Shown: positions 1 to 64,000 of the stretch, one piece after another
Position numbering within the stretch: the stretch's first letter is position 1
Layout of the letters: each line of letters opens with the position of its first letter
Source of the DNA: a virus
IMG/VR virus record: IMGVR_UViG_3300047160_020099
Coordinates: 97,937-161,936 of that record
DNA: 64,000 bases
Direction: 5' to 3' (one strand)
The notes under the pieces: generated by a model
What the model saw: only the letters and a program-made list of their open reading frames with translations
Told to the model about the DNA's origin: nothing
The model's database searches: none
Made by a program: the position numbers and the translations under genes

Positions 1-2
1 AC

Positions 3-626
3 GTGAGTAACATCAAGCACCTCGTCATCCGGAACATCACGGTTCGGAAGGTCGAATACGAGGTCACGGTTTCGGCGACGGGCCAGTTCTCCACCACTTG
101 CAACGGACGGCAGTACACTGCCAACTCGCTTGCCAAGCTGCGGCAGAAGGTGGTGGAGGCCACGAAGCGCGGTCCAACTCGTATCGACGTGCCGTTCTCC
201 CGCGTTGAGACGAACGGTACGGTGAGGCACGGCAGCGTGATCAGCCGGAACTCGTGGACCCGGGTGCTGACGGTCCGGTGGGAGGACACCGGCAAGACGG
301 AGCAGATCCACGCCAACAACCTGAACGCCGTGTGCCGACTCGATGACGACAAGGGCGAGCAGCTGAAGAATCTGATTCTCGGCGTGCAGGAGGCCCAGCG
401 CCGGCTCAGCGTGTACTGGGCTGAGCTGAACGTGAGTGTCGAGCAACGGGTGCAGGAGGCCGTGGACGCTGCCACGGTGAAGAAGGAGCCCAAGAAGGAA
501 GAGAAGGAGGTGGAGCCGAGTAAAGCACCAACGAGCGAAGGGTCTGGTGACCCTGTGCCTGAGCCTCACCTTGAGGAAGTCGGACTTCCAGGAAGCGAAG
601 TCGCAGCTACTGGACCTTATGCCTGA
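3..626 (+). CDS. hypothetical protein
   Basis: 207-aa ORF with codon usage like its neighbours; no recognisable motif; start is at the window edge. Confidence 0.6.
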   Translation: MSNIKHLVIRNITVRKVEYEVTVSATGQFSTTCNGRQYTANSLAKLRQKVVEATKRGPTRIDVPFSRVETNGTVRHGSVISRNSWTRVLTVRWEDTGKTEQIHANNLNAVCRLDDDKGEQLKNLILGVQEAQRRLSVYWAELNVSVEQRVQEAVDAATVKKEPKKEEKEVEPSKAPTSEGSGDPVPEPHLEEVGLPGSEVAATGPYA

Positions 627-744
627 GCTGCCGGAGGCCATCTACGACATCGCTCAGATGCTGGCAGGGCAAAGTGACAAGGAGTCCTTTCACCAAATCT
701 ACTGTGACGCTACGAAGGAGTGATGGCGTACAGCGGTAACCAAG

Positions 745-776
745 GACGCGGTGGTTACGACCACCGCGTCTTCTTT
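745..776 (+). terminator. Rho-independent terminator
   Basis: GACGCGGTGGT-TACG-ACCACCGCGTC hairpin followed by TTCTTT. Confidence 0.65.
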
Positions 777-790
777 ACTCAGGAGGATCC

Positions 791-1027
791 ATGGCGCCTT
801 ACACCAAGACGCACAAGAAAAATGCGATGCCAGACGGTGACGATGGTTGGTTGGTGACCGAAGCCGATGGCACGGTTCTGGCAGTATGTTTGACAGAAAC
901 CATTGCTGAGATAGTTATGTGGGGCTTGTTGACTGGGCCGGAAGAAGTGCCCAATTACGAGGCCGACAAGCCATATGGCGAACCTGAAGAGACCCAAGAG
1001 GATACCAATGAAGAAGAAGACAGCTAA
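791..1027 (+). CDS. hypothetical acidic protein
   Basis: AGGAGG RBS upstream; 78 aa. Confidence 0.65.
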   Translation: MAPYTKTHKKNAMPDGDDGWLVTEADGTVLAVCLTETIAEIVMWGLLTGPEEVPNYEADKPYGEPEETQEDTNEEEDS

Positions 1028-1577
1028 CACAGCGCTACCGCCACGCCTCAAGAAGCCGCTCACACCCAAGAAGCTACGGGCCTTGTGTGATGAAGAGAAC
1101 CATATCACAGTTGTGATTGCCGTCGAACTGGGCGAGCTGGCCTGCTGTTCCAGAGATGGCACGTATGAAGGGCTCAATGAGATTGCTGACGAGCAGATAT
1201 GTGACGACCGCTTCTGTCTGCTGGACTTGTCTTATAGGCCTGTTGGTGTCGAAGGAGACAAGGTCCTGATCGAGGTCAGTGCCGATGCGAGTGACGCACT
1301 GGGAGACATGGAAGATGATTCGGCCGAGTGGTGCGACGAAGCTACTCTGTTAGCGGCGGAACATTCGTGTGGCCGATTGGTGTCAGCAACCGAGCTCAAA
1401 GACGCTGTGGCGCAGTATGCCATCTTCTCTACCCGCGAGCTGAACAAATTGCTCAAGGACAAGGAAAGGACCTTCGAGGACAACGGCGGCCGTGGCGTGG
1501 AGCTGGCTGACGATATCGACTCCATGCGGATGGCACTAGCCGTACGACGTGTGAAGAAAGAGAAGACGAAGGGCTAA
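1008..1577 (+). CDS. hypothetical protein
   Basis: ORF 975..1577; likely start MKKK at 1008 after GAGG. Confidence 0.6.
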   Translation: MKKKTANTALPPRLKKPLTPKKLRALCDEENHITVVIAVELGELACCSRDGTYEGLNEIADEQICDDRFCLLDLSYRPVGVEGDKVLIEVSADASDALGDMEDDSAEWCDEATLLAAEHSCGRLVSATELKDAVAQYAIFSTRELNKLLKDKERTFEDNGGRGVELADDIDSMRMALAVRRVKKEKTKG

Positions 1578-1579
1578 GC

Positions 1580-1816
1580 ATGCCAAAATACCTCGTCACT
1601 CTCGAAGCCCGCGTCACATATGACAGCACCGCACAGATTGAGATTGATGCTGACGATCTCGAAGATGCCACGGCTTACGCCCAGTCTCTCATCAGTGGCA
1701 ACAACCATCTCGACGTGAAATGGGAGCGACTCGACGAGCCCCACCATGACGCCAGCATTGTCAGTGTCGAGCGGGTAGGCAAACCCGCAAGATCAAGGCG
1801 ACCCAGAACAAGCTAA
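1580..1816 (+). CDS. hypothetical protein
   Basis: 78-aa ORF abutting the previous stop. Confidence 0.55.
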   Translation: MPKYLVTLEARVTYDSTAQIEIDADDLEDATAYAQSLISGNNHLDVKWERLDEPHHDASIVSVERVGKPARSRRPRTS

Positions 1817-1877
1817 GCCAACTTTGGCGTCGTCCTGACTGCTCTGTTTGAAGTGTTAGCCGTAAGGATGCCCACCG

Positions 1878-2624
1878 ATGGGCCAATATGCTTACCCCGA
1901 TTTTCGCCTTCCTGACGTCTTCAGCAAGGGCAATACCAAGCTGGGTAGAGACGTCCTGACGTTTTCGCTTCCGGTGATAACCACGTGTCCCGGCAGCTCT
2001 TCCGTCTGTCGTGATCTCTGCTATGCCGACCGTGCCCAGAGCCGGTTCAGCACGCCCGCGGTCAGACGGTGTTACGAAGAGAACCTTGAACTCTCGAAGC
2101 GAGACGACTTTCATCTAATCGTCACAGACCTGCTATCGAGGCCGCGCCGTGACAACATCATGGTGCGTCTGCACGTCTCTGGCGATTACTATGACGAAGC
2201 CTACGCCCGAAAATGGCTCTATGTTGTCGGGCACAGCCCGCGTATCACGTTCTGGTGCTATACCCGCTCCTGGCGGGTCCCAGCCATCCGACCTGTACTT
2301 GAGGAACTCGGCGGTATGCCGAACATGAGTCTGTGGTACTCATGTGACAAGGAAACCGGCCGGCCGGTCGATTTCCATCCAGCAATCAGGCTGGCTTACA
2401 TGCGGATCGCCGAGAGCGACAAGCCAGCCTACACACCCGACCTGTACTTTCGCGAACACGCCATCCGCAAAACAGTCGAGAAGCACGTGGGCGGCACCCT
2501 GGTGTGTCCGCCCGAGAATGGCGTGAGCCACAGCGTACGCTGCACAAGCTGCCGAATCTGTGTCGTTCGTTCGGATGATACAGCCAAGCGGACGAAGGAT
2601 CGGTTTCCGCTGGAAGTATTGTAA
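1878..2624 (+). CDS. GP88-family (radical-SAM-like fold) phage protein
   Basis: GNTKLG..FSLP..TCPG..CxxxCYA, RLHVSGDYY, FWCYTRSW and C-terminal CP..CxxCxxC, the pattern of phage gene-88-type proteins. Confidence 0.65.
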   Translation: MGQYAYPDFRLPDVFSKGNTKLGRDVLTFSLPVITTCPGSSSVCRDLCYADRAQSRFSTPAVRRCYEENLELSKRDDFHLIVTDLLSRPRRDNIMVRLHVSGDYYDEAYARKWLYVVGHSPRITFWCYTRSWRVPAIRPVLEELGGMPNMSLWYSCDKETGRPVDFHPAIRLAYMRIAESDKPAYTPDLYFREHAIRKTVEKHVGGTLVCPPENGVSHSVRCTSCRICVVRSDDTAKRTKDRFPLEVL

Positions 2625-2628
2625 TACT
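2615..2628. promoter_or_regulatory. palindromic motif AGTATTNNAATACT (first of 15 dispersed copies; see findings)
   Basis: AGTATT-GT-AATACT, upstream of dcd. Confidence 0.6.
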
Positions 2629-2675
2629 CAACAACCTGGTGGCACGGAAGCCGCCAGGTCTGGAAGGAGAAACAA

Positions 2676-3371
2676 ATGAGCGATCATCAGGACCTTGACT
2701 GTTTGTTGCCCAGAGAGCAGGTTGGCAGCGAAGCCTGGCGGCGTCGCTATCAATTTGCAGGCGGAGGGGTCCTTCCGGACTGGCTGATCCGGAAGCTCAT
2801 CAAGATCGAGCCGTTCGCTGAGGCTTATAACGATTGCGTCGTCTCGTACGGCCTTGGTCACTACGGTTACGACATGCGTATTGGCTACGACTTCCGTGTC
2901 TTCACGCCGGTACACGGTGTCGTGGTTGATCCTGCCAATCTTGACGAGAGAGCTTTCGTTCATTTCGACGCCTTGCAACGAAAAGATGAACGACAGCGAC
3001 CGTATTGCTTGGTACCGCCCAATAGCTTTGCGCTTGGAGTCAGCGTCGAGGACTTCACTATTCCTCGGGACGTACTTGGTGTGTGCCTGGGGAAATCGAC
3101 CTACGCGCGTTGCGGTGTGGTAGTGAACGTTACCCCGCTGGAGCCGGAGTGGCACGGCAAGGTGACCGTCGAGATCAGCAATACCTCTCCGCTCCCAGCC
3201 AAAATCTATGCCAGCCAGGGCATTGCACAGGTTCTCTTCATCAAGGCACTTCGTACGTGCGACATCAGCTACGCTGACAAGAAGGGCAAGTACCAGGGCC
3301 AGACTTGTTTGACCTTGCCAAGAGGAGGGGGCTATGACCGCACGCAAGAAAGGCAAACGCAGCATTCGTGA
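2676..3371 (+). CDS. dcd: dCTP deaminase
   Basis: SYGLxxYGYD, GKSTYARCG, [12 protein letters not shown], EISN and [11 protein letters not shown] motifs. Confidence 0.95.
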
Positions 3372-3606
3372 CCGGCTGGCTGCGCTGGTCGAGTACGAAA
3401 TCGGTCTGTTCCCCGAAGACTTCACCGAGAGTGACCCTCTTGGCAGTTGGCTGGCAGACGACGAGATGCTCCAGTCCGACCTGGGCGAAAACATAGCCGA
3501 CGAGTTCGGACTGGAGCTTGCGGTAGATGAGCCAATCTTCCACAAAAAGGATCTCACCTTCGAGGAACTGTTGGCATGGGTAACGCAGAAGTTGAAGCCG
3601 CACTGA
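3334..3606 (+). CDS. acyl-carrier-protein-like protein lacking the phosphopantetheine Ser
   Basis: Aligns by eye with ACP along its length ([35 protein letters not shown]); DSL is replaced by DEM. Confidence 0.55.
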
Positions 3607-4313
3607 GTATCAATGAAGATCCTCGCGATACCGGCCACATCATCAGAGTGTTGCAGGTGCTTGGTTTGTGCGGCATAGACCTCGGCAAGGGCAAGGAATT
3701 CAGTGATGACGCACTGAACCTTTTTGATCAGGCAGCAAAGGAGTACCACTTGGCAGCAACCAAGAGTTACATACGGTTTGTCATGGAGGGCAAACCGTGG
3801 CACGAGGAAGTAACCTTGTGGCGTGATCAGGAGTCGGAACCGTCGAAGGTCGCCCCGCTCATCTTGGCAGCGTATGACAAGGCCTCTCACGAAGGCTCAC
3901 CAAAAGGACTATGCCGGCCCATCCACTGTGCCTCATTTCTGGTCTCGTTGTCACCGGCAACTCTGTATTTCCACTCTCGGGATGTGGCATCGCCCGCCGC
4001 CGGGCCTACCAGGGAGCAGGCCATCGTGGAAGCCATCGGCTATCCGATGCGCCCTTCACACGCCCCGTTGTCGCCGGTCCTTGACTACTTCTACATCGTC
4101 TACTGCATCAACCTGGCTGAGATGAAGGACCAGGAACTTCGGGCACGCTGGGAGGCCGAGATCCTCGGTATGACGCCGGCCTACATGAAAGAGCCGAAGG
4201 TCCAGAACCTGGAGGTCATCTACCAGCGTCAGGACATCGCCGAACTGGCCAAGTATGTCACCCGGCTGGCAAACCTGCATGCTCTGGGCGGACAGCCGGA
4301 GAAGCCGTTTTGA
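3576..4313 (+). CDS. hypothetical protein
   Basis: 245-aa ORF in the co-directional gene run. Confidence 0.6.
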   Translation: MGNAEVEAALSINEDPRDTGHIIRVLQVLGLCGIDLGKGKEFSDDALNLFDQAAKEYHLAATKSYIRFVMEGKPWHEEVTLWRDQESEPSKVAPLILAAYDKASHEGSPKGLCRPIHCASFLVSLSPATLYFHSRDVASPAAGPTREQAIVEAIGYPMRPSHAPLSPVLDYFYIVYCINLAEMKDQELRARWEAEILGMTPAYMKEPKVQNLEVIYQRQDIAELAKYVTRLANLHALGGQPEKPF

Positions 4314-5296
4314 GCAACAAGGTCAAGGTCGCCTTCAGACACCTGTGTCTCAACAGGAAGATGCATCGTGTCTGGCTGATGACGAACGGCCAGCTGGTGT
4401 TCCCAGATCATCCGGACGGCATGAAGGAGCTGACTCGCTACCTGAATCTCACAGAATTGGGTGGTGAGCACTGTGCTTGTGCCGACATGTGGGACCTCTT
4501 TCGCCAAGGGGAAATAATGGCCTTGCCAAAAGTCCTGGCACGGGAGCGACAGCATCCTGGTCATGGTTACTATCTTCACAACCTTCCATGGCGTATCCGG
4601 AGACGTTACAGCAAGCTTGTTCGTTGGCCTTTGTCTGAGCCAGCAGAACCTTTGCTTCCGGATATTGACGAAAATGGCAAGCAGACGAAGCCTGACTTCT
4701 ACAAGCGAGTAGTTTACGCTGTTGTAGTTGAACTGCGCAGACGAGGCCACCACGTCGTCGCGAAGGATAACTACACCACATTGCGTCTGTTGGGCAAAAC
4801 CGACAAAGACGAAGTGACGTTGTTGCGTTTCACATACAGCGGTGGTGACGGCTTTTTCACCGTACACGCCCTTGGCAATATTCTCAGTAGTAGCACGATT
4901 TGCGGACGGAACATAACTGCTGACGAGAGCAAGAACCCGCCGGTCACATTTCTGGTCGAGTGCGTCGAGAGGCTACTCATTGGCCTGTTGCTCCACAAAG
5001 CCATTCATCGAAATGAGGATAAGTGGGAAACGAGATGTGAGGCCTCCGTGCGCTTGGCCGAGACCAATCACGGCGTGCCACATCTGACTATTGTGCCTAC
5101 CGCTTCATATGCCACCGGCGGCTTCGATTTGAAACTCACCGACCTGACACCGCAAGCTATACGACTGTGTGTAAGAGAGCTCAGTCGGCTCGGTGGTAAG
5201 TTAACCGCCATTCGGAAAGCTTCTGCGATCAGACTTGATAACCCGAACCGTTTCCCGGGCGTACCTGGAAACGGCTTTGGGAAAGGCGAGGTATAG
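4310..5296 (+). CDS. hypothetical protein (N-terminal domain paralogous to 6866..7708)
   Basis: 4-bp overlap with the previous gene; shared H-x-I/V-x-L-x-T-x-GQL-x-F-xx-H..EL-x-R-x-LNL...GGE...C segment. Confidence 0.65.
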   Translation: MSNKVKVAFRHLCLNRKMHRVWLMTNGQLVFPDHPDGMKELTRYLNLTELGGEHCACADMWDLFRQGEIMALPKVLARERQHPGHGYYLHNLPWRIRRRYSKLVRWPLSEPAEPLLPDIDENGKQTKPDFYKRVVYAVVVELRRRGHHVVAKDNYTTLRLLGKTDKDEVTLLRFTYSGGDGFFTVHALGNILSSSTICGRNITADESKNPPVTFLVECVERLLIGLLLHKAIHRNEDKWETRCEASVRLAETNHGVPHLTIVPTASYATGGFDLKLTDLTPQAIRLCVRELSRLGGKLTAIRKASAIRLDNPNRFPGVPGNGFGKGEV

Positions 5297-5298
5297 AC

Positions 5299-6366
5299 AT
5301 GGTTCGAAGACTGACGAAGAAACAACACCGCAAGAAGAAGCTCAAGGGCCGCGACGTACGTAAGCAAAGCAAGATTCCCGCCTGGCTACCCTTCCGGCAA
5401 GTTCCCAACGAAGAAATCATCAATCAGCAGCCTGAGCATATGCGAGAGCAGGCTGCCGCGTCGATTGCCGGTGCTCAGATATATGTCAACAACCACTATT
5501 ACGTGACCGCCCGTCAAGTCCCGACCGGGTTCGGACTCATGTTCTGCCTGGAGATCCGGCGACACGATCAGGAGCCGATCCACGACTGGCGCGAGCTGCA
5601 AAAGGTCAAGAACATGCTCGTCGGCTCCGAGGCCGAGGGTGTGGAACTCTACCCAGCAGAGTCACGGCTCGTGGACGCCTCCAACGTGACCTACATGTAC
5701 TGCTTGCCGGCCAAGACTGGTTCCGACAACAAGCCGCTCACCGACGAGAACGGACTGTGGCAGTTCCAGCAGTTCCCGTTCGGCTTTGGCAAGCGATTGG
5801 TCAGCGAAACGCCGACCAACATCAAGCAGCGGCCGTGGCGCAAGGAAGACCGCCCGAACGATCTGGTTGTCTTGACGCCCGAGAAGATCAAGGCGGCTTT
5901 CGAGGAGTTCGTACGCAAGCGTGCCGAGGCGCAGCGTGCCCAGGAAGAGGCCCAGGGGCTTCACCAGGGCGTCCAGGAGCTTCAGGACGCTGAGGAGCCT
6001 TCCAAGCTGCTGGACACGGTCCTGGGGGCCAGCAAGGCCCTCGTGGTCGAGAAGCGTGGACAGGCTTTTGTGGACAACATGTGCGGCCGGGTACTTGAGC
6101 TTGTCAATTACCGCAAAGGCTTGATGGCCAAGCAGCCACAGGCTCCCGGTGATGTCGAGGACGCGAACAACCTTGCCGGCGAGATCAACCGGATCATCAA
6201 GATGTTCGACGACGTCCAGAAGGAGGCAGAAAGTGCCGAACAACAAACTCCACTGGGTGACGGACTCCCTGGAGGAAGTGGTGAGAGTGGAACAAGCATT
6301 ATTGCGACTGAGACCCCTGCTGGAGAGCAGCTCGACCATCAAGGAGAACCGGGAAACCATCCTTGA
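5299..6366 (+). CDS. conserved phage protein with coiled-coil tail
   Basis: IRRHDxxPIHDWRELQxxKN.LVG.E.EGVELYPAESRLVD motif, recalled from other phage hypothetical proteins. Confidence 0.7.
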   Translation: MVRRLTKKQHRKKKLKGRDVRKQSKIPAWLPFRQVPNEEIINQQPEHMREQAAASIAGAQIYVNNHYYVTARQVPTGFGLMFCLEIRRHDQEPIHDWRELQKVKNMLVGSEAEGVELYPAESRLVDASNVTYMYCLPAKTGSDNKPLTDENGLWQFQQFPFGFGKRLVSETPTNIKQRPWRKEDRPNDLVVLTPEKIKAAFEEFVRKRAEAQRAQEEAQGLHQGVQELQDAEEPSKLLDTVLGASKALVVEKRGQAFVDNMCGRVLELVNYRKGLMAKQPQAPGDVEDANNLAGEINRIIKMFDDVQKEAESAEQQTPLGDGLPGGSGESGTSIIATETPAGEQLDHQGEPGNHP

Positions 6367-6455
6367 GTGCATCAGCTGCATCAAGAACAAGGTACAGAGT
6401 ATTGACTGGCAGATGATTTCGCTTGCGATCGCTCTTGGATCTACTTGAGGAAGAC

Positions 6456-6866
6456 ATGTCTCGTTATGTGATCCACATCAATCAGGCCGTGCTCAAGCGT
6501 AACCTGAAAACAGGTGAGCGGGAGCCGGCCGTCACATTCAAGAAGAAATCGGGCGGCCGAGCTACGACCGCTCATCAGGTTTCCATGCGTGACGCGACCG
6601 GGCGAGAGCTCGGTCGCGTCGTCTGTTCCATCGACAAGCCGCTGAAGTGCGGCGCCAGGGCCTGGGTCGAGACTGCGTTTCTTGATCTGTGGCCTCTCGG
6701 CTTGAACGGGGAGCTTGTCAGTATTCCTGTTCATGCAGAGAAACGAGCGGTATGCATACCAATTGGCGCTATATTGCCAAAACACGTCGCCATTGCCACA
6801 GAGTTGGTTAACACCCTCGGCACAGAGGCGACACTTGACCTGATTTGTACATTAGGAGGAAAGTGA
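6456..6866 (+). CDS. conserved phage hypothetical protein
   Basis: IHINQ..LKRNLK...EP and KPLKCGARAWVET motifs; GAGG RBS before ATG 6456. Confidence 0.65.
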   Translation: MSRYVIHINQAVLKRNLKTGEREPAVTFKKKSGGRATTAHQVSMRDATGRELGRVVCSIDKPLKCGARAWVETAFLDLWPLGLNGELVSIPVHAEKRAVCIPIGAILPKHVAIATELVNTLGTEATLDLICTLGGK

Positions 6867-7708
6867 TGGCCAAAGTCGGTTTCCTCTTCATCCGACGGGT
6901 TCGCTGCCGCGATGGCAAGATTCACAAGATCGGACTGACTACCAAAGGCCAGCTGGCTTTTTTCAACCACACAAAAGCTGAACTCAAGCGACTGTTGAAC
7001 CTTGCGGCCGTCGGTGGCGAACTCTCGCGCTGCATCGGCATTTTGAAGAGTGTCCGCGGCGTTGAGTCCAAGGAGTGCTCACATCACATTGACTTCTCCA
7101 AGGAGAGTCTGACCAGGCAGTCCATGCGCAAGCAGCCCGCAAAGAGGCTTGCCTGGAAGATCCACAACAAGCTCAGGGCCAGACGCGGCGAGGAGCTGAT
7201 TCCGAAGCTGAACCTTGAGCTTGTTGCACCAGAAGAGCGGACGAAGGTGTTTATGCAAGCCGTTGCCACGGTGCTTGCTCGACGTGGCATTGAGACGGAG
7301 CTTACCTCACACAAGCGGGCCTATCCGACGAAACATTGTGCTGACCATACCTACCACATGCTCAGCATCTCTTGTGCTCCCAAGCTGCGTAAGCGGCTCA
7401 TTCACAACAGGAGCTATCACTACGTCACGATGAAGTGGTTTGAGCTAATACCCATGCCTTCGGCCGATCGCCTGATCGTTGCCACATACTACGGCACCTG
7501 GCAACGCGGCGGCGTGAGGCTGCTGAACTGGAAGTATGGCGGACGGATCGTTCGTAGCAAGATGCTCGACGTTGACGTAAGAGCCATAGCCGACAATATC
7601 GAGCGGTGTCTCATCTACAACCTGCAGGTTCTGCCGAAGGTCAGAAAGATACTCGGGCCTCCGGAAGGTAAGAGCAGAAAACACGAAGCGAAGGAGATCA
7701 AGCTATGA
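6866..7708 (+). CDS. hypothetical basic protein (paralog of 4310..5296)
   Basis: AGGAGG RBS, TGATG coupling and shared N-terminal domain. Confidence 0.65.
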   Translation: MAKVGFLFIRRVRCRDGKIHKIGLTTKGQLAFFNHTKAELKRLLNLAAVGGELSRCIGILKSVRGVESKECSHHIDFSKESLTRQSMRKQPAKRLAWKIHNKLRARRGEELIPKLNLELVAPEERTKVFMQAVATVLARRGIETELTSHKRAYPTKHCADHTYHMLSISCAPKLRKRLIHNRSYHYVTMKWFELIPMPSADRLIVATYYGTWQRGGVRLLNWKYGGRIVRSKMLDVDVRAIADNIERCLIYNLQVLPKVRKILGPPEGKSRKHEAKEIKL

Positions 7709-8241
7709 CGACAGTCAGGAGGGACACAAAGCTCTTTCCGCTAACCTCCAGCGATAGCACAGCCAAACTTGAAGAACTGGTTCTAGCCGAGCTGCATCGG
7801 CAGGGTTTCGTTGAAGGCCCCAAGAGCCTGCACAAAGGCTATACGCTCTACAAGACGATCTCTGGCATACCGGTGAATCTGCGGTTCAGAGTCTATACAG
7901 GCGGCTACGTCTACGAGCTTGTCGTGTCCTGGGGTCCGACCATCGGAGAAACCACCTATCGCTACGCCAAGCCACAGGAAGAATTTGATGTCGGCCGAGT
8001 AGTGGCCAACCTGGTGAAGTATTTGAATACTCGCAAAGAGGAGTTGCAGGTCGTCGAATTTCACACTTTGCCGTTTGGAGCTTTCTTCAAGCATGGCGAG
8101 ATAGAGTGCGTATATCTCAAAACAGAGACTGTCACACGCTCTGGCAATCGACTGAATGCAGTAGCGCTCGACATCGGGCTACATGTTGCGTTTGCGCCAC
8201 ACACCAAGGTGTACAGGATCGAATCACCGTTTGAGGATTAA
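7705..8241 (+). CDS. hypothetical protein
   Basis: ATGA overlap and AAGGAG RBS. Confidence 0.6.
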   Translation: MTTVRRDTKLFPLTSSDSTAKLEELVLAELHRQGFVEGPKSLHKGYTLYKTISGIPVNLRFRVYTGGYVYELVVSWGPTIGETTYRYAKPQEEFDVGRVVANLVKYLNTRKEELQVVEFHTLPFGAFFKHGEIECVYLKTETVTRSGNRLNAVALDIGLHVAFAPHTKVYRIESPFED

Positions 8242-8245
8242 CCCA

Positions 8246-8566
8246 ATGGCAGGCACCAGACTCAGGAAAGAGACGCTCCCCGAGAACCAGCCGTTCGACG
8301 CACAGGTGGTCATGAGGGAGCTGACTCGTGACTTCGAAGCTATCAGAGGCAAGTTGCGCGCCAGTCAGGACTTCGACGAGCGTGAACTTGAAGACATGCT
8401 CGACGACCTGATCAATTCGGCCTGCACCTTCAAGGCAGGTCTCAGGCGCCGTCGCAAGTTGCAGGACCAGATGATGCAGCACCGTCAGCAACGGTCAGCT
8501 GGCGGCACGAGTTTCAACGATATGATCAACGACTTCGTCAGTATCCACAGCAAGGAGGGAAAATGA
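8246..8566 (+). CDS. hypothetical coiled-coil protein
   Basis: ORF 8183..8566; likely start MAGTR after GAGG. Confidence 0.55.
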   Translation: MAGTRLRKETLPENQPFDAQVVMRELTRDFEAIRGKLRASQDFDERELEDMLDDLINSACTFKAGLRRRRKLQDQMMQHRQQRSAGGTSFNDMINDFVSIHSKEGK

Positions 8567-8787
8567 TCGCAGCCTCGAACCCGTTCGCCTTGCCCCTCGG
8601 TATCTATTTCATGGTCTTCGTCTTTCTGTCACTGCTGGTCCTGGCCGTCAGGTCGCCAGCCTATGGGCAGGAGAAGATCGGAGATATCCTGGCTGTCACC
8701 ATCGTGATCATCATGGTGCTGATTGTCCATCTTGTGCTCGCAGCGATGTTCGACGCACCGGTCACCTGGTGGTTGTATCGCGGGTGA
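8563..8787 (+). CDS. small two-TM membrane protein
   Basis: Two hydrophobic segments; AGGAGG RBS. Confidence 0.6.
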   Translation: MIAASNPFALPLGIYFMVFVFLSLLVLAVRSPAYGQEKIGDILAVTIVIIMVLIVHLVLAAMFDAPVTWWLYRG

Positions 8788-8940
8788 TGTACGGTTGTAC
8801 ACCGGTATAACAAAGTAATACCGATCGCAACTGTAAGGTGGTCTTTGTCTTTCAGCCGGAACGAGTGCCCGGCATGCGGTCCGGTAAGGACTAAGCATGC
8901 CGGGCACGAAGTGCCGGATGCTCTTCTCCGTAAGGAGAAG

Positions 8941-9072
8941 TATGGGTTGAATGTCAACTTAGTGTACAGCCATGCTTCTTATATGGGTTGAATGTCGTCT
9001 TAATGTACCGACCATTTTTGGCTTTTCCGGACGACCTGCTTCATATATGGGTTGAAGGTCAACTTAATGTAC
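8941..9072. repeat. three ~27-bp direct repeats (iteron-like) in a relatively AT-rich intergenic region; candidate origin
   Basis: TATGGGTTGAATGTCAACTTAGTGTAC at 8941, TATGGGTTGAATGTCGTCTTAATGTAC at 8982 and TATGGGTTGAAGGTCAACTTAATGTAC at 9046. Confidence 0.8.
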
Positions 9073-9253
9073 CACCACGCGATGAAGGAGGATTCGTAAG
9101 TGTTAACCATAAGTCTTGATGATTCGGAAATCGACATCATTGTCCATGCCCTATGGGTCTTGCGAGAGATACGCCAAGGTCAGGACATAGACGAGATAGA
9201 GGCACTACGTATGAAGATGGCAGAACTACAGTCCGTACCAGAGGCTCAACCGA

Positions 9254-10078
9254 ATGCCAGCGACACTTGACTACACCTTTCAATTTGGCAGACTGCCGAC
9301 GAATCGTCCTAATCACATTGCAAGGCTGGCTGTTTGCTATCCCTTGATACATCCCAAAAAGGGCGCGCCGGTCAACTGGGGCAAAGCTATGGCCACCATT
9401 CTCGCGATGTGGCGTAGACAAGCCTCGATTCTATGCAGCTTGGGGTGGCTGAGGGTCAAGCACCCGGTGCGCTTGAGGAATTGCCATCCCAGCATGTTCG
9501 TGCTGAAGGATGAACCGCCGAAGGTATATACCTGCTGGTTGGAGAATCTCTGTCCATGGTGCTATGCCAGGCATACGAGCCGGGTAGTAAGACGAGTATT
9601 GCAAAACTACACTCCGGGCTCGGACATCTTCTACTACAGCCATGTGAACCGTATACCTATCGGCATGTTAGACTTCGATCTGCGCCGCGAGCTATACGTA
9701 CGCGCCGGTCAGCCAAGACTGCTCAAACCTGTAAATCGTTTCACCTGTGCTGGTAGCATGTGGACGGTAACCCTGTCACCGGAGCAACACAAAGACAAGC
9801 TGTACTGGCAGCTCCATATGCGAATGCTTTGCATGGCCAAACCAGGGCGAGCTCCGATTTTGATACCACCGAGCTGGAAGTGTCAGATATTCAAGAACTC
9901 ATCTGACGCCGATTTCAATGCAGCTCTGGCCAGGACATTTCGGTATCCTGTGGGTCTGTTGACCAGCCCAGCCCACTTGGTTATGAAGGCCATGGAAACG
10001 AGAAAGGGCCGTCGTTACAACGAAGTACTGGGCGCATTTCGTGCCGGAAAGAAGAAAGAAGATGAACCAGTTAGCTGA
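9254..10078 (+). CDS. degenerate rolling-circle Rep (Rep_1/HUH-like) protein
   Basis: C-x5-CPWC zinc motif, WQLHMRML (HUH-like), FRYP and KGRRYNEVLGAF in Rep_1 order. Confidence 0.5.
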   Translation: MPATLDYTFQFGRLPTNRPNHIARLAVCYPLIHPKKGAPVNWGKAMATILAMWRRQASILCSLGWLRVKHPVRLRNCHPSMFVLKDEPPKVYTCWLENLCPWCYARHTSRVVRRVLQNYTPGSDIFYYSHVNRIPIGMLDFDLRRELYVRAGQPRLLKPVNRFTCAGSMWTVTLSPEQHKDKLYWQLHMRMLCMAKPGRAPILIPPSWKCQIFKNSSDADFNAALARTFRYPVGLLTSPAHLVMKAMETRKGRRYNEVLGAFRAGKKKEDEPVS

Positions 10079-10286
10079 GGTCATGGACTTGCTCATCGAG
10101 CTGGAAGACGTAGGCGTATCGTCCGTCTTCACGGACGGACAGAGCATCTACCTGTTTCCAGCCTCGAAGCTGTCGATGCGATTGCAAGCTGACGTACGGT
10201 TCTACAAGCAGGACTTGCTCAAGGCAAACCTACCCCACTTGCCAAATCATACGGTCATGGTTATCGGGGACGTGGTCAAAATCTGA
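10062..10286 (+). CDS. hypothetical protein
   Basis: Short ORF overlapping the previous stop. Confidence 0.5.
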   Translation: MNQLAEVMDLLIELEDVGVSSVFTDGQSIYLFPASKLSMRLQADVRFYKQDLLKANLPHLPNHTVMVIGDVVKI

Positions 10287-10294
10287 GGAGACAC

Positions 10295-11065
10295 ATGTCG
10301 AACGCACTTGACGTCATGAAGAGGATGGCACCGCTGCTGAATGCCGCCGAAGATCATGACATCCAGATCCTGCTGCTGTCAGGCTTCCTGCAACAGCGAC
10401 ATCCAACGATCGATCCTGAACCATTCACGGACGCAATGTCCAACCTTCTCGCCGCTGGCGGCTTGCCGCCAGCCGTGGGCGTTGAGCTGCTCTGCTGTCT
10501 GGTTGACAGGACCAGCGACGAGGAGAACCTGGCCAAGTATCTGAAAGTCGTGGCCAGGGCCAACGGCAAGAAAGCCGAAGAGAAGAAGGAAGAGCCGGCG
10601 CCGGTGGCTGCTGCGCCGCCCGAGCCTGTTCCCGAAGCGACAGAAGCTGAGAAGGAACCAGAGAAGCCCGCACCTGCTCCAACCAAGCGGCCAAGGACGG
10701 TGCTGGCAAAGCCAGCTCTGCCATACATCTTCCCGCTGAGCGTGCCAGCCCTGCACAAGATGGAAGGAATGCTCAAGCGAGCTGAGAAGGACAGAAAGCC
10801 GATTGAAGGCTTTGAGGTCGGCGAGGTGATTCAAAGCTACGTGCAGAGGTTGCCAGCACCTATCGAGACCGGCTCTTCCACACATCCAGTCACGGCAGTA
10901 TACGTGAACCTGGTGAACAGCGAGGAAGGGCCCGTACTGGACGGCTGCCTCAAGGCTGGTCACCTGACCGTCGCCTCGGCACCGCCCGGCCGCGACCTTA
11001 CCAAGCCGATGTTGCTCAAATACGGAGACGTCACTTTCAAGCTGGGCTTTGCCCCGGCGTCATAA
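10295..11065 (+). CDS. hypothetical protein with Pro/Glu-rich linker
   Basis: GAGGAG RBS; 256 aa. Confidence 0.65.
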   Translation: MSNALDVMKRMAPLLNAAEDHDIQILLLSGFLQQRHPTIDPEPFTDAMSNLLAAGGLPPAVGVELLCCLVDRTSDEENLAKYLKVVARANGKKAEEKKEEPAPVAAAPPEPVPEATEAEKEPEKPAPAPTKRPRTVLAKPALPYIFPLSVPALHKMEGMLKRAEKDRKPIEGFEVGEVIQSYVQRLPAPIETGSSTHPVTAVYVNLVNSEEGPVLDGCLKAGHLTVASAPPGRDLTKPMLLKYGDVTFKLGFAPAS

Positions 11066-11080
11066 GACAGGAGGCCATGG

Positions 11081-11284
11081 ATGGCCCGTATCATCATACC
11101 GCCGCGTCCGCACGAACCAGGAAGGGTTCGTTGTCTCGGTGGTTGCGACAAGTTCTTCGACTCACCAGACAGGTGCTGCGTACGCATCTGTCCGAAATGC
11201 AAGAAGAGACCTGGCCGGGACTACATGCCGACCAGGTTTTCTTCTGTCGTCGTGGGAGGTAAGAGAATCGCCATCGAGGAATAA
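11081..11284 (+). CDS. small zinc-ribbon protein
   Basis: CLGGC...RICPKC; AGGAGG upstream. Confidence 0.55.
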   Translation: MARIIIPPRPHEPGRVRCLGGCDKFFDSPDRCCVRICPKCKKRPGRDYMPTRFSSVVVGGKRIAIEE

Positions 11285-11292
11285 GGCTCACA

Positions 11293-11871
11293 ATGATCGA
11301 TCCTGACAATTTCACTCGTTACGACCGGTCTATTCCGGAGCTGGAAGAGATGATACTCTTCTGTGTTGCAGCCGCGGGACACAACGGCCATTCTTCGGCA
11401 GCCGCTGTGGATAGGTTGTTGAAGTCTCTCCGTGGCATGCACGGCAACATAAGGTCACCCTTCAAGTTGATCAGGCTGTGCAGCCAGTTGAAGCTGTTCA
11501 TGAAGATGGACGGCATAGGCTGTTACAACGCCAAGAAGAAAACGTTCGAGAAGTTGGCTAACAGCTACCTCAACCTGCGGACCTGCACGGTCGATGATCT
11601 GGAGCGGATACCGGGAATAGGTCCTAAGACGAGCCGGCTGTTCCTGCTGCATTCCAGGCCTCACCAATCACTGATCCCACTCGACAGACACATCCTACGC
11701 TACATGCGAGAACACGGCTACCCAGCACCATTATCGACGCCCAGTAGTAGAAATCAGTACAGCCGGTGGGAAATCGAGGCCTTGGACCTTGCTCGTAAGC
11801 AAGGAATGTCAGCAGCTGAGTTCGACCAGTGGGTGTGGAGACAGTATCGAGTGAAAGCCAAAGGAGCTTGA
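11293..11871 (+). CDS. HhH-GPD DNA glycosylase/AP lyase-like protein
   Basis: LERIPGIGPKTSRLFL helix-hairpin-helix with Lys, followed by IPLDRHILR. Confidence 0.8.
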   Translation: MIDPDNFTRYDRSIPELEEMILFCVAAAGHNGHSSAAAVDRLLKSLRGMHGNIRSPFKLIRLCSQLKLFMKMDGIGCYNAKKKTFEKLANSYLNLRTCTVDDLERIPGIGPKTSRLFLLHSRPHQSLIPLDRHILRYMREHGYPAPLSTPSSRNQYSRWEIEALDLARKQGMSAAEFDQWVWRQYRVKAKGA

Positions 11872-12186
11872 ATGTCACTGGACTTCTGCATTGGCGAAGA
11901 GGAATTGCGTAAGGCGCTCAAGCTGATTGAGGCTGCCAAGCGGGGTGGCTACAGCCACACATTGGCGGTTTTCGAGATCAGTCAAGCAGGCAAGAGGCTG
12001 GATGATTGTCTTGCCGTGTCTGATGGTTCTGTCGTGTTGAAGGCCCATCCGACCGACAGCCATCAGAACTGGGGTCGTGCTTGGGACCCAGAAGATCACA
12101 TAGTGGTTGACGGCGTCTCTCGATACAGAGATGAGTTAGCACCGGAATTCGACAAAAGGCAGTTACTGGGAGGCGATGACGGATGA
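11872..12186 (+). CDS. hypothetical protein
   Basis: AAGGAG RBS; abuts the previous stop. Confidence 0.55.
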   Translation: MSLDFCIGEEELRKALKLIEAAKRGGYSHTLAVFEISQAGKRLDDCLAVSDGSVVLKAHPTDSHQNWGRAWDPEDHIVVDGVSRYRDELAPEFDKRQLLGGDDG

Positions 12187-12449
12187 GTGACGTGGAGATT
12201 TTGAAGACAGTTGGCGACATCGGTTTGCCACCAGAAGATACTCGTGAAGTTGGAGAATTTGGCAGGCGTCTCTTCTTGTGGAGACAGCACAGAGGCTTGA
12301 CCCAGAAAGAGCTAGCTGCAAAGGCTGGCACGCATCCTTATGTGATAACTGCGGTAGAGAGTGGCGTTGCAAAAGGTGCGCAACTCAATACATTGCGTAA
12401 GCTCGCGCAAGCTCTTGGCATAACGATCAGCCAGCTGGTCGGTGCATAA
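12183..12449 (+). CDS. XRE/Cro-family helix-turn-helix regulator
   Basis: RxxRGLTQKELAxKAG...IxxxExG......TLRKLAxALG. Confidence 0.9.
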   Translation: MSDVEILKTVGDIGLPPEDTREVGEFGRRLFLWRQHRGLTQKELAAKAGTHPYVITAVESGVAKGAQLNTLRKLAQALGITISQLVGA

Positions 12450-13110
12450 CACGTACGAGGTAACAATGACTCCTGTCATCTTTCTCGACATGGACGGCGT
12501 GGTGGTCGATTTCTTCTCACAGATGTGCAAAGCCCATCATCTGGATCCAGTGGAAGCTTTCACCCGATTGCAGCCCAAGGACTGGTGGTTTACCAGCGTT
12601 CTAGGGCCATTGACCGAGGGTGACTTCTGGGGCGCGATCAATACTTTCGGCGAGGAGTTCTGGTCGGAGGCCAACGCTTACCCGTACGCTCGACAGTTGT
12701 ACGACGAGCTGTGCAAGCTGGCACCTGTATACTTCTGCAGTCACCCGAGTCTTCAGCCGAACTGCGCCTCGGGCAAGTTGAAGTGGCTGCAGAAGTTCCT
12801 GCCGCCTGCCAGGCACGACGACTACGTGTTCACGAAGCATAAGCGGTATCTGGCCAAGCAGAACCACGTCCTCATCGACGACGCGGACTACAACTGCGAG
12901 CACTTCATGGACGCCGGTGGGGCAGCCATCATGTTCCCGCGGCGGTGGAACAAGCTCTACGAGATCAGCGATCGCGGAGAGGCGGTCGATTACACCTTGC
13001 GGATGGCCAAGACGATCGTGTCCTTCATAAGCGGGATGGGCGATGACTCCGGACGAATTCGACAACCTGATGCAGACCAACCCCTGTGCAGTTTGCGGGA
13101 CCACACATGA
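12442..13110 (+). CDS. HAD-family 5'(3')-deoxyribonucleotidase
   Basis: FLDMDGVVVDF, GKLKWL, VLIDD and PRRWN motifs. Confidence 0.85.
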   Translation: MHNTYEVTMTPVIFLDMDGVVVDFFSQMCKAHHLDPVEAFTRLQPKDWWFTSVLGPLTEGDFWGAINTFGEEFWSEANAYPYARQLYDELCKLAPVYFCSHPSLQPNCASGKLKWLQKFLPPARHDDYVFTKHKRYLAKQNHVLIDDADYNCEHFMDAGGAAIMFPRRWNKLYEISDRGEAVDYTLRMAKTIVSFISGMGDDSGRIRQPDADQPLCSLRDHT

Positions 13111-13369
13111 GCCTACCTTCGTTGAAGTCCCTGGGATGGACAGGCCTGTTGCTGTGTACCAGGGCGGCGTCCTTGTACAGAAAGTACCAGGTGCTAAGAA
13201 CGGTGAGTGCGGCTGGGTACAGCTTACTCAGACAGTGTGCGGCACGTGCCTCGAAGCCCTCCAGGCCATCGCCGACTTCAAGAAGCAAGAAGAGGAGCAA
13301 GCCGACTTGCCTGACGAAGTCGTCGAGGACGTGATCGGTCGGCTCAAGGGCGCGCCGACAGTGCCGTAA
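13043..13369 (+). CDS. hypothetical zinc-binding protein
   Basis: CAVC...CGTC pairs. Confidence 0.5.
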   Translation: MTPDEFDNLMQTNPCAVCGTTHEPTFVEVPGMDRPVAVYQGGVLVQKVPGAKNGECGWVQLTQTVCGTCLEALQAIADFKKQEEEQADLPDEVVEDVIGRLKGAPTVP

Positions 13370-13392
13370 TATTGCAATACTCGGGAGGGAAG

Positions 13393-14559
13393 ATGAGGAA
13401 GCCACTAGCCGTCGTGTCGAGCGACGACCATCTTGCTCCATGCGCCTGGAGCAGCCGGCCCGAGCTTGCCGGCGACAGCTATGCGTCATTTGACCAGAAG
13501 GTCGAATACTGCTCGGAAACACATCTGCCGTTGATCCTGGCTGGCGACGTGCTGGACCAGGCCTATCCCGATCCGTACACGGTCGGCTACTTCATGGACC
13601 GGATCACCAGACTACGCTGGGAAAGCGTACAGGTCATCTACATTCAGGGTCAGCACGAGTTCAACAAGAAGCGGCCGTGGCTGGATCTCGGTCCAGGCTT
13701 ACATCACTTGCACAAGCAGTGGTTCTTCCTACCAGATGGTGCGTCCAAACCGCGTGTCAAGTTCTACGGTCTGGACTTCCAGCCGGCAGGCAAGCTGAAG
13801 GCCGAGCTGGCGCAGATACCAGCTGGCACTGAGGTACTTGTTGCCCATCAAGTCTGGGAAGAGCGGATGGGCAAGCTGGCCTCGCCAGAAGCTGCCTTCA
13901 AGGACGTGCCTACCGTGAAGTGCATCATCACCGGCGACTTTCACGGGCACGGCCAGCAGCACTTCAAGGGCGCAGATGACCAGGACATCCTCGTGGTCAG
14001 TCCAGGCAGCCAGTGTATGCAGGACCTGTCCGAGGACCCGGAAAAGTACTTCTTTGTGATGTACGACGATCTGACTTTCGAGTCGATCAAGCTGAAGACC
14101 AGACACCGTTCCTTGTTCACGCTGCGAAACCCTGGCAGTTTCGAGGACGACCTGGCTGGCATTGTGGCCGACATCGAATACGACGATGGGCTACCTGAAG
14201 AACTGGTCAAGCCGATCTACATGGTGGAATACTCAGAGGCCATCCCCGACGCCAAGCCCAGGCTCAAGGCGGCACTGGCTGACAAGGTCCATCTCTTCGC
14301 CAGACCAATCATTGTGAAGAAGGTGAAGGAGAAGACAACGGTTACGCTCGGCCTGAGTCTGGCCGAGCGTATAGTCGCCAGGTACAGCAAGACGGATGTG
14401 GCCGTCTTCAATACAGCCAAGCGCTTGCTGGAGGCCAGGGACGTGAAGGCCGAGATCAACAACATAGGTGCTGAGTTTCTGGAGCTTCCGTTGGTGAAGA
14501 CGACACCTTTCGTGTCGCCACCTGAAGAACCAGATGACGGAGGCCTGGGCGTGGGTTAA
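13393..14559 (+). CDS. Mre11/SbcD-like metallophosphoesterase nuclease
   Basis: SDDHL, LAGDVLD, QGQHE, AHQ, GDFH and PGS motifs; directly before Rad50; ATG 13393 after GGAGG. Confidence 0.9.
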   Translation: MRKPLAVVSSDDHLAPCAWSSRPELAGDSYASFDQKVEYCSETHLPLILAGDVLDQAYPDPYTVGYFMDRITRLRWESVQVIYIQGQHEFNKKRPWLDLGPGLHHLHKQWFFLPDGASKPRVKFYGLDFQPAGKLKAELAQIPAGTEVLVAHQVWEERMGKLASPEAAFKDVPTVKCIITGDFHGHGQQHFKGADDQDILVVSPGSQCMQDLSEDPEKYFFVMYDDLTFESIKLKTRHRSLFTLRNPGSFEDDLAGIVADIEYDDGLPEELVKPIYMVEYSEAIPDAKPRLKAALADKVHLFARPIIVKKVKEKTTVTLGLSLAERIVARYSKTDVAVFNTAKRLLEARDVKAEINNIGAEFLELPLVKTTPFVSPPEEPDDGGLGVG

Positions 14560-14569
14560 GGAGGTTTCT

Positions 14570-16690
14570 GTGAAACTTCGTCGAGCCGTGCTGGACAACT
14601 GGTGCCAGTATGACCACATGGAGGTTGAGTTTGCCGATGGCATGACGGCTGTTATGGGTCCAAACGGCGCCGGCAAGACGAACCTTCTCAACTCTGTCGT
14701 GTGGTGCATAACTGGCGACGACCGTAACGCTGGCGTCAAGCAAGACAACATCAACCTGCACGCCGAACCAGCCGACAGGGCCGGCGTGCTGGTTGAGTTC
14801 GAACACGAGAGCAACGAGATAGAGATCTACCGGGACTTGCGTCACTCCAGGCAGTGGCTGCGTATCAATGGCGGTGAAGACATCCGTCGTGACCGGGAGA
14901 TCAAGGACGCCCTCCAGGACATTCTCGGTGTGTCGAGCAAGATGCTCCTGGACTACGTCTTTGTCGGCCAGCGCAAGATCTTCGACTTTCTGGAAGAGGA
15001 CACGGACGTCGTCGCCAAAGCCATGAGCCAGCTGTTCGGCGTTGAGAAGGCCGAACAGATCTACAAGGTCCTGGGAGAGGTCAAGCTGCCAAGTCACGGT
15101 ACGTTCATCGATGGTGATGTCGTGGCAGCCAGACTGGAGCAAGAGAAGGTGGAGTTGGCTGCGCTAGAACGACAGCTGACCAGTTTCGCTGCGCTACCGG
15201 ACCCATGGATTGAGTCGCAGACCAGCGAGGCTGCGACCATAGCCACATATGAGCGGAGAGAATACTGCCTTCAGAAGCTCGATGAATGTGTGGAAACCCT
15301 GAGCGTGCTGAAGAAGGAAGGACAACGCCTGGACGCCGAGCGGAAAGAGAAACAAGCCTTGCTGCGTGCGGCCAAGGCAGAGCATGACGAATGCTGGGCG
15401 GCAATCGGACCTGCTCACGTTGAGTTGGCTGATTGGCAAGTCTTTGACGTAGCCGAGTCAAACAGGAAGACTGCTAGCAAGAGAAAGGCTCAGCAAGAAG
15501 CTGAACTGGCCGCTTTGACACTCCCGTTACAACCAACCGGATACATCGAGCTGAATAGCGAGCAGCACAAGGAGCTTGCCGACCTTGTTGCTGAAACAAC
15601 GAAGCTGCAAACCTTCCTCGGTACCTGGGAAAAGACTGGACTGGCAGAGTGTCAGAGCTGCGGTACACCAACCGATAAGATTGCAGAGCGTATACCGGAG
15701 GCCAGAGCCAGGCTGGAAGAGGTAATAGCTCTGGTGGCTACCGGGCGTAAGCAGTGGGACGCTTCTGAGAATTACCGGCGTCAGTCGGCCGCATATTCTC
15801 AGAAAAGGGCCAGATTGGTAACACTGCTGGAATCACTTTCTGGCCAGGCTGACGCCACAATGCCCAAACAACCAACGCGTGACAAAGAGACACTCCGTGG
15901 AATCATTACCAAGCAGAAAGCTTGTGAGACCAGGTTCAATGAGCTGGCGTCGCTGTGCATGAACATCGAGAAAAGACATGCCGAGCATCAGGCCAATTTC
16001 TCAAAGACGCAAGGCGCCAGGCAAACTCTGGACGAACAGCTCTCCGAACTGACAGTATCGGAAGGGCAATATACAGCAGCCAAAACAAGGCTCGAAGCGG
16101 CCAGGAAGGCGGCCGAGCAGAGGCATTACGCATCTGCCAGGAAGGCAGTGCTGACTCGACAGATTGCCGACGACGAAGACGCACTGGCGAAGTATCATGC
16201 CTGCCGGGAACGCTTCCAGAAGGTCCAGGCGTTGTCGGAACACTTCGTCAAGGTCCGTCAGGCCTTCCACCGCGACGCCATTGTTCGTGAAACCGTGGAG
16301 GGCTATCTAGCCGAGATGCATGACGGCATCAATGAACTGCTCACCGCCTTCGACGCGAACTTCAGGGTGGAAGGCTTCGCGAAATGGCAGTACATGGTCA
16401 AGAAGGACGGCAAGGTCCACTCCGCCAGACGACTTTCTGACGGGGAGAAGGTCCTTTTCGCCCTAGCCTTCCGCGTCATGGTAAACTCAGTGTTCGTGAA
16501 AGAGCTCGGCCTGCTGTGCCTTGACGAACCTACTTCTGGGCTCGACGAGGACAACATGGCTTGTCTTGATGTTGCGTTGGGGCGTCTGCGCGAGCTTTCA
16601 CAGGCCCGCGGATTGCAGGTACTGCTCATCACGCACGATCGTGACGTGAACCTGTTCGACAGGGTCTACAGGCTCGCCGGCACCAAGTGA
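14570..16690 (+). CDS. Rad50/SbcC-like SMC ATPase
   Basis: Walker A GPNGAGKT, coiled coil with CQSC hook, LSDGE signature, LLCLDEPT Walker B, ITHD; GTG 14570 after AGGAGG. Confidence 0.92.
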   Translation: MKLRRAVLDNWCQYDHMEVEFADGMTAVMGPNGAGKTNLLNSVVWCITGDDRNAGVKQDNINLHAEPADRAGVLVEFEHESNEIEIYRDLRHSRQWLRINGGEDIRRDREIKDALQDILGVSSKMLLDYVFVGQRKIFDFLEEDTDVVAKAMSQLFGVEKAEQIYKVLGEVKLPSHGTFIDGDVVAARLEQEKVELAALERQLTSFAALPDPWIESQTSEAATIATYERREYCLQKLDECVETLSVLKKEGQRLDAERKEKQALLRAAKAEHDECWAAIGPAHVELADWQVFDVAESNRKTASKRKAQQEAELAALTLPLQPTGYIELNSEQHKELADLVAETTKLQTFLGTWEKTGLAECQSCGTPTDKIAERIPEARARLEEVIALVATGRKQWDASENYRRQSAAYSQKRARLVTLLESLSGQADATMPKQPTRDKETLRGIITKQKACETRFNELASLCMNIEKRHAEHQANFSKTQGARQTLDEQLSELTVSEGQYTAAKTRLEAARKAAEQRHYASARKAVLTRQIADDEDALAKYHACRERFQKVQALSEHFVKVRQAFHRDAIVRETVEGYLAEMHDGINELLTAFDANFRVEGFAKWQYMVKKDGKVHSARRLSDGEKVLFALAFRVMVNSVFVKELGLLCLDEPTSGLDEDNMACLDVALGRLRELSQARGLQVLLITHDRDVNLFDRVYRLAGTK

Positions 16691-17625
16691 GGAGGCCGTC
16701 GATGCCTGTTGCCACTTCTGCAGATCTTGACAGCTTGAAATTGACCGTTGACGATGGTGGACAGGTCTGGTATCTGGAAGGCGACGATATGCCAGCGTCT
16801 TCCGGACAGCCAGTTGACGCCTTCTTACCAACCATCGCCTGGGACAGAGTACGGCTCGTGGGGATGCCAGCAAACGCCGAGCTGGCCGTAAGGCTATACG
16901 AACAGAAGCGGGCAGGTCGGCTTCAGTCACTGGAAGTGTGCAGCCCGTTTTGTTGTGAGTCTGTTGAAGACCGCAAAGACCCAGAGGTCCTGCTCTTCAA
17001 GATGAGAGCATACGAGGCTCCAGTATCAGTTGGCGGCTGGCACCAGTTTGCCGAGCGAGACGTTCTCTCCTATTTGCTGGCTGCTCATGTATACGCCGGC
17101 AAACCAATCGGTGCTACTCAGTACAAGATCCTGATGGCTCATCAGGTGTGGCCAGCGCTCTCCTTCATCCGGAGACTGGACACGGAAGCTGTCTGCAAGC
17201 TGATAGGCACCATCATCGATCCACGGTGGTATGTAGATGCCGTGGACCCAGACAGCCCGGTAAGGTTGGAACAATTCCTTGGTTTGTATCAGAAGATCCA
17301 GACCAGCAAGATCGAGCCATCGGACAGCAGCAAGCGGTACCAGCTCGTTCTTGATTGCTGGAAAACGTCGGCGCCGGGCGGGCAATTACAGAAGCTCGGC
17401 CCCGACCAGTTCTTGTGGCGTACGTGGCACGCGAAAGGTGGAGGCACGAAGGGCGACCTGGGTGCGTCGAAACTGTTTGTCGAGTACCTGAAGGCCGTCT
17501 GGACGGTAGTCGTGTGCGATGGGCCGAAGACTAGCAGGCTGTTCGTGCCAGAACACTTTTTCGCGAGTGAAGACGAAGTGAAGGCATACAAAGCTCACGC
17601 GGAGAAAAAATGTCAACCAAAGTGA
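16687..17625 (+). CDS. hypothetical protein with a segment resembling the IS110/IS116 transposase C-terminal domain
   Basis: LSFIRRLDTEAVCKLIGTIIDPRWY...RLEQFLGL. Confidence 0.5.
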   Translation: MRRPSMPVATSADLDSLKLTVDDGGQVWYLEGDDMPASSGQPVDAFLPTIAWDRVRLVGMPANAELAVRLYEQKRAGRLQSLEVCSPFCCESVEDRKDPEVLLFKMRAYEAPVSVGGWHQFAERDVLSYLLAAHVYAGKPIGATQYKILMAHQVWPALSFIRRLDTEAVCKLIGTIIDPRWYVDAVDPDSPVRLEQFLGLYQKIQTSKIEPSDSSKRYQLVLDCWKTSAPGGQLQKLGPDQFLWRTWHAKGGGTKGDLGASKLFVEYLKAVWTVVVCDGPKTSRLFVPEHFFASEDEVKAYKAHAEKKCQPK

Positions 17626-17942
17626 TGCGGAAGAAGAAGGTGATGACAGTCAAGCAGTTCCTTGCCAGGTTGCGCAAGACTGCCGGGAAGGTGAAGTGGT
17701 TTCTGAAGGAAGCATCCACTTACGGCGGAATGAAGATACGGGTCGTTGATGACATGCCGTCTGTTGCGGCATGTCCTCTGGAGTTTCTAGGCAAGGAAAA
17801 TTACCTGGAAGCTGCCAGAAAGCTCGGCCTGACTCCAAGAGGTGCTGGAGCCATCATCCATGCGGCTGACCAGTTGCCACCGTACTCAGAATCCCTGCGG
17901 CGTAGCTTGCTGCAGGCCACTGGACTGAAGGAGAAGGAATGA
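17610..17942 (+). CDS. tandem paralog family A, copy 1
   Basis: FLARLRK..W.L..ACPLEFLGK..LGL..II.AAD..LR..LL.A.GL. Confidence 0.75.
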   Translation: MSTKVMRKKKVMTVKQFLARLRKTAGKVKWFLKEASTYGGMKIRVVDDMPSVAACPLEFLGKENYLEAARKLGLTPRGAGAIIHAADQLPPYSESLRRSLLQATGLKEKE

Positions 17943-18283
17943 CCACCAAGAAGAAATACTTGTCGCTCAAGGCCTTCCTTGAGCAACTCAAGAAGAAGGC
18001 ACACTTGGCGGAGTGGAGTCTTAAGACAGGCGTCTTCGACCGCCGTTGTGAATTACGGGCCCATCCTCGTGCTGACAGTTTGGCTCATACAGCGTGTCCT
18101 ATCGAGTTTCTTGGCCGGATGAGACGGTACGATAAGCGCAGTCTGTCAGAAATTGGCCGTGGGCTGGGTCTCACCAAGAGAAACAGACAGGCGATCATAA
18201 TGGCGGCGGACAAGACAACCAACTATTCGCGATCTCTTCGACAGAGACTGCTCCAGGCCGTGGGACTTGAGGAGGCCGAATGA
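17939..18283 (+). CDS. tandem paralog family A, copy 2
   Basis: Same motif set; ATGA-coupled. Confidence 0.75.
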   Translation: MTTKKKYLSLKAFLEQLKKKAHLAEWSLKTGVFDRRCELRAHPRADSLAHTACPIEFLGRMRRYDKRSLSEIGRGLGLTKRNRQAIIMAADKTTNYSRSLRQRLLQAVGLEEAE

Positions 18284-18636
18284 TAGCCAAGAAGAAAGAA
18301 CTGACCCGCGAAGGATTTCTTGCCAAGCTGCGTAGGGCGGCCAAGCAGGCAAGCTGGCATCTGGTTCGGTGGGGAGAAGTCGGGGATTACAGGTACCTGA
18401 TCAGGGCCAAACCAACCGACAAGTCGTTGATTCCCGAGGCCTGTCCGATCGAGCTTCTCGGGAAGAAGAAGCGCAGCGGCGTAAGTTACCTACACGAGAT
18501 CGGCAGGAAGCTGGGACTGGATCCCGATACGAGGTTGGAGATTATCCTGGCAGCGGATGATGATACGCGCTGTTCCAGAGACTTGCGGGAGAAGTTGTTG
18601 GAAGCTGTGGGCCTGAAGGAATACGGAAAGGGGTAG
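18280..18636 (+). CDS. tandem paralog family A, copy 3
   Basis: Same motif set; ATGA-coupled. Confidence 0.75.
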   Translation: MIAKKKELTREGFLAKLRRAAKQASWHLVRWGEVGDYRYLIRAKPTDKSLIPEACPIELLGKKKRSGVSYLHEIGRKLGLDPDTRLEIILAADDDTRCSRDLREKLLEAVGLKEYGKG

Positions 18637-18638
18637 AA

Positions 18639-18986
18639 ATGAGCACGACCGTCTGGGTGACCCGTGTGACGATTGGTACCGAGGTGCCACACGTTACACG
18701 GTACGAAGCGTCCGAAGTGCGGACTCTGACCTTCACGGTGGATAACGGGGCGAACCGTCCCAAGCAAGTCGTCCGCCGTTCTACCGGTATGAAGTTCTTC
18801 ACTGACTTCGACGCAATGCTCGACTACTGCAAGACGTATGTGCGTGGACGAGTCGAACACCATACCCGCGTCGCCGCGAATCTGCAGAAGCAGCTTCTGA
18901 GCCTCTCCACTGAGCTGCCTATTCATCCACATGGTTCGGCGATGCACAGGGACCGTCCGGAGCGTCCAGCATGCTCGACGCCGTGA
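18639..18986 (+). CDS. hypothetical protein
   Basis: 115-aa ORF in the operon. Confidence 0.55.
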   Translation: MSTTVWVTRVTIGTEVPHVTRYEASEVRTLTFTVDNGANRPKQVVRRSTGMKFFTDFDAMLDYCKTYVRGRVEHHTRVAANLQKQLLSLSTELPIHPHGSAMHRDRPERPACSTP

Positions 18987-19684
18987 TCCTTTCTGACCTG
19001 CACCTTGGCGCCAGCGTCTGTCAGCAGAGCATGCTGGTCGGTTTTCTGGAGAACCTGAAGCCACCAACTCGCCTGATTCTCAACGGCGACGTTCTTGACA
19101 ACGACAAGCAACGACTCGGCAAGAAAAGCTGGCGTGTCTTGAGGTTGCTCAGTCGGATGGCCAAGCACTCACACCTGGTGTGGGTGGCTGGCAATCACGA
19201 CTTCAACGCCACGACCGTTGCTGGTATGATCGGTGCCGAGTTCGTTGACAGGTATTCCTTCGTCAGTGGCGGCAAGAACATCTTGTGCGTCCACGGCGAT
19301 ATGTGGGACGATTTCATCACAAACCGGCCATTCTTGACGGCTGCTGGCGATTACGCCTACTTCCTTCTGCAAAAACTCAGCCACGCTCTTGCCCGTGCCA
19401 TCAAACGACGGAGCAAGACGTTTCTCTGTTGCGCCGACAAGGTGCGTCGCGGGGCGTGCAAAGAGGCGCTGGATACAGATCACCAGATCGTATGTTGTGG
19501 GCATACGCATTGTGCTGAGGTGGTCCTTGATGGCCTGCCTACGGTTTACTGCAACAGTGGGTGCTGGACGGAGAACATCGCTCACCACCTCACTGTCGAT
19601 AAGGGTGTCGTTTCTCTGATCGAGACAAGAGCCAATGACCACGCCATTACCGGTGACCCTGCGGAAGTCAGGCACCCTTCTTGA
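18971..19684 (+). CDS. calcineurin-like metallophosphoesterase (LpxH/UDP-diacylglucosamine hydrolase-like)
   Basis: SDLHLG, LNGDVLD, GNHD, HGD, CGHTH and NSGCW motifs. Confidence 0.85.
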   Translation: MLDAVILSDLHLGASVCQQSMLVGFLENLKPPTRLILNGDVLDNDKQRLGKKSWRVLRLLSRMAKHSHLVWVAGNHDFNATTVAGMIGAEFVDRYSFVSGGKNILCVHGDMWDDFITNRPFLTAAGDYAYFLLQKLSHALARAIKRRSKTFLCCADKVRRGACKEALDTDHQIVCCGHTHCAEVVLDGLPTVYCNSGCWTENIAHHLTVDKGVVSLIETRANDHAITGDPAEVRHPS

Positions 19685-21230
19685 AGTCTCTATGACCGGC
19701 CGACCTGAACCGGGGGCGGAACTGACGCCCCCGGTTCGTTGTCTGCTTGAGCCAGTGCTCCGCTATCAGCACAAACGCTTTCTTTACGGTGAGGAGCGTC
19801 GGTGCAGCGTCACAGGCATCATGCAGCGGGTGGCCATACAGATGAAACAGCTGTACCGCTACGACCGTTATGGACGAATGGTGACCGGCTTCGGCTTCTT
19901 CAGACGGATCATCGATCTACTGCGGAAGGAAGGCATTGAGCCCAGATGCCTTACCGTGAGAAGTGACCGCGAGAAAGAGCGTGACACACTGCGTCCGCGG
20001 GCGTATGAGTATCACCCAGAGCTAGTCAGCCGTCATTTCGAGTTTCGTGCCCGTCAGCTAGACTGCCTGGATGCCATGGCCTACAACCCATGTGGCGTCA
20101 ACAAGGCCACGACTGGCTTCGGCAAGATGGTCCTGATCGTCATGGCCTGCCTGGCCTTCCCGCACGCAAAGATCCACGTCATCACCAAGCGCTGTGTACT
20201 GGCCAGAAAGCTCCATGCTTATCTCACCAAGTACCTGCCAGACATCGGCCTGGTAGGCGACGGCAGCAAGGACTACGGTCGTCGTATCACGGTCTTCACA
20301 TCAGGCAGCTTGCACCTGGCCTCGCCGTGGGACGCGGACATCATCCTATGTGACGAGGCTCACGAACTGCTGGCCGAAGATGCCAGCATGTACCTGGCCA
20401 AGTACGAGTTCTCCAGGAACTTCGCGTTCTCGGCAACACCAGGTGGCCGGCTGGACGGAACAGACATCCGCATGGAGAGCCTGTTCGGTCCAATCATCTT
20501 CAACCTGCCGTACTGGGAAGCCGTCGCGCTGGAGCTAGTCGTACCCATCCGCGTCGAGTGGTGCGACGTGTTCATGGAGAACAACCCGGCGGCTGATAAG
20601 GTCGATGTCAGAAAGAAGCGGTGGGGGCTCTGGCGCAATGCTTACCGGAACCAGCTCATCGCGGACAAAGCCAGGACTTTCAGCCCAGACGATCAGGTCA
20701 TGGTGCTGGTGGATACGGTGGAACATGCAGTCTTCCTGAAGAAGCATCTGCCAGAGTTCACCCTGGTATACGCTCCGAACGAGGTCAAGAAGAAGGAGAT
20801 GTACCTGCACCAGGGGCTGGTTCCAGAAGAAGACCTGGTGATGACGCCCAAGAAGCTGGCGGCCTATCACGCCGACTTCGAAGCCGGCACCCTCAAGAAG
20901 GTCATCACAACTGGCGTATGGGCAGTCGGCATTGATCCGGTGCAGCTCAAGGTCCTGGTGCGGGCATCTTCTGGCAGCTCGGAGATCATGGACATTCAGC
21001 CGCCCGGTCGTGTTTGCCGTCGCGTTCACACAGTTGACGACCTGAAGGAACAGCCGAGCCTCGACATCAAGGAGTGTGGCATCGTCGTGGACTTCTGCGA
21101 TCAGTTCGATTCGACCTTCGCGTCCGCAGCCAAGAAGCGTTTCTCACATTACAAGGCGATGCGATGGGAACAGTTCAGAAGCGCCCCCGAAGGCATGGTT
21201 CCGTTGAAAGGGCTTGGATACTGCCGATGA
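19635..21230 (+). CDS. superfamily 2 DNA helicase (UvsW/Res-like)
   Basis: TGFGK, CDEAH, SAT, GID and QxxGRVCR motifs. Confidence 0.88.
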   Translation: MTTPLPVTLRKSGTLLEVSMTGRPEPGAELTPPVRCLLEPVLRYQHKRFLYGEERRCSVTGIMQRVAIQMKQLYRYDRYGRMVTGFGFFRRIIDLLRKEGIEPRCLTVRSDREKERDTLRPRAYEYHPELVSRHFEFRARQLDCLDAMAYNPCGVNKATTGFGKMVLIVMACLAFPHAKIHVITKRCVLARKLHAYLTKYLPDIGLVGDGSKDYGRRITVFTSGSLHLASPWDADIILCDEAHELLAEDASMYLAKYEFSRNFAFSATPGGRLDGTDIRMESLFGPIIFNLPYWEAVALELVVPIRVEWCDVFMENNPAADKVDVRKKRWGLWRNAYRNQLIADKARTFSPDDQVMVLVDTVEHAVFLKKHLPEFTLVYAPNEVKKKEMYLHQGLVPEEDLVMTPKKLAAYHADFEAGTLKKVITTGVWAVGIDPVQLKVLVRASSGSSEIMDIQPPGRVCRRVHTVDDLKEQPSLDIKECGIVVDFCDQFDSTFASAAKKRFSHYKAMRWEQFRSAPEGMVPLKGLGYCR

Positions 21231-21679
21231 TACATACAGGAAGGCTGCCACGAGAGTCGTTGGTCATTCTTGCCAGTGTTATTTCTGGCGACAATCACAT
21301 AGAGTGTGATTTCGATGCCGTTGACTGGTTCGAGCAAGCGACCGACGAGGAGATTCTTGACGTTGATAGGACAGCGTGGAGCGATTCCTATCCAACGGAC
21401 GCTGTGGCCAGATACTGTGAAGACCAACCAGCAGTGGCCAAAGTATTCGAATACTTGGAAAAACACGCAGAAAGAGGCGAAGAGGCGACCTATGCGTGCT
21501 GGATCTCTCAACTCGATGCCATGACTTGGCTATGGGAAAACAGACCGTATCTCGCCAGGAGATTGAAACTGAAAAATGAAGAGCGTCGTGCTGTTTCTGC
21601 AAAACGCCTGGTCACGTCGGTGGGCCGGACGGAGGTGGCCGAGAGAGGACTGGTTGCAGGCATTGCACAGAAGCCATAG
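21227..21679 (+). CDS. hypothetical protein
   Basis: ATGA-coupled start MIHTG within ORF 21074..21679. Confidence 0.5.
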   Translation: MIHTGRLPRESLVILASVISGDNHIECDFDAVDWFEQATDEEILDVDRTAWSDSYPTDAVARYCEDQPAVAKVFEYLEKHAERGEEATYACWISQLDAMTWLWENRPYLARRLKLKNEERRAVSAKRLVTSVGRTEVAERGLVAGIAQKP

Positions 21680-22034
21680 CGGCAAGCGACTGGCTACTCT
21701 GACGGAATCAGCCGGCCCCGAGATAGAATGGTGGTTTGATAACACCACCCCGATTACAGGTGCTCGTTCCACCTCGGTTGTGGAACCAGACATCCGACAC
21801 GTAAAAGACGTGCTGGCCGAGCAGAAACCAGACTATGTCGTTGCCGCCGGCAAACAGGCAGCTAGTGTTCTGCGCCAGCTGGAAGTGGTGCCACTCATGG
21901 TGGTGCCACATCCAGCGTATAGGCTGCTAACCGATGACCTGTACTGGGAAGCCGGCCAGATCCTGCGAGCCGGTCTGGTAGGCTGCCGAGAATTACGCCA
22001 GGAACGTGGTGAAGTAAGGGTGCTCTATGCCTGA
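21576..22034 (+). CDS. stand-alone uracil-DNA-glycosylase-fold protein
   Basis: SGKRL, PDYVVAAGKQA and VPHPAYR resemble UDG-superfamily motifs. Confidence 0.5.
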   Translation: MKSVVLFLQNAWSRRWAGRRWPREDWLQALHRSHSGKRLATLTESAGPEIEWWFDNTTPITGARSTSVVEPDIRHVKDVLAEQKPDYVVAAGKQAASVLRQLEVVPLMVVPHPAYRLLTDDLYWEAGQILRAGLVGCRELRQERGEVRVLYA

Positions 22035-22686
22035 CGAAGCCACGACAGACCTTCTGGACGAGCTTGCCGAGCGTATACGCATGCTCTACTGGGCGGCCCA
22101 TAACCGCTTCATGGAGGCCACACAAGGCGTTTGCATGGGCAGACGTTGTCGGACCATGCCACAGTGGGATGGTGGCACCGACGCCCGTGGTGTCTGCCAC
22201 AAACCCATCTGGCCCAAGATAGCCTTACGTCTGCTGCACGACGACATACCTCCGGAGAAGGCTATTGCAGCTTTGTTCGATGCTGTTGTCGGTGCGCAAC
22301 CACCGTTTCCCAATCAACTGCTGTCGGACAATCTGACAGCGAAATTGAAACGACAGCCTGGCCATCAGCTAACCCAGGTACGCTATCGTTTCCAGGCAGA
22401 GCAGACAGCTGTCAAGCTTGAGCTGGGCATCTTGCGCAGAAACTCGTCACTGGACGATCGACTGATACAGCGCATGGTCCTTGTTAGCCGGAGTGTGCCA
22501 TTGAGTCCTTTATTCCGTTTCATCATGGCACTCCAAACCGGCAACCGGGACCTTGCGACTGACTACGAGTCGGCAGCGTTCTTTCAGTACCTGGGCCATC
22601 GTTCCCAGTACGACGAGATCTATGGCACGAACCTGCCAGGCGAGTTTCGTAGCAAGGCCGACCAGCTGCGTGGAATCGTAAGCTGA
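22027..22686 (+). CDS. hypothetical protein (in replication module)
   Basis: 219-aa ORF directly before the DnaB-like helicase. Confidence 0.65.
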   Translation: MPDEATTDLLDELAERIRMLYWAAHNRFMEATQGVCMGRRCRTMPQWDGGTDARGVCHKPIWPKIALRLLHDDIPPEKAIAALFDAVVGAQPPFPNQLLSDNLTAKLKRQPGHQLTQVRYRFQAEQTAVKLELGILRRNSSLDDRLIQRMVLVSRSVPLSPLFRFIMALQTGNRDLATDYESAAFFQYLGHRSQYDEIYGTNLPGEFRSKADQLRGIVS

Positions 22687-22700
22687 CGTGGGAGACTGAC

Positions 22701-24368
22701 ATGCCAGAGCACTTCTCATATGCGGAAACCCAGGCCCGCATGAGTCTGGAGCACCGCATCCAGTTACTTGCGCACCTGCTACGAGTCCCGGAGTTGTTTG
22801 TACAGGCTCGTTCTGTGCTGCGCGCCGAGCACTTCGGCGAGGTAGACGAACCACACTTGCAGATCATATGGAAGACGGCCGTCAAGGCAGCCAATGACCA
22901 TGGCTCGCAACGTTTGTTCATCAACTCGCAACAGACGTGGAATCTCCTATCCGCCGAGTGTCGAAGTTATGTGGCGGCCAATACTGCCGAAATGCCGGAG
23001 GAGTTTCATGCACAGCTCTTCGACCCCGCGGTAGGCGTACTCGCGTGGATCTTCGGCCTTATGAAGCCGGAAGAGATCAACATCACCTGGGGCCGCTCCC
23101 TCCTGGTCTCATTCCTGAACGAACGCTGGGTGCAAGACCCGGTACGTCAGGCAATGCTTGATGCCGGCGATCAGACGATCACCAATCTGCCCATCCTGTT
23201 TCGCGAGGCTGAGGAACGGCGGGCTACAGTCAATTCGCTGGCGGAAGACGAGTCTGAAGCTATCACACCAGAGTGGGTGCCGAGAGGCCTGAACAAGATC
23301 CCGACGGCTGTAGACTTCGTGGACGACATCCTGCACGGCGGTGATTGCTCGGGCGAAACATACGGCATCCTCGGTGCCTTCAAGGCCGGCAAGACTACCC
23401 TGGCAATCCAACTGGCTGTTGGTGCGGCTGCTTACGAGCTGGACCAGATAAGCCTGGCGGCTCAGGATCATCGGACGCATCAGGTGCGTTACCCACATCT
23501 CTTCCACTACGAAGCCGGCGCCGAGGAGATGAAAAGCCGAATCCTGGTGAATGCTGCCAGGATTCATCGCGAGACTGTCGAGAATTGGAATACTGCCCCA
23601 CTGTCGCGACAGGGACAGCTCAAGCCTTACGAACTGGAGACATTCCGAGATGAGATCAGAGCCATCGGTATAGCGAACGTGCCCGGCGAGTTCGAACGCT
23701 TTCATCAGCGGCAGGGCCTGATGAACATGATCCGCCTGCACGACATGTCTGGTCCAAAGAGTAACCCCAAACGTGGCAGCCGCGGCATTGCCGAAATTGC
23801 CGAACGTCTGGAGATCGAGACTCGTAAGGGACGCCCACCTCGCAGAGTGATCATCGACTATGCACAGTTGTGCGTGAAGCGGTTGATCCTTGAGAACAGC
23901 ATGCGGCAGGACATGTACTACCCGACATTGTCCAACTTCGGCTATGACTGCCTGCGCTCCATCGCCATCCCGTTTGACTGCCCGGTCTGGATCATGGGTC
24001 AGCTGAGCGGACAGGCGAACAAGCACACCTGGGCGACCAAGCAACACCATGCAGATGCGGCTGGCACAGCCAGCTTCGGCGAGAACCTGTGGTTCTGCTT
24101 CACGCTTAGTGTCAAGAACGAGCAGCACAATGCCATGTGGTTCAAGTGTGGGATCTCTCGTCGCACAGACGTGGGCGATCCGATCATTGTCCGACTGGAA
24201 GGCGCACTGGGCACCATCCGCCGGGCACCGGAGATTATCGAGCAAGGAGGGCGATTGATACTTGCGGCTGAGGCGACCAGTGATCTGCACCAACCGTCAC
24301 AGGGGCATGTTGCCCAGGCCGGCATGGTTATTGATCCACACGGCGGTATGCCAGGAGCTATCGAATGA
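22701..24368 (+). CDS. DnaB-like replicative helicase
   Basis: Walker A GAFKAGKT, VIIDYAQL Walker B, PVWIMGQLS; directly before the primase. Confidence 0.85.
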   Translation: MPEHFSYAETQARMSLEHRIQLLAHLLRVPELFVQARSVLRAEHFGEVDEPHLQIIWKTAVKAANDHGSQRLFINSQQTWNLLSAECRSYVAANTAEMPEEFHAQLFDPAVGVLAWIFGLMKPEEINITWGRSLLVSFLNERWVQDPVRQAMLDAGDQTITNLPILFREAEERRATVNSLAEDESEAITPEWVPRGLNKIPTAVDFVDDILHGGDCSGETYGILGAFKAGKTTLAIQLAVGAAAYELDQISLAAQDHRTHQVRYPHLFHYEAGAEEMKSRILVNAARIHRETVENWNTAPLSRQGQLKPYELETFRDEIRAIGIANVPGEFERFHQRQGLMNMIRLHDMSGPKSNPKRGSRGIAEIAERLEIETRKGRPPRRVIIDYAQLCVKRLILENSMRQDMYYPTLSNFGYDCLRSIAIPFDCPVWIMGQLSGQANKHTWATKQHHADAAGTASFGENLWFCFTLSVKNEQHNAMWFKCGISRRTDVGDPIIVRLEGALGTIRRAPEIIEQGGRLILAAEATSDLHQPSQGHVAQAGMVIDPHGGMPGAIE

Positions 24369-25432
24369 TGAGACCTGATTTGTACAGGAGGCTAGAACAA
24401 CGTTCACGACGCTACGGCTTCGGCAAGGTGCTTTTCGCCCACGAGAACGAAGCCATGAGTTGTCATTACGGCGCTGACAGCATAACAGGACGGCAACGAC
24501 TCATTGTCGATATGCCGGGTGAATACCTGCGAGTCAACTGCCCGTTCTGCACGGATACCCGGCACCGCCTCTGGATCAACTATCAGTGGGGTCTTTATGA
24601 TCCAAAGATAGGCACCCTCAACCTTTGGCTAGCTATCTGTTTCAATGAAACCGCGTGCATGGACAAGCCAGGGAAGCCTGAAGAGTTGTACCGGATCGTC
24701 TATAACGATGTCACCAACCGACGACAAGTAAGAGCGGGCGATACAGTCAACAAAGGCATCAAGGTAGACAAGGCAGCCATATGCCACTTCAGGCCGGCTG
24801 GCAACGTGCTGTATCCTCTTCACGTTTTGCCACCGCATCATCGTGCGTTGGCATATCTGCGTAGTCGAGGTTATGACCCGAACCAGTTGTCTCTGGAACA
24901 CGGCGTCTCTTATTGTGCGGATGCTAGCGCTGAATTTCCCAAGGCATTCGACAGGATCATCGTTCCAATTGTGATGCGTGGAGAACTGGTTGGTTGGCAA
25001 GGCCGGTACATTGGTGAGCCACCCAAGGGCGTGATGAAGTATTACAACATGCCCGGGATGCAGAAGATCAAATACTTGTACAACTTCGATGTTGCCTCAA
25101 AATACCCATTTGTGGTGTTGACCGAGGGAGTAACAAAGGTCTGGCGAATCGGTCCGGAGGCTGTGGCACAGTTCGGCAGTACGCTGGCTGGCTTTCAGGC
25201 ACATCTGATAGATGCGACGTGGCCGACCGTCGTTGTCTACCTGGACGGCAACGCCCACGAGCAAGCTGAACAGGCCTATTGCTCGTTGCGGGCCATGCCC
25301 AACCGTGTCAAGATCCTGCTACCACCAGGGCAAGAGCCTGGTGATTTCAGCCAGGAATATAATCGTGCGTTGATACTCAATGAAGCCAGAAAGCAAGGCG
25401 TAACGTTGCGAATGGACGGAGCAGAGATATGA
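24365..25432 (+). CDS. DNA primase
   Basis: CPFC zinc finger, YLxxRG, RIIVPI..GWQGR, TOPRIM TEG and YLDG. Confidence 0.88.
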   Translation: MMRPDLYRRLEQRSRRYGFGKVLFAHENEAMSCHYGADSITGRQRLIVDMPGEYLRVNCPFCTDTRHRLWINYQWGLYDPKIGTLNLWLAICFNETACMDKPGKPEELYRIVYNDVTNRRQVRAGDTVNKGIKVDKAAICHFRPAGNVLYPLHVLPPHHRALAYLRSRGYDPNQLSLEHGVSYCADASAEFPKAFDRIIVPIVMRGELVGWQGRYIGEPPKGVMKYYNMPGMQKIKYLYNFDVASKYPFVVLTEGVTKVWRIGPEAVAQFGSTLAGFQAHLIDATWPTVVVYLDGNAHEQAEQAYCSLRAMPNRVKILLPPGQEPGDFSQEYNRALILNEARKQGVTLRMDGAEI

Positions 25433-28400
25433 GTCCGTGGTCGAATACAGTCCAGACCGTCGAACCACCCGAGCAAGCCGGTGAAACCACCAAGGCGCTG
25501 CAGACGATCGGTTACGACATGATGGAGGTCTACCCGCTCACCAGCCCAGGTATGCCAATACCTGGACCTGATTTCGTGGCCCAGGCCGTTGGTATGGGTG
25601 ACGAGTACCCAGTGATCGAAGGCACCAAGCTCGATAAATGCGTGGTGGCCTGTGGGCCTAACCTGGAGGAGCTATACAAGCAGGCCCTCTACACCGTGGG
25701 TTTCGTGTTGCCGGTCAAGGTCAAGGGCCGTCAGGTCAACACGACGTTCATACCAGGCCACCTGTGGGGCAGCGATATGGCTGGCCCCAGGCCTGCCAGG
25801 GTCATGCTAGTAGGCAAGTGGCCAGGCCCACAGGAAGTGATCGCCAACCGGAACTTGGTGGGCGAGTCAGGAGCCATCCTCATCGAAGCTCTGGAGAGCT
25901 TCGGCATCTCCTGGGAAGAGTGGAACTCCTGGTACATTACCAACCTGGTCAAACACCCGAACGTGGATCCAGCCTCGCAAAAGCCGGCCCAGTCCATTGT
26001 TCGGAACTGCCTGCCACTTCTGTCCAATGAGCTACGTTTCGTACGGCCAGACTTCGTGCTGGCGATGGGTGCCGAGGCCTACACAGCTCTGGTCGGCAAG
26101 GGCGAGGGCTCGGTGTCTCAGGCACAAGGTCGGATCTTCGAGCGTTCCTGCTTTATCCTCGATCCGGACGGCGATGGCACAGAAGGCACCTACCACTCCT
26201 ACAAGGTGATGGGTTGCATCCATCCGGCAGCTGTAGCGCATTCCGCCGATTCACTGCCTGCTTTTCGTACAGGCATCGAGCACTTCGTCAACATGGTTCG
26301 CGGGCAGGTCAAGGAAACTCAACAAGAAGAACTGCATCACCAGCTGATCTACAACGAGGCACATCTGGCCTCTGTTGTTGACACCATCCTTGACGAGGAC
26401 CCGGCGCCGTGCGTGGCCATCGACTGTGAATGGCATGGCGAGTATCCAACGGAGCCAGGTGCCTGGCTCCGTACTGTCCAGTTCAGCCACAAGCCCGGAC
26501 ACGCTTACTGCCTTGTCTTGCGCGAGGCTGGAGGCCGGCTGGCATTCCGCAGTTCGATCAAATCAACCGTTCCACATCTACGACGGCTGTTGCTGGAAGG
26601 ACGTGGACCGAAGAAGCCACGGCTGATCGGACATAGCATACGTGCTGACTTGCCGTGGCTGACACTTGGCCTGGACCGAGAGCTTGGCAAGCAGTTGATT
26701 GAGGCCAGCAATGCGCCAGAGAACGTCATCAGTCCTGACGGCAAAGTCGTCGAGATGGGCTGGCGGCGAACCAAGGAAGAGGGTGGCTTCGACACGATGC
26801 TGGCTGCACACTCGATCAGGGAGACGGACGGCAGCTACTCCCTCGACATCCTCGGTTTGCAATACTGCGGTATTCCTCGTTACGACCAGGCCCTGCAGAA
26901 GTGGAAGGCAGAGTACTGCAAAACTAACCACATGGAGCTCAAGGAGCTTGATGGATACGGGATGTGTCCAGACGACATCCTTCATCCATACGCATGCCTT
27001 GACGCCGACGTGACGCAGCAACTCTTCCCCAAGTTCAATGGCGAGCTACTCGATCACGATCCATACGACAATGACAGCCGCATACCATTCTGGATCAGTA
27101 TGCGGGCTTCGCTCGGCTTCCTCGAAATGGAAATGACTGGGCTGCTGATAGACCGGCCTCGCGGCGAGAACTTGACACAGGTTTATCTGGATGCAAGAAA
27201 TCGGTTGCGACAGAAGCTAGAAGAGCTGTTCCAGTGGCCGGGCTTCAATCCCAATTCGGCACAGCAGTGCAAGGTCGCTCTCTTCGGCGAAAAGTTCTCC
27301 GACAAGCGTGACCCGGACACCGGTGAGCTGGTCAAGATCCAGCCGCCTGGTGCGTTGCTCTTGAATCTGCTGCCCATCAAGACTGCTGGCAAGCCATCCA
27401 AGGACTGGGAACTGGTCATCAGGAAGAAGCAGGAGCATCTCTTCGGGCCATCCACCGACAAGGAGGTACTCGGCGGGCTGATTACAAGACTCAGCCCTGA
27501 CACCAAGCGGGGAGAAGGTCCCAAGTTCGGTTTCGAACACGTCACGGCCCTTCGCAACTTTCGTTTCGCTGGCCAGGTGGTCAAGTCTGTCTTGCGGGCG
27601 CCTGTGGCTGAGAATACTCAGCACAACACGAACATCAATGAGGACGGGCAGCTCGAATACGAAGAGGGTGTCCTGTCGTGCATCCATGTTGACGGCAGGG
27701 TGCGTACGCATCTGTTCCAGACCAAGGAAACTGGACGTGCCTCTTCTGCCAGGCCACCCTTGCAGAACTGGAGCAAGCGTCGGGAAAAGGCCTACAAGGA
27801 CATCCTCGGCGAATCCTACCTGTATCCACTCCGGACCATGGCCATGGCCACGCCGGGATGGGTCTTCGTGGAGGCTGACTACCGCGGTGCCGAGCTGTTC
27901 ATGATGGCCATACAGTCCGGCGACCAGAAGATGATCGAGCACTGCTTGCGGGCCAATCTCCCTGATAGCGATCCCAACCAGTACGACATCCACAGCAACC
28001 TGGCAGTCAGAGCTTTCGGTCTGAAAGTTACTGACACAGTGCCCAATGACAAGAAGAAGAACCCAGACAAGCTGACAGCATCGCAGCTGTTGAAGCTGCC
28101 GGTCGGCTCGCCGCTGCCACCTACCAAGACAGCGCTGTGGGCCATCGGCATGCCACATATCCGCGATGTGACGAAGTGTGTAGCAGCTGGTTCACGACTT
28201 CTGACTGATCGAGGCTGGATCAGAGTAGAGGAGTTATGTGGTGCATTAGGCGCTGGCGGTTCCGCCGTCGGAGACGGTTCTGTCATTTCTGATAATGGCG
28301 TGACCCCTCTTGTCGGCCTGTATAACGGCGGCGTAAAGCCGTGTATAAAACTGACAGGTGAAGACGGCTACGAACTAATTAGCAGCGAGACTCACAAGTA

Positions 28401-30180
28401 TCGAGTGGTTGACAAGCGTGGCCGATACGTATGGCGTGCGGCTGCCGATATGAAACCGGGTGACTGGGTAGCGGTTTTGGATGCCATGGAACCAAAATGG
28501 ACTGGTGACGCTACCTTCCCAGCTATCGAGGTGGAAGCCAAGACCTGTTTCAAAGACATGGACTTCCCAGAGCAGTTCAATGAGGACTGGGCGGCATTTC
28601 TCGGTTTGTATATCTCGGAGGGAAGTGCCAACCCAGTAACAGGTGTTCTTCAAATCTGCCTGGCTGTCGAAGACGACCCGACATTCGGGCTAGAGTCAGT
28701 GGCAGTTCTGAGCAGGCTGTTTGGCGGCCGGTTGAAGATCGGTTGGGTGGATTACGAGAAACACCAGAATCAGATTCGGCTTACGCTCAGCACCGTGAAG
28801 CTGGCACGCTGGCTGGATAAGTATTGTCCTGGTGATTCCTATACCAAACGTGTTCCAGATTTTGTCTTCAAGTGGCCTCCGGAACTTCAGCGGGTTTTCT
28901 TGCGGTGGCTTTACGAAGGCGACGGTTCAGTCAAGAAGAACGGAAAAGGCTTTTCCATCACGTATGCAACCGCAAGTGAAGGTCTTGCCAAAGACGTGCA
29001 GATCTTGCTGAATGGCCACGGTGTTTATGTAAGACGTTCTTCCGAACGCCGTAAAGGCTACGATCACAACTACTGGTGCTTGCAGCTCAAGTACAACGAG
29101 TCGCGTTGTCGCTTCGTCGAAAAGATCGGTTTCGTAACAGCCAGCAAGCAAAACAAGTGTGCCAATAGTGCTACTTATGCTCTGGACTGGGATACGATAC
29201 CGTATCAAGATGAGCACCTTCGAATAGTATTCCAATACTTGACTGGTGCTGTGAAAGAGAAATGCCGCGAATGTGTGCGGAAGAATCAACGTGTCAGGCT
29301 CACCCGGAATAGATTGCTTATGCTTGTGGAACAGCTCATGCAGCACCAAGATCTGCCGAGACGTGCCCAGGAAACGCTCGACCATCTTCAAAAGCTGTCC
29401 GAGAAGCCTGTTAGGTTTGAACGCGTGAAAACGATTGAAAGTGTTGGGGTGTTGCCGGTGTATGACGTGCAGACGACGGAGCCACACTCAGTGTGCTATA
29501 ACGGATATTTGACACACCAAACGATCGTGTTCGGTCTCCCATATGGAAGAGGTGATAAGGCCATTATTCGTGCCGTGGAAGAGGAAGGCACGCAGATCTC
29601 CATGCAGGATGCCGCTGCAATCCGAGCGGCGATCCTGACGGAGTATGCAGATCTTGGGCCTTACCTCGAACGTTGTCAGGCACGGGTAAAGAATCCTGGC
29701 TGGATGCGTAATTGCTACGGTCGCTACCGCCGCTTCCAGCGCGTACGTTTCGGTAACGAGGATGGCTCTGCCGAACGTGAGGCTGGCAACTTCCCGATTC
29801 AGTCCGGCGTGGCAGATGCAGTTAGCCGAGCACTGGACCATCTCTACACCTGGCCAGACCGTTATGACGAGAACGGCGTGCCGAAGTTTCGGATGGTCCT
29901 GCAGATCCACGACGCGATCCTGTTCGAAGTCCAGATACCCTGGCTGGAGTGGTTCATCGGGACCGAGGAAGAGCCAGGCGTTGTCGGGAAGTGCATGACC
30001 GAGCGTGTAGCTGTGTGGATGTGCGATCTCAACGGCGACAAGAACCTCAAAGTCGAGCCATTCCACATGGGCATCGAGACTGGCGTGTATCATCATTGGG
30101 GTGAAGGTTATGGTTACGAAGACGGCTTGGCGGCCGGCGTACCGGCAGCCTACTTGCCGAAACCCAAGAAAGCAGCCTGA
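25429..30180 (+). CDS. polA: family A DNA polymerase with N-terminal UDG-like domain, 3'-5' exonuclease domain and an intein
   Basis: UDG-like N-terminus (VMLVGKWPG, YITNLVK, HPAA); AIDCEW exonuclease; TGRASS..PPLQN; EADY..AEL motif A; K|TIVFGLPYG motif B; NFPIQS; QIHDA motif C. Confidence 0.95.
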   Translation: MSPWSNTVQTVEPPEQAGETTKALQTIGYDMMEVYPLTSPGMPIPGPDFVAQAVGMGDEYPVIEGTKLDKCVVACGPNLEELYKQALYTVGFVLPVKVKGRQVNTTFIPGHLWGSDMAGPRPARVMLVGKWPGPQEVIANRNLVGESGAILIEALESFGISWEEWNSWYITNLVKHPNVDPASQKPAQSIVRNCLPLLSNELRFVRPDFVLAMGAEAYTALVGKGEGSVSQAQGRIFERSCFILDPDGDGTEGTYHSYKVMGCIHPAAVAHSADSLPAFRTGIEHFVNMVRGQVKETQQEELHHQLIYNEAHLASVVDTILDEDPAPCVAIDCEWHGEYPTEPGAWLRTVQFSHKPGHAYCLVLREAGGRLAFRSSIKSTVPHLRRLLLEGRGPKKPRLIGHSIRADLPWLTLGLDRELGKQLIEASNAPENVISPDGKVVEMGWRRTKEEGGFDTMLAAHSIRETDGSYSLDILGLQYCGIPRYDQALQKWKAEYCKTNHMELKELDGYGMCPDDILHPYACLDADVTQQLFPKFNGELLDHDPYDNDSRIPFWISMRASLGFLEMEMTGLLIDRPRGENLTQVYLDARNRLRQKLEELFQWPGFNPNSAQQCKVALFGEKFSDKRDPDTGELVKIQPPGALLLNLLPIKTAGKPSKDWELVIRKKQEHLFGPSTDKEVLGGLITRLSPDTKRGEGPKFGFEHVTALRNFRFAGQVVKSVLRAPVAENTQHNTNINEDGQLEYEEGVLSCIHVDGRVRTHLFQTKETGRASSARPPLQNWSKRREKAYKDILGESYLYPLRTMAMATPGWVFVEADYRGAELFMMAIQSGDQKMIEHCLRANLPDSDPNQYDIHSNLAVRAFGLKVTDTVPNDKKKNPDKLTASQLLKLPVGSPLPPTKTALWAIGMPHIRDVTKCVAAGSRLLTDRGWIRVEELCGALGAGGSAVGDGSVISDNGVTPLVGLYNGGVKPCIKLTGEDGYELISSETHKYRVVDKRGRYVWRAAADMKPGDWVAVLDAMEPKWTGDATFPAIEVEAKTCFKDMDFPEQFNEDWAAFLGLYISEGSANPVTGVLQICLAVEDDPTFGLESVAVLSRLFGGRLKIGWVDYEKHQNQIRLTLSTVKLARWLDKYCPGDSYTKRVPDFVFKWPPELQRVFLRWLYEGDGSVKKNGKGFSITYATASEGLAKDVQILLNGHGVYVRRSSERRKGYDHNYWCLQLKYNESRCRFVEKIGFVTASKQNKCANSATYALDWDTIPYQDEHLRIVFQYLTGAVKEKCRECVRKNQRVRLTRNRLLMLVEQLMQHQDLPRRAQETLDHLQKLSEKPVRFERVKTIESVGVLPVYDVQTTEPHSVCYNGYLTHQTIVFGLPYGRGDKAIIRAVEEEGTQISMQDAAAIRAAILTEYADLGPYLERCQARVKNPGWMRNCYGRYRRFQRVRFGNEDGSAEREAGNFPIQSGVADAVSRALDHLYTWPDRYDENGVPKFRMVLQIHDAILFEVQIPWLEWFIGTEEEPGVVGKCMTERVAVWMCDLNGDKNLKVEPFHMGIETGVYHHWGEGYGYEDGLAAGVPAAYLPKPKKAA
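28177..29520 (+). mobile_element. intein (448 aa) with LAGLIDADG endonuclease, inserted in polymerase motif B
   Basis: Starts CVAAGS, ends VYDVQT..NGYLTHQ|T; FLGLYISEG and FLRWLYEGDG helices. Confidence 0.92.
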
Positions 30181-30192
30181 CAAAGGAGAAAC

Positions 30193-30486
30193 ATGAGTCG
30201 AAGAAGTATCGTTGTTGATACGACAGCAGAGGTTGTTGACCTCTCCGAGCGTAGCCAGTCGGCACCGCCTCCCAAGGCGATGACGCATATGACGCTTACC
30301 GCTTTCATCAAGACGTATGATCTCAAGCTCAATTCCAAGGATTTCTCGGGTCACGGCAGGACGCTATCGAGGCTGAGCCGTGAACGTGGGCTTGAAGTGC
30401 AGAAGTTGCCAGACCCAAGGTGGGGCACTGTCAACGCGTATGACGTGGAATTGATGAAGGGCTACTTCAAGGTGAATCGTGCGTGA
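30193..30486 (+). CDS. small putative DNA-binding protein (antirepressor C-terminal-like)
   Basis: GRTLSRLS...VQKLPDPRWGTVNAY; AAGGAG RBS. Confidence 0.55.
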   Translation: MSRRSIVVDTTAEVVDLSERSQSAPPPKAMTHMTLTAFIKTYDLKLNSKDFSGHGRTLSRLSRERGLEVQKLPDPRWGTVNAYDVELMKGYFKVNRA

Positions 30487-30976
30487 TAGTAAACCAATCC
30501 TTGCCGTGGTCGGCTACGGCCGCGCCGGCAAGGACACCTGCTGCGAGTGGTTACGCGACAACACGGTACTTCGCTTTGCCGGCGGTTCCAGCTGGTCAGC
30601 GGCCAGTTACATGGGCCACATCCTCGGTAAGACAGCAGAGGCGGCCTATCGCGACCGACATCAGGATCGCCAGTTCTGGTTCGACAAGCTGAACGAGTTG
30701 CGGGCCAGCGAAGGATCGACCTGCCTGGTGCGACGCTGTCTGGAACATTCCGATATCGTATGTGGACTCCGCAATCGAATTGAGCTGGTCGGTGGGCGGG
30801 AAGAAGGCCTGATTGATCTGATCGTATGGATCGACAATCCACGGGTGCCGGTTGACCCGACCGTGGAATTCGACATCAGCGATGCCGACGTATGTATCCG
30901 AAATGAAGCCACGTTGCCCATCTTTTTCCAGCGGCTGCACCACCTTGCCGCCGTCCTGAATATCCTCAAGAACTGA
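30479..30976 (+). CDS. deoxynucleoside monophosphate kinase-like P-loop protein
   Basis: VVGYGRAGKDT, GLRN..E, IWID and IRN motifs. Confidence 0.7.
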   Translation: MRDSKPILAVVGYGRAGKDTCCEWLRDNTVLRFAGGSSWSAASYMGHILGKTAEAAYRDRHQDRQFWFDKLNELRASEGSTCLVRRCLEHSDIVCGLRNRIELVGGREEGLIDLIVWIDNPRVPVDPTVEFDISDADVCIRNEATLPIFFQRLHHLAAVLNILKN

Positions 30977-31074
30977 CCTATCGACCGGTCAGTTGCTGTA
31001 TTACAATACTCAGTGGCACTGCCCTTATGGGGCCCGCCACGAGGTTTTAGGTCCTGGGTTCTGGGTCCATTCTT

Positions 31075-32589
31075 GTGAAAGGGGCTACTATGCCTCCGTG
31101 CGTTCCACCACCGCCACGTCCAGGTTACAACTGGGGTCGCGACGGCCGTTCCCGTCAGGGAAGCATCGGCAATCACATCCTGAAGCCGGGTGTCGATGCG
31201 GTCGTAAAGAAGCCTTCCTGGGATGGCAAGGAAACAATCTTCCGACCGTATCCTTGCCTCAGCTACGAAGACCCGCTGAACAGATTCGAGCCTTACCGTA
31301 CAGATCCGGGCGGTCGCGCCGAGTTCGGCGACTGGATCCGCCGGTACGATGTCGCCTGGGGCGTCGGCAACCCGGCTACCACTTTCATCCTGCACAACCC
31401 GGATGAGTCAGATCCCGGCTATGATCCGTGGCTGACACCGCTGGGCGTTCTCTATCGAGCCATCGAGAAGGCGTGCAAGGCAGGCAAGGGCCTATCCGAA
31501 TGGCAACCGTTGCGTGAGGGTGCGCCCGGCAAGGGCAAGGCACTCTCGGCACCTTCCGAGGCCTACTTCATGCAGGGTGCCCTCATGAAGTACGACGACA
31601 AGCTCACGTTCACTGAGGGCAGGGCACCGCTGGGCTGGCCGCCCAATCCACCGATCGTGCTGATGTTGTCGGGTGGAGCCGGCCGCAAGCTCGTCAACAT
31701 GCTTGGCGAGGAAAACGAAGGACGGTTTGAGCCGCCGGAAGACCAGGCCGGCTACGACGCATACTTCGAGGCCCGCTACGTCCACGGCGACCCGGTCGGT
31801 GTGAATAACGGCCGGTACATCCACCTCTTTGAAAAGGGCCACGACCCTCGCGAGAAGTACCTGGCCCACCCGACCACCAGTGGCGGGCCTGCTGCTTCTC
31901 CGTTCGGCGCCTCTTCGTCCACTGTGCCTCAAGCCAGAGGCGGCGATGGTGATGCCGAGTTCCGTGGTTACGACATGTTCCTGACGAAGGACGCCAACCT
32001 CGGGTTGCCGAACACACTCACTCAGGAACCACAACTTGCCGGGTTGCGGCGCCAGTGGCGGTGGTGGGACCACATCTTGTTCTTCCCAACGCCAATGGAG
32101 CAGGCACATCTGCTGTTCCGGGTCTTCCCTCTTTCGGCGTGCTTCTACGCGTTTGAAGGCGTGGACTCGGAATGGATTCCGGAGGACGCCAGGCGGAAGT
32201 ACCTGGCTGCCCATTCGGCCAGCGTGCCTGCTGCAATGCCGGGCCAGCAAGTCGGTGTGGCCAATCCATTTGGTGGTATGCCACAGCAGCCGATGCTGCC
32301 GCCACAACCACCAGCGCCAACTACACCGCCACCAGCGCGTCCAGGCCTGCCAGGCAGTCCCTTCGGCTCGCCACCTTCTGAAGAGGAGGCAGGGCAAGAC
32401 AGCGTGGTGCCAGAAACAGAGATGCCGACCGACGGTGAAGCTGACGAAGCCGGTGGGCTCCAGTTCACTCCACCGGTCGTTCCGCCGAAGCCAGAAGAGC
32501 AGGCCGCGGCCAACGAGTCCGCTGCCGAGCGAAGTGCTGCGGCGATTTCCAAGGTGGCTTCAGCCCGTCGGGCCAGCCGCCAGAAATGA
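31075..32589 (+). CDS. hypothetical protein, possible ssDNA-binding/recombination protein
   Basis: Aromatic-rich core with a Pro/acidic disordered tail; directly before the RecA-like gene. Confidence 0.6.
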   Translation: MKGATMPPCVPPPPRPGYNWGRDGRSRQGSIGNHILKPGVDAVVKKPSWDGKETIFRPYPCLSYEDPLNRFEPYRTDPGGRAEFGDWIRRYDVAWGVGNPATTFILHNPDESDPGYDPWLTPLGVLYRAIEKACKAGKGLSEWQPLREGAPGKGKALSAPSEAYFMQGALMKYDDKLTFTEGRAPLGWPPNPPIVLMLSGGAGRKLVNMLGEENEGRFEPPEDQAGYDAYFEARYVHGDPVGVNNGRYIHLFEKGHDPREKYLAHPTTSGGPAASPFGASSSTVPQARGGDGDAEFRGYDMFLTKDANLGLPNTLTQEPQLAGLRRQWRWWDHILFFPTPMEQAHLLFRVFPLSACFYAFEGVDSEWIPEDARRKYLAAHSASVPAAMPGQQVGVANPFGGMPQQPMLPPQPPAPTTPPPARPGLPGSPFGSPPSEEEAGQDSVVPETEMPTDGEADEAGGLQFTPPVVPPKPEEQAAANESAAERSAAAISKVASARRASRQK

Positions 32590-32611
32590 ATGGGTTGTCG
32601 TATGAAAGTTC

Positions 32612-32646
32612 AGCTCGCCACTCCGTCTTGGAGTGGCGAGCTTTTT
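32612..32646 (+). terminator. Rho-independent terminator
   Basis: AGCTCGCCACTCC-GTCTT-GGAGTGGCGAGCT followed by TTTT. Confidence 0.7.
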
Positions 32647-32666
32647 CGTCTTGAGCGAGGTGCGCT

Positions 32667-34034
32667 ATGGCCAAGAAGAAGACGCAATGGGCAACTGTCG
32701 ATACAGACAGCGCGTACGACGAAGTCTTTCGTCAAGCCGTGGAAGTCGCCAAGGAGAAGTACCCGGGGTGTGTCTATTCGGGTAATGCCGAGGCGATGCG
32801 CGTCGTGTGCTTACCTGTGCCTGCTTTCAGCGTGCGATACCTGTTGCAGCAGGAAGGCTGGCCGCTGGGCCGCTTCTGCCGAATCGTGGGCGAGCAGGAG
32901 TCTTGCAAGTCGTCTATCGGTTTCGAGATCATGCGCTGGCACGGGCGTATCCCTGGCGGCGGTGGGATTCTTATCCCGACAGAGCCGAAGGACAGCCCTG
33001 AACTGTTCCGCTCCATTGTGGGCTACGACCACCCGCGTATGTGGTGGCACGACAAGTGCAAGACCGTTGAGGAATGGAACGCCGCGGCTTCCGACTGGAT
33101 CAAGAACCTGAAGAAGGCAATGGACGGGACAGCCGGCGATCCAGGTCCTGGTCGCAAGGCGCCGGTGTGTGAGATGGTCGATTCCTTGACGGCTAATCTG
33201 ACCGAGGCCGAATACAAGGTCTTGTTTGATGAAGGAGCCAGCGATCGTCACTATGCTGGCTGTGCGATGCTCCTCAAGGACTTCGTCATGTACATCACCC
33301 AGGAGATTGACGATTACCCGTTTACTTTCCTGGGCGTGAACCACATGAAGCTGGCGACCGAGAAGGTCGGGATGTTCACGAAGACCATTCGCAACATTGG
33401 CGGTGGCAAGACCATGCCCTTCTTCGAGACGATGCAGTTGCAGATGCGTCGCAAGTCAGCACCAACACCCGGCAAGGAGATCTACCGTGCCCAGGAGGAC
33501 GAGTGCGGCATCGAGCTGGAGATCGGGATCTACAAGAATTCACTGGCGCCACATGCGGTCATCGATGTGGACATGCTGTGGTTTACGGACTATGACGACC
33601 GCGATCCAGCTGGTCACTTTCGGCAGAAGACCTACTTCGACTGGCAGACCAGCTCCATTGAGATTCTCGCCGATCTGCTCAAGGGCGAGGGCAAACGCGC
33701 GCGACGACTGCGCGAGGTGATCGATCTGACTGTTGACAAGGACACGAGGAAAGTATGGTCACCGACTCTGGGAATACAGCAGCGGGCCAAGGTGAAGTTC
33801 CGCGAGGCCGGCGCAATTCTGGAAGAGAAGCTGGCCGCCAGCCAGGAGTTTCGAGACGCGCTGTACGCCGAAACAGGGATACGCCGCCGTTACCTGTTCA
33901 AGGCACACATGGATTACCGGGACCAGATCGAGGAAGCAGTGAAGCTGGCGGCCAAGGCGGAAGTGGAAGCGGAGCAACAGCAGGCAGCGTCCCCGTTCGG
34001 GGCGCCGCCAGAGGAGCAGCCGGAGGAGACATGA
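32667..34034 (+). CDS. recA: RecA/UvsX-like recombinase
   Basis: GWPLGR..IVGEQESCKS, MVDSLT, VNH, GGG..MPF and KNS motifs. Confidence 0.8.
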   Translation: MAKKKTQWATVDTDSAYDEVFRQAVEVAKEKYPGCVYSGNAEAMRVVCLPVPAFSVRYLLQQEGWPLGRFCRIVGEQESCKSSIGFEIMRWHGRIPGGGGILIPTEPKDSPELFRSIVGYDHPRMWWHDKCKTVEEWNAAASDWIKNLKKAMDGTAGDPGPGRKAPVCEMVDSLTANLTEAEYKVLFDEGASDRHYAGCAMLLKDFVMYITQEIDDYPFTFLGVNHMKLATEKVGMFTKTIRNIGGGKTMPFFETMQLQMRRKSAPTPGKEIYRAQEDECGIELEIGIYKNSLAPHAVIDVDMLWFTDYDDRDPAGHFRQKTYFDWQTSSIEILADLLKGEGKRARRLREVIDLTVDKDTRKVWSPTLGIQQRAKVKFREAGAILEEKLAASQEFRDALYAETGIRRRYLFKAHMDYRDQIEEAVKLAAKAEVEAEQQQAASPFGAPPEEQPEET

Positions 34035-34579
34035 TTGACCAGGAGCTCGGTATCTTCGGTTGCTTGCCGGAGTTCAAGTCGGCGGCTGAACGAGCACAGC
34101 TTTCGCAAGTGAAGTGGGAGGCGGCCATGCTTGGCCGCCTTCTCCGTTATTACGACGTGGCACATATGGCGCCGATGCTGCGTACCAAGTGCGAGGAAGC
34201 CACTGGGCTGCGGCGACTTCTTTTCACCTGGTTCCACAACGCCTTTCCGTCGTTCCCTGTGTGGCTGGTCTTCCGCAAGGTGCCGTATCTGCACACCCTG
34301 AAAATGGAGGACTTCCTGCACCGCTTCGGCAAGACACAGGTCTTCGATGGCTGGGTGGATGCTCGCGCAGCTGTGCCTGATTGGTGGCTCGACGAGCAGC
34401 GGCCGATAGGGCTAGTATTCGAATACTTGCACGGCATGGGCGCTGCCATCATGACCGACTGCGAACGACCCATGTCTAGCGACACTACCCGCATCGTCAA
34501 AAGCTTCCGCGGGAAGCCCTACTACTTCGAGGCGCTGGACAACTTCCTTGAGGGGCTGGGATGGCGCCCACTGCTCTAA
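34031..34579 (+). CDS. hypothetical protein
   Basis: ATGA-coupled to recA; GGAGGAG RBS. Confidence 0.6.
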   Translation: MIDQELGIFGCLPEFKSAAERAQLSQVKWEAAMLGRLLRYYDVAHMAPMLRTKCEEATGLRRLLFTWFHNAFPSFPVWLVFRKVPYLHTLKMEDFLHRFGKTQVFDGWVDARAAVPDWWLDEQRPIGLVFEYLHGMGAAIMTDCERPMSSDTTRIVKSFRGKPYYFEALDNFLEGLGWRPLL

Positions 34580-34791
34580 GGAACAGGATTCCTCGCACTT
34601 CAGTGATCACGTTTGCCCAGCAGATATTCTGGTTGATCAGGATGTGCCGTACGTCAAGCCAGGAGAGGATCCTCGATACTTATGGCTCGCACCCTTTCAT
34701 TGAAGTTGTGTACGGCAGAAACGTGGCCGTTCTGGGTCTCTCCTACGAGGAATTCAAAGCGTGGGTAGATTCACCAAACCGGCCATGCTGA
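34561..34791 (+). CDS. short GxxYEEF-family protein
   Basis: C-terminal GLSYEEFKAWVDS. Confidence 0.5.
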   Translation: MAPTALRNRIPRTSVITFAQQIFWLIRMCRTSSQERILDTYGSHPFIEVVYGRNVAVLGLSYEEFKAWVDSPNRPC

Positions 34792-34991
34792 ATGTGCAGC
34801 AGACAAGAGACTTGCATGGTATTGCTAGCGTGGCAGCAAAGAGAGTGTTCGACCATAAGTACTTTGTCTATACCAGGGCATGGAACATTTCCCCTTGCGA
34901 AACCATTTACTGTCTCTTTGTGGCTGCTCCTTTCGGCTTACTCTACGAGGAGTTTGAAGCGTGGGCAGATTCACTAGACCGGCCACGCTAA
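34761..34991 (+). CDS. short GxxYEEF-family protein
   Basis: GLLYEEFEAWADS; its 3' end duplicates that of the previous ORF at DNA level. Confidence 0.5.
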   Translation: MGRFTKPAMLNVQQTRDLHGIASVAAKRVFDHKYFVYTRAWNISPCETIYCLFVAAPFGLLYEEFEAWADSLDRPR

Positions 34992-35191
34992 CACAAGCAC
35001 AAACGGACTTCCTGCGTGGGGCAGCTTTCAAGGCTGCCTGGGGAAACTTCGAACGCAAGACTGAGAATCACAGCTGGCGACTCCACATGTTCTCCTGTGA
35101 GGCGATTTACGCGGAGTCAGTTGTGTTATATGGTCTGTCGTATGACGAATTCCTGTCGTGGGTAAGGTTCCTGGAACAACATCCGTACTAA
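34961..35191 (+). CDS. short GxxYEEF-family protein
   Basis: GLSYDEFLSWV. Confidence 0.5.
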   Translation: MGRFTRPATLTQAQTDFLRGAAFKAAWGNFERKTENHSWRLHMFSCEAIYAESVVLYGLSYDEFLSWVRFLEQHPY

Positions 35192-35197
35192 CACAAG

Positions 35198-35512
35198 GTG
35201 AACATGATCGAAGTCAAATCACACCTGCAGTGGTACCCTTCGGACGGTAGTTATGGCGGGCGATGTAAGCTTCGCGGTAATGTCGTCTACTGGCTTGGCG
35301 GAGTTCTGGTCGAGACCAGGTATTCCGTATTTTCGGATGGCGTCCTTTTCCATACCGGTCTTCTTGGTAAGGATCAAGGAGTTCGTCTCCCGTATGAACT
35401 AGGCGAAAGCCTGGATGAGGGCGAGGAATATGATCGCCAACGCGCCGAGGAGTTCATCCGTGGCACGATTGCCCCATTGGTCATCATGGCTGTTGATGGA
35501 CGATCTGCGTGA
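35198..35512 (+). CDS. hypothetical protein
   Basis: 104-aa ORF. Confidence 0.5.
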   Translation: MNMIEVKSHLQWYPSDGSYGGRCKLRGNVVYWLGGVLVETRYSVFSDGVLFHTGLLGKDQGVRLPYELGESLDEGEEYDRQRAEEFIRGTIAPLVIMAVDGRSA

Positions 35513-35759
35513 CTGCTTCCCGCAGCGTCGCGGACCGAAGACAGCCTGTGAGGCTGTTGTCTTTGACAAGTTCCGTCTTGCGAAGTTGTGGCACGTGGCT
35601 CATCAGGTTGCTGCGGGCACTTACAACTACGGCCTTTGTCACCGCCATGGGACTGTATACGCTGCGCCCCCCGAAGAGGCCTACATCGTCGATGGTGCCC
35701 AGGACGGCTGGCTCCTTGAAGAGTTCCTCACCGCGGTCGAATGGTGCATGCACAACTGA
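35415..35759 (+). CDS. short GxxYEEF-family protein
   Basis: DGWLLEEFLTAV; start uncertain. Confidence 0.45.
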   Translation: MRARNMIANAPRSSSVARLPHWSSWLLMDDLRDCFPQRRGPKTACEAVVFDKFRLAKLWHVAHQVAAGTYNYGLCHRHGTVYAAPPEEAYIVDGAQDGWLLEEFLTAVEWCMHN

Positions 35760-35807
35760 GGGATACAGCTGGCTTCATCTGGTGGCCACCCGTACGAGGA
35801 TCATCCT

Positions 35808-36134
35808 TTGCTTGGAGGTCAGATCTTGGGGACGACCAATAAGCCGTGTATTCAGCTGGCCGCTACTAGAGATCGAATCGCTGTACGGCCGTCGTCTTGT
35901 CCGGTACGGCTATACTTTCGAGGAGCTGATCGCGTGCGCCGAGAACTCCGCTTTCCAAAAGTTGACTTCCGTCGCGCAATCAGAGGCTTACTAGCTACGG
36001 ACCCTGACCATTGGTTCTTGCCATACTCCACTCTGGAGCGCGAGAATGCGTATGCAACGCAGGTAGTTCACGGCGGCTACCTGTATGAAGAGTTCGATGC
36101 TGTCGCAAACGTGTGGTATCGCTATGGTGCATAG
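35808..36134 (+). CDS. short GxxYEEF-family protein
   Basis: GGYLYEEFDAV; start uncertain. Confidence 0.45.
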   Translation: MLGGQILGTTNKPCIQLAATRDRIAVRPSSCPVRLYFRGADRVRRELRFPKVDFRRAIRGLLATDPDHWFLPYSTLERENAYATQVVHGGYLYEEFDAVANVWYRYGA

Positions 36135-36450
36135 GCATTCCCTGTTCTACATGGCGGCTGCCGTCGTCAGCGAATACTCTCGCAAGAACTACTACCGAGC
36201 AGACGAGCCAGGCCAAACCGCACTGCGGCAGATGTTGCGCTTTTGTGCCGGCCTGCTGAACGACTATCCGGCCTCGTTCCTGGCGAATACGGAAAGAAAC
36301 TACAGCCGCGAAGCAGCTCGCGACGGCTACCTGTACGAGGAGTTCATGGCCGTCGTCGAGAATCACCTGATGTGGGTAGGCGGGGCTGACGACATTCGGA
36401 AGAGGCTGCAAGCTATTGGCCAGAATGACCTATCGGACCCGTTGCTGTGA
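36085..36450 (+). CDS. short GxxYEEF-family protein
   Basis: DGYLYEEFMAVV; start uncertain. Confidence 0.5.
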   Translation: MKSSMLSQTCGIAMVHRHSLFYMAAAVVSEYSRKNYYRADEPGQTALRQMLRFCAGLLNDYPASFLANTERNYSREAARDGYLYEEFMAVVENHLMWVGGADDIRKRLQAIGQNDLSDPLL

Positions 36451-37604
36451 GTTGTAGAATACTCGACATGATCCCGGCTCTTGCCATCATCCCTGAATCG
36501 AGCTACTTTCCAGCGTCCAGGGAAGAGGAGTTCATCACGGCTCTGGGAGACCAGGACCGCTACACGGTCTGCCAGCCGTTGAGCTCCTTGCGGGAAGTTG
36601 CCCTGGACGGCCAGGGCCGGACAGTGCATAACGGAGAGCAGCTGACCACGCTGGCTCTTTACCAGATATGCCAGGTAGCTTGTCCGGGCATGTACCAGTT
36701 CGTCAACGAGCTGTCTGGCGTGAATCGGCTGGACGACACGATCAGGGAAGATTACTCGCTGTCGGAAGCTCTGACGATCTATAACCAGGTCATCAGGCGT
36801 CGCTTCCAGACGCGACTGCAAGGACGCCAGGTCGTCCGGCACACCAAGGACAAGCTGGTAGCCGGCGTGGTCGGCCCAAAATACAGGCGGTTGCCAAACA
36901 AGGTCCTGTACGACGGCATCAAGCAGCTACTGTCCAGCTCGCAGAAGCCGCCTCTGTTCTACGAGGCCGTCCTGAACGGCTGGTGGCTGCTGCTTCGGTA
37001 CTACAAGCCGAAGTCGATGTTCGTGGTAGACGGTCCTATGGGCGAACGCGACCGGTTCTTCCAGGGCTACCACTTCTCCAACAACGAAGTGGGTGAGGCA
37101 GCCGTGAAAGCTGCCGCGTTTGTGCTGCGAGACTCAGGACGGACGGCTGCCTTGTGTCCGTCTTCTTCAGGTGGCCGAGTCATCCATACCGGTGGCACCT
37201 TTAACGAACGTCTGCGGCGTGTCCTGTTTGGTGTCAAGGACAGACTCGGAGAGCCAGACGTCTACAGAAACCGGGTACTGGCCTTGCTGAGTACCAACCT
37301 ACAGCTGGGCAATGGACAAGCTGAACCTGGCGAGCGTCGTGAGGAGGAGCTTGTCCATCGCCTGGTGCGTAGAGACTTGAGACATACTGTCGCGAAAGAC
37401 GTGGTGAGCTCCCTGCTTGTGCAGGGCAGCTATGATGACCATCCTGTGCCAGAAGGTATAGCCAGGGTCGGGCGACAGACACGTACAGCTTACGACCTCT
37501 TTACGGCGTTGGGACGTGTTGCCAAGCGACTGTCGATCAGTGGGAGAGAACAAGCTGAACAGGTTGCGTATGCCTTGCTTGTCGGTAAGTTTCGGGTTGT
37601 TTGA
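36447..37604 (+). CDS. DUF932-like phage protein
   Basis: GVVGPKYRRLPN, GYHFSNNEVG and C-terminal TAYDLF.A pattern. Confidence 0.55.
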   Translation: MSCRILDMIPALAIIPESSYFPASREEEFITALGDQDRYTVCQPLSSLREVALDGQGRTVHNGEQLTTLALYQICQVACPGMYQFVNELSGVNRLDDTIREDYSLSEALTIYNQVIRRRFQTRLQGRQVVRHTKDKLVAGVVGPKYRRLPNKVLYDGIKQLLSSSQKPPLFYEAVLNGWWLLLRYYKPKSMFVVDGPMGERDRFFQGYHFSNNEVGEAAVKAAAFVLRDSGRTAALCPSSSGGRVIHTGGTFNERLRRVLFGVKDRLGEPDVYRNRVLALLSTNLQLGNGQAEPGERREEELVHRLVRRDLRHTVAKDVVSSLLVQGSYDDHPVPEGIARVGRQTRTAYDLFTALGRVAKRLSISGREQAEQVAYALLVGKFRVV

Positions 37605-37617
37605 AGGAGCTAGAACG

Positions 37618-38604
37618 ATGGGTAAGATGGTTACGTATCGGGGTGGTGAGAAGAAGACTTACACCCCTCGTGAAATCCAGGCGATCAAGACTGCGATGAC
37701 CCCGGCTCTGCTTGGCAAGGCCAACAAGGTCGGCGACATGCTGAATCAGTTTGCCCTGGATAACTTGAAGCGGGTCTGGAGCATCGGCGCCATCATCGTC
37801 GATGTCAAGGAGAACCCGGAAAAGTACGGTCAGACCGAACTGGCTGACGGCAGCAAGCTGCCGCCGTTCGATGCGATGGCCGTATCGCTGGGTTACAGCC
37901 GTTCGTTCCTGACTCAGCTGGAGGCCTTCCGTCGGAAGTTCAACGAGGAAGAGCTGAAAGCGTTGCTGGAAATGCGCAGTCGAGCTTACGGCCGGCCCGT
38001 TACATGGCAGAACGTTCAGCGGTTGCTGTGGCTGGACAATCACAAGACACGAGAGCGGTTGCTGAATCAGCTGTGTGAGAACAGCTGGGATGACGGGCAA
38101 CTCATCGAGGCCGTTGACAAGGCCCTGAACCGCGGTGCGGCTGACCGACATGCCGGCGGTCGGCCAGTCACCATCCCGCCGACACTCGACGGCCGGTTGA
38201 ACAACTGCATCAAGGTGGGCGGCATCTGGGCGCGCAATGTCGATGCCATCTACACCAACGGCCTGTTCGGCTTTGTCCACACAGTCGAGACCCTTCCTGC
38301 CGACAAGCTCACTCAGCCTCTCATGGACAAGATGGATGCGGCTGAAGACCAGATCGACAAGGTCATCGAGAAGGCCGAGGAGGTCAAGCGCGAGCTGGCC
38401 AACGCCCGTGAAACTGCCCAGCGGCGTGTCGAAGAGCATGTCAAGGCTCAGGAGGAGAAGGAGGCCGAGGCTGTTGACGCCGACTATGTGATCAAGGATC
38501 CGAACATGCAGCTGGAAGATCACAGCAACGACGAGAAGCCAGCCGACAGTGACGGCGAGGCGCCCCGACATCGCCGCGGTGCTCAAGAACCGGTCGGTAC
38601 CTGA
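37618..38604 (+). CDS. hypothetical protein
   Basis: AAGGAG RBS before ATG 37618; strong codon bias. Confidence 0.7.
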   Translation: MGKMVTYRGGEKKTYTPREIQAIKTAMTPALLGKANKVGDMLNQFALDNLKRVWSIGAIIVDVKENPEKYGQTELADGSKLPPFDAMAVSLGYSRSFLTQLEAFRRKFNEEELKALLEMRSRAYGRPVTWQNVQRLLWLDNHKTRERLLNQLCENSWDDGQLIEAVDKALNRGAADRHAGGRPVTIPPTLDGRLNNCIKVGGIWARNVDAIYTNGLFGFVHTVETLPADKLTQPLMDKMDAAEDQIDKVIEKAEEVKRELANARETAQRRVEEHVKAQEEKEAEAVDADYVIKDPNMQLEDHSNDEKPADSDGEAPRHRRGAQEPVGT

Positions 38605-38658
38605 TCATCCCCTTCCGATGGCCGGGAGCTCGCCCACTCCCGGTTTTCTTTCACACCC

Positions 38659-39063
38659 ATGATCTTCACAGTAGAAGAACTGGCCATCGAGCAATACGAG
38701 CTGGACAAGATACGTCCGGCCACGATCATCGACCGTAATGAAGGCGAGATCTGGCTAGTCAGGGAACAGCCGTTCGAAACGGAACTGTCGCCGCGGTATT
38801 TGATGACCGTCGAACATGCGCACGTACGTATACCGCTGTTCCCATACCTGACCAGGGGTACAACGCCGAGTGTGGCAATGGGCATGGCCATGAAGCTTGG
38901 GATCCTTGCGGTGAACGAGCTTTACGACAGCATCGGCCGGCACATCGTGCCACAAGTTGATATAGTCAGGACTCACATCGTGCTCGGTCAACCTGTGCAA
39001 GACCTGAGCTCGTCTTTGCGTTTTTGGTGTGGCGTCGGTTTTCTGATAACCAGGAGGAATTGA
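38659..39063 (+). CDS. hypothetical protein
   Basis: 134-aa ORF. Confidence 0.55.
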   Translation: MIFTVEELAIEQYELDKIRPATIIDRNEGEIWLVREQPFETELSPRYLMTVEHAHVRIPLFPYLTRGTTPSVAMGMAMKLGILAVNELYDSIGRHIVPQVDIVRTHIVLGQPVQDLSSSLRFWCGVGFLITRRN

Positions 39064-39064
39064 G

Positions 39065-39574
39065 ATGGCGCCGGAGGAACCCAACAAGCAGATGGATACC
39101 ATCGTGCAGACGGAGCGAATGATCGATGAGCTGCTCGCCGAGACAAAGCCTGCTCCGGAAGAGCAGGTGCCTGGCAACAACCAGCTGCCTTCGCAGGAGG
39201 TTTGCCAGCAGCGGCTGGTTGTTCTGCGCAACAAGATGATGGGAGTATCCGACCAACTACGCGCGACGTCACAGGCGTACTACTACCTGTGTGAAGTGGT
39301 GCAGGGTCGCGCAGATCTGCCTGGTGCATCGCTTGTGTTGCATCCGCGAACACCGGACGGGCCAGACCAGACAACCGAGTTCGCAAGGCTGCCACTCAAT
39401 GCAGACAGCCGCGAGGTAGTCGAGTTCATGCTGGCCCAGGCGGCATTGGCTTATCTGCAATGCTGGAAGGCCGTGAAAGACACGGCCGACGAAGCTGACC
39501 GAGTCTGCGAGCAGCTTACCCGCTACAGCGGGGCCAGCGAGCTCTCTCAGGAGCTGGCAGACCATCAGGCGTGA
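39065..39574 (+). CDS. hypothetical protein
   Basis: AGGAGG RBS. Confidence 0.65.
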   Translation: MAPEEPNKQMDTIVQTERMIDELLAETKPAPEEQVPGNNQLPSQEVCQQRLVVLRNKMMGVSDQLRATSQAYYYLCEVVQGRADLPGASLVLHPRTPDGPDQTTEFARLPLNADSREVVEFMLAQAALAYLQCWKAVKDTADEADRVCEQLTRYSGASELSQELADHQA

Positions 39575-39593
39575 AACCCGTATGCGTTCGAGT

Positions 39594-39628
39594 AAGCACC
39601 GGGCTAATCGCCCGGTGCTTTTCTATTT
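39594..39628 (+). terminator. Rho-independent terminator
   Basis: AAGCACCGGGC-TAATC-GCCCGGTGCTT followed by TTCTATTT. Confidence 0.7.
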
Positions 39629-39640
39629 GTAGGAGGTACG

Positions 39641-39838
39641 ATGCGACACCGCCGTTTCGCTACAAGCGACTTTGACGAAGCCGTGGCGCTCATGCACCTG
39701 TTGCACGCCAATGGTGTCCCCTACGACATTGATGTGCCAACAGGGCAGCCGGACTATGTGATCATGGTGCCAGAATCGCACCGACAGCGGATCGAGCAGC
39801 TTCTGTCACAGCACGACGACGAGCAGGAGACAAGCTGA
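39641..39838 (+). CDS. hypothetical protein
   Basis: AGGAGGT RBS. Confidence 0.6.
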   Translation: MRHRRFATSDFDEAVALMHLLHANGVPYDIDVPTGQPDYVIMVPESHRQRIEQLLSQHDDEQETS

Positions 39839-40737
39839 TGGCTTTGCCGTCCTACAACCTCGAAGCCATCCAGAAGCTACGCCGAAGGTTGTTGGAAGCC
39901 TTGACGCTGGAGTTTGCTGGCTGCACCTTCACCGGACAGGCTTTCGACAACCTGTTGTCGGTCCTGTGCGAAAAGCTGCCTGACGTGCGGTACGCCGTAC
40001 TGCGTGAATCTACCCGCCATCTGGTTGGGGTAATTGCTACCGATGCGCTCTTGAATAGCCTGGCCTGGAGGCTGGCGGGTAATATTCGAATACTCAGGGC
40101 CGGGAGACCAGTACAGCCATGGCTTCGGCAGACCAGCCCAGAATGGGTGCCGTTCCAGATCGTAGCGGTGCGTCGCAACAGAATCAACCTGTGGGTCAAG
40201 GGCACCAACGTCGAGCGTTGGGGCGGCGACGTGTGCTTGCGGATTCTGGCCGGCTCACCAGCCGGCATGGAACTGGACCGCTTCTGGACGAATGCCTACG
40301 TATACACCTTGCGGCAAGAGTTTGGCTTTGACCGCTTCGACCGGCAGCGTTTTACGCATGTCGTCGCCAAAAAGCCAAGCTATCCCTTCAGCGACATCAC
40401 TGAGCTGACCAGGCTGCGTGCGTATGCTACCGTCATGCCGTGTGACGGTAGTGCCGGGCTGGTGCTGGATAGGATACGAAGCTCAGGCACCACCAAGGCC
40501 TGGAACAAGCGGCTACTCAAGATGCGTAGCCGCATCGATTTCCCTTGCCCGTTGAGCTACCCACTGGAACTGGTGCCGTGTCACAAGTGCGAGAAGGGCT
40601 ACGACCAGTGTCCTGCTGGTTGTCACCCTGTCTCGTATACGGCCAGAGTCTGCCCAGAGTGCCAGCAAGAGTCGTGGTTCGAGCCACTAGCTGAGCTGTG
40701 CATTCGCTGTTCCAGGAAGCCGCCCGATCAGCGTTGA
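39838..40737 (+). CDS. hypothetical protein with Cys-rich C-terminal zinc domain
   Basis: CP..CHKC..C..CH..CPEC..CIRC. Confidence 0.65.
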   Translation: MALPSYNLEAIQKLRRRLLEALTLEFAGCTFTGQAFDNLLSVLCEKLPDVRYAVLRESTRHLVGVIATDALLNSLAWRLAGNIRILRAGRPVQPWLRQTSPEWVPFQIVAVRRNRINLWVKGTNVERWGGDVCLRILAGSPAGMELDRFWTNAYVYTLRQEFGFDRFDRQRFTHVVAKKPSYPFSDITELTRLRAYATVMPCDGSAGLVLDRIRSSGTTKAWNKRLLKMRSRIDFPCPLSYPLELVPCHKCEKGYDQCPAGCHPVSYTARVCPECQQESWFEPLAELCIRCSRKPPDQR

Positions 40738-40780
40738 CGGTCCACAAATCGCCCGGCTAGAATTCATTCGGAGGTGAGAG

Positions 40781-43150
40781 ATGTTGCCGCGGATAACGTC
40801 CGAGGTTTTCCACACGTCGTCGTGGCTGAAGACGCCATACTTGAGAGCACCAGGCGTGGTGATGCTCTCGATGCCACAGGTCGAATTGACGCGACTGGAT
40901 GACTTCCTTGGAGGTTTCGACAAGTCGCTGGAGTTCGACAAATACCTGGATGACAACCCGGATCAGTTGCCAGCTGGTGAGAGACTGGTGAAGTTCGCTG
41001 GGCAGCTATGCTATCTGAGCCATGGGGCGAAGCGCTCGTGGAATAAGGACGCACAGAAGTACCTGGACCACATTCTGAGTAGTGGTCATGGCTGTTACGA
41101 CGCTGAAACCGAAGTACTGACGTCAGTTGGTTGGAAAGATTGGCCGTCGGTGACGGAGCGCGACTTTCTAGCCACGCTGAAGCTAGATAGGTCTCTAACC
41201 TATGCGCAGCCTTTGAAAGTCGCGTCTTTCCAGTACGCCGGCCGTATGTGTCGGGTCGAAACAGCTGGTGTGGATCTTCTCGTCACACCCAACCACCAGA
41301 TGTACGTCTGTCCGACAACTACAAGAGAAGGACGCAAGCGAGAGAACTTCCGGCTAGTTACGGCTGAGGAGCTTGGGACAGTCTCCCACGCGTATAGCAA
41401 AGTCGCCGAGACATGGTCTCCATGCAATCCCATCAACTACTCGCACAATGTCATGCGATTTCTCGGCTTCACTATCGGTGATGGCTACTATGCCGGTCGA
41501 GGTTACCAGGTGAAATTTCGACTTCGACGGCCTAGGAAGATTGTCTGGTTACGTGCGCTGATCCAAACACTCTCGAACGAAACGGAAGGTCAGTGGGAAC
41601 TTCAGGAAGGTAAAGACGATCGTTTTACAATCAACTTTCCGTCCTGCCACGCTGATCTTTTTCAGCGTATCTACCTGACTACCGGTGACAAGTGCATTCC
41701 CCAGCACTTGCTGATGACTGGTACCAGGCCAGCGCTGACGGCGTTGCTGGAAGGGCTAATGCAGGCCGATGGTTCCGTAGGTCGAACCGGCAATTCGTAT
41801 GACACGACGAGTCCATTTCTTGTCGGACAGCTTCAGCAGCTATGCTTGCATACTGGTATAGCTGCCAACGTCTGTTACACCTACGGTCCTGAACAGCGCA
41901 CAAGTTCCTTCGGTACTAAGCCTCTTACGCGGCTGTGGCTAGTCTCCAGACAGTTGCATCCCGAGGTGAATAAGTATAGCGGCCAACTAGGTCGGTCTTA
42001 CTGGATAGACGACTGGGCTGGTGAGGTATTTTGTGCGCAGATGCCGGATGATACACAACACGTCTTATATGTTCGCCGTAATGGCCAGCCAGTGTGGTGT
42101 GGTAATAGCGTGCTTGAACACGCCAACTACTCATTCCTCTTCTACGGCATCTCGCGAAGCATGACACACGAGTTGGTTCGGCATCGCGCAGGCTTTGCCT
42201 ACTGCCTGGCGGGTAACACGGTTGTATTCAGTGGTTCAAAATTCCACGGCAAGCTCAACGGTGTTAAGAAACACTGGACCATGAAGCAACTTTACGACTG
42301 GTCCCTTGATAAGAAACGACGCGGTAGGCTCAAGCTACTGACAGTGCGCTGCTGGGATGGCGAATCGTTTGTGCCGACCAGGATTAAAGGCGTAAGCTGT
42401 TCTGGCGAGAAAGAAGTTTTCGACGTACAACTGGCCGACGATAAGGTCATTCGCTGTTCTGCTGATCATCGCTTTCTGGGGAGAGCCGGCTGGAAAGCAC
42501 TTCGAGATTTTCAGCCAGGTGAGGAAATCGCCACAAACGGCTTACCCTTGTACCAGTCCGAAGTGCGCGTGCTGACAGTGAAATGGGTACCAATCGTATC
42601 CATATCCACTGCCGGTATTGAAATGACATATGATCTTGAAGTCGATCATCCGGCTCATAACTTCGTGGCGAATGGTATCGTAACGCACAACTCGCAAGTG
42701 TCGCAACGCTACGTGGACGGCACCAAGCTCCGCTTCGTTGAGCGGCCTGAGTATTGCAATAGTCCAACGCTACACCACATGTTCGAAGAGTGGATTGACT
42801 CCTGCAAGCAGTGCTACGATATCCGCGCGGCTGAGCTTACCGCCACGATGAAGGACACTTTTACGCCAGAGATGACGGCTGTTGACCGTCGCAAGGCCGT
42901 CAACCAGGCCGCTCGTTCTGTTCTGCCAAACGAGACAGAAGCACCCATCGTCGTAACGGCCAATGTCCGTGCGTGGCGACACTTCCTTGAGATGCGGGCT
43001 AGCAAGTTTGCGGAGGTTGAGATCCGCCGGCTGGCCTATGGCGTCTACCGGTGCTTGCTGGAAGTGGCGCCGATGTTCTTCTCCGATTACACAACCGTCA
43101 CACTGCCTGACGGCTACGCCGCGTTGGATACGCCGTACCACAAGGTTTGA
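40781..43150 (+). CDS. thyX: flavin-dependent thymidylate synthase interrupted by two inteins
   Basis: GHG|SVLEHA, SRSMTHELVRHR..Y|SQVSQRY, ARSVLPN, NVRAWRHFLEMR and EIR motifs; ~288 aa after splicing. Confidence 0.93.
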   Translation: MLPRITSEVFHTSSWLKTPYLRAPGVVMLSMPQVELTRLDDFLGGFDKSLEFDKYLDDNPDQLPAGERLVKFAGQLCYLSHGAKRSWNKDAQKYLDHILSSGHGCYDAETEVLTSVGWKDWPSVTERDFLATLKLDRSLTYAQPLKVASFQYAGRMCRVETAGVDLLVTPNHQMYVCPTTTREGRKRENFRLVTAEELGTVSHAYSKVAETWSPCNPINYSHNVMRFLGFTIGDGYYAGRGYQVKFRLRRPRKIVWLRALIQTLSNETEGQWELQEGKDDRFTINFPSCHADLFQRIYLTTGDKCIPQHLLMTGTRPALTALLEGLMQADGSVGRTGNSYDTTSPFLVGQLQQLCLHTGIAANVCYTYGPEQRTSSFGTKPLTRLWLVSRQLHPEVNKYSGQLGRSYWIDDWAGEVFCAQMPDDTQHVLYVRRNGQPVWCGNSVLEHANYSFLFYGISRSMTHELVRHRAGFAYCLAGNTVVFSGSKFHGKLNGVKKHWTMKQLYDWSLDKKRRGRLKLLTVRCWDGESFVPTRIKGVSCSGEKEVFDVQLADDKVIRCSADHRFLGRAGWKALRDFQPGEEIATNGLPLYQSEVRVLTVKWVPIVSISTAGIEMTYDLEVDHPAHNFVANGIVTHNSQVSQRYVDGTKLRFVERPEYCNSPTLHHMFEEWIDSCKQCYDIRAAELTATMKDTFTPEMTAVDRRKAVNQAARSVLPNETEAPIVVTANVRAWRHFLEMRASKFAEVEIRRLAYGVYRCLLEVAPMFFSDYTTVTLPDGYAALDTPYHKV
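41093..42106 (+). mobile_element. intein 1 in thyX (338 aa) with LAGLIDADG endonuclease
   Basis: CYDAETEVLT, VTPNH, FLGFTIGDG, LLEGLMQADG; ends VWCGN|S. Confidence 0.9.
42203..42691 (+). mobile_element. mini-intein 2 in thyX (163 aa, no endonuclease)
   Basis: CLAGNT, CSADHRFL, TYDLEV..HNFVANGIVTHN|S. Confidence 0.92.
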
Positions 43151-43162
43151 AGGAGATTCATT

Positions 43163-43651
43163 ATGCCGCTTGAGTTGGTGTTGCAGGGGCCTCATGGGCC
43201 GTTCCGTACCAATCCCAGTCGCGACATCGCGCACTTCTGGCCTGACATCGTCAACACGATGAAGATGGGCTTGCTTCGCGAGGCCTGGGAGCCGTGGTAC
43301 CGGGACTACCTGGAGTTCCATCACGTTACTGAGGACATGCTCTATGAGACACTCGCGTGTTTCATGAACTTCCTCAAGCTGAGTTTGGAACCAGAGCTTG
43401 ACACACCACTCAAGGCCATCGAGGCCTCGGGCTTTCTCAATTGCCCGCGGGCGGCTCAGCTAGTCATCCTGGCCAAGCTAGGGCAGCTTGGCTCAGGAGC
43501 CTTCTGGTCTGGTGTCCGTTCATCCAATCCGCTGGGGACGACGCCAGGCAGTATCGAACAGATGCAGAAGGATGCCGAGGAGATCAGGAGGATCATATCC
43601 GACAACTGGCAGAAGCCGGGGCCGTGGAATCAACGGGTGGTTACTCGATGA
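43163..43651 (+). CDS. hypothetical protein
   Basis: AAGGAG RBS. Confidence 0.65.
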   Translation: MPLELVLQGPHGPFRTNPSRDIAHFWPDIVNTMKMGLLREAWEPWYRDYLEFHHVTEDMLYETLACFMNFLKLSLEPELDTPLKAIEASGFLNCPRAAQLVILAKLGQLGSGAFWSGVRSSNPLGTTPGSIEQMQKDAEEIRRIISDNWQKPGPWNQRVVTR

Positions 43652-43920
43652 AAGTACTACGTGTGCGGGTCGTCCGCGTGCGTCGTCTCGGCCGGTCATT
43701 GTTACGCCACTTACGGACGAGTGGCTTTGACCGGCGTGCCAATGAGTTGCGACTGCGATTCGCAGGAGCTGTAGCCAGGCTAGGAGCGCTGGTGGCACTT
43801 TACGCGGACGACCCCAGCGTCGTGGAGGTTGTGTGGCAGGTTCGTCTTGGCGTCCTCGGTCTCACCGACCAGATCGACGCCATGGCCGAAGCTTTGCGGG
43901 AACGACAAGAAACCAACTGA
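43648..43920 (+). CDS. hypothetical protein
   Basis: ATGA-coupled start MKVLR. Confidence 0.45.
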   Translation: MKVLRVRVVRVRRLGRSLLRHLRTSGFDRRANELRLRFAGAVARLGALVALYADDPSVVEVVWQVRLGVLGLTDQIDAMAEALRERQETN

Positions 43921-44761
43921 GGAGCTGACAGTGCTGCAGGCCGAGTTGTACTCTCGGCAGGAAGCCTATACAGACCTGGAGACCAGGATGGTCCACATGA
44001 CAGTCAAGCGGCTCTTCGCCCTGATGGAAGGCCGCTTCAGAAACTTCCCGAACGACTACCTGGTCCTTGACACCGAAACCACTGGCGTTGTTTTCGGCGA
44101 CGACCTCATCTGGCAGATAGGTCATTGTTTTGTCAGGAACAGCCTTCCAGTGGACCGCGGTAACGTGCTGCTCGACTGGACACGCCACCCGCGGGTGCAG
44201 CAGAACTGGCTAAGACAACGCATCGAGGCAACCCGCCGGCACGTTGAGTATGACAAGGACGGCCGCCCAACTGGCAAGAAGTTTCATATCACGTACGAAC
44301 GTATGCGCGACGAGGGTGTGAGTCCGGAACCCATCCTGCAGGAGTACCTGGCCTGGTTCGAGGAGTTGCATGAAGACCAGGTCTTTTTCGTGGCTCACAA
44401 CGGCTACCACTTCGACGCCGAAATGCTGACCAGCCACTTTTGGCGTTTCCTCGGCAAGCGATGGGGCTTTGACGATGGCGAGCTGATGGACACCGGCATG
44501 GTGCTCAAGGCCGCTCAGTCGTCCCTGGTACCCTGGACCGGCGAAACACTCCAAGACTTCTCGCGGCGAGCTTACAGTCAGCGGCTGCGAGGCGTTCGCT
44601 GGGCCCTGGACCAGTACGCGGTGCCGAAGTTCGGCCTGGACAAGAAGTACGGACTGGACATGAGCCAGGCCCACGACGCCGGCTTCGACGCATATGTCAC
44701 TCACCTGCTCTTCCAGGAATTCGTCGAGTTCGCCAGGTCCGGCGAACTGAAGGCCACCTGA
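43829..44761 (+). CDS. DEDDh 3'-5' exonuclease (DnaQ-like)
   Basis: VLDTETTG, VAHNGYHFD, DT and AHDAGFD motifs; true start probably further downstream. Confidence 0.88.
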   Translation: MCGRFVLASSVSPTRSTPWPKLCGNDKKPTEELTVLQAELYSRQEAYTDLETRMVHMTVKRLFALMEGRFRNFPNDYLVLDTETTGVVFGDDLIWQIGHCFVRNSLPVDRGNVLLDWTRHPRVQQNWLRQRIEATRRHVEYDKDGRPTGKKFHITYERMRDEGVSPEPILQEYLAWFEELHEDQVFFVAHNGYHFDAEMLTSHFWRFLGKRWGFDDGELMDTGMVLKAAQSSLVPWTGETLQDFSRRAYSQRLRGVRWALDQYAVPKFGLDKKYGLDMSQAHDAGFDAYVTHLLFQEFVEFARSGELKAT

Positions 44762-44846
44762 AAACAGCCTGTTATTGCGTCATTATTGAAAGAGAAGCTA
44801 ACCTAGACTCCGCCTTCGGGCGGCGTCTTTTAGCAAAGGAGGTTTT

Positions 44847-45512
44847 GTGTCCCGCGTTAACTTCCACACAGACCCAGAGGCGTTCGGGGCCTGCTCCAAT
44901 TTTGGCGGCCGGCCGCTGCACGGTCCGTTGAGCAAACTTGTGCTGGGGCTGGATCTCGGTACGAATTGTGGGTACACGTATGCGTATGGCGGTCCTCGCC
45001 AGGTGGAGGGTTCTCTGAATCCAGAGGCCTATCAGAAGATCAGCCGCTATCACATGGGCCAGTGGGACCTCTCGGCAGGTCCGTATGACAGCGGTGCCAT
45101 CCGGTTCCTACGGCTTCGCCACTTCCTGCATGCTACCAGACCCGACGCCGTCTTCTACGAAGACGTGAAGTTCGATCCGCCGGGCGTCAGCAAGATGAAC
45201 GCCGGGGCTGTTCTTGCCCGCGTCGCGACAGCCTCCGAATTCCTCGGCGCCCTCAAGGCCACTGTCTGTACGTGGTGTGAGGAACACGCTGTGCCGTGTA
45301 CCGGCTTCAAGATCGGCACGATCAAGAAGCGAGCAACTGGCCGCGGCAACGCCAACAAGGAGGACATGATCAGAGCATGTAACGAGCTGTTCGGCTCTTC
45401 ATTGGAAGTGGAGGGCTACGAGAGCAGCGGGACTGACAACATCGCCGATTCAGCGTTCGTGTGTCTGCTTGGTCTGGAGCAGTACGCGGACGCCCTTTCC
45501 GATCCTGCTTGA
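44847..45512 (+). CDS. RuvC-like Holliday junction resolvase
   Basis: LGLDLGTNCG, YEDV, IKKRATGRGNANKEDM and DNIADS motifs. Confidence 0.8.
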   Translation: MSRVNFHTDPEAFGACSNFGGRPLHGPLSKLVLGLDLGTNCGYTYAYGGPRQVEGSLNPEAYQKISRYHMGQWDLSAGPYDSGAIRFLRLRHFLHATRPDAVFYEDVKFDPPGVSKMNAGAVLARVATASEFLGALKATVCTWCEEHAVPCTGFKIGTIKKRATGRGNANKEDMIRACNELFGSSLEVEGYESSGTDNIADSAFVCLLGLEQYADALSDPA

Positions 45513-45538
45513 CTCGCACGGGCGCCGGTAACTTCGCC

Positions 45539-45866
45539 GGATAGGGAGTTGTGTGTAAAGGATGCAACAACTTTGAGGTACTGCTCGCCTCCCCAGAGTA
45601 GGCAAGCCGTTAGTGCCTTGGGAAAATCTTGTCCTCGGGATCGCCTGCGACCGGTCCTCCCAAACTGCGGCGTCGCAACTTTCTTTGTATGAAATTAGCG
45701 GCAGCTGCGCCGCGAGGGAGACACGTCGCCCACGTGTCAAGAGGCCCAGGGGCGGCCTCCCCAGAGCAGGTGCGTCGTGAGTGCCTAGGGAACAGGGAGA
45801 GTCATGGACTCCCGGGGTCGTGATCAGAGGCCCGCAGACTAAGGTTGAGCGCATCCAGCCCTGCCC
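45539..45866 (+). ncRNA. candidate ~330-nt structured non-coding RNA of unknown class
   Basis: Intergenic; terminal long-range pairings GGATAGGG/CCCTGCCC, GGATGC/GCATCC and CAACTTT/AAGGTTG; duplicated 38-nt hairpin at 45587 and 45755. Confidence 0.45.
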
Positions 45867-45906
45867 AAACCACGACGATGCGTATCTTTTACTCCTGGAG
45901 GATCTA

Positions 45907-46782
45907 ATGCCTGTTACAGTATCGTCACCAATAAAGACTTCTGGTGGGAAGCATTACGTCGCCGATTGGATCATCTCGCTCCTGCCACCGCGAGACCGCT
46001 ACGATACTTTCATCGACGGGATGTGCAGGAGCTGTGCGGTGTTGCTAGCTCACGATCCAGCCAACAAGTCCGAGTTGGCCAACGACCGTGACCGCATCAT
46101 CAGCAACTTCTGGCGGGTCTTGCAGTGCCCGTATCTCTTCCCGCTCTTCAAGCGGCGTGTCGATGCCACCCCCTTTGGCTACGTCGAGTTCGACGAGGCC
46201 AGGGAGCGTGTCATGTACTGGGACCGCTCCTTCAGGGAGCACGCTACACTGCACCCGATCGACGTGGATCTGGCTGTGGCCTTCTTCATCCTGGCCAGGA
46301 TGAGTTTCGCCGGTAACAACAAGACCTTCACATCGATAACCACCAGCCGGCTACGCCGTGGCATGAACGCCGAAGTCTCTGCCTGGTTGACGAGTATTGC
46401 AATACTTCCAGCTGTTCATGCTCGTATGCAGCGTGTGCTGGTCCTCGACGAGGACATCAACGAACTGGTCCGCAAGTACGACAAACGTCGTGTGGTGTTG
46501 TATGCAGACCCGCCCTATCTGCTGAGCAAGGAAGAGGCCAGAGTTACGCCCGACCTGTACGGACACTTCGATTGGAACGAAGAGCAACACACAGCGTTCC
46601 TGCGGAACTGCCTGGCGACTGACAAGCTCTATCTCCTCGTCTCCGGCTACGAGACCGAGCTGTACAACGACACACTTCTGCCAGCCGGCTGGAAGCTCCA
46701 TAAGTCCACGCCTCAACCTTTGCACTCGGCCGGCGGCCTGCGTAAACGTCGCCAGGTGGAGTGCGTCTATACGAGTTACTGA
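45907..46782 (+). CDS. Dam-like N6-adenine DNA methyltransferase
   Basis: GGK, ELAND, NFWRVL, YADPPY and SGY motifs; GGAGG RBS before ATG 45907. Confidence 0.85.
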   Translation: MPVTVSSPIKTSGGKHYVADWIISLLPPRDRYDTFIDGMCRSCAVLLAHDPANKSELANDRDRIISNFWRVLQCPYLFPLFKRRVDATPFGYVEFDEARERVMYWDRSFREHATLHPIDVDLAVAFFILARMSFAGNNKTFTSITTSRLRRGMNAEVSAWLTSIAILPAVHARMQRVLVLDEDINELVRKYDKRRVVLYADPPYLLSKEEARVTPDLYGHFDWNEEQHTAFLRNCLATDKLYLLVSGYETELYNDTLLPAGWKLHKSTPQPLHSAGGLRKRRQVECVYTSY

Positions 46783-47066
46783 ACATGACCGAAGAAATGA
46801 GCTATCCACAGCACGCTCGGCTTGCTGAGGTGAAGGATGACTGCCAGGTCATTCGCGACTTTCTTGACTGGGTGCTACATGAAAGAGATGTCCGGTTTGT
46901 CTTGTGTCAACACGCACCGGGCAATACCGTTAGTCCCACCTATGTGCCTACAGTCGTTCCTGTCGAGGATCTGATTGCCGAATATTTCGGTATCGATCCC
47001 GTTGCCTATGGCAGGGAAATTAGTGAGATAGCATCACTCCACGGCGCGTTGACCAAGCGGCGATAA
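46761..47066 (+). CDS. hypothetical protein
   Basis: IRDFLDW...LIAEYFGID pattern. Confidence 0.55.
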   Translation: MRLYELLNMTEEMSYPQHARLAEVKDDCQVIRDFLDWVLHERDVRFVLCQHAPGNTVSPTYVPTVVPVEDLIAEYFGIDPVAYGREISEIASLHGALTKRR

Positions 47067-47067
47067 C

Positions 47068-47598
47068 ATGCGAGGTATCATGCCATACACAACAAAAGAG
47101 CTGACAGGCCGTCTTTGCGGTGGTGACAATTGCGGCAATGCCCGACTCGTGCTTCAGCACAAGACGGGCGTCTATCCGTGGAAGGTCGCCGGCAACGTAG
47201 TCAAGATCCGTGTCGAGAACGTACCAGTCGCGGTCTGCCCGAGGTGCAAGGAGATCTATCGCGGCACCGACACGGAACAGTATGAAAGAGACATCATTGG
47301 CAAGGCAGTTGACCAGCATTGGTACGAGCTGCTAGCCAAAGCTGGCGCCTCGCCGGCACATATGATCAAGCTCAAGATGGTGTTCCTGAAAGCCGTCGCC
47401 GAGTTTCCTCAGTTGCTGTCAGCCGCGGGTGAGCTTGGTCGCTGGCTGGCGACCAGACCCAAGAAAGAGGAGAGCGAGAATGGCCAAGCGGGGAGTGAAG
47501 AAGGTAGCCACCTGGCACTACACAAACAAGGAAACGGGAGCAACGTTAGAGGTGCCAGTCTTCATGGTAGACCAGGCAAAGGTCAGCGATCTTCCTGA
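47068..47598 (+). CDS. YgiT/MqsA-type zinc-finger protein
   Basis: C..CG...IRVENVPVAVCPRCKE. Confidence 0.6.
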   Translation: MRGIMPYTTKELTGRLCGGDNCGNARLVLQHKTGVYPWKVAGNVVKIRVENVPVAVCPRCKEIYRGTDTEQYERDIIGKAVDQHWYELLAKAGASPAHMIKLKMVFLKAVAEFPQLLSAAGELGRWLATRPKKEESENGQAGSEEGSHLALHKQGNGSNVRGASLHGRPGKGQRSS

Positions 47599-48244
47599 TC
47601 GTCGTGGTTGCTATTTCAAGGTGGAGTTGCCTGAGTACGACATCATGCTCGACAACACGGACGTCAATGCCTTGCAAGCAGAGACGTACAAACTGCTGGA
47701 TGAACGCCTGGCTGTGACATGGGACCCGTACCTGTACCTCACCATTTATGGCGAGACCAAAGCTGTGGTCCCCGAGGCAGGGCACAGGCAGCCGACAAGT
47801 ACCATGACGCTGTTGGCGGACTACGTGGAACTGGCCGGCACCAAGTGGCGGGGCCGTTCGGGCCGCTTCGGTCGGCACGTACACGATGAACTGCCGGAAA
47901 CAGGTGAGCGGCACCGCGGCTGGGTAGTCGGGGAGAAGGAAGTCCTATCACTGGTGCCCGATACGCCAGCCAATCGTGAGGCCGTCAACATCCTCTTCAG
48001 CGGCCTGAACGATCTCAAGGAAGCACTGCTGAAGGCCATGATGCCTGATCGCATCCAGTCGTTTCTGGATTTGCTGCGTGAGTCGAAGGGTTCGATCCTG
48101 AAGTTCGCTTTCGGAGAAGAAGATGAATGCGCTACTGCTGATCATGCGTCTGCTGCCAAAAATCCAAGGCGTCGGCGACCCCCTCCTGTTGCCGTCGGCC
48201 AAGGAGAGCGACAGGCGGCTGGCCGAGCTGACTGCGGAGGTTAA
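47480..48244 (+). CDS. hypothetical protein
   Basis: GAGGAG RBS before ATG 47480. Confidence 0.55.
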   Translation: MAKRGVKKVATWHYTNKETGATLEVPVFMVDQAKVSDLPDRRGCYFKVELPEYDIMLDNTDVNALQAETYKLLDERLAVTWDPYLYLTIYGETKAVVPEAGHRQPTSTMTLLADYVELAGTKWRGRSGRFGRHVHDELPETGERHRGWVVGEKEVLSLVPDTPANREAVNILFSGLNDLKEALLKAMMPDRIQSFLDLLRESKGSILKFAFGEEDECATADHASAAKNPRRRRPPPVAVGQGERQAAGRADCGG

Positions 48245-49694
48245 CAAGGCCCTGGCCGAAGGCTACGCCATCCGCGAGTTTCAGACTGTCGATCACGGGT
48301 CGCTAGTCGTGTACAGCTACTTGCTGGAGCGCAAGGGGCAAGTCCAGCCGTCCAAGCCACTCCAGCCGCCGGCCATCGATCCACCTATGCCTGGCACAAT
48401 GCCCAAGGCCGAGGAACCTGTCAAGCAACAGCCAGCCACAACGGCGGTGACCGAAGCTCCGTACGTGAAGGTCTTCGGTATCACCGAACAGGACGTCGAG
48501 CGGGTCTTGCGGGCCGGCGGTTCATGCGTTGTCCGCGGCTGCGAGATCCACCCGGGAGATGAGAAGTTTCAGGTCCACGTCGAGTGCGACGGGCCACAGA
48601 AGTTTCTCAACATCCACAACGCGCTGATATGGCTCTATCACAGCCACGTCCAGCCGCGGACAGCGCTGCCTGACGGGCTCAATCCGGAGGCGTACAAGAA
48701 AGACCTGGCGAGTGGCGGTCAAACCCACCTGCGCGGTTACCGCATCACCAGGCCGCTGCTCCCCACAGAGTCCGACGCATATGACCTGTTCAGCCCAGCT
48801 GGGAGACGCCTGCGAGTCTTCGGCCCGTTGACGGAAGCTCTCCAGTGGGTCGTCGAGCACCCACTGGAAGACGAGAAGAAAGCCGAAGCACCAGCTGCTA
48901 CTCAGTCAAAGAACATGCTGCGGTCAGTGCCGGAGTCGCTGCGACTCCAGGATGGATTGCGGCAGTTCCTGGCGCCGGGACTGCCTCGAAGCTGTATCCT
49001 GGGCGGACAGGTGGTCACACTTCATAATGCGCAGTGGAAGACAACGGACGGAAGTGGCTCGACCTGCTGCAACAACCTGCTGGACCTCTTGGAGCAGATT
49101 GAGAAAGATGCCGTGCCTCCGGCGGTCCGCGGCTTCGACGGCATTTCTCTCCAGGCCGTCAAGGAGACGCTCAAGACGAAGGGAAGCATCACACTGCGTG
49201 GCTACTGCCTGGAGAAGGCGTCCACCTTCGATCCTGACGAGCCAGTCTACGACCTGAGCTTTCGAGACAGCAAGATTCGCGTCTACGATGGCCTGGAAGC
49301 CGCAATGCACTGGCTCATCGACCATCCGGTCGAGCAGTTCTTCGTGCGAAGGAAGGAAAGTCTGGACAAGGAGAAGGAGAAGAAGGGGCAGACGGCTGCA
49401 CAGTCCACTTCGCCGTTCGTTGGCCTCACTCCGGTCGGCCTCATGGGCGAATACATCCACGCCGGCTTTGCCGATCGCAGGCAGGCTCTGGGTGCTGAGA
49501 TGTATCGCCGGAAGAACAACAGGCAAGCCATTGCTCCGCGACTGATGGATCTGCTCAACCATCTGTCTGGCATCAACGCGGCCTCCCCCATCTCTGCGTT
49601 CGTGGAGGCCACCGGGAAGTTCCTGACGGGAGTGGGCACCAGTACGTGGGACAAGGAACTTGCCGAGCTCTTGACGTCCGGCAAGTACATGTGA
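48123..49694 (+). CDS. hypothetical protein with three internal ~60-aa repeats
   Basis: Three copies of G(I/L)...G....RG......(L)..A..W...H. Confidence 0.65.
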   Translation: MNALLLIMRLLPKIQGVGDPLLLPSAKESDRRLAELTAEVNKALAEGYAIREFQTVDHGSLVVYSYLLERKGQVQPSKPLQPPAIDPPMPGTMPKAEEPVKQQPATTAVTEAPYVKVFGITEQDVERVLRAGGSCVVRGCEIHPGDEKFQVHVECDGPQKFLNIHNALIWLYHSHVQPRTALPDGLNPEAYKKDLASGGQTHLRGYRITRPLLPTESDAYDLFSPAGRRLRVFGPLTEALQWVVEHPLEDEKKAEAPAATQSKNMLRSVPESLRLQDGLRQFLAPGLPRSCILGGQVVTLHNAQWKTTDGSGSTCCNNLLDLLEQIEKDAVPPAVRGFDGISLQAVKETLKTKGSITLRGYCLEKASTFDPDEPVYDLSFRDSKIRVYDGLEAAMHWLIDHPVEQFFVRRKESLDKEKEKKGQTAAQSTSPFVGLTPVGLMGEYIHAGFADRRQALGAEMYRRKNNRQAIAPRLMDLLNHLSGINAASPISAFVEATGKFLTGVGTSTWDKELAELLTSGKYM

Positions 49695-49776
49695 TACGCT
49701 GCCGTCAGATGGACGGGTCATTGGGGCCCTGCCGGTATCCCACGGCCGGCAGGGCCCTCGTCCCTTATGGTGAGTC

Positions 49777-50520
49777 ATGCCGCTGCCAGCAAAAGAAGGT
49801 GTCACGGAAAAGGTCCTGGACCCGCAAGACGGCTTGCCGTATCACATGCTGCGGCTGTCCAAGGCAACCAGTCTGAAAGACCTGTCCGGCGACTACTCCT
49901 TCTTTACCCTGGCCCTCCTGTATACACACGGCGAATGGACGAGTGACCCGCTCCAGGACTACGTGCGTACACATCCGAAATGCACTCCGTTCGTGATCAC
50001 CCTGCCCAGACCAGCCTTTAGTGGCCTGTCACTTCCAAGCGACGACTCCTGGAACTACAAGGTCTTTGGCTGTTACCAGGAAGACTGGCCAGACCTCTTC
50101 AACTTCCTGGGAAGCCTGGGCGGCGTGGACTACCACAAGAAGCGTTACCACCGCATGCTGGCACAACGCCTACCGTTGATAGACTTGCTGGCACTGGAAC
50201 GCTTATCCTGCCTGCCATCGCCATTACCAACCGTCGATCTCATCTCTTTCGGCATCGACGGGAACCGACACAAGGTCGGACTTGAGCCGGCCAAGCATCC
50301 ACCCCTCGATCGAATCACTGTCATCTCCCTACCACCTGACGAACAAACCATCCGCTTGGCGAGGGCGGTCCTTGCTCGCCAGGAGAAACCCTTCCGGGCT
50401 ATACAGCCGGGAATTACGGAAGCCTACGCCCAGCTGCTTGACAACGTGTCTCAGGGACGCAAAGAACCAGTACCGGAGTCCAACAATGGAATTGAGGATC
50501 CACCTTCCAAGGCCGACTGA
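49777..50520 (+). CDS. hypothetical protein
   Basis: 247-aa ORF. Confidence 0.6.
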   Translation: MPLPAKEGVTEKVLDPQDGLPYHMLRLSKATSLKDLSGDYSFFTLALLYTHGEWTSDPLQDYVRTHPKCTPFVITLPRPAFSGLSLPSDDSWNYKVFGCYQEDWPDLFNFLGSLGGVDYHKKRYHRMLAQRLPLIDLLALERLSCLPSPLPTVDLISFGIDGNRHKVGLEPAKHPPLDRITVISLPPDEQTIRLARAVLARQEKPFRAIQPGITEAYAQLLDNVSQGRKEPVPESNNGIEDPPSKAD

Positions 50521-50773
50521 GGCTGCTTGCAAGCACGACGCGCGTGAAGCCACGCTGGTTATCGAGCCAGTCTTCACAAGGAAGATGATCTACAAGGATC
50601 TGCTCTTCATCGAAGTGAGCGGTGACAAGGGCCGCCAGCGACGCTTCGTGCTGGCTGTGCATTCTCGCTCCGGCAAGGTAGCCATTGAAGAGATCGTGCC
50701 GGTGAAACCGGAGTTCGACACGACGACGGCTGTGGAAGCGGCCGAGGAAAAGGAGACAGAGGATGTCGGCTGA
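50486..50773 (+). CDS. hypothetical protein
   Basis: GGAG RBS before ATG 50486. Confidence 0.5.
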   Translation: MELRIHLPRPTEAACKHDAREATLVIEPVFTRKMIYKDLLFIEVSGDKGRQRRFVLAVHSRSGKVAIEEIVPVKPEFDTTTAVEAAEEKETEDVG

Positions 50774-51248
50774 ATCTTTGCACATGGAGACGGGGCTCCC
50801 ACCGTTTCTCCCACTGTCACCACCGGCTCAGCCTGTTGCTCAGCATACGTACCACGTAGTCTTGCTGCGGGACAACAAGCAGCCCGAGTACCACGAGTAC
50901 CAGACTCGCGAAGCGTTGCTGGTCGCCCTGCGTCTCTTGCGCCCAGAGAAAAGACTCGCCGAGCGGATCAGGATCTGGGTGTTCAAGGGCCTTCGGCTGC
51001 AGACCACCAAGCCACCCTTCCCCTATTTGCTGGAGCCGGGAGCGATGCCGGCTCCATTGTTCATCGTTCCTGATGCTGGCATTGTCGATGAGGAAGGGAC
51101 CTTCTTCGATGACGAGGAATTCCCCGACAGGTCAGCCACTTACGAGGCGGCGACCAAGGAAGCGATGGAACAAGAGCAGTCTCGTCGTCAGACAGAGGCC
51201 GAGGAGACGCCGCTAGGCGACGATCCGGACGCAAAACAAGAGAGCTAA
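50763..51248 (+). CDS. hypothetical protein with acidic tail
   Basis: AGGAG RBS. Confidence 0.6.
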   Translation: MSAESLHMETGLPPFLPLSPPAQPVAQHTYHVVLLRDNKQPEYHEYQTREALLVALRLLRPEKRLAERIRIWVFKGLRLQTTKPPFPYLLEPGAMPAPLFIVPDAGIVDEEGTFFDDEEFPDRSATYEAATKEAMEQEQSRRQTEAEETPLGDDPDAKQES

Positions 51249-51518
51249 AAAAGCTCAAATATTGCGTCATCATTTACTGCATCCTGTGTAGGCCTGCGGC
51301 GTCCGCAGGCCTAACTTATTTCCTAGTCCCAATGGAGGGAGCGGAGATGAGTCGTAACGAGAAGCGGAACAACTCATCCACGGCGGGCGAGTTGTTGGGC
51401 ACAGGGATTGGTATGGCAGCTGCCGTCGGTGTCGTGACCGGCTGGTGGGCACCGTTTTTCTGGTCCCTGATCATCCCGGTCGCGCTGGCCGGGCTCTGGC
51501 CGGACAGGTCAGACTGAG

Positions 51519-51752
51519 GTGGCCTCTCGGCGCCTGAAGGTACCAACCCGACATGTAAGTGTCACCCTACAGGATGACGGGGTTAGTACCAAAACGGACG
51601 TGGCCAACTTCACCGGAAGGAAGGTGAAGTGGGCCAGACCACGAAACGGGCAGATGGTGGCTATGATCCACGGGGCCCAAAGCGGGTCCCGCGGACTTAT
51701 CCTGCTATTTGAAAGTGAGCAGGATTATTTAGCGAGCACCGAACTCACGTAA
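51519..51752 (+). CDS. hypothetical protein
   Basis: 77-aa ORF. Confidence 0.4.
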   Translation: MASRRLKVPTRHVSVTLQDDGVSTKTDVANFTGRKVKWARPRNGQMVAMIHGAQSGSRGLILLFESEQDYLASTELT

Positions 51753-51769
51753 TCGGAGGGAGAACAACA

Positions 51770-53302
51770 ATGACTCTTGAGAGAGTTGCCGAGCTCTTCG
51801 AGCAGGAAGAGCTCAAGAGGCAGCAGGCCCAGGAGAATTTGGCTCCGGAGGCGGCTATCGAGGAGACCGCTCCGGGCGAGCTGAAGCCGAGTATTGAAAT
51901 ACTGGCTGCCGCCACGAAGGCAGGCAACCCGTGGCCGTCGGCCACGCAGGAGCTGTTTACGGCGTTGAGACCCGGGAAGATTCTCGGGTTGTTCCGCCAG
52001 TTTCGGCTCCGCACTCAACTTTACATACGCGATCAAAACCTTGGAATCGCCGGCAAGCTTCCCGACCTGGAGCAGCTACTCCGGCAACAGCAGCCTCACA
52101 ATGGTCGGCTGCTTCATCCCGAGCTCCCTCCTGCCCGGCTTGTGCAGTCGCTCAGGTGCCAGTTCGGCCTGTTCCTTTCGGAGTTCGACGACCTGGCCAT
52201 TTGCCGCCGGCTGGAGCATATCTACCAGGTCCAGGCACAGCCGTCTTCGGTCAGGACTCGTATGGGACGCTATTACGCGGTCACGTTCATGCCAGCGGAG
52301 GGGCAATTCCGCGTCGAGAACGTGTCGAAGGCCGGCCGGGAAATCCCGATGGCGATCTTGCCGCTGGAGGACTTGCGGACTCTGGTCCTGTTAACACGCT
52401 CCCACCAGCTGAAGTGCGGTCGCGTCATCGAGATGTTCGACGTCCGGTCGTTCAAGACCGAGCTCGACGCGGCTTCCGGCATGGTGCGTGTCGGCGGTGA
52501 AAACGACGAGGGCTACAGCCGTTGTTGCCTGGCGAAGTACTTCAACTACACGCCCATGCAGGACAACGATGGCCGCCTTCTGGAGCCAACGGATGGTTCG
52601 ATCATCGCCGCAGCGCTGGCGCTGCACCGCGGCATCGAAAGGGTGATCCTCCGCGGCGCCACGTCGGTCCCGTACCCCGACTTCCCCAGCATCTATCTCG
52701 GCTTCGATGCTGAGGACAGCATCGACTTCGAGGTGACGCCGTCGCTGGAGGAGAACGCGTACTACGCGGTGCTGGACTGGTTCAGATCCGGCAAGCGGAT
52801 CCCAAACTGGCTGGGCCTGAACAGGTACCCGACGTTGCAGAGGCAACTCTGCAACAAGCTGCGTTACGCCGGCCGGTCGTGGCCTGACGTGGCCCGACAA
52901 CTGGGCGACGAAGACGCACGGCTTCTGCTGATGCAGGTATGGCTGGGCAGCGAACTCAGCTACAACGGACTGCACCTGATGCCGCTGGAATTCTTCAAGG
53001 GCTACAGCGAGCAGAAGCCCGTCGAGAAGGCCAAAGCCGTCTTCGCACAGCTGGCCATCCGGCAGCTGGGCCGGGATGAGCTGGAGGTCAAACAGGAAGT
53101 TCTGCAGGACGCGTCGGGAACCGAGCTTCGCAAGGTCCAGGTAGTGCCGCGGCTGGACAAGACCATGGCCAAGGTCCAGGTCATGCGGCGGTCCTGGGGT
53201 GCTGCCCCGAAGGACGTGGAGGGGCCATACGACTTCGACTTCACGACCGTGCCGACTGGCCTGGAGCAGGAGTTCCGGGAAGTCACGCGCGGTGACCTGT
53301 GA
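51770..53302 (+). CDS. hypothetical protein
   Basis: GGAGG RBS; 510 aa; strong codon bias; directly upstream of the RNA array. Confidence 0.75.
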   Translation: MTLERVAELFEQEELKRQQAQENLAPEAAIEETAPGELKPSIEILAAATKAGNPWPSATQELFTALRPGKILGLFRQFRLRTQLYIRDQNLGIAGKLPDLEQLLRQQQPHNGRLLHPELPPARLVQSLRCQFGLFLSEFDDLAICRRLEHIYQVQAQPSSVRTRMGRYYAVTFMPAEGQFRVENVSKAGREIPMAILPLEDLRTLVLLTRSHQLKCGRVIEMFDVRSFKTELDAASGMVRVGGENDEGYSRCCLAKYFNYTPMQDNDGRLLEPTDGSIIAAALALHRGIERVILRGATSVPYPDFPSIYLGFDAEDSIDFEVTPSLEENAYYAVLDWFRSGKRIPNWLGLNRYPTLQRQLCNKLRYAGRSWPDVARQLGDEDARLLLMQVWLGSELSYNGLHLMPLEFFKGYSEQKPVEKAKAVFAQLAIRQLGRDELEVKQEVLQDASGTELRKVQVVPRLDKTMAKVQVMRRSWGAAPKDVEGPYDFDFTTVPTGLEQEFREVTRGDL

Positions 53303-53331
53303 TTGCAAATCCGGCCGCCCGGTGGTACAAC
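53303..53331 (+). promoter_or_regulatory. possible sigma70-type promoter for the RNA array
   Basis: TTGCAA, 17-nt spacer, then TACAAC with a TG extension; the -10 is imperfect and lies within a hairpin. Confidence 0.3.
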
Positions 53332-53349
53332 TACTGGGCGGCCACGAAT

Positions 53350-53467
53350 AAGCCTGACTGCCGTCGTGGAGTACATCTTTGATGTTCTCAGTTCGACTCT
53401 GAGGCTCCCCTTCAATGGGGAGCTTGGGCAACGGTAAGCCCGCCTCTATGACACCTTCGTCAGGCTT
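53350..53467 (+). ncRNA. Y-RNA-like unit 1 (T-arm / closed acceptor stem / D-arm tRNA mimic, YrlA-like)
   Basis: AAGCCTGAC/GTCAGGCTT and GTCGTGGAG/CTCTATGAC stems; CTCAG-TTCGACT-CTGAG; GCTCCCC/GGGGAGC; GGGC-AACGGTAA-GCCC. Confidence 0.8.
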
Positions 53468-53499
53468 TTTGAATTTCAGCCCGGTCCACTCGACAGCAT

Positions 53500-53679
53500 G
53501 GCCGACTGCGGGGAAGGCTTCAAGGACCAAAGGGGTCCCTGGTCTTCGAGCTGACTACATGACAACCTGGCCCCCAAAGGAGCTGCATAACGCCGCGAGC
53601 ACTGTGGAGCGGCAGCTCATTTCCTGCTGGAACAGGGGAGGGGCCCTGTCCGAAACGTCGGCACCCAATCTCGTTGGCC
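53500..53679 (+). ncRNA. Y-RNA-like unit 2 (large multi-helix cargo)
   Basis: GGCCGAC-TG ... TC-GTTGGCC; GCTGAC/GTCGGC followed by TACAT. Confidence 0.6.
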
Positions 53680-53690
53680 TTGTTCATACC

Positions 53691-53759
53691 GCCCGACTGT
53701 CAGACCGCGGACTACATCGCTTGAAACGGTAAATGTCTCGGTCGCTTCTCTCGTCGGGC
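53691..53759 (+). ncRNA. Y-RNA-like unit 3 (minimal)
   Basis: GCCCGAC-TG ... GGACTACATC ... TC-GTCGGGC. Confidence 0.7.
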
Positions 53760-53766
53760 TTTCTTA

Positions 53767-53835
53767 TCGCCGGAGTGCTAGGGCACCGCCGAGTCTTTGA
53801 AACTCGGTTGTCGAGTGCGATCCTCGATCTGGCAA
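53767..53835 (+). tRNA. degenerate tRNA-Gln(TTG)-like element
   Basis: Cloverleaf with CGAGT-CTTTGAA-ACTCG anticodon arm; atypical T-loop TGCGATC and short D-loop. Confidence 0.45.
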
Positions 53836-53858
53836 TCGGTGTCATGTAACTGTGGGAG

Positions 53859-54053
53859 GTGTTGGTGGACGAAATCACTTACGAAGCAGCGCTCGCGAAG
53901 TGCGTCAAGCGATTCGGCAAGGGTGTTTTGCTACGGTACCAGCGCTACAACTTGCCGACACTCGACGAGTGGGTGGACATGTATTACTGCGAGCTCAACG
54001 GAGTCATCAAGGCCGTCGGCTGCAGCTGGTCACAGCTGGTCGATGGTCTGTGA
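53859..54053 (+). CDS. small hypothetical protein inside the RNA array
   Basis: GGGAGGT RBS; ~63 aa. Confidence 0.55.
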   Translation: MLVDEITYEAALAKCVKRFGKGVLLRYQRYNLPTLDEWVDMYYCELNGVIKAVGCSWSQLVDGL

Positions 54054-54059
54054 GGGAAC

Positions 54060-54129
54060 AGCCTGACTGCTTGGTGGCGGAGTACATCCTTTCCTGATGA
54101 ACCCTCTGCTGCTGATTTCTCGTCAGGCT
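54060..54129 (+). ncRNA. Y-RNA-like unit 4 (minimal)
   Basis: AGCCTGAC-TG ... GGAGTACATC ... TC-GTCAGGCT. Confidence 0.72.
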
Positions 54130-54140
54130 TCAAACAACGT

Positions 54141-54242
54141 ATGGCTGGTTCGGTTGCAAGTGCGTACGATTGTGGCCGACAAGATGTGGGCCGGGTTCAA
54201 CTCCCGGCAGGTGGTGTAGCGGTAGCATAACACACCAGCCAT
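54141..54242 (+). ncRNA. tRNA-elbow mimic (T-arm plus D-arm) on a different terminal stem
   Basis: ATGGCTGGT/ACCAGCCAT stem; GCCGGG-TTCAACT-CCCGGC followed by GTG-TAGCGGTAG-CAT. Confidence 0.5.
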
Positions 54243-54334
54243 TCGTATCGCGGGTAAGCCGGTCTTTCATCCTTTCACCGGCTCTATCCGCCGGCCGCGG
54301 CAGGTCTTACCCCCGTCGATCTGCCGTGGCCTTC

Positions 54335-54415
54335 AGCGAGCGTAGTGTTGTAACGGCAGCACGCTGGGCCCTGGCCAGGACCCGGAAGTAGGGGTTCGAA
54401 TCCCTTAGCTCGCTA
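54335..54415 (+). tRNA. tRNA-like element with no normal anticodon loop
   Basis: AGCGAGC/GCTCGCT, D-arm and AGGGG-TTCGAAT-CCCTT; anticodon loop replaced by 12 nt containing the palindrome CCTGGCCAGG. Confidence 0.55.
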
Positions 54416-54416
54416 T

Positions 54417-54551
54417 AGACCCAACTGCCTTGGTTGGAGTACATCCCTGCGGAGGATGTAGTGTCGGTTCGACTCCGACCCCTCCCTATACGTGGGAGGG
54501 TAGTGTAACGGTAGCACGCAAAACTACTCTGGCCGCTTCTTCGTTGGGTCT
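54417..54551 (+). ncRNA. Y-RNA-like unit 5 (complete permuted tRNA, GCG anticodon loop)
   Basis: AGACCCAAC/GTTGGGTCT; CATCC-CTGCGGA-GGATG; GTCGG-TTCGACT-CCGAC; CCCTCCC/GGGAGGG; GTG-TAACGGTAG-CAC. Confidence 0.82.
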
Positions 54552-54566
54552 TTGAACACTGGGGAA

Positions 54567-54630
54567 TTTTCCGACTGAGATCTGGGACTACATCCGAAAC
54601 AGCGGTCTCAGACAATCCTTCGTCGGAAAA
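54567..54630 (+). ncRNA. Y-RNA-like unit 6 (minimal)
   Basis: TTTTCCGAC-TG ... GGACTACATC ... TTC-GTCGGAAAA. Confidence 0.7.
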
Positions 54631-54636
54631 GCTTAC

Positions 54637-54778
54637 AGCCCGGCTGACAGATTGGAGTACATCTTCAACCCGCTAACAGGGGTTCGATTCCCTTACTGCC
54701 CAGAAACGGGCGGTTCGTCTAGTGGTAGGACTGCGGGCGCCGCAAGGCATGAACTCTGGTCGCTAACTTCGCCGGGCT
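54637..54778 (+). ncRNA. Y-RNA-like unit 7 (YrlA-type permutation opened at the anticodon loop)
   Basis: AGCCCGGC/GCCGGGCT; GGAGTACATC; CCCGC/GCGGG; AGGGG-TTCGATT-CCCTT; ACTGCCC/GGGCGGT; GTC-TAGTGGTAG-GAC. Confidence 0.82.
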
Positions 54779-54786
54779 TTCTTTTT

Positions 54787-54858
54787 CAGAAGGTGGGACA
54801 GCGGTCGTCCGCCAGCTTTGGGAGCTGGAGCAGGTGGGTTCGACTCCCACCCTTCTGA
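54787..54858 (+). tRNA. tRNA-Pro(TGG)
   Basis: Canonical cloverleaf: CAGAAGG/CCTTCTG, GGAC/GTCC, CCAGC-TTTGGGA-GCTGG, GTGGG-TTCGACT-CCCAC; C1-G72 and A73; CCA not encoded. Confidence 0.9.
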
Positions 54859-54859
54859 T

Positions 54860-55020
54860 TGGCCGACTGACGTTTCGGGTTTCATCGCCGGGATCCCATA
54901 ACTGTTTCAAGTTTCATAAATTACCCGGCGTGGTGTATTGGTTGCATACCGGCCCTGATAAGCCGGAGGAGCGGGTTCAATTCCCGTCTAACGAAAGCTG
55001 GGACATTCCCTCGTCGGCCA
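54860..55020 (+). ncRNA. Y-RNA-like unit 8 (permuted tRNA-Ile(GAT)-like cargo)
   Basis: TGGCCGAC/GTCGGCCA; CGCCGGG/CCCGGCG acceptor, then D-arm, CCGGC-CCTGATAA-GCCGG and GCGGG-TTCAATT-CCCGT. Confidence 0.7.
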
Positions 55021-55024
55021 TTTA

Positions 55025-55096
55025 GGCCAGGTCGGTCTGGTGACCCACCTAGGGCCCATAACTCTAGGGAACATGTTCGATTCGTGTACCTGGCCC
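55025..55096 (+). tRNA. tRNA-Met(CAT)-like, atypical
   Basis: GGCCAGG/CCTGGCC; TAGGG-CCCATAA-CTCTA (C33); ACATG-TTCGATT-CGTGT; 4-nt D-loop. Confidence 0.55.
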
Positions 55097-55120
55097 TGCA
55101 TTCGCCCGGAAGGAGGAAAG

Positions 55121-55369
55121 GTGAAGAAGAAGTTCATCCGGGTCCCGACCATCATCGTGGCCGAGGCCTGTGCTCGTCGCATGACGCTGACGGGCAAGAC
55201 CGTCAGAGAGGATGGCCTGGAGTACTGGCTGGCCAAGAAGGGGCCGGCACTGGCGTACGACTGGGACGAGCACCGTTACGTTACCAAGAAGTTTGCGGTG
55301 CCCGTCGAAGACGAGGAGGAAGAGACAATCCACGGCGAGGAGGTCGAGACAGAGATCGTCGCCGTGTGA
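55121..55369 (+). CDS. small hypothetical protein inside the RNA array
   Basis: AAGGAGG RBS before GTG 55121. Confidence 0.6.
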   Translation: MKKKFIRVPTIIVAEACARRMTLTGKTVREDGLEYWLAKKGPALAYDWDEHRYVTKKFAVPVEDEEEETIHGEEVETEIVAV

Positions 55370-55375
55370 CAAACT

Positions 55376-55502
55376 AAGCCCAACTGCGGTAGTGGACTAC
55401 AGGATTGGGTTGGCTGGGTCCCAAACCCGGCTTAATCGAGTGAGGTTCAAATCCTCACAACTGTTTTACGACAGTCAGTCTGCTGCAACTTTCGTTGGGC
55501 TT
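55376..55502 (+). ncRNA. Y-RNA-like unit 9 (anticodon-like arm plus T-arm)
   Basis: AAGCCCAAC-TG ... GGACTACA ... TTC-GTTGGGCTT; GTGAGG-TTCAAAT-CCTCAC. Confidence 0.72.
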
Positions 55503-55555
55503 TCTTTTTCAAGGCCGGCGGGACGTTCCCGCCGGCCACGCTTTACGGAGGAAAC

Positions 55556-56074
55556 ATGGCTACGACAGCGACAGTTCCGGACAACGCGCCCAAGGTCAAG
55601 GCTTCCGAGGTCGAGCGGGAAATCCACCAGCCGACCGTGGCTGGCGTGCAAGAAGGCCATATCATGGCCTTCACGTATTGGGCTCGCGTGCTCAGCAAGA
55701 ATCCGTATGGGCCGGCCGACATCAAGGTGGTCAATCTCGACAACGGCCAGGAGTTCCGAGTCCAGGGCGACGGCCTGGTCACCGCAGCCACCAGCGCCGA
55801 CCAGTTCGAGCAGACTCGCGAAGTCAGCATGACGAGGGCGGCCCAGCTCCTCGTGGACAGCAAGAAGGTTCCCTTCACCGTCTGCTTCACCAAGCAGGAC
55901 GGCACCGAGCGCGTCCTTCGTGGCCGGCTCGTCGGTACGGAGCCGCTGCTGGGCAGGTCCTACGTCGAGGACCTGGAGATCCCGTTCTCTGACAAGGGTG
56001 GGCGGTTCCGGCTGGTCGATCACCGCACCCTGCGCTGGTTGACCGTGGAGGGCACCAAGTACGTCGTGAAGTGA
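55556..56074 (+). CDS. phage SH3/Sm-like beta-barrel (WYL_2-like) protein
   Basis: FTVCFTKQDGTERVLRG...D....FR pattern; GGAGG RBS. Confidence 0.55.
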   Translation: MATTATVPDNAPKVKASEVEREIHQPTVAGVQEGHIMAFTYWARVLSKNPYGPADIKVVNLDNGQEFRVQGDGLVTAATSADQFEQTREVSMTRAAQLLVDSKKVPFTVCFTKQDGTERVLRGRLVGTEPLLGRSYVEDLEIPFSDKGGRFRLVDHRTLRWLTVEGTKYVVK

Positions 56075-56078
56075 ACCT

Positions 56079-56262
56079 GTGGCGGCCGGGCCATGTCAGT
56101 GGCCGGGTGTGGACCGAGGGCCAGTCGTCTGACAGCGACGAAACATCCAGGCTGGGTTGCTCCCCAGCTGAACGAGGTAGGCCCACTCGGCAGGCTGTAA
56201 ACCTGTAGTGGTGTATGGTCAGGGAGCGGGTGTAGAGGTATGGGAATCCCGACGGCCGCCGC
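56079..56262 (+). ncRNA. candidate ~185-nt structured RNA with a tRNA-Tyr-like anticodon arm
   Basis: GTGGCGGCCG/CGGCCGCCGC closing stem; GCAGG-CTGTAAA-CCTGT and several other hairpins. Confidence 0.45.
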
Positions 56263-56278
56263 CTTATTTCGAGGAAAA

Positions 56279-56425
56279 ATGAAAGCCAAGATGAAGCGTA
56301 TCCGGCTACAGCGCCGGTTGAAGAAATGGGAACAGTTGTCCGCCGAGCGAACCTTCCGCGACGCCAAGGTGAGGATTCGCTGGGACACCGGCGGCTACAA
56401 GTGCCCAGGAAGTTACTCCCGATAA
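56279..56425 (+). CDS. small basic protein
   Basis: GAGGA RBS; MKAKMKRIRLQRRLKK...GGYKCPGS. Confidence 0.5.
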   Translation: MKAKMKRIRLQRRLKKWEQLSAERTFRDAKVRIRWDTGGYKCPGSYSR

Positions 56426-56434
56426 GGAGGACCC

Positions 56435-56572
56435 ATGTACGAGGGCAGGCGAGGACGTAAGCACCGCAGGCGTGGCCACCATGGCGCCTGCACGTACTGC
56501 GGTGCCTTTCATCGTCGTGGCAAGAAGCACAATGACTCCTGCCGGGGTCATTCGATCAGGAAGAGTTCGTAA
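56435..56572 (+). CDS. 45-aa Arg/His-rich CxxC peptide (absent from the ORF track)
   Basis: TAAGGAGG RBS; MYEGRRGRKHRRRGHHGACTYCGAFHRRGKKHNDSCRGHSIRKSS. Confidence 0.55.
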   Translation: MYEGRRGRKHRRRGHHGACTYCGAFHRRGKKHNDSCRGHSIRKSS

Positions 56573-56628
56573 GGAAGTATTCCAATACTCGTCGGCAAAG
56601 TGCCGACTACCCGAGAAGGAGGATTCCG

Positions 56629-58548
56629 ATGAACACTGGTCTGTTCCGTCCGGAGGGTATCAAGGACCCGCTGGCTGACACGGTCAACCGCGCCGGCGGC
56701 CTGGCCTTCCAGTACGAGAGATTCCACGAGCTGTGCCAGCTCGCCTTCGTGGGTACGTTCCCCGACGGGACGTACTACGACAGCCGCGCCGGCGTCACCC
56801 AGCTGCAGCGCCTGATTCAGCTGGCCCGCGAGGTCAATGACCCTGTGCGGCTCGCGAAGCTGTGCGTGGCCAGCCGCCACGGTGGGTTCATGAAGGACAT
56901 GCCGATGGCACTGCTCCTGCTCCTGTCCGTGCCGTCGGACGAGGAGCGTGCCCTGGAGGCTAGCGTCAAGGACAAGACGGAGGACGCTGCCGAGCGCAAG
57001 CTGGTCGCACACGACCTGGCCCGGATCTCCCGGCAGCGGGCTGACCTGTTCGGCCGCGTCTTCGACATCGTCGTGGACGATGCGAAGGTCCTCAAGACCT
57101 TCTTCCAGATGCTTCGCAGCGGCGTCTTCGGCCGCAAGTGCCTGTCCTACTGCCTTCAGAAGAAGGTGCAGAACTGGCTCAACACGCGCGGCGTCGGGGC
57201 ACTGCTGAGCGGCAGCGTCGGCGGCAAGAACGCCAAGAGCGACGACGCGACCGGTGAGTCCACCAAGCCCGCGTCGCTGTGCGACGTGCTGCGCCTGGCG
57301 CGGCCCACTCCGGTCGATGACAGCCGTCGGGCCCTGTTCGGCTGGCTGACCGACTCCAGCGTCGAGAAGTGGGCGCCGGCTACCAAGGAGCACCTGCCGT
57401 CGGCTGTGAAGCTGCTGGAGGCGTACCGCCGGGCCACCGACCCGGCGACCCAGATCAACCTGCTCCAGCAGATGCAGGGCACCTACGTGCGCTGGGACCT
57501 GCTGTCCAGCGATGCGCGTGGGCCGCTCGTGTGGCGTGAGATCGCCCGGCACATGATGGGTCCGCAGGCTCTGCGGATGAACCTCAACACGCTCATGCGT
57601 CACGAGGCCTTCCAGGACGAGGGGATCGTGGACTACGTCGTCGAGCGGATCTGTGACCCGGTCGCAATCCGCACGTCGAAGCAGTTCCCGTATACCTACT
57701 TCCTGGCTTACCAGTTCGCTGAGGCGGGCTTGCCCGACAAGCTCCGTCAGGCGCTCGCGCGTGCCGCGGAGCTGTCCTGCGAGAACATCCCGGCATTGCC
57801 CGGCCCGATCCTCATCGCGGTGGATCACTCCAGCTCGATGCAGGTGCCGGCCACCGGCAATCGCGGACCCGGTTCGACCAGCAAGCTGACCTGTGCGGCT
57901 GCGGCGGCTCTGTTCGGGGCCACTCTCCTCAAGAGGAACCCGGACAGCTGTCTGCTGCCGTTCTCGGACGGCCTGTATCCGAACTTCAGGGTCGATCCGG
58001 CCGACTCCATCCTGTCGATCAGCCAGCGGCTGAACGACCTGGCGTGGGGTGGCACGGATGTCCACCTGGCCATCACGGCGGCCCTGGGCGAGGACGTGCA
58101 AATGCGCACGGATTCCTACGACCTGAACTACGGCAGCCGTCGCGCGCCTGCTACCGGGCGTACCCTGGTGCCTCAGCGGCCGTGGGCTGGTGCGGTCATC
58201 CTCTCTGACAACCAGAGCTGGATCACCCCGTCTGCCACGCCTCGCGGCTACCACCTGTCGCCAAATCCAGGCGGCACGACGATGCTGGCTCGCCAGTGGC
58301 GTCGGCTGACCGAGCGACAGAAGGGTTCGGCCTTCCCGAATCCGAAGCTGGTCTGCTACGACCTGCAGTGCTACGGCACAACGCAGGCGCCCGAGATGGC
58401 AGACGTGCTGAACCTCGGTGGGTTCAGCGACTTCTCCTGGTCGATTGTCCACGACTTCTTCCAGGGCGTGCTGGACCTCCAGCACCGCTTCACCGCCCTG
58501 GTGGACGCTGTCGAATTGGGCAACCCGGCCACGTATGACGTCCAGTGA
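56629..58548 (+). CDS. Ro60/Rsr-like TROVE-domain RNA-binding protein with C-terminal vWA domain
   Basis: NRAGGLAF, GT..GTYY, MKDMP, ALRMNLNT, FPY; vWA MIDAS VDHSSSM, GGTD and ILSDNQ; GGFSD. Confidence 0.92.
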   Translation: MNTGLFRPEGIKDPLADTVNRAGGLAFQYERFHELCQLAFVGTFPDGTYYDSRAGVTQLQRLIQLAREVNDPVRLAKLCVASRHGGFMKDMPMALLLLLSVPSDEERALEASVKDKTEDAAERKLVAHDLARISRQRADLFGRVFDIVVDDAKVLKTFFQMLRSGVFGRKCLSYCLQKKVQNWLNTRGVGALLSGSVGGKNAKSDDATGESTKPASLCDVLRLARPTPVDDSRRALFGWLTDSSVEKWAPATKEHLPSAVKLLEAYRRATDPATQINLLQQMQGTYVRWDLLSSDARGPLVWREIARHMMGPQALRMNLNTLMRHEAFQDEGIVDYVVERICDPVAIRTSKQFPYTYFLAYQFAEAGLPDKLRQALARAAELSCENIPALPGPILIAVDHSSSMQVPATGNRGPGSTSKLTCAAAAALFGATLLKRNPDSCLLPFSDGLYPNFRVDPADSILSISQRLNDLAWGGTDVHLAITAALGEDVQMRTDSYDLNYGSRRAPATGRTLVPQRPWAGAVILSDNQSWITPSATPRGYHLSPNPGGTTMLARQWRRLTERQKGSAFPNPKLVCYDLQCYGTTQAPEMADVLNLGGFSDFSWSIVHDFFQGVLDLQHRFTALVDAVELGNPATYDVQ

Positions 58549-58554
58549 TCGAAC

Positions 58555-58592
58555 AACGGCCCGCGGCACTTCGCCGCGGGCCGTTTCTGTTT
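58555..58592 (+). terminator. Rho-independent terminator-like hairpin
   Basis: AACGGCCCGCGG/CCGCGGGCCGTT followed by TCTGTTT. Confidence 0.6.
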
Positions 58593-58609
58593 GCGCGGAG
58601 GAAGTGACG

Positions 58610-58834
58610 ATGAAACGGTGTGAAAGGTGCAATTGCGTGCTTCGTTCCAGCAACACCGAGGCGCTGTGCAGCCCATGCAAGCAAGTGGTCTCGGGCGTGG
58701 TTGTGGACGACACGCTGCGGCGAATGGAGTCGGAGCGGGCGGACCACCGTGAGCACATCCGGACGAGCCGCCTTGTGAAATCGCACATGGCGCGATATCA
58801 CGGCAGCAATGCCCGTGAGGTCTTCGACTGCTGA
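58610..58834 (+). CDS. small zinc-finger protein
   Basis: MKRCERC...LCSPC; GGAGG RBS. Confidence 0.55.
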   Translation: MKRCERCNCVLRSSNTEALCSPCKQVVSGVVVDDTLRRMESERADHREHIRTSRLVKSHMARYHGSNAREVFDC

Positions 58835-58939
58835 GTCTCCCTCTCTTCTCGCCGTGCGGCGGCCCTGTGTGGGCCGCTTCTTTTTAGCTATTGTCAATAG
58901 CTAACTGCCAGGCACATAATGCAAGTGGCATGAAGCCTC

Positions 58940-60058
58940 TTGCAGGACCAGCACATGGATGTGAAGAGCATTCTCGGCGTTTACAAGTCCGGTATACCCA
59001 AGGACGACGCAGTAATCGTCCATACACCGGACCCCTCGAAGTACCACGACCCGTCGTCGCTTGCCCTTGGTACGACAGGCGACCATGTGATGGCGGCCAT
59101 TGTGGGCCGGTCTCACGGCTATGCCGGCTGGCGAGGTACCATCATCCCGCATGCCACCGAGCTGGGTGGCTCCATGGGACATAACGCCCATGTCCCTGTG
59201 CGGGAAGTTTACATCGACCCGGAACTGAACAACCGCTCCATCGTTGTGGACATGAGCCAGTTCTCCGGCGACAGTATGAAAGCAGCCATGGCAGCAGCTA
59301 GCTCTGAGGCCAGGGCCATGTTGCACGATCCAAAGGACGCGGCTGTGGTCACCTGGGGCCAGTTTGCCAGACGGCCGGGCGAGCATACGGAAACACCCAC
59401 TGAGCTGACCATCAAGCAAGGCGACGCTCAGGCCAGCCGAATGTTCGAAGAGCAGCGTCAGCCACCTTTACAGATGCCCGGCGTGTATGTGGTGCCAAAG
59501 GCTTCGCCGGGCGGGGGACAAGTGGTGCCAACACAAAGAACTCAACTACCGCCTGCGGCTGCCTTTACACGGCCTCGTCCGCAGTCAGATCAGTCTGTAC
59601 CACAGGTCCTTTCACCGCCTCCGGTCGAGGCACCGCCTATTCAGGCAACACCACAACTTGCTGCTGACGTACGTTCCTTGCACGACGCTTTCGGCGGTGA
59701 CGACCGTCCCATGACTCAACCCTCTTCCACGTTCAAGCCACTTCGCCGGGTGGTATTTGAATTGCCGGCGCCCTTCGGCCAGTTCCAGGTGCAGTATCAT
59801 GACGTCATCCGCCAGGACATGCTCCTTGTACTTGTTTATGATCACAGTCGGCCGATGCAAATGGTCTGGTTTCCACCCAGCCTGGAAGGCTCTTCCGGAG
59901 AGCCGGCCGCCATTGCCACGCTCGTGGTCGGTGACCACAACGAACAGGACATGCTTTATCTTGTGTACCCAACCGGCTTGAAGTTCATGTACGAGGGCAA
60001 GGAGTTCGTTATCCTTACCATCGACAAGGAAAAGCCGATGAAGAAGGGCACACCGTAA
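58940..60058 (+). CDS. hypothetical protein
   Basis: 372-aa ORF with a Pro-rich linker. Confidence 0.7.
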   Translation: MQDQHMDVKSILGVYKSGIPKDDAVIVHTPDPSKYHDPSSLALGTTGDHVMAAIVGRSHGYAGWRGTIIPHATELGGSMGHNAHVPVREVYIDPELNNRSIVVDMSQFSGDSMKAAMAAASSEARAMLHDPKDAAVVTWGQFARRPGEHTETPTELTIKQGDAQASRMFEEQRQPPLQMPGVYVVPKASPGGGQVVPTQRTQLPPAAAFTRPRPQSDQSVPQVLSPPPVEAPPIQATPQLAADVRSLHDAFGGDDRPMTQPSSTFKPLRRVVFELPAPFGQFQVQYHDVIRQDMLLVLVYDHSRPMQMVWFPPSLEGSSGEPAAIATLVVGDHNEQDMLYLVYPTGLKFMYEGKEFVILTIDKEKPMKKGTP

Positions 60059-60067
60059 GGAGGGCAT

Positions 60068-60244
60068 ATGGAAAAGCTAGGTGTCATCAGGCCGGGGATA
60101 ACCCCGCCAGAAAATCCAGAAGACAAGAAGAACGAGAAGCAGGCTTCCGTCGAGCAGCTCGAACAGCACGTTACAAAGCGTGTGGCTGACGCGGCGGAAG
60201 CGGCCTTCAACAAGCAGCCTGACAAGGCAGTCAAGACACGGTAA
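60068..60244 (+). CDS. small hypothetical protein (absent from the ORF track)
   Basis: AAGGAGG RBS; MEKLGVIRPG..., 58 aa. Confidence 0.55.
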   Translation: MEKLGVIRPGITPPENPEDKKNEKQASVEQLEQHVTKRVADAAEAAFNKQPDKAVKTR

Positions 60245-60249
60245 GCACA

Positions 60250-60435
60250 ATGACCGAGCCAGACAAGAAATCAGGCCAGCCATACAATCCCACAGTGACC
60301 AAGAAAGCCTTTGGTCCGCCGGAGCAGCCCTCGTACAGCGAGAATTGTGGCTGTTTGGTCGGCATCCTGGTAATCGCTGGCATGCTCTTTCTTGCCTGGC
60401 TCGGTCACCTTGTCTTCACGCACACGTTCCGTTGA
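60250..60435 (+). CDS. small membrane protein
   Basis: C-terminal TM segment beginning CGC. Confidence 0.5.
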   Translation: MTEPDKKSGQPYNPTVTKKAFGPPEQPSYSENCGCLVGILVIAGMLFLAWLGHLVFTHTFR

Positions 60436-60442
60436 GGTTGCT

Positions 60443-60601
60443 ATGAACTACGAGCCTCCGCCGATCAGCTCGAACAACGAACCTATCAGGGTGCATACTC
60501 CACCACCAGAAGCTCTGGCGTGTGGCTGTATTCTGATGGTGCTTACTTTCGTGACCGCTATCATGGGCGGTTTGGTCGTTGCCTGGTTCCTTCATCATTG
60601 A
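60443..60601 (+). CDS. small membrane protein (similar layout to the previous ORF)
   Basis: PPE..CGC followed by a TM segment; GAGGT RBS. Confidence 0.45.
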   Translation: MNYEPPPISSNNEPIRVHTPPPEALACGCILMVLTFVTAIMGGLVVAWFLHH

Positions 60602-60608
60602 GGTTCAA

Positions 60609-61697
60609 ATGCCGGACATCTTCGAACGCAAGCCTTTGCCTTCTACACCCAAGCTGTACTTCTACGCTTCGTACCAGCCGCTTACTCGCGAGCGATACTG
60701 GGACCTTTCCAGTCACAAGTTCGATGCGCAGTACACCGCTCACGACACGTTGCTCGGCTACGGTCGTTGTCTCAGCCGAGAGCACGTCGAACAAATCATG
60801 AAGTTGTGCTGGAAGGAGGAGCATCCAGACAAGGCTGACCTCGTCAAGGAAGCCCACATCAACAACTTCTTCATCTATCTCGACGAGTCGCTGGAGGAAC
60901 TGCGCAAGTGTCTGCGGGCAACCAACCAGCTAGAGCTGCTTGAAAAGGCCAAGCAGCTTACGCCAGTCGATGAAGAGCCGGCCAAGTCGGCTTTGCCAGA
61001 GGGCGTCAAGCCGATCAAGTTTACACTGAAGCACAACTCGCAGGGCAAGGACGAGCTGACCCTGACCGTCAACGGGACGCCGGTTCAGTTGCCTCTTGTC
61101 CAGAGCGTTCGGTTCAGCTTGCACGCCAGTGACCAGCTTCCACGCATCAGCCTGGACTTCGTTTCGCCAGACGTCGAGATTGATGCAGAGTGTCTGGCAA
61201 AGCTCACTCCAGAGGGCAACAGTGATAGGTATTCCCTGGAAGGGACTCACGACACGGTGAAGGTCGAGCTGACTCCTGACGGGGTCAAACCGGTCGGCGA
61301 GCAGGGCGAGGCAAAGCCGCTCATTGACTGCGGCGAGATGGATCTGGGCCGCGGCACCAATTCCACGCTGTGGTTTAACGACTACCTGGTCCTGTCCAGG
61401 GACGGTGAGCTCTACAAGATCCACTTCAAACAGTTGTGGGGTCTGAGCAATAACGTTGCCAGACTCCTGATAGCAACTGGTACGGTTCCTGGTACGGTGG
61501 TGCGAACGCGTCTTAACGGAGACGTTGTTACTCGGTCACACGCTGCCGTCATGGTGCTCAGCTACAAGGAAGACACCATGGCAGGTGCTGGCAAGCGGCT
61601 ATTGACAGACGTCGTGATGCAGTTCGGCAAGACGATCAGGGTCGATGCCGACGACCCTATCGTTGACGGCGTGCCAGACCCGGCGACTGTCATCTAA
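60609..61697 (+). CDS. hypothetical protein
   Basis: GAGGT RBS before ATG 60609 within ORF 60579..61697. Confidence 0.65.
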   Translation: MPDIFERKPLPSTPKLYFYASYQPLTRERYWDLSSHKFDAQYTAHDTLLGYGRCLSREHVEQIMKLCWKEEHPDKADLVKEAHINNFFIYLDESLEELRKCLRATNQLELLEKAKQLTPVDEEPAKSALPEGVKPIKFTLKHNSQGKDELTLTVNGTPVQLPLVQSVRFSLHASDQLPRISLDFVSPDVEIDAECLAKLTPEGNSDRYSLEGTHDTVKVELTPDGVKPVGEQGEAKPLIDCGEMDLGRGTNSTLWFNDYLVLSRDGELYKIHFKQLWGLSNNVARLLIATGTVPGTVVRTRLNGDVVTRSHAAVMVLSYKEDTMAGAGKRLLTDVVMQFGKTIRVDADDPIVDGVPDPATVI

Positions 61698-61710
61698 TCG
61701 TGAATCACCC

Positions 61711-63333
61711 ATGCTTCTTGAACCCATCCACGGAGTAGTCGTCTCTGACGGCTACTCCGATTACCTCGACGTAACTCTGTCCCATAACAGGCCTATTCTC
61801 AATCACTGTGTCGTCGTCACTTCACCCTCCGACACAGCCACCCAGCAGGTCGCGTGCAAGCACGACTGCGAGCTGGTCATTACCGCGGAAGGACACGAAG
61901 CAGCTGCTGAGTCTTTCAACGTTGACCCCATCAACGGACCAGCACAGCCGAAGTTCTTCAACAAAGGCTTGATGATTGAGAAGGGCCTGATCCAGCTTCC
62001 ACAGATTGGCTGGAGATGTATTGCCGGACAGCACGACGTCAAAGCTGCGCATATCAAGGCAGCCTCTCGACGCTTTTATCGTGGGTCACTTATTGAGCTG
62101 ACTACTCGCAGTGGCCGCTCTGTGACCGTAACACCTGATCACAAGCTCCTTACGCAACGGGGCTGGATTAGTAGCAAAGCGATCAACAAGAGCGATCACC
62201 TGTTCCACATCGACGTCACTGATACCGTCAGGACACCACAAGTAGATCAGCATCCATCCGTGTTTGGTAAGATAATCGACTCGCTCTTGATTTGCCGACC
62301 CTTCACCAAGATGAGGGCCGCGCGGATGAGTGTGAACTTCGAGTCCAAGCTTACCGATGGCGATGTCGATGTTGTATGGGCCGACAGCTTGTTGAGACGT
62401 AGGCTTGAATTGAGTCAATGCAGTAAGCAGGCTCTCTTCGAATTGTCCGACAAGTCGCTTGCTGCGCTCGTGGGCAACGGCAATCTTCATTTTGTGTTGA
62501 AGAGATTTCCTTTTGCCCAGTTGAGCCTCAATGCAGGCTTTTGTCCGTCGAGCTATGTACTCAGGGCTTTCTCTGGAGGCACGCACGACGCCAGCGCTAC
62601 TCTTGTCCCTGATCGCTATACCACCCAGCCTCAGTTGTCTGGCAATGGTTCGGTCGTCAACACCGAAGATAGCAGCCAGCGCTTTCTTGCTCTCTCCAGC
62701 GAGATAACGCCGGATGATATCGTTTCGATTCAAGTCATCCCGTGGTGCAACCATGTGTATGATCTCGCAACAGCTAGTGGATGGTATACGGCCAACGGCT
62801 TGATTATACATAACTGCCAGTTCGACGCCGATATCGTCTTCCCAGGCAACATGCGTCAGCGTCTTGGGCCGGCTCTCCACGACAAGTCCTGCCTGTACAG
62901 TACCGACCGCATGAACGTGGTCGGCTGGGCTGCCTGGCAGCGGCTCATTCAGTCTGGCTGGACTGCTCGCGGCTTTGAGTACCAGCACTACCTTACCTAC
63001 TCCATCGACAACGCTGCCATTGGTTCCCGCCTCATTTACGGCGACCACGGCTGGGTGCCTATTGGCTTTCTGCAGATTTGGCATAGCAGCACCGAGTTCA
63101 ACGGTACGAGCCGAATAAGGAGCTACCCGACTGGCTCCAACAACGCTGCTCACGACGACGTGCAGTTCGGCTTGCGTTGGGACCGTGCCAAGAGGGTTTT
63201 GATCCCTGAAATCCTGGTGGCCCACCTGCTGACAGACGACGCGAAGTACGGGGTAAACTGGAACGGGCGGAAGACCAAGAAGTTTGGGCCGGAGGCCGTG
63301 GAGGCAAAGCCCAAGAAAGAGGCTGGCAAGTAG
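61711..63333 (+). CDS. GT-A-fold glycosyltransferase-like protein interrupted by an intein
   Basis: YSDYL..TL..N, VVVT..D..T, FNKG, W.|CQFDADI (DxD), GFLQIW and DxxF motifs. Confidence 0.75.
   Translation: MLLEPIHGVVVSDGYSDYLDVTLSHNRPILNHCVVVTSPSDTATQQVACKHDCELVITAEGHEAAAESFNVDPINGPAQPKFFNKGLMIEKGLIQLPQIGWRCIAGQHDVKAAHIKAASRRFYRGSLIELTTRSGRSVTVTPDHKLLTQRGWISSKAINKSDHLFHIDVTDTVRTPQVDQHPSVFGKIIDSLLICRPFTKMRAARMSVNFESKLTDGDVDVVWADSLLRRRLELSQCSKQALFELSDKSLAALVGNGNLHFVLKRFPFAQLSLNAGFCPSSYVLRAFSGGTHDASATLVPDRYTTQPQLSGNGSVVNTEDSSQRFLALSSEITPDDIVSIQVIPWCNHVYDLATASGWYTANGLIIHNCQFDADIVFPGNMRQRLGPALHDKSCLYSTDRMNVVGWAAWQRLIQSGWTARGFEYQHYLTYSIDNAAIGSRLIYGDHGWVPIGFLQIWHSSTEFNGTSRIRSYPTGSNNAAHDDVQFGLRWDRAKRVLIPEILVAHLLTDDAKYGVNWNGRKTKKFGPEAVEAKPKKEAGK
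62017..62814 (+). mobile_element. intein (266 aa) in the glycosyltransferase
   Basis: CIAG start; TVTPDHKLLTQRGW block B; VYDLAT..Y.ANGLIIHN|C end. Confidence 0.88.
62086..62754 (-). CDS. HTH plus Vsr/DUF559-like endonuclease encoded antisense inside the intein
   Basis: IIRRYLAGES..LA..FGVD..TI..L helix-turn-helix; E..L..AL, QQAVGPYNIDIA...LGLEV and RVDYL..HGW.LIYLW. Confidence 0.75.
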   Translation of the reverse strand: MVAPRDDLNRNDIIRRYLAGESKKALAAIFGVDDRTIARQLRLGGIAIRDKSSAGVVRASRESPEYIARRTKACIEAQLGKRKSLQHKMKIAVAHERSKRLVGQFEESLLTALTQFKPTSQQAVGPYNIDIAIGKLGLEVHTHPRGPHLGEGSANQERVDYLTKHGWMLIYLWCPDGISDVDVEQVIALVDRFATNPAPLRKELVIRCYGHRAATASSQLNK

Positions 63334-63346
63334 GAGGGCTGTCGCG

Positions 63347-63568
63347 ATGAGCGTGGTGCCTATGTGGCCGTATAAGCAACTGCCAGGGGCAGGGAGGCCA
63401 AAGTTCTATTTTACGCCGTGTCTGTATTGTGACTGGCCGTGCAAGGGGCACTATGAGTTGCCGGGGCCAGTGGTGACGGGGTGGCAGTGCCCGGCGTGCA
63501 AGAGGTGTCATGCGCCAGGCGTGGTGACTTGCCCGTATTGTCCTCAAGTTGAGTATGTGAATACTTGA
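63347..63568 (+). CDS. small Cys-rich zinc protein
   Basis: GWQCPAC..C.AP....CPYC; AGGAGG RBS. Confidence 0.55.
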   Translation: MSVVPMWPYKQLPGAGRPKFYFTPCLYCDWPCKGHYELPGPVVTGWQCPACKRCHAPGVVTCPYCPQVEYVNT

Positions 63569-63634
63569 GGGTAGGATGAGAAGGCCCCGATTGTGGCAGG
63601 CAATCGGGGCCGGAACACGACTATGGAGGTAGTC

Positions 63635-64000
63635 ATGTCTGAAGAAAAGCGTACGAAGTGGTGCCCGAACTGTCAACAAGAAAAGGCAATAGAGGAGTTT
63701 TATACTGATCGGGCTAAGCCAGACGGCAAGCAGACACAGTGCAAAGTATGTGTACGGCTTAAACGGGTTGCTTATGTAACGGCCAATCCAGACAAGATCA
63801 AGGAGACTGCTCGGAAGTGCCGGCTCAAGCATCTTGAGAAACGTCGAGCATTAAATCGTGCGTGGAGTAAGGCGAATAAAGATAAAACTAGAGAGGCCGC
63901 TCGCAGGTTGCGGGCTAGAGATCCAGAAGGCCACAAGCGCCGGATGCACGAGTGGTATGTAGCCCATAAAGAAAGAGCGCGTAACAATACCCGACGCTGG
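63635..64000 (+). CDS. HNH/endonuclease VII-like protein, N-terminal part (runs off the window)
   Basis: KWCPNCQQEK..EEFY......DG....CKVC zinc ribbon; GGAGGT RBS. Confidence 0.6.
   Translation, partial: MSEEKRTKWCPNCQQEKAIEEFYTDRAKPDGKQTQCKVCVRLKRVAYVTANPDKIKETARKCRLKHLEKRRALNRAWSKANKDKTREAARRLRARDPEGHKRRMHEWYVAHKERARNNTRRW

Follow-up and report, generated by a model that had tools for sequence, protein, structure and literature searches.

A 14 bp palindrome, AGTATTNNAATACT (half-sites arranged as 6-N2-6), recurs about every 4.5 kb on average, and evenly, along the genome of an uncultured jumbo phage that encodes its own RNA polymerase, and related phages keep lattices of this kind. Together, these two features make docking sites for a two-fold-symmetric DNA-binding protein the most likely explanation. 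On balance, we favour the view that the copies are bound as double-stranded DNA by a homodimeric, most likely phage-encoded protein, and that they would together form a genome-wide lattice. The window analysed here (64,000 nt) comprises bases 97,937–161,936 of a 161,936 bp virus record (IMGVR_UViG_3300047160_020099) that is 78% complete. Gene positions are those of our own simple gene caller.

The window carries eight exact and seven one-mismatch copies (Table 1), all of them at the coordinates listed in an earlier reading made without database searches (the sequence-only reading). Dinucleotide-preserving shuffles gave 0.00 exact and 0.04 one-mismatch copies; the GC content is 54–63% along the window, with a mean of about 57%. 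The full record has 19 exact and 18 one-mismatch copies and only two copies with two mismatches, so the palindrome forms a tightly defined family of some 37 sites. One-mismatch changes are shared about equally between the two halves (11 in the left, 7 in the right). Ten different dinucleotides occupy the centre of the 37 sites, and CC (7) and GG (6) are found at similar frequency on the coding strand, indicating no orientation bias. A preference for a purine at −1 and a pyrimidine at +1 is weak (28/37), and the dyad is not significantly longer than 14 bp. An extended 16 bp dyad was dropped, as the flanking pair is complementary at only 12 of the 37 sites.

Table 1. Copies of the palindrome in the window, with distances to gene starts measured from where the site ends.
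Copy	Centre	Position	Location
Exact	GT	2615–2628	Overlaps the stop codon of a GP88-like gene; 47 nt before the dcd start
Exact	TG	8018–8031	Within ORF 7705–8241, read as KYLNT
One-mismatch		9595–9608	Within ORF 9494–10078
One-mismatch		13368–13381	Gene junction; abuts a ribosome-binding site, 11 nt before the ATG at 13393 (start of the gene upstream of the Rad50-like gene)
Exact	CG	21442–21455	No gene called; 120 nt before the start at 21576
One-mismatch		23581–23594	Within the DnaB-like helicase gene 22701–24368
Exact	CC	29226–29239	In the intein of the family-A DNA polymerase gene 25429–30180, at about residue 1266 (Intein_splicing 970–1363, LAGLIDADG 1153–1234)
One-mismatch		30997–31010	Intergenic, 3′ of an 8 bp hairpin; 79 nt before the start at 31090
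Exact	CG	34414–34427	Within ORF 34031–34579, read as LVFEYL
One-mismatch		40081–40094	Within ORF 39838–40737 (conserved, basic, Cys-rich C-terminus)
One-mismatch		42750–42763	Within the intein-bearing ThyX gene 40781–43150
Exact	GC	46393–46406	Within the D12-class adenine methyltransferase gene 45907–46782
Exact	GA	51890–51903	Within ORF 51770–53302, read as SIEIL
Exact	CC	56576–56589	Intergenic; 39 nt before the Ro60/TROVE gene 56629–58548
One-mismatch		63552–63565	Gene junction; just 5′ of the ribosome-binding site and ATG of the window's last ORF

Independent gene calls confirmed that the copies at 2615, 13368, 30997, 56576 and 63552 precede gene starts, and that the copy at 29226 is inside the Intein_splicing span of the polymerase, both as described in the sequence-only reading. 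Over the whole record, 16 of the 37 sites are not wholly within a gene, compared to 9% non-coding DNA (P = 3e-7). The 21 copies that are in genes compare with 1.3 (maximum 4) after synonymous-codon shuffling within each gene, so that the enrichment stands against the codon-preserving control proposed earlier. These in-gene copies occur in all three frames (read as SIxIL, xYxNT and xVFxYx) and use disfavoured codons, with a mean RSCU of 0.88 versus 1.24 for the genome.

The spacing of the sites, for which a regularity test had also been proposed, is strongly under-dispersed. The coefficient of variation (CV) is 0.48 versus 0.98 expected, and none of 20,000 random placements was as even. The largest gap in the record is 9,013 bases, compared to 17.8 kb expected (P = 0.0005), and the largest within the window is 8,074 bases, matching the ceiling of about 8 kb given in the sequence-only reading. 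The evenness holds also against a null model that draws 16 sites from gene starts, and junction-to-junction gaps of 14.8, 21.8 and 25.6 kb are filled by in-gene copies.

The closest relatives carry AGTA-W6-TACT, nearly always directly 5′ of a ribosome-binding site, and there the sites head gene blocks of about 8–9 kb; the AGTA...TACT motif is common to at least five relatives. Copies of AGTA-N6-TACT number eight in G001 and nine in G002, versus 1–2 in controls. Fifteen of these 17 sites abut a ribosome-binding site, and 13 of the 17 exact sites end 9–17 nt before the ATG. Three phages have an orthologous site ahead of the gene that opens the RNA polymerase operon, and positions are orthologous at another two junctions as well. 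Among more distant relatives, G004 carries AGT-GGAGACGTCTCC-ACT (23 + 3 copies), with 19 of the 26 in genes and at any relative position, G005 has 21 copies, and further lineages carry AAATCYRGATTT or AAGATATCTT. All four relatives tested have evenly spaced sites (CV 0.39–0.59, P = 0.0001–0.01). The relatives in IMG/VR were recovered with an alignment query rather than a single beta′ sequence; a search of IMG/VR with the C-terminal beta′ protein alone gave no close relative, a scan of it with AGTATTCGAATACT gave only single chance matches per contig, and no close relative was found among cultured phages. The nearest metagenomic contigs (beta′ identity 71–76%) are only 5–7 kb long and gave no information on the lattice, and a lone AGTA...TACT match in these was discarded as a by-product of a conserved peptide, PVLHYS.

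Of the G004 sites that could be aligned, 13 of 14 are retained in G005, in flanks that are about 74% identical and with a neutral expectation of 0.13. The lattice sites in the relatives are under purifying selection, in line with the conservation that the sequence-only reading had suggested looking for, and the same architecture, with other palindromes, is kept across a large family of RNA-polymerase-encoding jumbo phages.

In the arrangement that these features suggest, a homodimer of a sequence-specific DNA-binding protein would dock at each palindrome on double-stranded DNA, and the lattice would leave no stretch of the chromosome farther than about 9 kb from a site. Sites are placed at junctions where these are available, and in genes where the gap from junction to junction is long. 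The reader protein and its site would co-evolve, so that specificity changes from lineage to lineage. The sites may serve as nucleation points for action on the scale of the genome, by spreading or sliding, by bridging, or by marking the phage chromosome, with the same logic as in the KorB–OB, ParB–parS and Noc systems, and long-range damping of transcription could be included; it is only the even spacing that points to action at a distance here. The sequence-only reading had proposed a genome-wide site for a dimeric protein, either organising or transcription-blocking, and the symmetry, free centre, frame independence, codon cost and evenness of the sites, all of them features of the DNA, are consistent with such a site.

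A broader form of this view is possible, and is put forward tentatively: a core, non-ParB-like phage protein may read a lineage-specific palindrome every 4–9 kb, including those in essential genes and inteins, with the specificities of protein and site changing together and with a genome-scale task. Under this reading the lattice could organise, protect or silence the phage chromosome, or allow discrimination between self and other DNA. We know of no chromosome-wide marking lattice of this kind described for viruses. Dispersed dyad repeats have been seen before in a few phages and left unexplained, and the even spacing, costly in-gene copies, purifying selection and palindrome switching point to a chromosome-scale physical function rather than to gene-by-gene regulation. 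This switching between lineages extends over a mostly uncultured family that has thousands of members in metagenomes. With many lineages each having their own palindrome, the reader should be discoverable by covariation, making the question directly testable. Finding it would show by what means phage genomes of very large size are organised, marked or silenced, and reader–site pairs could supply orthogonal DNA–protein address pairs.

That a global transcription regulator uses the sites as operators or roadblocks, whether in the manner of stoperators or as local operators heading gene blocks, is the strongest of the alternatives and yet an unlikely one. In the stoperator-like case, a bound repressor would halt or modulate RNA polymerase along the co-oriented gene arrays. 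The enrichment at junctions would fit, as would the conserved site before the RNA polymerase operon and the closeness of the G001 and G002 sites to the ATG and ribosome-binding site, which also suits a local role in gene expression. One orthologous site pair overlaps a TTGCAA-N16/17-TAAAAA-like promoter, and 170 of the 181 genes are on one strand, so that the entire genome could be silenced by roadblocks spaced at most 9 kb from one another. However, half of the sites here, and most of those in G004, are deep in genes, the spacing is more even than that of a random pick of gene starts, and the site start lies anywhere between 134 nt 5′ and 14 nt 3′ of the ATG. A −35 element 16–18 bp farther upstream is not a general feature (mean score 2.0 at junction sites versus 2.4 at random positions), terminator-like hairpins upstream are not in excess (P = 0.28), and a terminator–promoter arrangement, considered for the sites, is not general. 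A search of the 78% complete record for integrases of family PF00589 gave none, and no lysogeny genes were found.

The stoperator analogy drawn in the sequence-only reading holds for the distribution of the sites but not for their symmetry. Stoperators are oriented with the direction of transcription, whereas the site here is palindromic, with equally conserved halves and without orientation. The stoperators of Cluster A mycobacteriophages are asymmetric 13–14 bp sequences bound by the monomeric immunity repressor of temperate phages (PMC9283540). The likeness is in their tens of genome-wide sites, many of them in very short intergenic gaps and overlapping stop codons (PMC9283540, PMC6550527).

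There is a slim chance that the sites are targets of an enzyme, either a sequence-specific nuclease or nickase that seeds recombination-dependent replication, or a DNA methyltransferase. Restriction-like 6 bp cores (TTCGAA, GACGTC, GATATC, TCCGGA) recur across lineages, and the phage encodes a D12 adenine methyltransferase, a DUF1016/PDDEXK-like protein, HNH endonucleases, a RuvC-like resolvase, and Rad50-like and RecA-like recombination proteins. Against this, the ten kinds of central dinucleotide mean that a 6 bp core is not constant, sites of 14–18 bp are much longer than those of methyltransferases, and the methyltransferase has no blastp match in G004 or G005 (E ≤ 1e-4). We know of no precedent for a phage cutting its own genome at 37 places. 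The RuvC cleavage consensus is matched by the centre ATT↓S, but was dropped as a general explanation because other lineages are without it.

Slimmer still is the chance that the RNA polymerase of the phage uses the sites as its promoters or terminators. This enzyme is of the bacterial type, in which beta and the N-terminal part of beta′ form one fusion protein while the C-terminal part of beta′ is encoded separately, and the gene blocks headed by sites in the closest relatives would suit such a role. A sigma70-like protein is also encoded (Sigma70_r3, E = 1e-6, plus a C-terminal HTH; a sigma70_r2 profile search of the record gave nothing), and it would predict asymmetric promoters, whereas the sites are perfectly two-fold symmetric and show no orientation in a genome whose genes are nearly all co-directed. 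The −10 candidate at junction sites, TATTSS, is without the final T of a sigma70-type promoter, some sites are up to 4 kb from the next gene start, and the polymerase genes are themselves preceded by a site. Least likely of all are RNA hairpins acting as processing, stability or antitermination signals in long co-oriented transcripts: with nearly all genes on one strand, every site is transcribed, and the G004 version would fold stably (−10.9 kcal/mol), but the fold in the present phage is marginal (−1.4 to −2.7 kcal/mol), the stem in G001 and G002 is only 4 bp, pairing survives as G-U in only 3 of 18 one-mismatch variants with no compensatory pairs, and what is conserved is sequence, not structure.

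The protein that would read the docking sites was searched for among the encoded proteins. The ParB N-domain (PF02195) is absent from this record and from five relatives (G002, G004, G005, G009 and G011; three of them at least 92% complete) at E ≤ 0.01 in a sequence-level search with positive controls, to which a hidden ParB-like fold would be out of reach; this leaves the canonical parS/ParB system considered in the sequence-only reading unsupported. That reading had also named an XRE protein (12183–12449) and the ORF at 30193 as candidate binders. Neither is supported as the reader: they have no detectable homologue among 5.8 billion proteins, and both are absent from two relatives (88–92% complete) with their own lattices, whereas the AGTA...TACT motif is shared by at least five relatives. 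The XRE protein also lacks a match in G001, G002, G004, G005 or 83 related loci (E ≤ 1). About 45 proteins compared to Pfam, PHROGs, PDB and the ESM Atlas gave no dimeric DNA binder apart from this non-conserved XRE protein, and PDB sequence searches with six proteins gave no reader. In the ESM Atlas, one of two conserved basic proteins was DUF932-like and the other had no usable model. The product of the gene that opens the polymerase operon was modelled with AlphaFold (pLDDT 66); the model shows four strands and three long helices, and its PDB matches, weak PUR-alpha-like ones only, are not significant. A ParB-like VVDGxxR pattern in a 104-residue ORF before the XRE gene was unsupported by Pfam and PDB.

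The nearest published case is a 17 bp dyad repeat, TGTTCGGNNNCCGAACA, of Cluster O mycobacteriophages, to which no function or reader is assigned in the part of the paper that presents it (Cresawn et al. 2015; PMC4351075). It has, by the same account, an invariant inverted repeat with a variable centre and more than 30 copies between and within ORFs, but its hosts are 70 kb siphophages of Mycobacterium rather than jumbo phages, and neither even spacing nor lineage-specific switching of the palindrome is reported in that part (PMC4351075). The sequences differ, as do the half-sites (7-N3-7 there, 6-N2-6 here), so that the architecture is shared without sequence homology.

KorB–OB, ParB–parS and Noc–NBS also consist of a short palindrome dispersed over a replicon and read by a dimer, and the 14 bp and 37 copies found here agree with the dispersed palindrome of 13–16 bp typical of ParB–parS and KorB–OB. 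The plasmid RK2 has 12 OB operators rather than 37 sites, and no KorA-like partner was found here. On this IncP plasmid, copies of the OB palindrome are dispersed near promoters and also at distances of over 1 kb from any of these, and the KorB dimer exerts its effect away from the site where it loads (McLean et al. 2025; PMC11790492). The present phage and the five relatives searched differ from these systems in having no detected gene for the ParB N-terminal (CTPase) domain.

Operators of the 434 repressor and Cro, which are XRE-type HTH dimers, are also 14 bp long, with conserved outer 4 bp half-sites and a variable AT-rich middle (ACAA-N6-TTGT). Phage 434 has six operators in two clusters, unlike the genome-wide lattice here, and the XRE gene of the present phage is not conserved in its relatives. 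The geometry of these operators equals that of AGTA-N6-TACT in the present clade, and the XRE protein weakly matches the 434 repressor (E = 0.002–0.003).

The palindrome AGTATTNNAATACT, reported by the sequence-only reading at 15 coordinates of the window, was matched at all of them (eight exact and seven one-mismatch copies), against 0.00 exact and 0.04 one-mismatch matches in dinucleotide-preserving shuffles of the window. The window makes up the final 64 kb of a 161,936-bp IMG/VR virus record (CheckV completeness 78%, GC 57.8%), which as a whole carries 19 exact, 18 one-mismatch and merely two two-mismatch copies. A chance family would swell steeply with each added mismatch; as this was not seen, the copies make up a bounded set of some 37 sites, and the set is real and strongly non-random. 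The central dinucleotide is mainly G or C (27 of the 37 sites), yet takes ten different values.

The 37 sites are regularly spaced, with a mean gap of 4,483 bases and a CV of 0.48, compared with 0.98 for random placement, a regularity that 20,000 random trials never reached. Gaps range from 775 bases (118 expected for the smallest, P = 0.0007) to 9,013 bases (17.8 kb expected for the largest, P = 0.0005); the evenness persists under a null that draws 16 sites from real gene starts. If the sites at gene junctions were the only ones, stretches of 14.8, 21.8 and 25.6 kb would be without a site, and it is exactly there that the in-gene sites lie. The rule seems to be at least one site per ~9 kb, with a junction used where available and a gene interior where not.

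With a simple codon-usage model, 181 genes were called, of which 170 lie on the + strand. Sixteen sites fall at least partly outside genes, against a non-coding fraction of 9% (P = 3e-7), and the majority of these occupy the narrow space that separates a stop codon (often a TGA overlapping the site's first A) from the next ribosome-binding site. Eight of the 15 junction sites with a called downstream start end 11–19 nt upstream of it. Three further sites fall within codons 3–9 of a gene, two of the three genes being paralogues with a common N-terminus, and the remaining 18 lie at any depth within unrelated genes, including the polymerase intein, ThyX, the DnaB-like helicase, the D12 methyltransferase and both RNA polymerase genes. 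Sites within genes occupy all three reading frames (giving SIxIL, xYxNT or xVFxYx) and fall on disfavoured codons (mean RSCU 0.88 versus 1.24; codons with RSCU below 0.5, 20% versus 7%). When synonymous codons were shuffled within each gene, a mean of 1.3 in-gene sites (maximum 4) was obtained, compared with 21 observed. The three frames, the disfavoured codons and this excess together indicate that selection acts on the nucleotide word and not on the peptide.

Two small paralogous genes share the N-terminus xVF(Q/E)YFDLHA, with the palindrome spelt out by its codons; neither gene has a mismatch in the site, although the proteins are just 57% identical over 44 residues.

One-mismatch variants are found in the left half 11 times and in the right half seven times, and on the coding strand the centre is CC in seven cases and GG in six. 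The flanks show no significant complementarity (just a pyrimidine preference at +1), so the dyad is 14 bp. The predicted RNA hairpin is weak (−1.4 to −2.7 kcal/mol); for the 18 one-mismatch variants, RNA pairing would survive via G-U in three and there were no compensatory changes. This is the signature that a two-fold-symmetric protein on duplex DNA would leave, rather than a structured RNA.

An outer AGTA...TACT is common only to the nearest relatives (at least 62% beta′ identity), with eight copies in G001 (a 62-kb record) and nine in G002 (a 94-kb record) against 1–2 in controls; permuted half-sites gave no exact matches bar a single one. The inner six bases in these two genomes are A/T-rich, not strictly palindromic and without orientation. 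Their sites, too, are evenly spaced (CV 0.39 for each; P = 0.01 in G001 and 0.001 in G002). Three sites have orthologous positions (see the table), and G001, G002 and a third relative share a copy located inside the beta-beta′ gene, about 200 nt from its end. Fifteen of the 17 exact sites are intergenic, and 13 of the 17 end 9–17 nt upstream of an ATG, immediately adjacent to the ribosome-binding site. This adjacency keeps alive a role in gene expression, although intergenic gaps of 10–30 nt would place any intergenic element that near a start.

Coordinates of lattice sites and associated features
Feature	Window	Record	Slice	Relatives
Orthologous site 1, upstream of the polymerase operon's first gene		91		G001 46,759; G002 40,281
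Orthologous site 2		19,980		G002 59,867
Orthologous site 3, after the 1,546-residue gene		52,864		near G002 77,707
First gene of the polymerase operon			L005:120-668	
Paralogous gene pair		32745-33909	L006:12745-13909	
Sigma70-like protein, 243 residues (outside the window)		63295-64026	L008:3295-4026	
XRE gene and 104-residue ORF, overlapping by 4 nt	11872-12449			
Family-A DNA polymerase	25429-30180			
DUF932-like protein, 378 residues	36468-37604			
ThyX gene, with LAGLIDADG intein	40781-43150			
D12-class N6-adenine DNA methyltransferase, containing a lattice site	45907-46782			
540-residue protein, with intein splicing domain	61711-63333			
Duplicated site in G002, copies 932 bases apart			L210:900-1950	G002 957 and 1889
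Triple repeat in G004			L220:6700-9400	G004 106713, 107243, 109368

The duplication in G002 comprises the site, about 30 nt upstream and the initial codons of the gene that follows, and includes TTGCAA-N16/17-TAAAAA, of which the orthologous G001 site retains TTGCAA; it seems to be the sole case of a sigma70-type promoter overlapping the palindrome. The polymerase operon begins with a gene that has a lattice site upstream in three phages; its product is modelled as a four-stranded sheet with three long helices (pLDDT 66), and a structure search with this model gave only weak PUR-alpha-like matches.

Other lineages carry different palindromes. G004 (190 kb, 92% complete, GC 43%) has 23 exact and three one-mismatch copies of GGAGACGTCTCC, usually with AGT/ACT flanks; 19 sites are in genes and the spacing CV is 0.47 (P = 0.0001). 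G005 has 21 copies. Among the 14 G004 sites with alignable flanks (flank identity about 74%), 13 are kept in G005, 12 of them exactly, against a neutral expectation of 0.13; the lattice is under purifying selection. Three genomes carry 7–11 copies each of AAATCYRGATTT and three carry 6–11 copies of AAGATATCTT, with none in controls in either case, and TGGAGACGTCTCCA and WWAGATATCTWW were found among G003–G005 and G009–G011. As judged from these genomes, the lattice sequence differs by lineage while density is constant, at one site per 4–9 kb. Since lattices recur across lineages, the lattice is a trait of the phage family.

A longer repeat (tggattaagt, the palindrome and about 20 nt with an A-run at their end) occurs three times in a gene-poor stretch of G004, the sole local cluster of an otherwise even lattice; it might mark an origin or the control region of the protein that reads the sites.

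The most fitting description of the sites is a regularly spaced lattice of putative protein-docking palindromes that characterises this phage family. They would serve as docking points for a dimer of a DNA-binding protein that is sequence-specific and evolves together with them. Because coverage is even rather than tied to particular genes, action at chromosome scale is suggested, and the docked protein may spread, bridge or mark the chromosome. Known systems with a similar logic are KorB-OB, ParB-parS and the Noc-binding sites; KorB, a ParB-family clamp, loads at palindromic OB operators and reaches distant promoters by sliding (PMC11790492). Among published cases the nearest is a 17-bp dyad repeat of the Cluster O mycobacteriophages, with 34 invariant copies between and within ORFs (PMC4351075).

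The sites may instead be targets of a nuclease, nickase or methyltransferase, against which the variable centre and the site length speak. The stoperator analogy of the sequence-only reading holds for the distribution but not for the symmetry (PMC9283540), and a roadblock system of that kind fits poorly with the deep in-gene copies; no lysogeny genes were found in the record, nor a tyrosine integrase in a search of this 78%-complete sequence. The sites are unlikely to be promoters for the phage polymerase, because the site has no orientation though the genes do, a general −35 element is absent, the phage possesses a sigma-like factor, and the polymerase genes themselves have a site upstream. 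Hairpins were not enriched upstream of the sites.

The sequence-only reading is partly borne out in its general idea, and its proposed binders are not supported. As for the XRE protein, it is a true member of the HTH_3 group that weakly resembles the 434 repressor and controller proteins, and 434 operators resemble the 4-N6-4 geometry of the clade's motif; however, the protein has no homologue in a 5.8-billion-protein collection or among the relatives examined, and ORF 30193 is likewise an orphan. The 104-residue ORF that overlaps the XRE gene has no match in the relatives examined, and the layout resembles a small accessory, toxin-antitoxin or controller cassette. The proposal of parS-like sites lost ground, as a ParB N-domain is absent at the sequence level from the record and five relatives. 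Searches with conserved proteins (family, PDB, Atlas and one structure search) gave no convincing reader, and a host protein may read the sites. One conserved, basic protein (pI 9.5), DUF932-like, is a candidate DNA binder (Atlas feature score 0.97, structure TM-score 0.70–0.84).

No close relative was found among cultured phages. The C-terminal beta′ protein has >2,000 metagenome homologues, many on contigs of 150–230 kb, and 80 related loci were obtained from IMG/VR. The RNA polymerase is bacterial-type: one gene encodes beta, which contains a LAGLIDADG intein, joined to the N-terminal portion of beta′, and a second gene encodes the C-terminal portion of beta′. The sigma70-like protein (Sigma70_r3, E = 1e-6; C-terminal HTH), overlooked by a nucleotide-level search for sigma70 region 2, is conserved (50% identity in G002, about 37% in G004 and G005) and is likely a specificity factor for the phage's own polymerase. 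DnaG-like, DnaB-like, RecA-like, Rad50-like and RuvC-like products, ThyX, a dCTP deaminase and a Ro60/TROVE protein are also encoded. The D12 methyltransferase has no blastp match in G004 or G005 (E <= 1e-4). The DNA polymerase has an N-terminal uracil-DNA-glycosylase-superfamily domain (residues 119–273) and a LAGLIDADG intein (about residues 970–1363), and the record has at least four inteins (DNA polymerase, RNA polymerase beta, ThyX and the 540-residue protein).

What the first reader, a model, noticed from the sequence alone, without database searches (positions are those of the whole stretch)
62017..62814. Intein whose endonuclease is encoded on the antisense strand
Seen: the glycosyltransferase intein has normal splicing blocks at both ends, but its ~160-aa middle shows no endonuclease motif in the sense frame. 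The opposite strand (62754 to 62086, 222 aa, wholly inside the intein) reads as a helix-turn-helix followed by a Vsr/DUF559-like nuclease (E..L..AL, Q..VGPYNIDIA..LGLEV, RVDYL..HGW.LI.LW). A perfect TATAAT lies ~50 nt upstream on that strand (62808-62803). Both strands stay open across the overlap, and this is the only convincing - strand gene in the window. Established: intein homing endonucleases are normally in-frame domains. Inference: an inverted endonuclease gene is tolerated because the intein splices out its antisense translation, giving a two-strand selfish element with separately expressed homing activity.
Basis: partly seen in the sequence, partly recalled or inferred. Interest (0 to 1): 0.85.

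Follow-up and report, generated by a model that had tools for sequence, protein, structure and literature searches.

The report
Intein with antisense homing-endonuclease gene
A self-splicing protein insert (intein) in a soil phage gene carries its DNA-cutting spreading enzyme as a separate gene on the opposite strand; this is real and under selection, but a 2025 preprint already described the layout, and the new points here are the host gene and the start signals hidden in the intein's own motifs.

Summary
The + strand gene 61711-63333 carries a class 1 intein at 62017-62814. It sits next to the DxD motif of a weakly GT2-like protein, and intein-less alleles of that protein exist.

The - strand ORF 62754-62086 (222 aa) is a real gene:
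- It folds confidently (pLDDT 88.5) as an HTH plus a Vsr-like nuclease. The best structural matches are I-Bth0305I (Z 9.6), a DUF559-like protein (Z 9.0) and Vsr (Z 8.1).
- Homologues lie in the same codon-registered antisense position inside inteins in all 93 other loci examined.
- Selection acts on the antisense frame (dN/dS 0.17-0.29), not the sense frame (0.55-0.96). The sense translation of the middle has no confident fold.

Synonymous codon choice in intein blocks F and G preserves a start codon, a Shine-Dalgarno site and a TATAAT box for the antisense gene.

The architecture is not new: antisense VSR-like endonucleases in full inteins were reported for actinobacteriophages (Gosselin et al., bioRxiv 2025), and antisense LAGLIDADG inteins are cited there from 1998. 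This scan has also flagged the same element on many other genomes, there in MuF head genes.

New here are the non-MuF extein, the selection test, and the embedded expression signals. Expression and cleavage remain untested.

The parts
61711..63333 (+). Host gene (540 aa precursor): a weakly GT2-like phage protein interrupted by the intein
   Evidence: ORF. Intein-less homologues of 244-286 aa. Alignment to P0156. Weak Glyco_tranf_2_4 hit on homologue P0162 (3.4e-4, below cut-off).
61711..62016 (+). N-extein (102 aa), ending ...LPQIGWR
   Evidence: 54% identity to P0156 residues 1-105.
62017..62814 (+). Class 1 intein (266 aa): Cys1, block B TPDH, blocks F/G NHVYDL...LIIHN
   Evidence: Pfam Intein_splicing 4.6e-12. 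Boundaries from the intein-less allele. HINT-N and HINT-C are homologous to the MuF inteins.
62017..62217 (+). HINT N-terminal splicing lobe. About 44 of its codons also encode the C-terminal part of the antisense protein.
   Evidence: AF2 pLDDT 85-97 over model residues 1-66. The antisense stop lies 23 codons after Cys1.
62218..62688 (+). Sense-frame 'middle' of the intein: a passenger translation of the antisense gene with no confident fold
   Evidence: AF2 pLDDT below 50 for residues 123-212 and 50-70 for most of the rest. No Pfam domain. Sense-frame dN/dS 0.55-0.96 in relatives.
62689..62814 (+). HINT C-terminal lobe (blocks F, G). Its reverse complement holds the antisense -10 box, the SD-like site and the start codon.
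   Evidence: AF2 pLDDT 88-97.
62815..63333 (+). C-extein (172 aa + stop), starting with the +1 Cys and the DxD motif (CQFDADIVFPG)
   Evidence: 66% identity to P0156 residues 106-268.
62086..62754 (-). Antisense gene (222 aa + stop): an HTH plus Vsr-like (EDxHD/DUF559-type) putative homing endonuclease, in codon register with the sense frame
62626..62727 (-). Helix-turn-helix DNA-binding module (residues 10-43)
   Evidence: Pfam HTH_28/HTH_38/HTH_23 below cut-off. Profile hit to 2lvs, 3.6e-6. VIA Z about 5 to Mos1, IstA and DeoR HTH domains.
62170..62448 (-). Vsr-like nuclease core (residues 103-195) with E106, D130, E139, H143 and R158
   Evidence: VIA: 3r3p Z 9.6, 3hrl Z 9.0, 1cw0 Z 8.1. Conserved columns. 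Profile alignment to 3r3p, read with the D196A/H213A construct.
62752..62754 (-). Antisense ATG start codon, the reverse complement of the His codon CAT of intein block F (NHVYDL)
   Evidence: The His codon is CAT in 45 and CAC in 10 of 55 unique loci, so it always gives ATG or GTG on the other strand.
62763..62766 (-). Weak Shine-Dalgarno-like GAGA, 8 nt before the ATG. It is the reverse complement of part of Asp-Leu (GAT CTC) in block F.
   Evidence: The family consensus is TGGAGGT at the same place. The Leu codon is CTC in 46 of 55 loci against 27% elsewhere.
62803..62808 (-). Perfect TATAAT, 54 nt upstream of the antisense ATG, the reverse complement of Ile-Ile (ATT ATA) in block G

Best explanation
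This is a two-strand selfish element.

Sense strand. It encodes a class 1 intein. Its two HINT lobes (62017-62217 and 62689-62814) splice the insert out of a GT2-like phage protein next to its DxD motif. The roughly 157 residues between the lobes are only the stop-free, in-register reverse translation of another gene, and they leave with the intein.

Antisense strand. That other gene (62754-62086) encodes an N-terminal HTH and a C-terminal Vsr-like nuclease of the EDxHD/DUF559 kind.

Expression (inferred). The nuclease gene is transcribed and translated on its own, from signals written into the reverse complement of intein blocks F and G: a -10 box, an SD site and an ATG.

Homing (inferred). 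The protein cuts the intein-less allele near the GWR|CQ(F/W)DAD coding site in a co-infecting phage. Recombinational repair then copies the intein and nuclease gene together.

Shown: the anatomy, homology, fold, selection on the antisense frame, conserved start signals, and the existence of intein-less alleles. Inferred: transcription, translation, cleavage specificity, homing and splicing activity.
For: 1. Recurrence.
- tblastn of the 222-aa protein finds 66 phage records at 24-36% identity, E down to 2e-29.
- In all 12 annotated regions fetched, the match lies opposite the annotated head-protein CDS, and no antisense gene is annotated.
- All 73 full-length IMG/VR homologues lie in register inside an open sense frame. 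HINT-N flanks 73 of 73. HINT-C flanks 70 of 73, and the other three were not checked for contig truncation.
- A profile search finds 6371 protein clusters at E<=1e-3 and 1137 at E<=1e-30.

2. Selection.
- In 11 informative pairs, differences concentrate at antisense codon position 3.
- Antisense dN/dS is 0.17-0.29 in ten pairs. For the window against L005 antisense dS is saturated, with pN 0.32 and pS 0.75. Sense dN/dS is 0.55-0.96.
- Amino-acid identity is always higher in the antisense frame. For the window against L005 it is 53% versus 33%.
- The polarity flips at the borders of the overlap.

3. Fold.
- The antisense protein gives pLDDT 88.5 and pTM 0.72.
- The top Foldseek hit is 3r3p, probability 1.00.
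- VIA gives Z 9.6 (rmsd 3.1, 91 aligned) to 3r3p, 9.0 to 3hrl and 8.1 to Vsr.
- The sense middle has pLDDT below 50.

4. Catalytic residues. E106, D130, E139 and H143 are invariant or nearly so. D130 and H143 align to D196 and H213 of I-Bth0305I.

5. Expression signals.
- An SD core lies at -18 to -5 in 42 of 56 unique loci.
- The block F Leu codon is CTC in 46 of 55, P = 4e-18.
- A perfect TATAAT lies at -60 to -31 in 24 of 58 loci, against 0.2 expected.
- In the block G codon table, all 17 loci with an Ile-Ile pair at the two tabulated positions that gives TATAAT use ATT-ATA, expected at about 5.5% from Ile usage elsewhere.
- Five loci carry TTGAC(A/T/G)-17-TATAAT, and a sixth has TATATT.
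- The window and its nearest relative L005 both keep TATAAT at -54.

6. Target. Intein-less alleles of the same extein exist.
Against: - There is no RNA, protein or cleavage evidence for any member.
- The window copy has only a weak SD (GAGA) and no recognisable -35 or extended -10. The consensus scan reports no promoter.
- The window copy departs from the family's 'FGGxWH' signature (EVHTHPRGPH).
- The fifth residue of the EDxHD motif (D222 of I-Bth0305I) has no clearly conserved counterpart in the alignment.
- P0001 itself does not reach any Pfam nuclease model.
- The loci share ancestry, so the counts of conserved signals are not independent events.
Confidence: 0.82

Rival explanations
1. 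The antisense protein is functional but is not this intein's homing enzyme. It might be a DNA-binding regulator, or a nuclease used in phage-phage or phage-host conflict, that merely shelters inside an intein.
For: The function is inferred only from fold and context. The HTH modules resemble regulators and transposase DNA-binding domains. The fifth EDxHD residue could not be mapped.
Against: Every full-length close homologue found sits inside an intein, which is the distribution expected of a homing enzyme and not of a general-purpose gene. The HINT and nuclease parts occur together in unrelated insertion sites: several MuF sites and the GT-like gene. The nearest solved relative is a proven homing endonuclease with the same domain order (PMC3239194).
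Confidence: 0.08
2. The window copy is a recently inactivated relic. The intein persists by vertical descent, and the antisense ORF is still open only by chance.
For: An in-register antisense frame stays open by chance fairly often in this genome (P about 0.07). The window copy has weak SD and -35 signals and a deviant motif after E139.
Against: Between the window and L005 the antisense frame keeps 53% identity against 33% in the sense frame, and differences pile up at antisense position 3 (86/60/131). E106, D130, E139, H143 and R158 are all retained. The TATAAT box and the ATG are kept in both copies.
Confidence: 0.08
3. The sense-frame middle of the intein is the functional domain, and the antisense similarity is only its shadow.
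For: The sense frame also shows a recurring motif (AEDFHGDG). PHROG 15127 aligns to part of it.
Against: That motif is the exact codon-by-codon mirror of the antisense catalytic motif VAVEvFGGxWH (inference). Sense dN/dS is 0.55-0.96. The AF2 model has pLDDT below 50 there, against 88.5 for the other strand. No Pfam family matches.
Confidence: 0.02

Closest known systems
Inteins with an anti-sense VSR-like homing endonuclease in actinobacteriophages (Gosselin, Arsenault, Gogarten, bioRxiv 10.1101/2025.01.02.630785)
   Same: A full intein whose HEN region encodes a VSR-like endonuclease on the antisense strand. The sense middle has no recognisable structure. The AF model of the antisense protein matches Vsr 1CW0 and HHpred matches 3R3P. 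My closest cultured relatives are actinophages: Sejanus at 36% and the Gordonia Vividuovirus phages at 32%.
   Different: - The preprint covers only PhagesDB actinophages. [quoted passage not shown] It calls the architecture rare.
- Here the extein is a GT2-like protein of an uncultured soil phage.
- The family extends to Pseudomonas, Salmonella, Escherichia, Cronobacter and Aggregatibacter phages and to more than 1000 metagenomic clusters.
- The preprint text holds no mention of promoters, ribosome-binding sites, start codons or synonymous-site analysis.
EDxHD / Vsr-like homing endonucleases: I-Bth0305I (Taylor et al. 2011, PMC3239194) and the 'fractured gene' split inteins (Dassa et al. 2009, as cited)
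   Same: N-terminal HTH/NUMOD DNA-binding repeats followed by a C-terminal Vsr-like catalytic domain, associated with self-splicing elements of phages. I-Bth0305I is the best structural match.
   Different: I-Bth0305I lies in a group I intron. The Dassa cases are free-standing genes between the halves of split inteins. Here the gene is inverted inside a contiguous intein and shares codons with it. Sequence similarity is marginal (profile E 0.038). The last motif residue could not be matched.
Antisense LAGLIDADG endonuclease ORFs in inteins (Synechocystis DnaX; Gorbalenya 1998, Gogarten 2002, as cited)
   Same: An endonuclease gene on the strand opposite to the intein that contains it.
   Different: A different nuclease family. 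Those papers were not read here and are known only through the citation.
Canonical bifunctional inteins with an in-frame LAGLIDADG domain, for example the one in this window's family A DNA polymerase (25429-30180)
   Same: A HINT splicing domain plus a nuclease travelling together. It is inserted at a conserved catalytic motif.
   Different: In those inteins the nuclease is a domain of the same polypeptide (Pfam LAGLIDADG_3 and Intein_splicing on one chain). Here it is a separate gene product from the other strand.
'Hidden' out-of-frame HNH endonuclease in the ShiLan insertion of phage methylases (Arsenault et al. 2025, PMC11855218)
   Same: A homing endonuclease read from a frame other than that of the host gene, while the host frame stays open.
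   Different: Same strand, an HNH nuclease, and no splicing domain.

Membership tests
Class 1 intein (HINT domain) | Sequence match to the intein splicing domain above the curated threshold | tested here: met
   Pfam PF14890: 46.4 bits against a cut-off of 35.8, E 4.6e-12.
Class 1 intein (HINT domain) | Cys/Ser at position 1, block B TxxH, C-terminal His-Asn, and Cys/Ser/Thr at +1 | tested here: met
   C103, TPDH...IIHN368 and C369, read. The positions are conserved in the alignments.
Class 1 intein (HINT domain) | A precise insertion relative to uninterrupted homologues of the host protein | tested here: met
   P0156 reads GWRC-QWDADI without interruption. The two exteins align at 54% and 66% identity.
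Class 1 intein (HINT domain) | Protein splicing activity | not testable with these tools
   Needs expression of the precursor.
Intein with anti-sense VSR-like homing endonuclease (Gosselin et al. 2025) | A complete endonuclease ORF on the antisense strand within the intein | tested here: met
   ORF 62754-62086 lies wholly inside 62017-62814.
Intein with anti-sense VSR-like homing endonuclease (Gosselin et al. 2025) | The antisense product has a Vsr-like fold, and the sense middle has no recognisable structure | tested here: met
   The same matches (1CW0, 3R3P) are reported in the preprint.
Intein with anti-sense VSR-like homing endonuclease (Gosselin et al. 2025) | Homology to the actinophage examples | tested here: inconclusive
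   Homologous to antisense ORFs in Sejanus and in Gordonia Fosterous, Vivi2, Angelicage and Affeca. These phage names are not in the preprint's main text for the VSR type, so identity of the sets could not be checked.
EDxHD / Vsr-like homing endonuclease family | An N-terminal HTH/NUMOD DNA-binding region before the nuclease domain | tested here: met
   One HTH in the window copy and one to three in relatives. The architecture is as described in PMC3239194.
EDxHD / Vsr-like homing endonuclease family | A Vsr-like catalytic fold | tested here: met
   VIA Z 9.6 (3r3p), 8.1 (1cw0) and 7.9 (1vsr) over residues about 100-209. The Z values are only moderately above the background the tool quotes.
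EDxHD / Vsr-like homing endonuclease family | The composite catalytic motif E-D-x-H-D | tested here: inconclusive
   E106, D130 (= D196), E139 and H143 (= H213) are conserved. The counterpart of D222 aligns to a non-acidic column.
EDxHD / Vsr-like homing endonuclease family | Site-specific cleavage of the element-less allele | not testable with these tools
   A biochemical assay is needed.
Pfam PF18741 MTES_1575 (PD-(D/E)xK REase-like) | A match to the family model | tested here: inconclusive
   4 of 5 family members match, best E 4.7e-6. The window protein itself does not.
Glycosyltransferase family 2 (the extein) | A match to a GT2 model, and a DxD motif | tested here: inconclusive
   The window exteins have no Pfam hit. 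Homologues P0162 and P0188 hit Glyco_tranf_2_4 at 3.4e-4 and 0.041, below the cut-off. A D-A-D sequence directly follows the +1 Cys.

The most novel reading that the evidence does not exclude
The strict codon register and the persistence of this element may have a single cause. The conserved C-terminal splicing motifs of the intein (blocks F and G) would double, on the other strand, as the promoter -10 box, ribosome-binding site and start codon of the endonuclease gene. Splicing competence and nuclease expression would then be physically inseparable and would be inherited and selected as one cassette.

Host sigma-70-type signals would let the nuclease be made early, before the late head or GT gene is transcribed through it in the opposite direction.

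The window copy would then record a jump of this cassette from MuF head genes into an unrelated GT-like gene.
Probability: 0.45. Interest if true: 0.6.

Novelty: new member of a known kind. Interest (0 to 1): 0.45.

Why it matters
- Annotation. These nuclease genes are invisible to standard annotation. None of the 12 GenBank regions fetched lists one, yet the family has more than a thousand diverged clusters.
- Dual coding. It is a clean natural case of long sense/antisense dual coding, roughly 670 nt, in which it can be shown which strand carries the selection at each stretch.
- Mobility. The window copy shows the cassette is not tied to MuF head genes. That bears on how inteins switch host genes.
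- Testability. The embedded promoter, SD and start signals give a concrete hypothesis for how an inverted homing endonuclease is expressed.
- Limits. The basic architecture is already published as a preprint and was flagged repeatedly in this scan, so this is a confirmation and extension, not a discovery.

Tried and rejected
- blastn of 61000-64000 against phage records found no match.
- phmmer of P0001 against PDB sequences found nothing meaningful.
- The search for related loci with the single protein found nothing. The alignment was needed.
- GC by codon position does not discriminate between the frames.
- The sigma-70 consensus scan finds no promoter-like site in 61500-63500.
- Sequencing runs: no RNA holder is listed, only soil DNA metagenomes with partial word shares.
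- Laying the contigs of four runs gave only short fragments, no joint across the intein, and no information on an intein-less form in the same samples.
- Full-text literature searches for 'opposite strand', 'antisense', 'reverse strand', 'MuF' and 'opposite orientation' with 'intein' gave nothing relevant. The search 'inteins' plus 'actinobacteriophages' then found the preprint.
- The exteins alone gave no Pfam hit.
- The alignment used for the sense-intein fold (A3) started at residue 104 and so lacks Cys1 of the window intein. This does not affect the conclusion.
- The midpoint-rooted FastTree places the window and L005 next to Sejanus and the Gordonia phages. No support values were examined, so the direction of the extein switch is only suggested.
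Full report
**What is in the sequence**

The window is the last 64 kb of a 161,936-bp linear IMG/VR virus record, estimated 78% complete. Near-identical words occur only in soil metagenomes.

The + strand gene 61711-63333 encodes a 540-aa precursor. Pfam finds only Intein_splicing, at 46.4 bits against a cut-off of 35.8. A search with the C-extein finds 35 homologues of 104-286 aa, nearly all long enough to span both exteins and too short to hold the intein.

The best full-length one aligns to both exteins at 54% and 66% identity. It reads GWRC-QWDADI straight through the point where the window has GWR-C...IIHN-CQFDAD. It has Cys1, block B TPDH, a terminal His-Asn and a +1 Cys.

The extein is only weakly GT2-like. 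The window exteins have no Pfam hit, and two homologues hit Glyco_tranf_2_4 below the cut-off. The intein sits directly before a D-A-D motif.

The - strand ORF 62754-62086 gives 222 aa. Its codons are in exact register with the sense codons: sense position 1 is antisense position 3, and positions 2 coincide.

**Is openness more than chance?**

No. TTA, CTA and TCA are the sense codons that would be antisense stops in this register. They make up 1.2% of codons in long + frames here. A 222-codon open run therefore has P about 0.07, and 11 of the 30 other long frames scored contain one.

One example is a 746-aa - ORF opposite the Ro60-like gene. It has no Pfam match, while the + frame does. The case for a real gene must rest on homology, selection and fold.

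**Homology and recurrence**

- tblastn of the 222-aa protein against 50,697 phage records finds 66 records at 24-36% identity, with E down to 2e-29. They are Mycobacterium, Gordonia, Pseudomonas, Salmonella, Escherichia, Cronobacter and Aggregatibacter/Haemophilus phages.
- In all 12 regions fetched, the match lies on the strand opposite an annotated head-morphogenesis, MuF-like or 'capsid maturation protease' CDS. No record annotates the antisense gene. Both frames are open in each.
- The word-indexed protein search returned four relatives, all from short contigs where the gene caller had lost the host gene. All are antisense inside inteins.
- An exhaustive profile search found 6371 clusters at E<=1e-3 and 1137 at E<=1e-30. 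Three that I sampled were again antisense inside MuF inteins. One MuF gene carries two inteins, and the second also overlaps a called antisense ORF with a weak MTES_1575 hit.
- A scan of IMG/VR gave 74 loci. The 73 substantial matches (70 full length, three partial) lie in register inside an open sense frame. HINT-N flanks 73 of 73 and HINT-C flanks 70 of 73. The 74th is only a 35-residue HTH match.
- Ten of these exteins were scanned. Eight are Phage_Mu_F, one is Phage_min_cap2, and one had no hit.
- Only the window and its relative L005 sit in the GT-like gene.
- The HINT lobes of the window intein align with those of the MuF inteins. The splicing domain and nuclease gene therefore travel together.

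**Which strand is selected**

I used Nei-Gojobori estimates on codon alignments of 11 informative pairs. The pairs were within Gordonia phages, within Salmonella/Escherichia phages, Pseudomonas against Cronobacter, and the window against L005. Differences always rank antisense position 3, then 1, then 2.

| Measure | Antisense frame | Sense frame |
|---|---|---|
| dN/dS | 0.17-0.29 (ten pairs) | 0.55-0.96 (all eleven pairs) |
| Amino-acid identity, window vs L005 | 53% | 33% |

For the window against L005, antisense dS is saturated (pN 0.32, pS 0.75), so no ratio is given. Its differences per antisense position are 86/60/131. Amino-acid identity is higher in the antisense frame in every pair.

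Sliding windows along two host-gene pairs show sense position 3 as the variable one in the exteins and HINT lobes. There is a switch to sense position 1 exactly across the middle of the intein, with a mixed zone where the nuclease C-terminus overlaps HINT-N.

**Fold**

With a 67-sequence alignment, AlphaFold2 gives the antisense protein a mean pLDDT of 88.5 and pTM 0.72. The model has an HTH, a helical linker and an alpha-beta-beta-beta-alpha-beta-alpha core.

| Structure | Method | Score |
|---|---|---|
| 3r3p, I-Bth0305I catalytic domain | Foldseek | top hit, probability 1.00, E 0.013 |
| 3r3p | VIA-align | Z 9.6, rmsd 3.1, 91 aligned |
| 3hrl, DUF559-like | VIA-align | Z 9.0, rmsd 1.9, 85 aligned |
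| 1cw0, Vsr | VIA-align | Z 8.1 |
| 1vsr, Vsr | VIA-align | Z 7.9 |
| HTH domains, residues 1-53 | VIA-align | Z about 5 |

Sequence evidence points the same way. The family profile weakly finds 3hrl, 3r3p and Vsr at E 0.008-0.065. Pfam MTES_1575 matches 4 of 5 relatives.

E106, D130 and E139 are invariant or nearly so, and H143 and R158 nearly so. In the profile alignment, D130 and H143 fall on the two alanines of the D196A/H213A crystal construct. E139 falls on the extra conserved acidic residue noted for that family. A counterpart of D222 was not identified.

The sense intein was folded with 36 relatives. It has confident HINT lobes (pLDDT 85-97) and a middle below 50. The sense-frame motif AEDFHGDG is the codon-by-codon mirror of the antisense VAVEvFGGxWH. 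That mirror relation is my inference from the two consensus sequences.

**Expression signals: the part that adds to the literature**

The family's N-terminus fixes the start codon. In the window it is the ATG at 62754-62752, the reverse complement of the His codon of block F (NHVYDL).

- Start codon. Across 55 unique loci the His codon is CAT in 45 and CAC in 10. It therefore always gives ATG or GTG on the other strand.
- Shine-Dalgarno site. The Leu codon two or three positions on is CTC in 46 of 55 loci, against 27% of Leu codons elsewhere in the same genes (binomial P = 4e-18). This yields TGGAGGT about 8 nt before the start. An SD core is present in 42 of 56 unique upstream regions.
- The -10 box. 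A perfect TATAAT lies 31-60 nt upstream in 24 of 58 loci, against 0.2 expected. A match of at least 5 of 6 lies at -60 to -51 in 28 of 58, against 0.8 expected. It is the reverse complement of Ile-Ile or Ile-Val in block G.
- Codon choice behind the -10 box. In the block G codon table of 56 unique sites, all 17 loci with an Ile-Ile pair at the two tabulated positions that gives TATAAT use ATT-ATA, and the window and L005 do so one codon further on. Ile-Val pairs mostly use ATT-GTA. Elsewhere in the same genes, ATC is the commonest Ile codon at 51% and ATA is at 19%.
- Fuller promoters. Five loci have TTGAC(A/T/G)-17-TATAAT and a sixth has TATATT. Many have TGTTATAAT, an extended -10.
- The window copy. 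It has the TATAAT at 62808-62803, also kept in L005. It has only GAGA as an SD and no good -35. The generic scan calls no promoter.

These counts are inflated by shared ancestry. The loci are, however, diverged to 25-35% protein identity, where unconstrained synonymous sites would be randomised.

**Comparison with what is known**

[quoted passage not shown] Their structure matches are to Vsr 1CW0 (Z 10.6) and an HHpred hit to 3R3P. They cite Gorbalenya 1998 and Gogarten 2002 for antisense LAGLIDADG inteins, and Dassa 2009 for VSR-like genes in split inteins.

Taylor et al. 2011 define the EDxHD family, with N-terminal NUMOD/HTH repeats and a C-terminal Vsr-like domain. The architecture is therefore known.

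The preprint's text does not mention promoters, ribosome-binding sites, start codons or synonymous sites.

This scan's earlier notes hold the same words in 61 findings from at least 56 genomes. The eight shown were all in MuF head genes, which agrees with my independent results.

**Placement**

In a midpoint-rooted FastTree of the nuclease proteins, the window and L005 sit beside Mycobacterium phage Sejanus and the Gordonia phages. This suggests, without tested support, that the GT-like insertion derives from the MuF lineage.

**Verdict**

This is a new member of a known kind: a new extein and an uncultured soil phage. Two additions go beyond the preprint. The first is quantitative evidence that selection acts on the antisense frame. 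The second is the finding that blocks F and G of the intein carry the antisense gene's -10 box, SD and start codon through constrained synonymous codon choice. Expression, splicing and cleavage remain to be shown.

Noticed in passing
window 25429-30180 (+): A 1583-aa protein combines a UDG-superfamily domain, a 3'-5' exonuclease and a family A DNA polymerase. It is interrupted by a canonical intein with an in-frame LAGLIDADG_3 domain. The same phage therefore carries both a classical intein and an antisense-nuclease intein.
   Followed up: partly
window 56548-58788 (-) versus 56629-58548 (+): A 746-aa antisense ORF lies opposite the Ro60/TROVE-like gene. The + frame has Pfam hits to vWA_Ro60 and TROVE. 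The - frame has none. This shows that long in-register antisense ORFs arise by chance in this genome.
   Followed up: partly
L020 3-2948 (-), also L021: A metagenomic MuF-like gene carries two inteins a few residues apart. The queried nuclease homologue P0009 lies opposite one of them. A second called + strand ORF with a weak MTES_1575 hit lies opposite the other.
   Followed up: no
L001 689-4003 (-), Mycobacterium phage Sejanus gp8: The closest cultured relative has its intein at a different site (KVWV|C...VVHN|CTIDGKTRPSHW) from the common HPN|CRC site. This indicates several insertion sites within MuF-type proteins.
   Followed up: no
L022 and L023, sense frame 692-3724 (-) in L022: A portal-MuF fusion protein (Pfam Phage_portal plus Phage_Mu_F on one chain) carries the intein with the antisense nuclease gene.
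   Followed up: no
L018 2363-4192: On a 7.6-kb contig, between the scaffold and portal genes, the gene caller called two + strand ORFs (412 and 190 aa) instead of the - strand MuF gene with its intein. This shows how the element corrupts automatic annotation.
   Followed up: partly
window 62086-62217: About 44 codons encode confidently predicted structure on both strands. On the sense strand they are HINT-N strands with pLDDT above 90. On the antisense strand they are the last helix and strand of the nuclease, with pLDDT 81-95. The antisense C-terminal motif (Y/L)(R/V)VIRG mirrors the sense block B motif TPNHP. That mirror relation is my inference from the alignments.
   Followed up: partly
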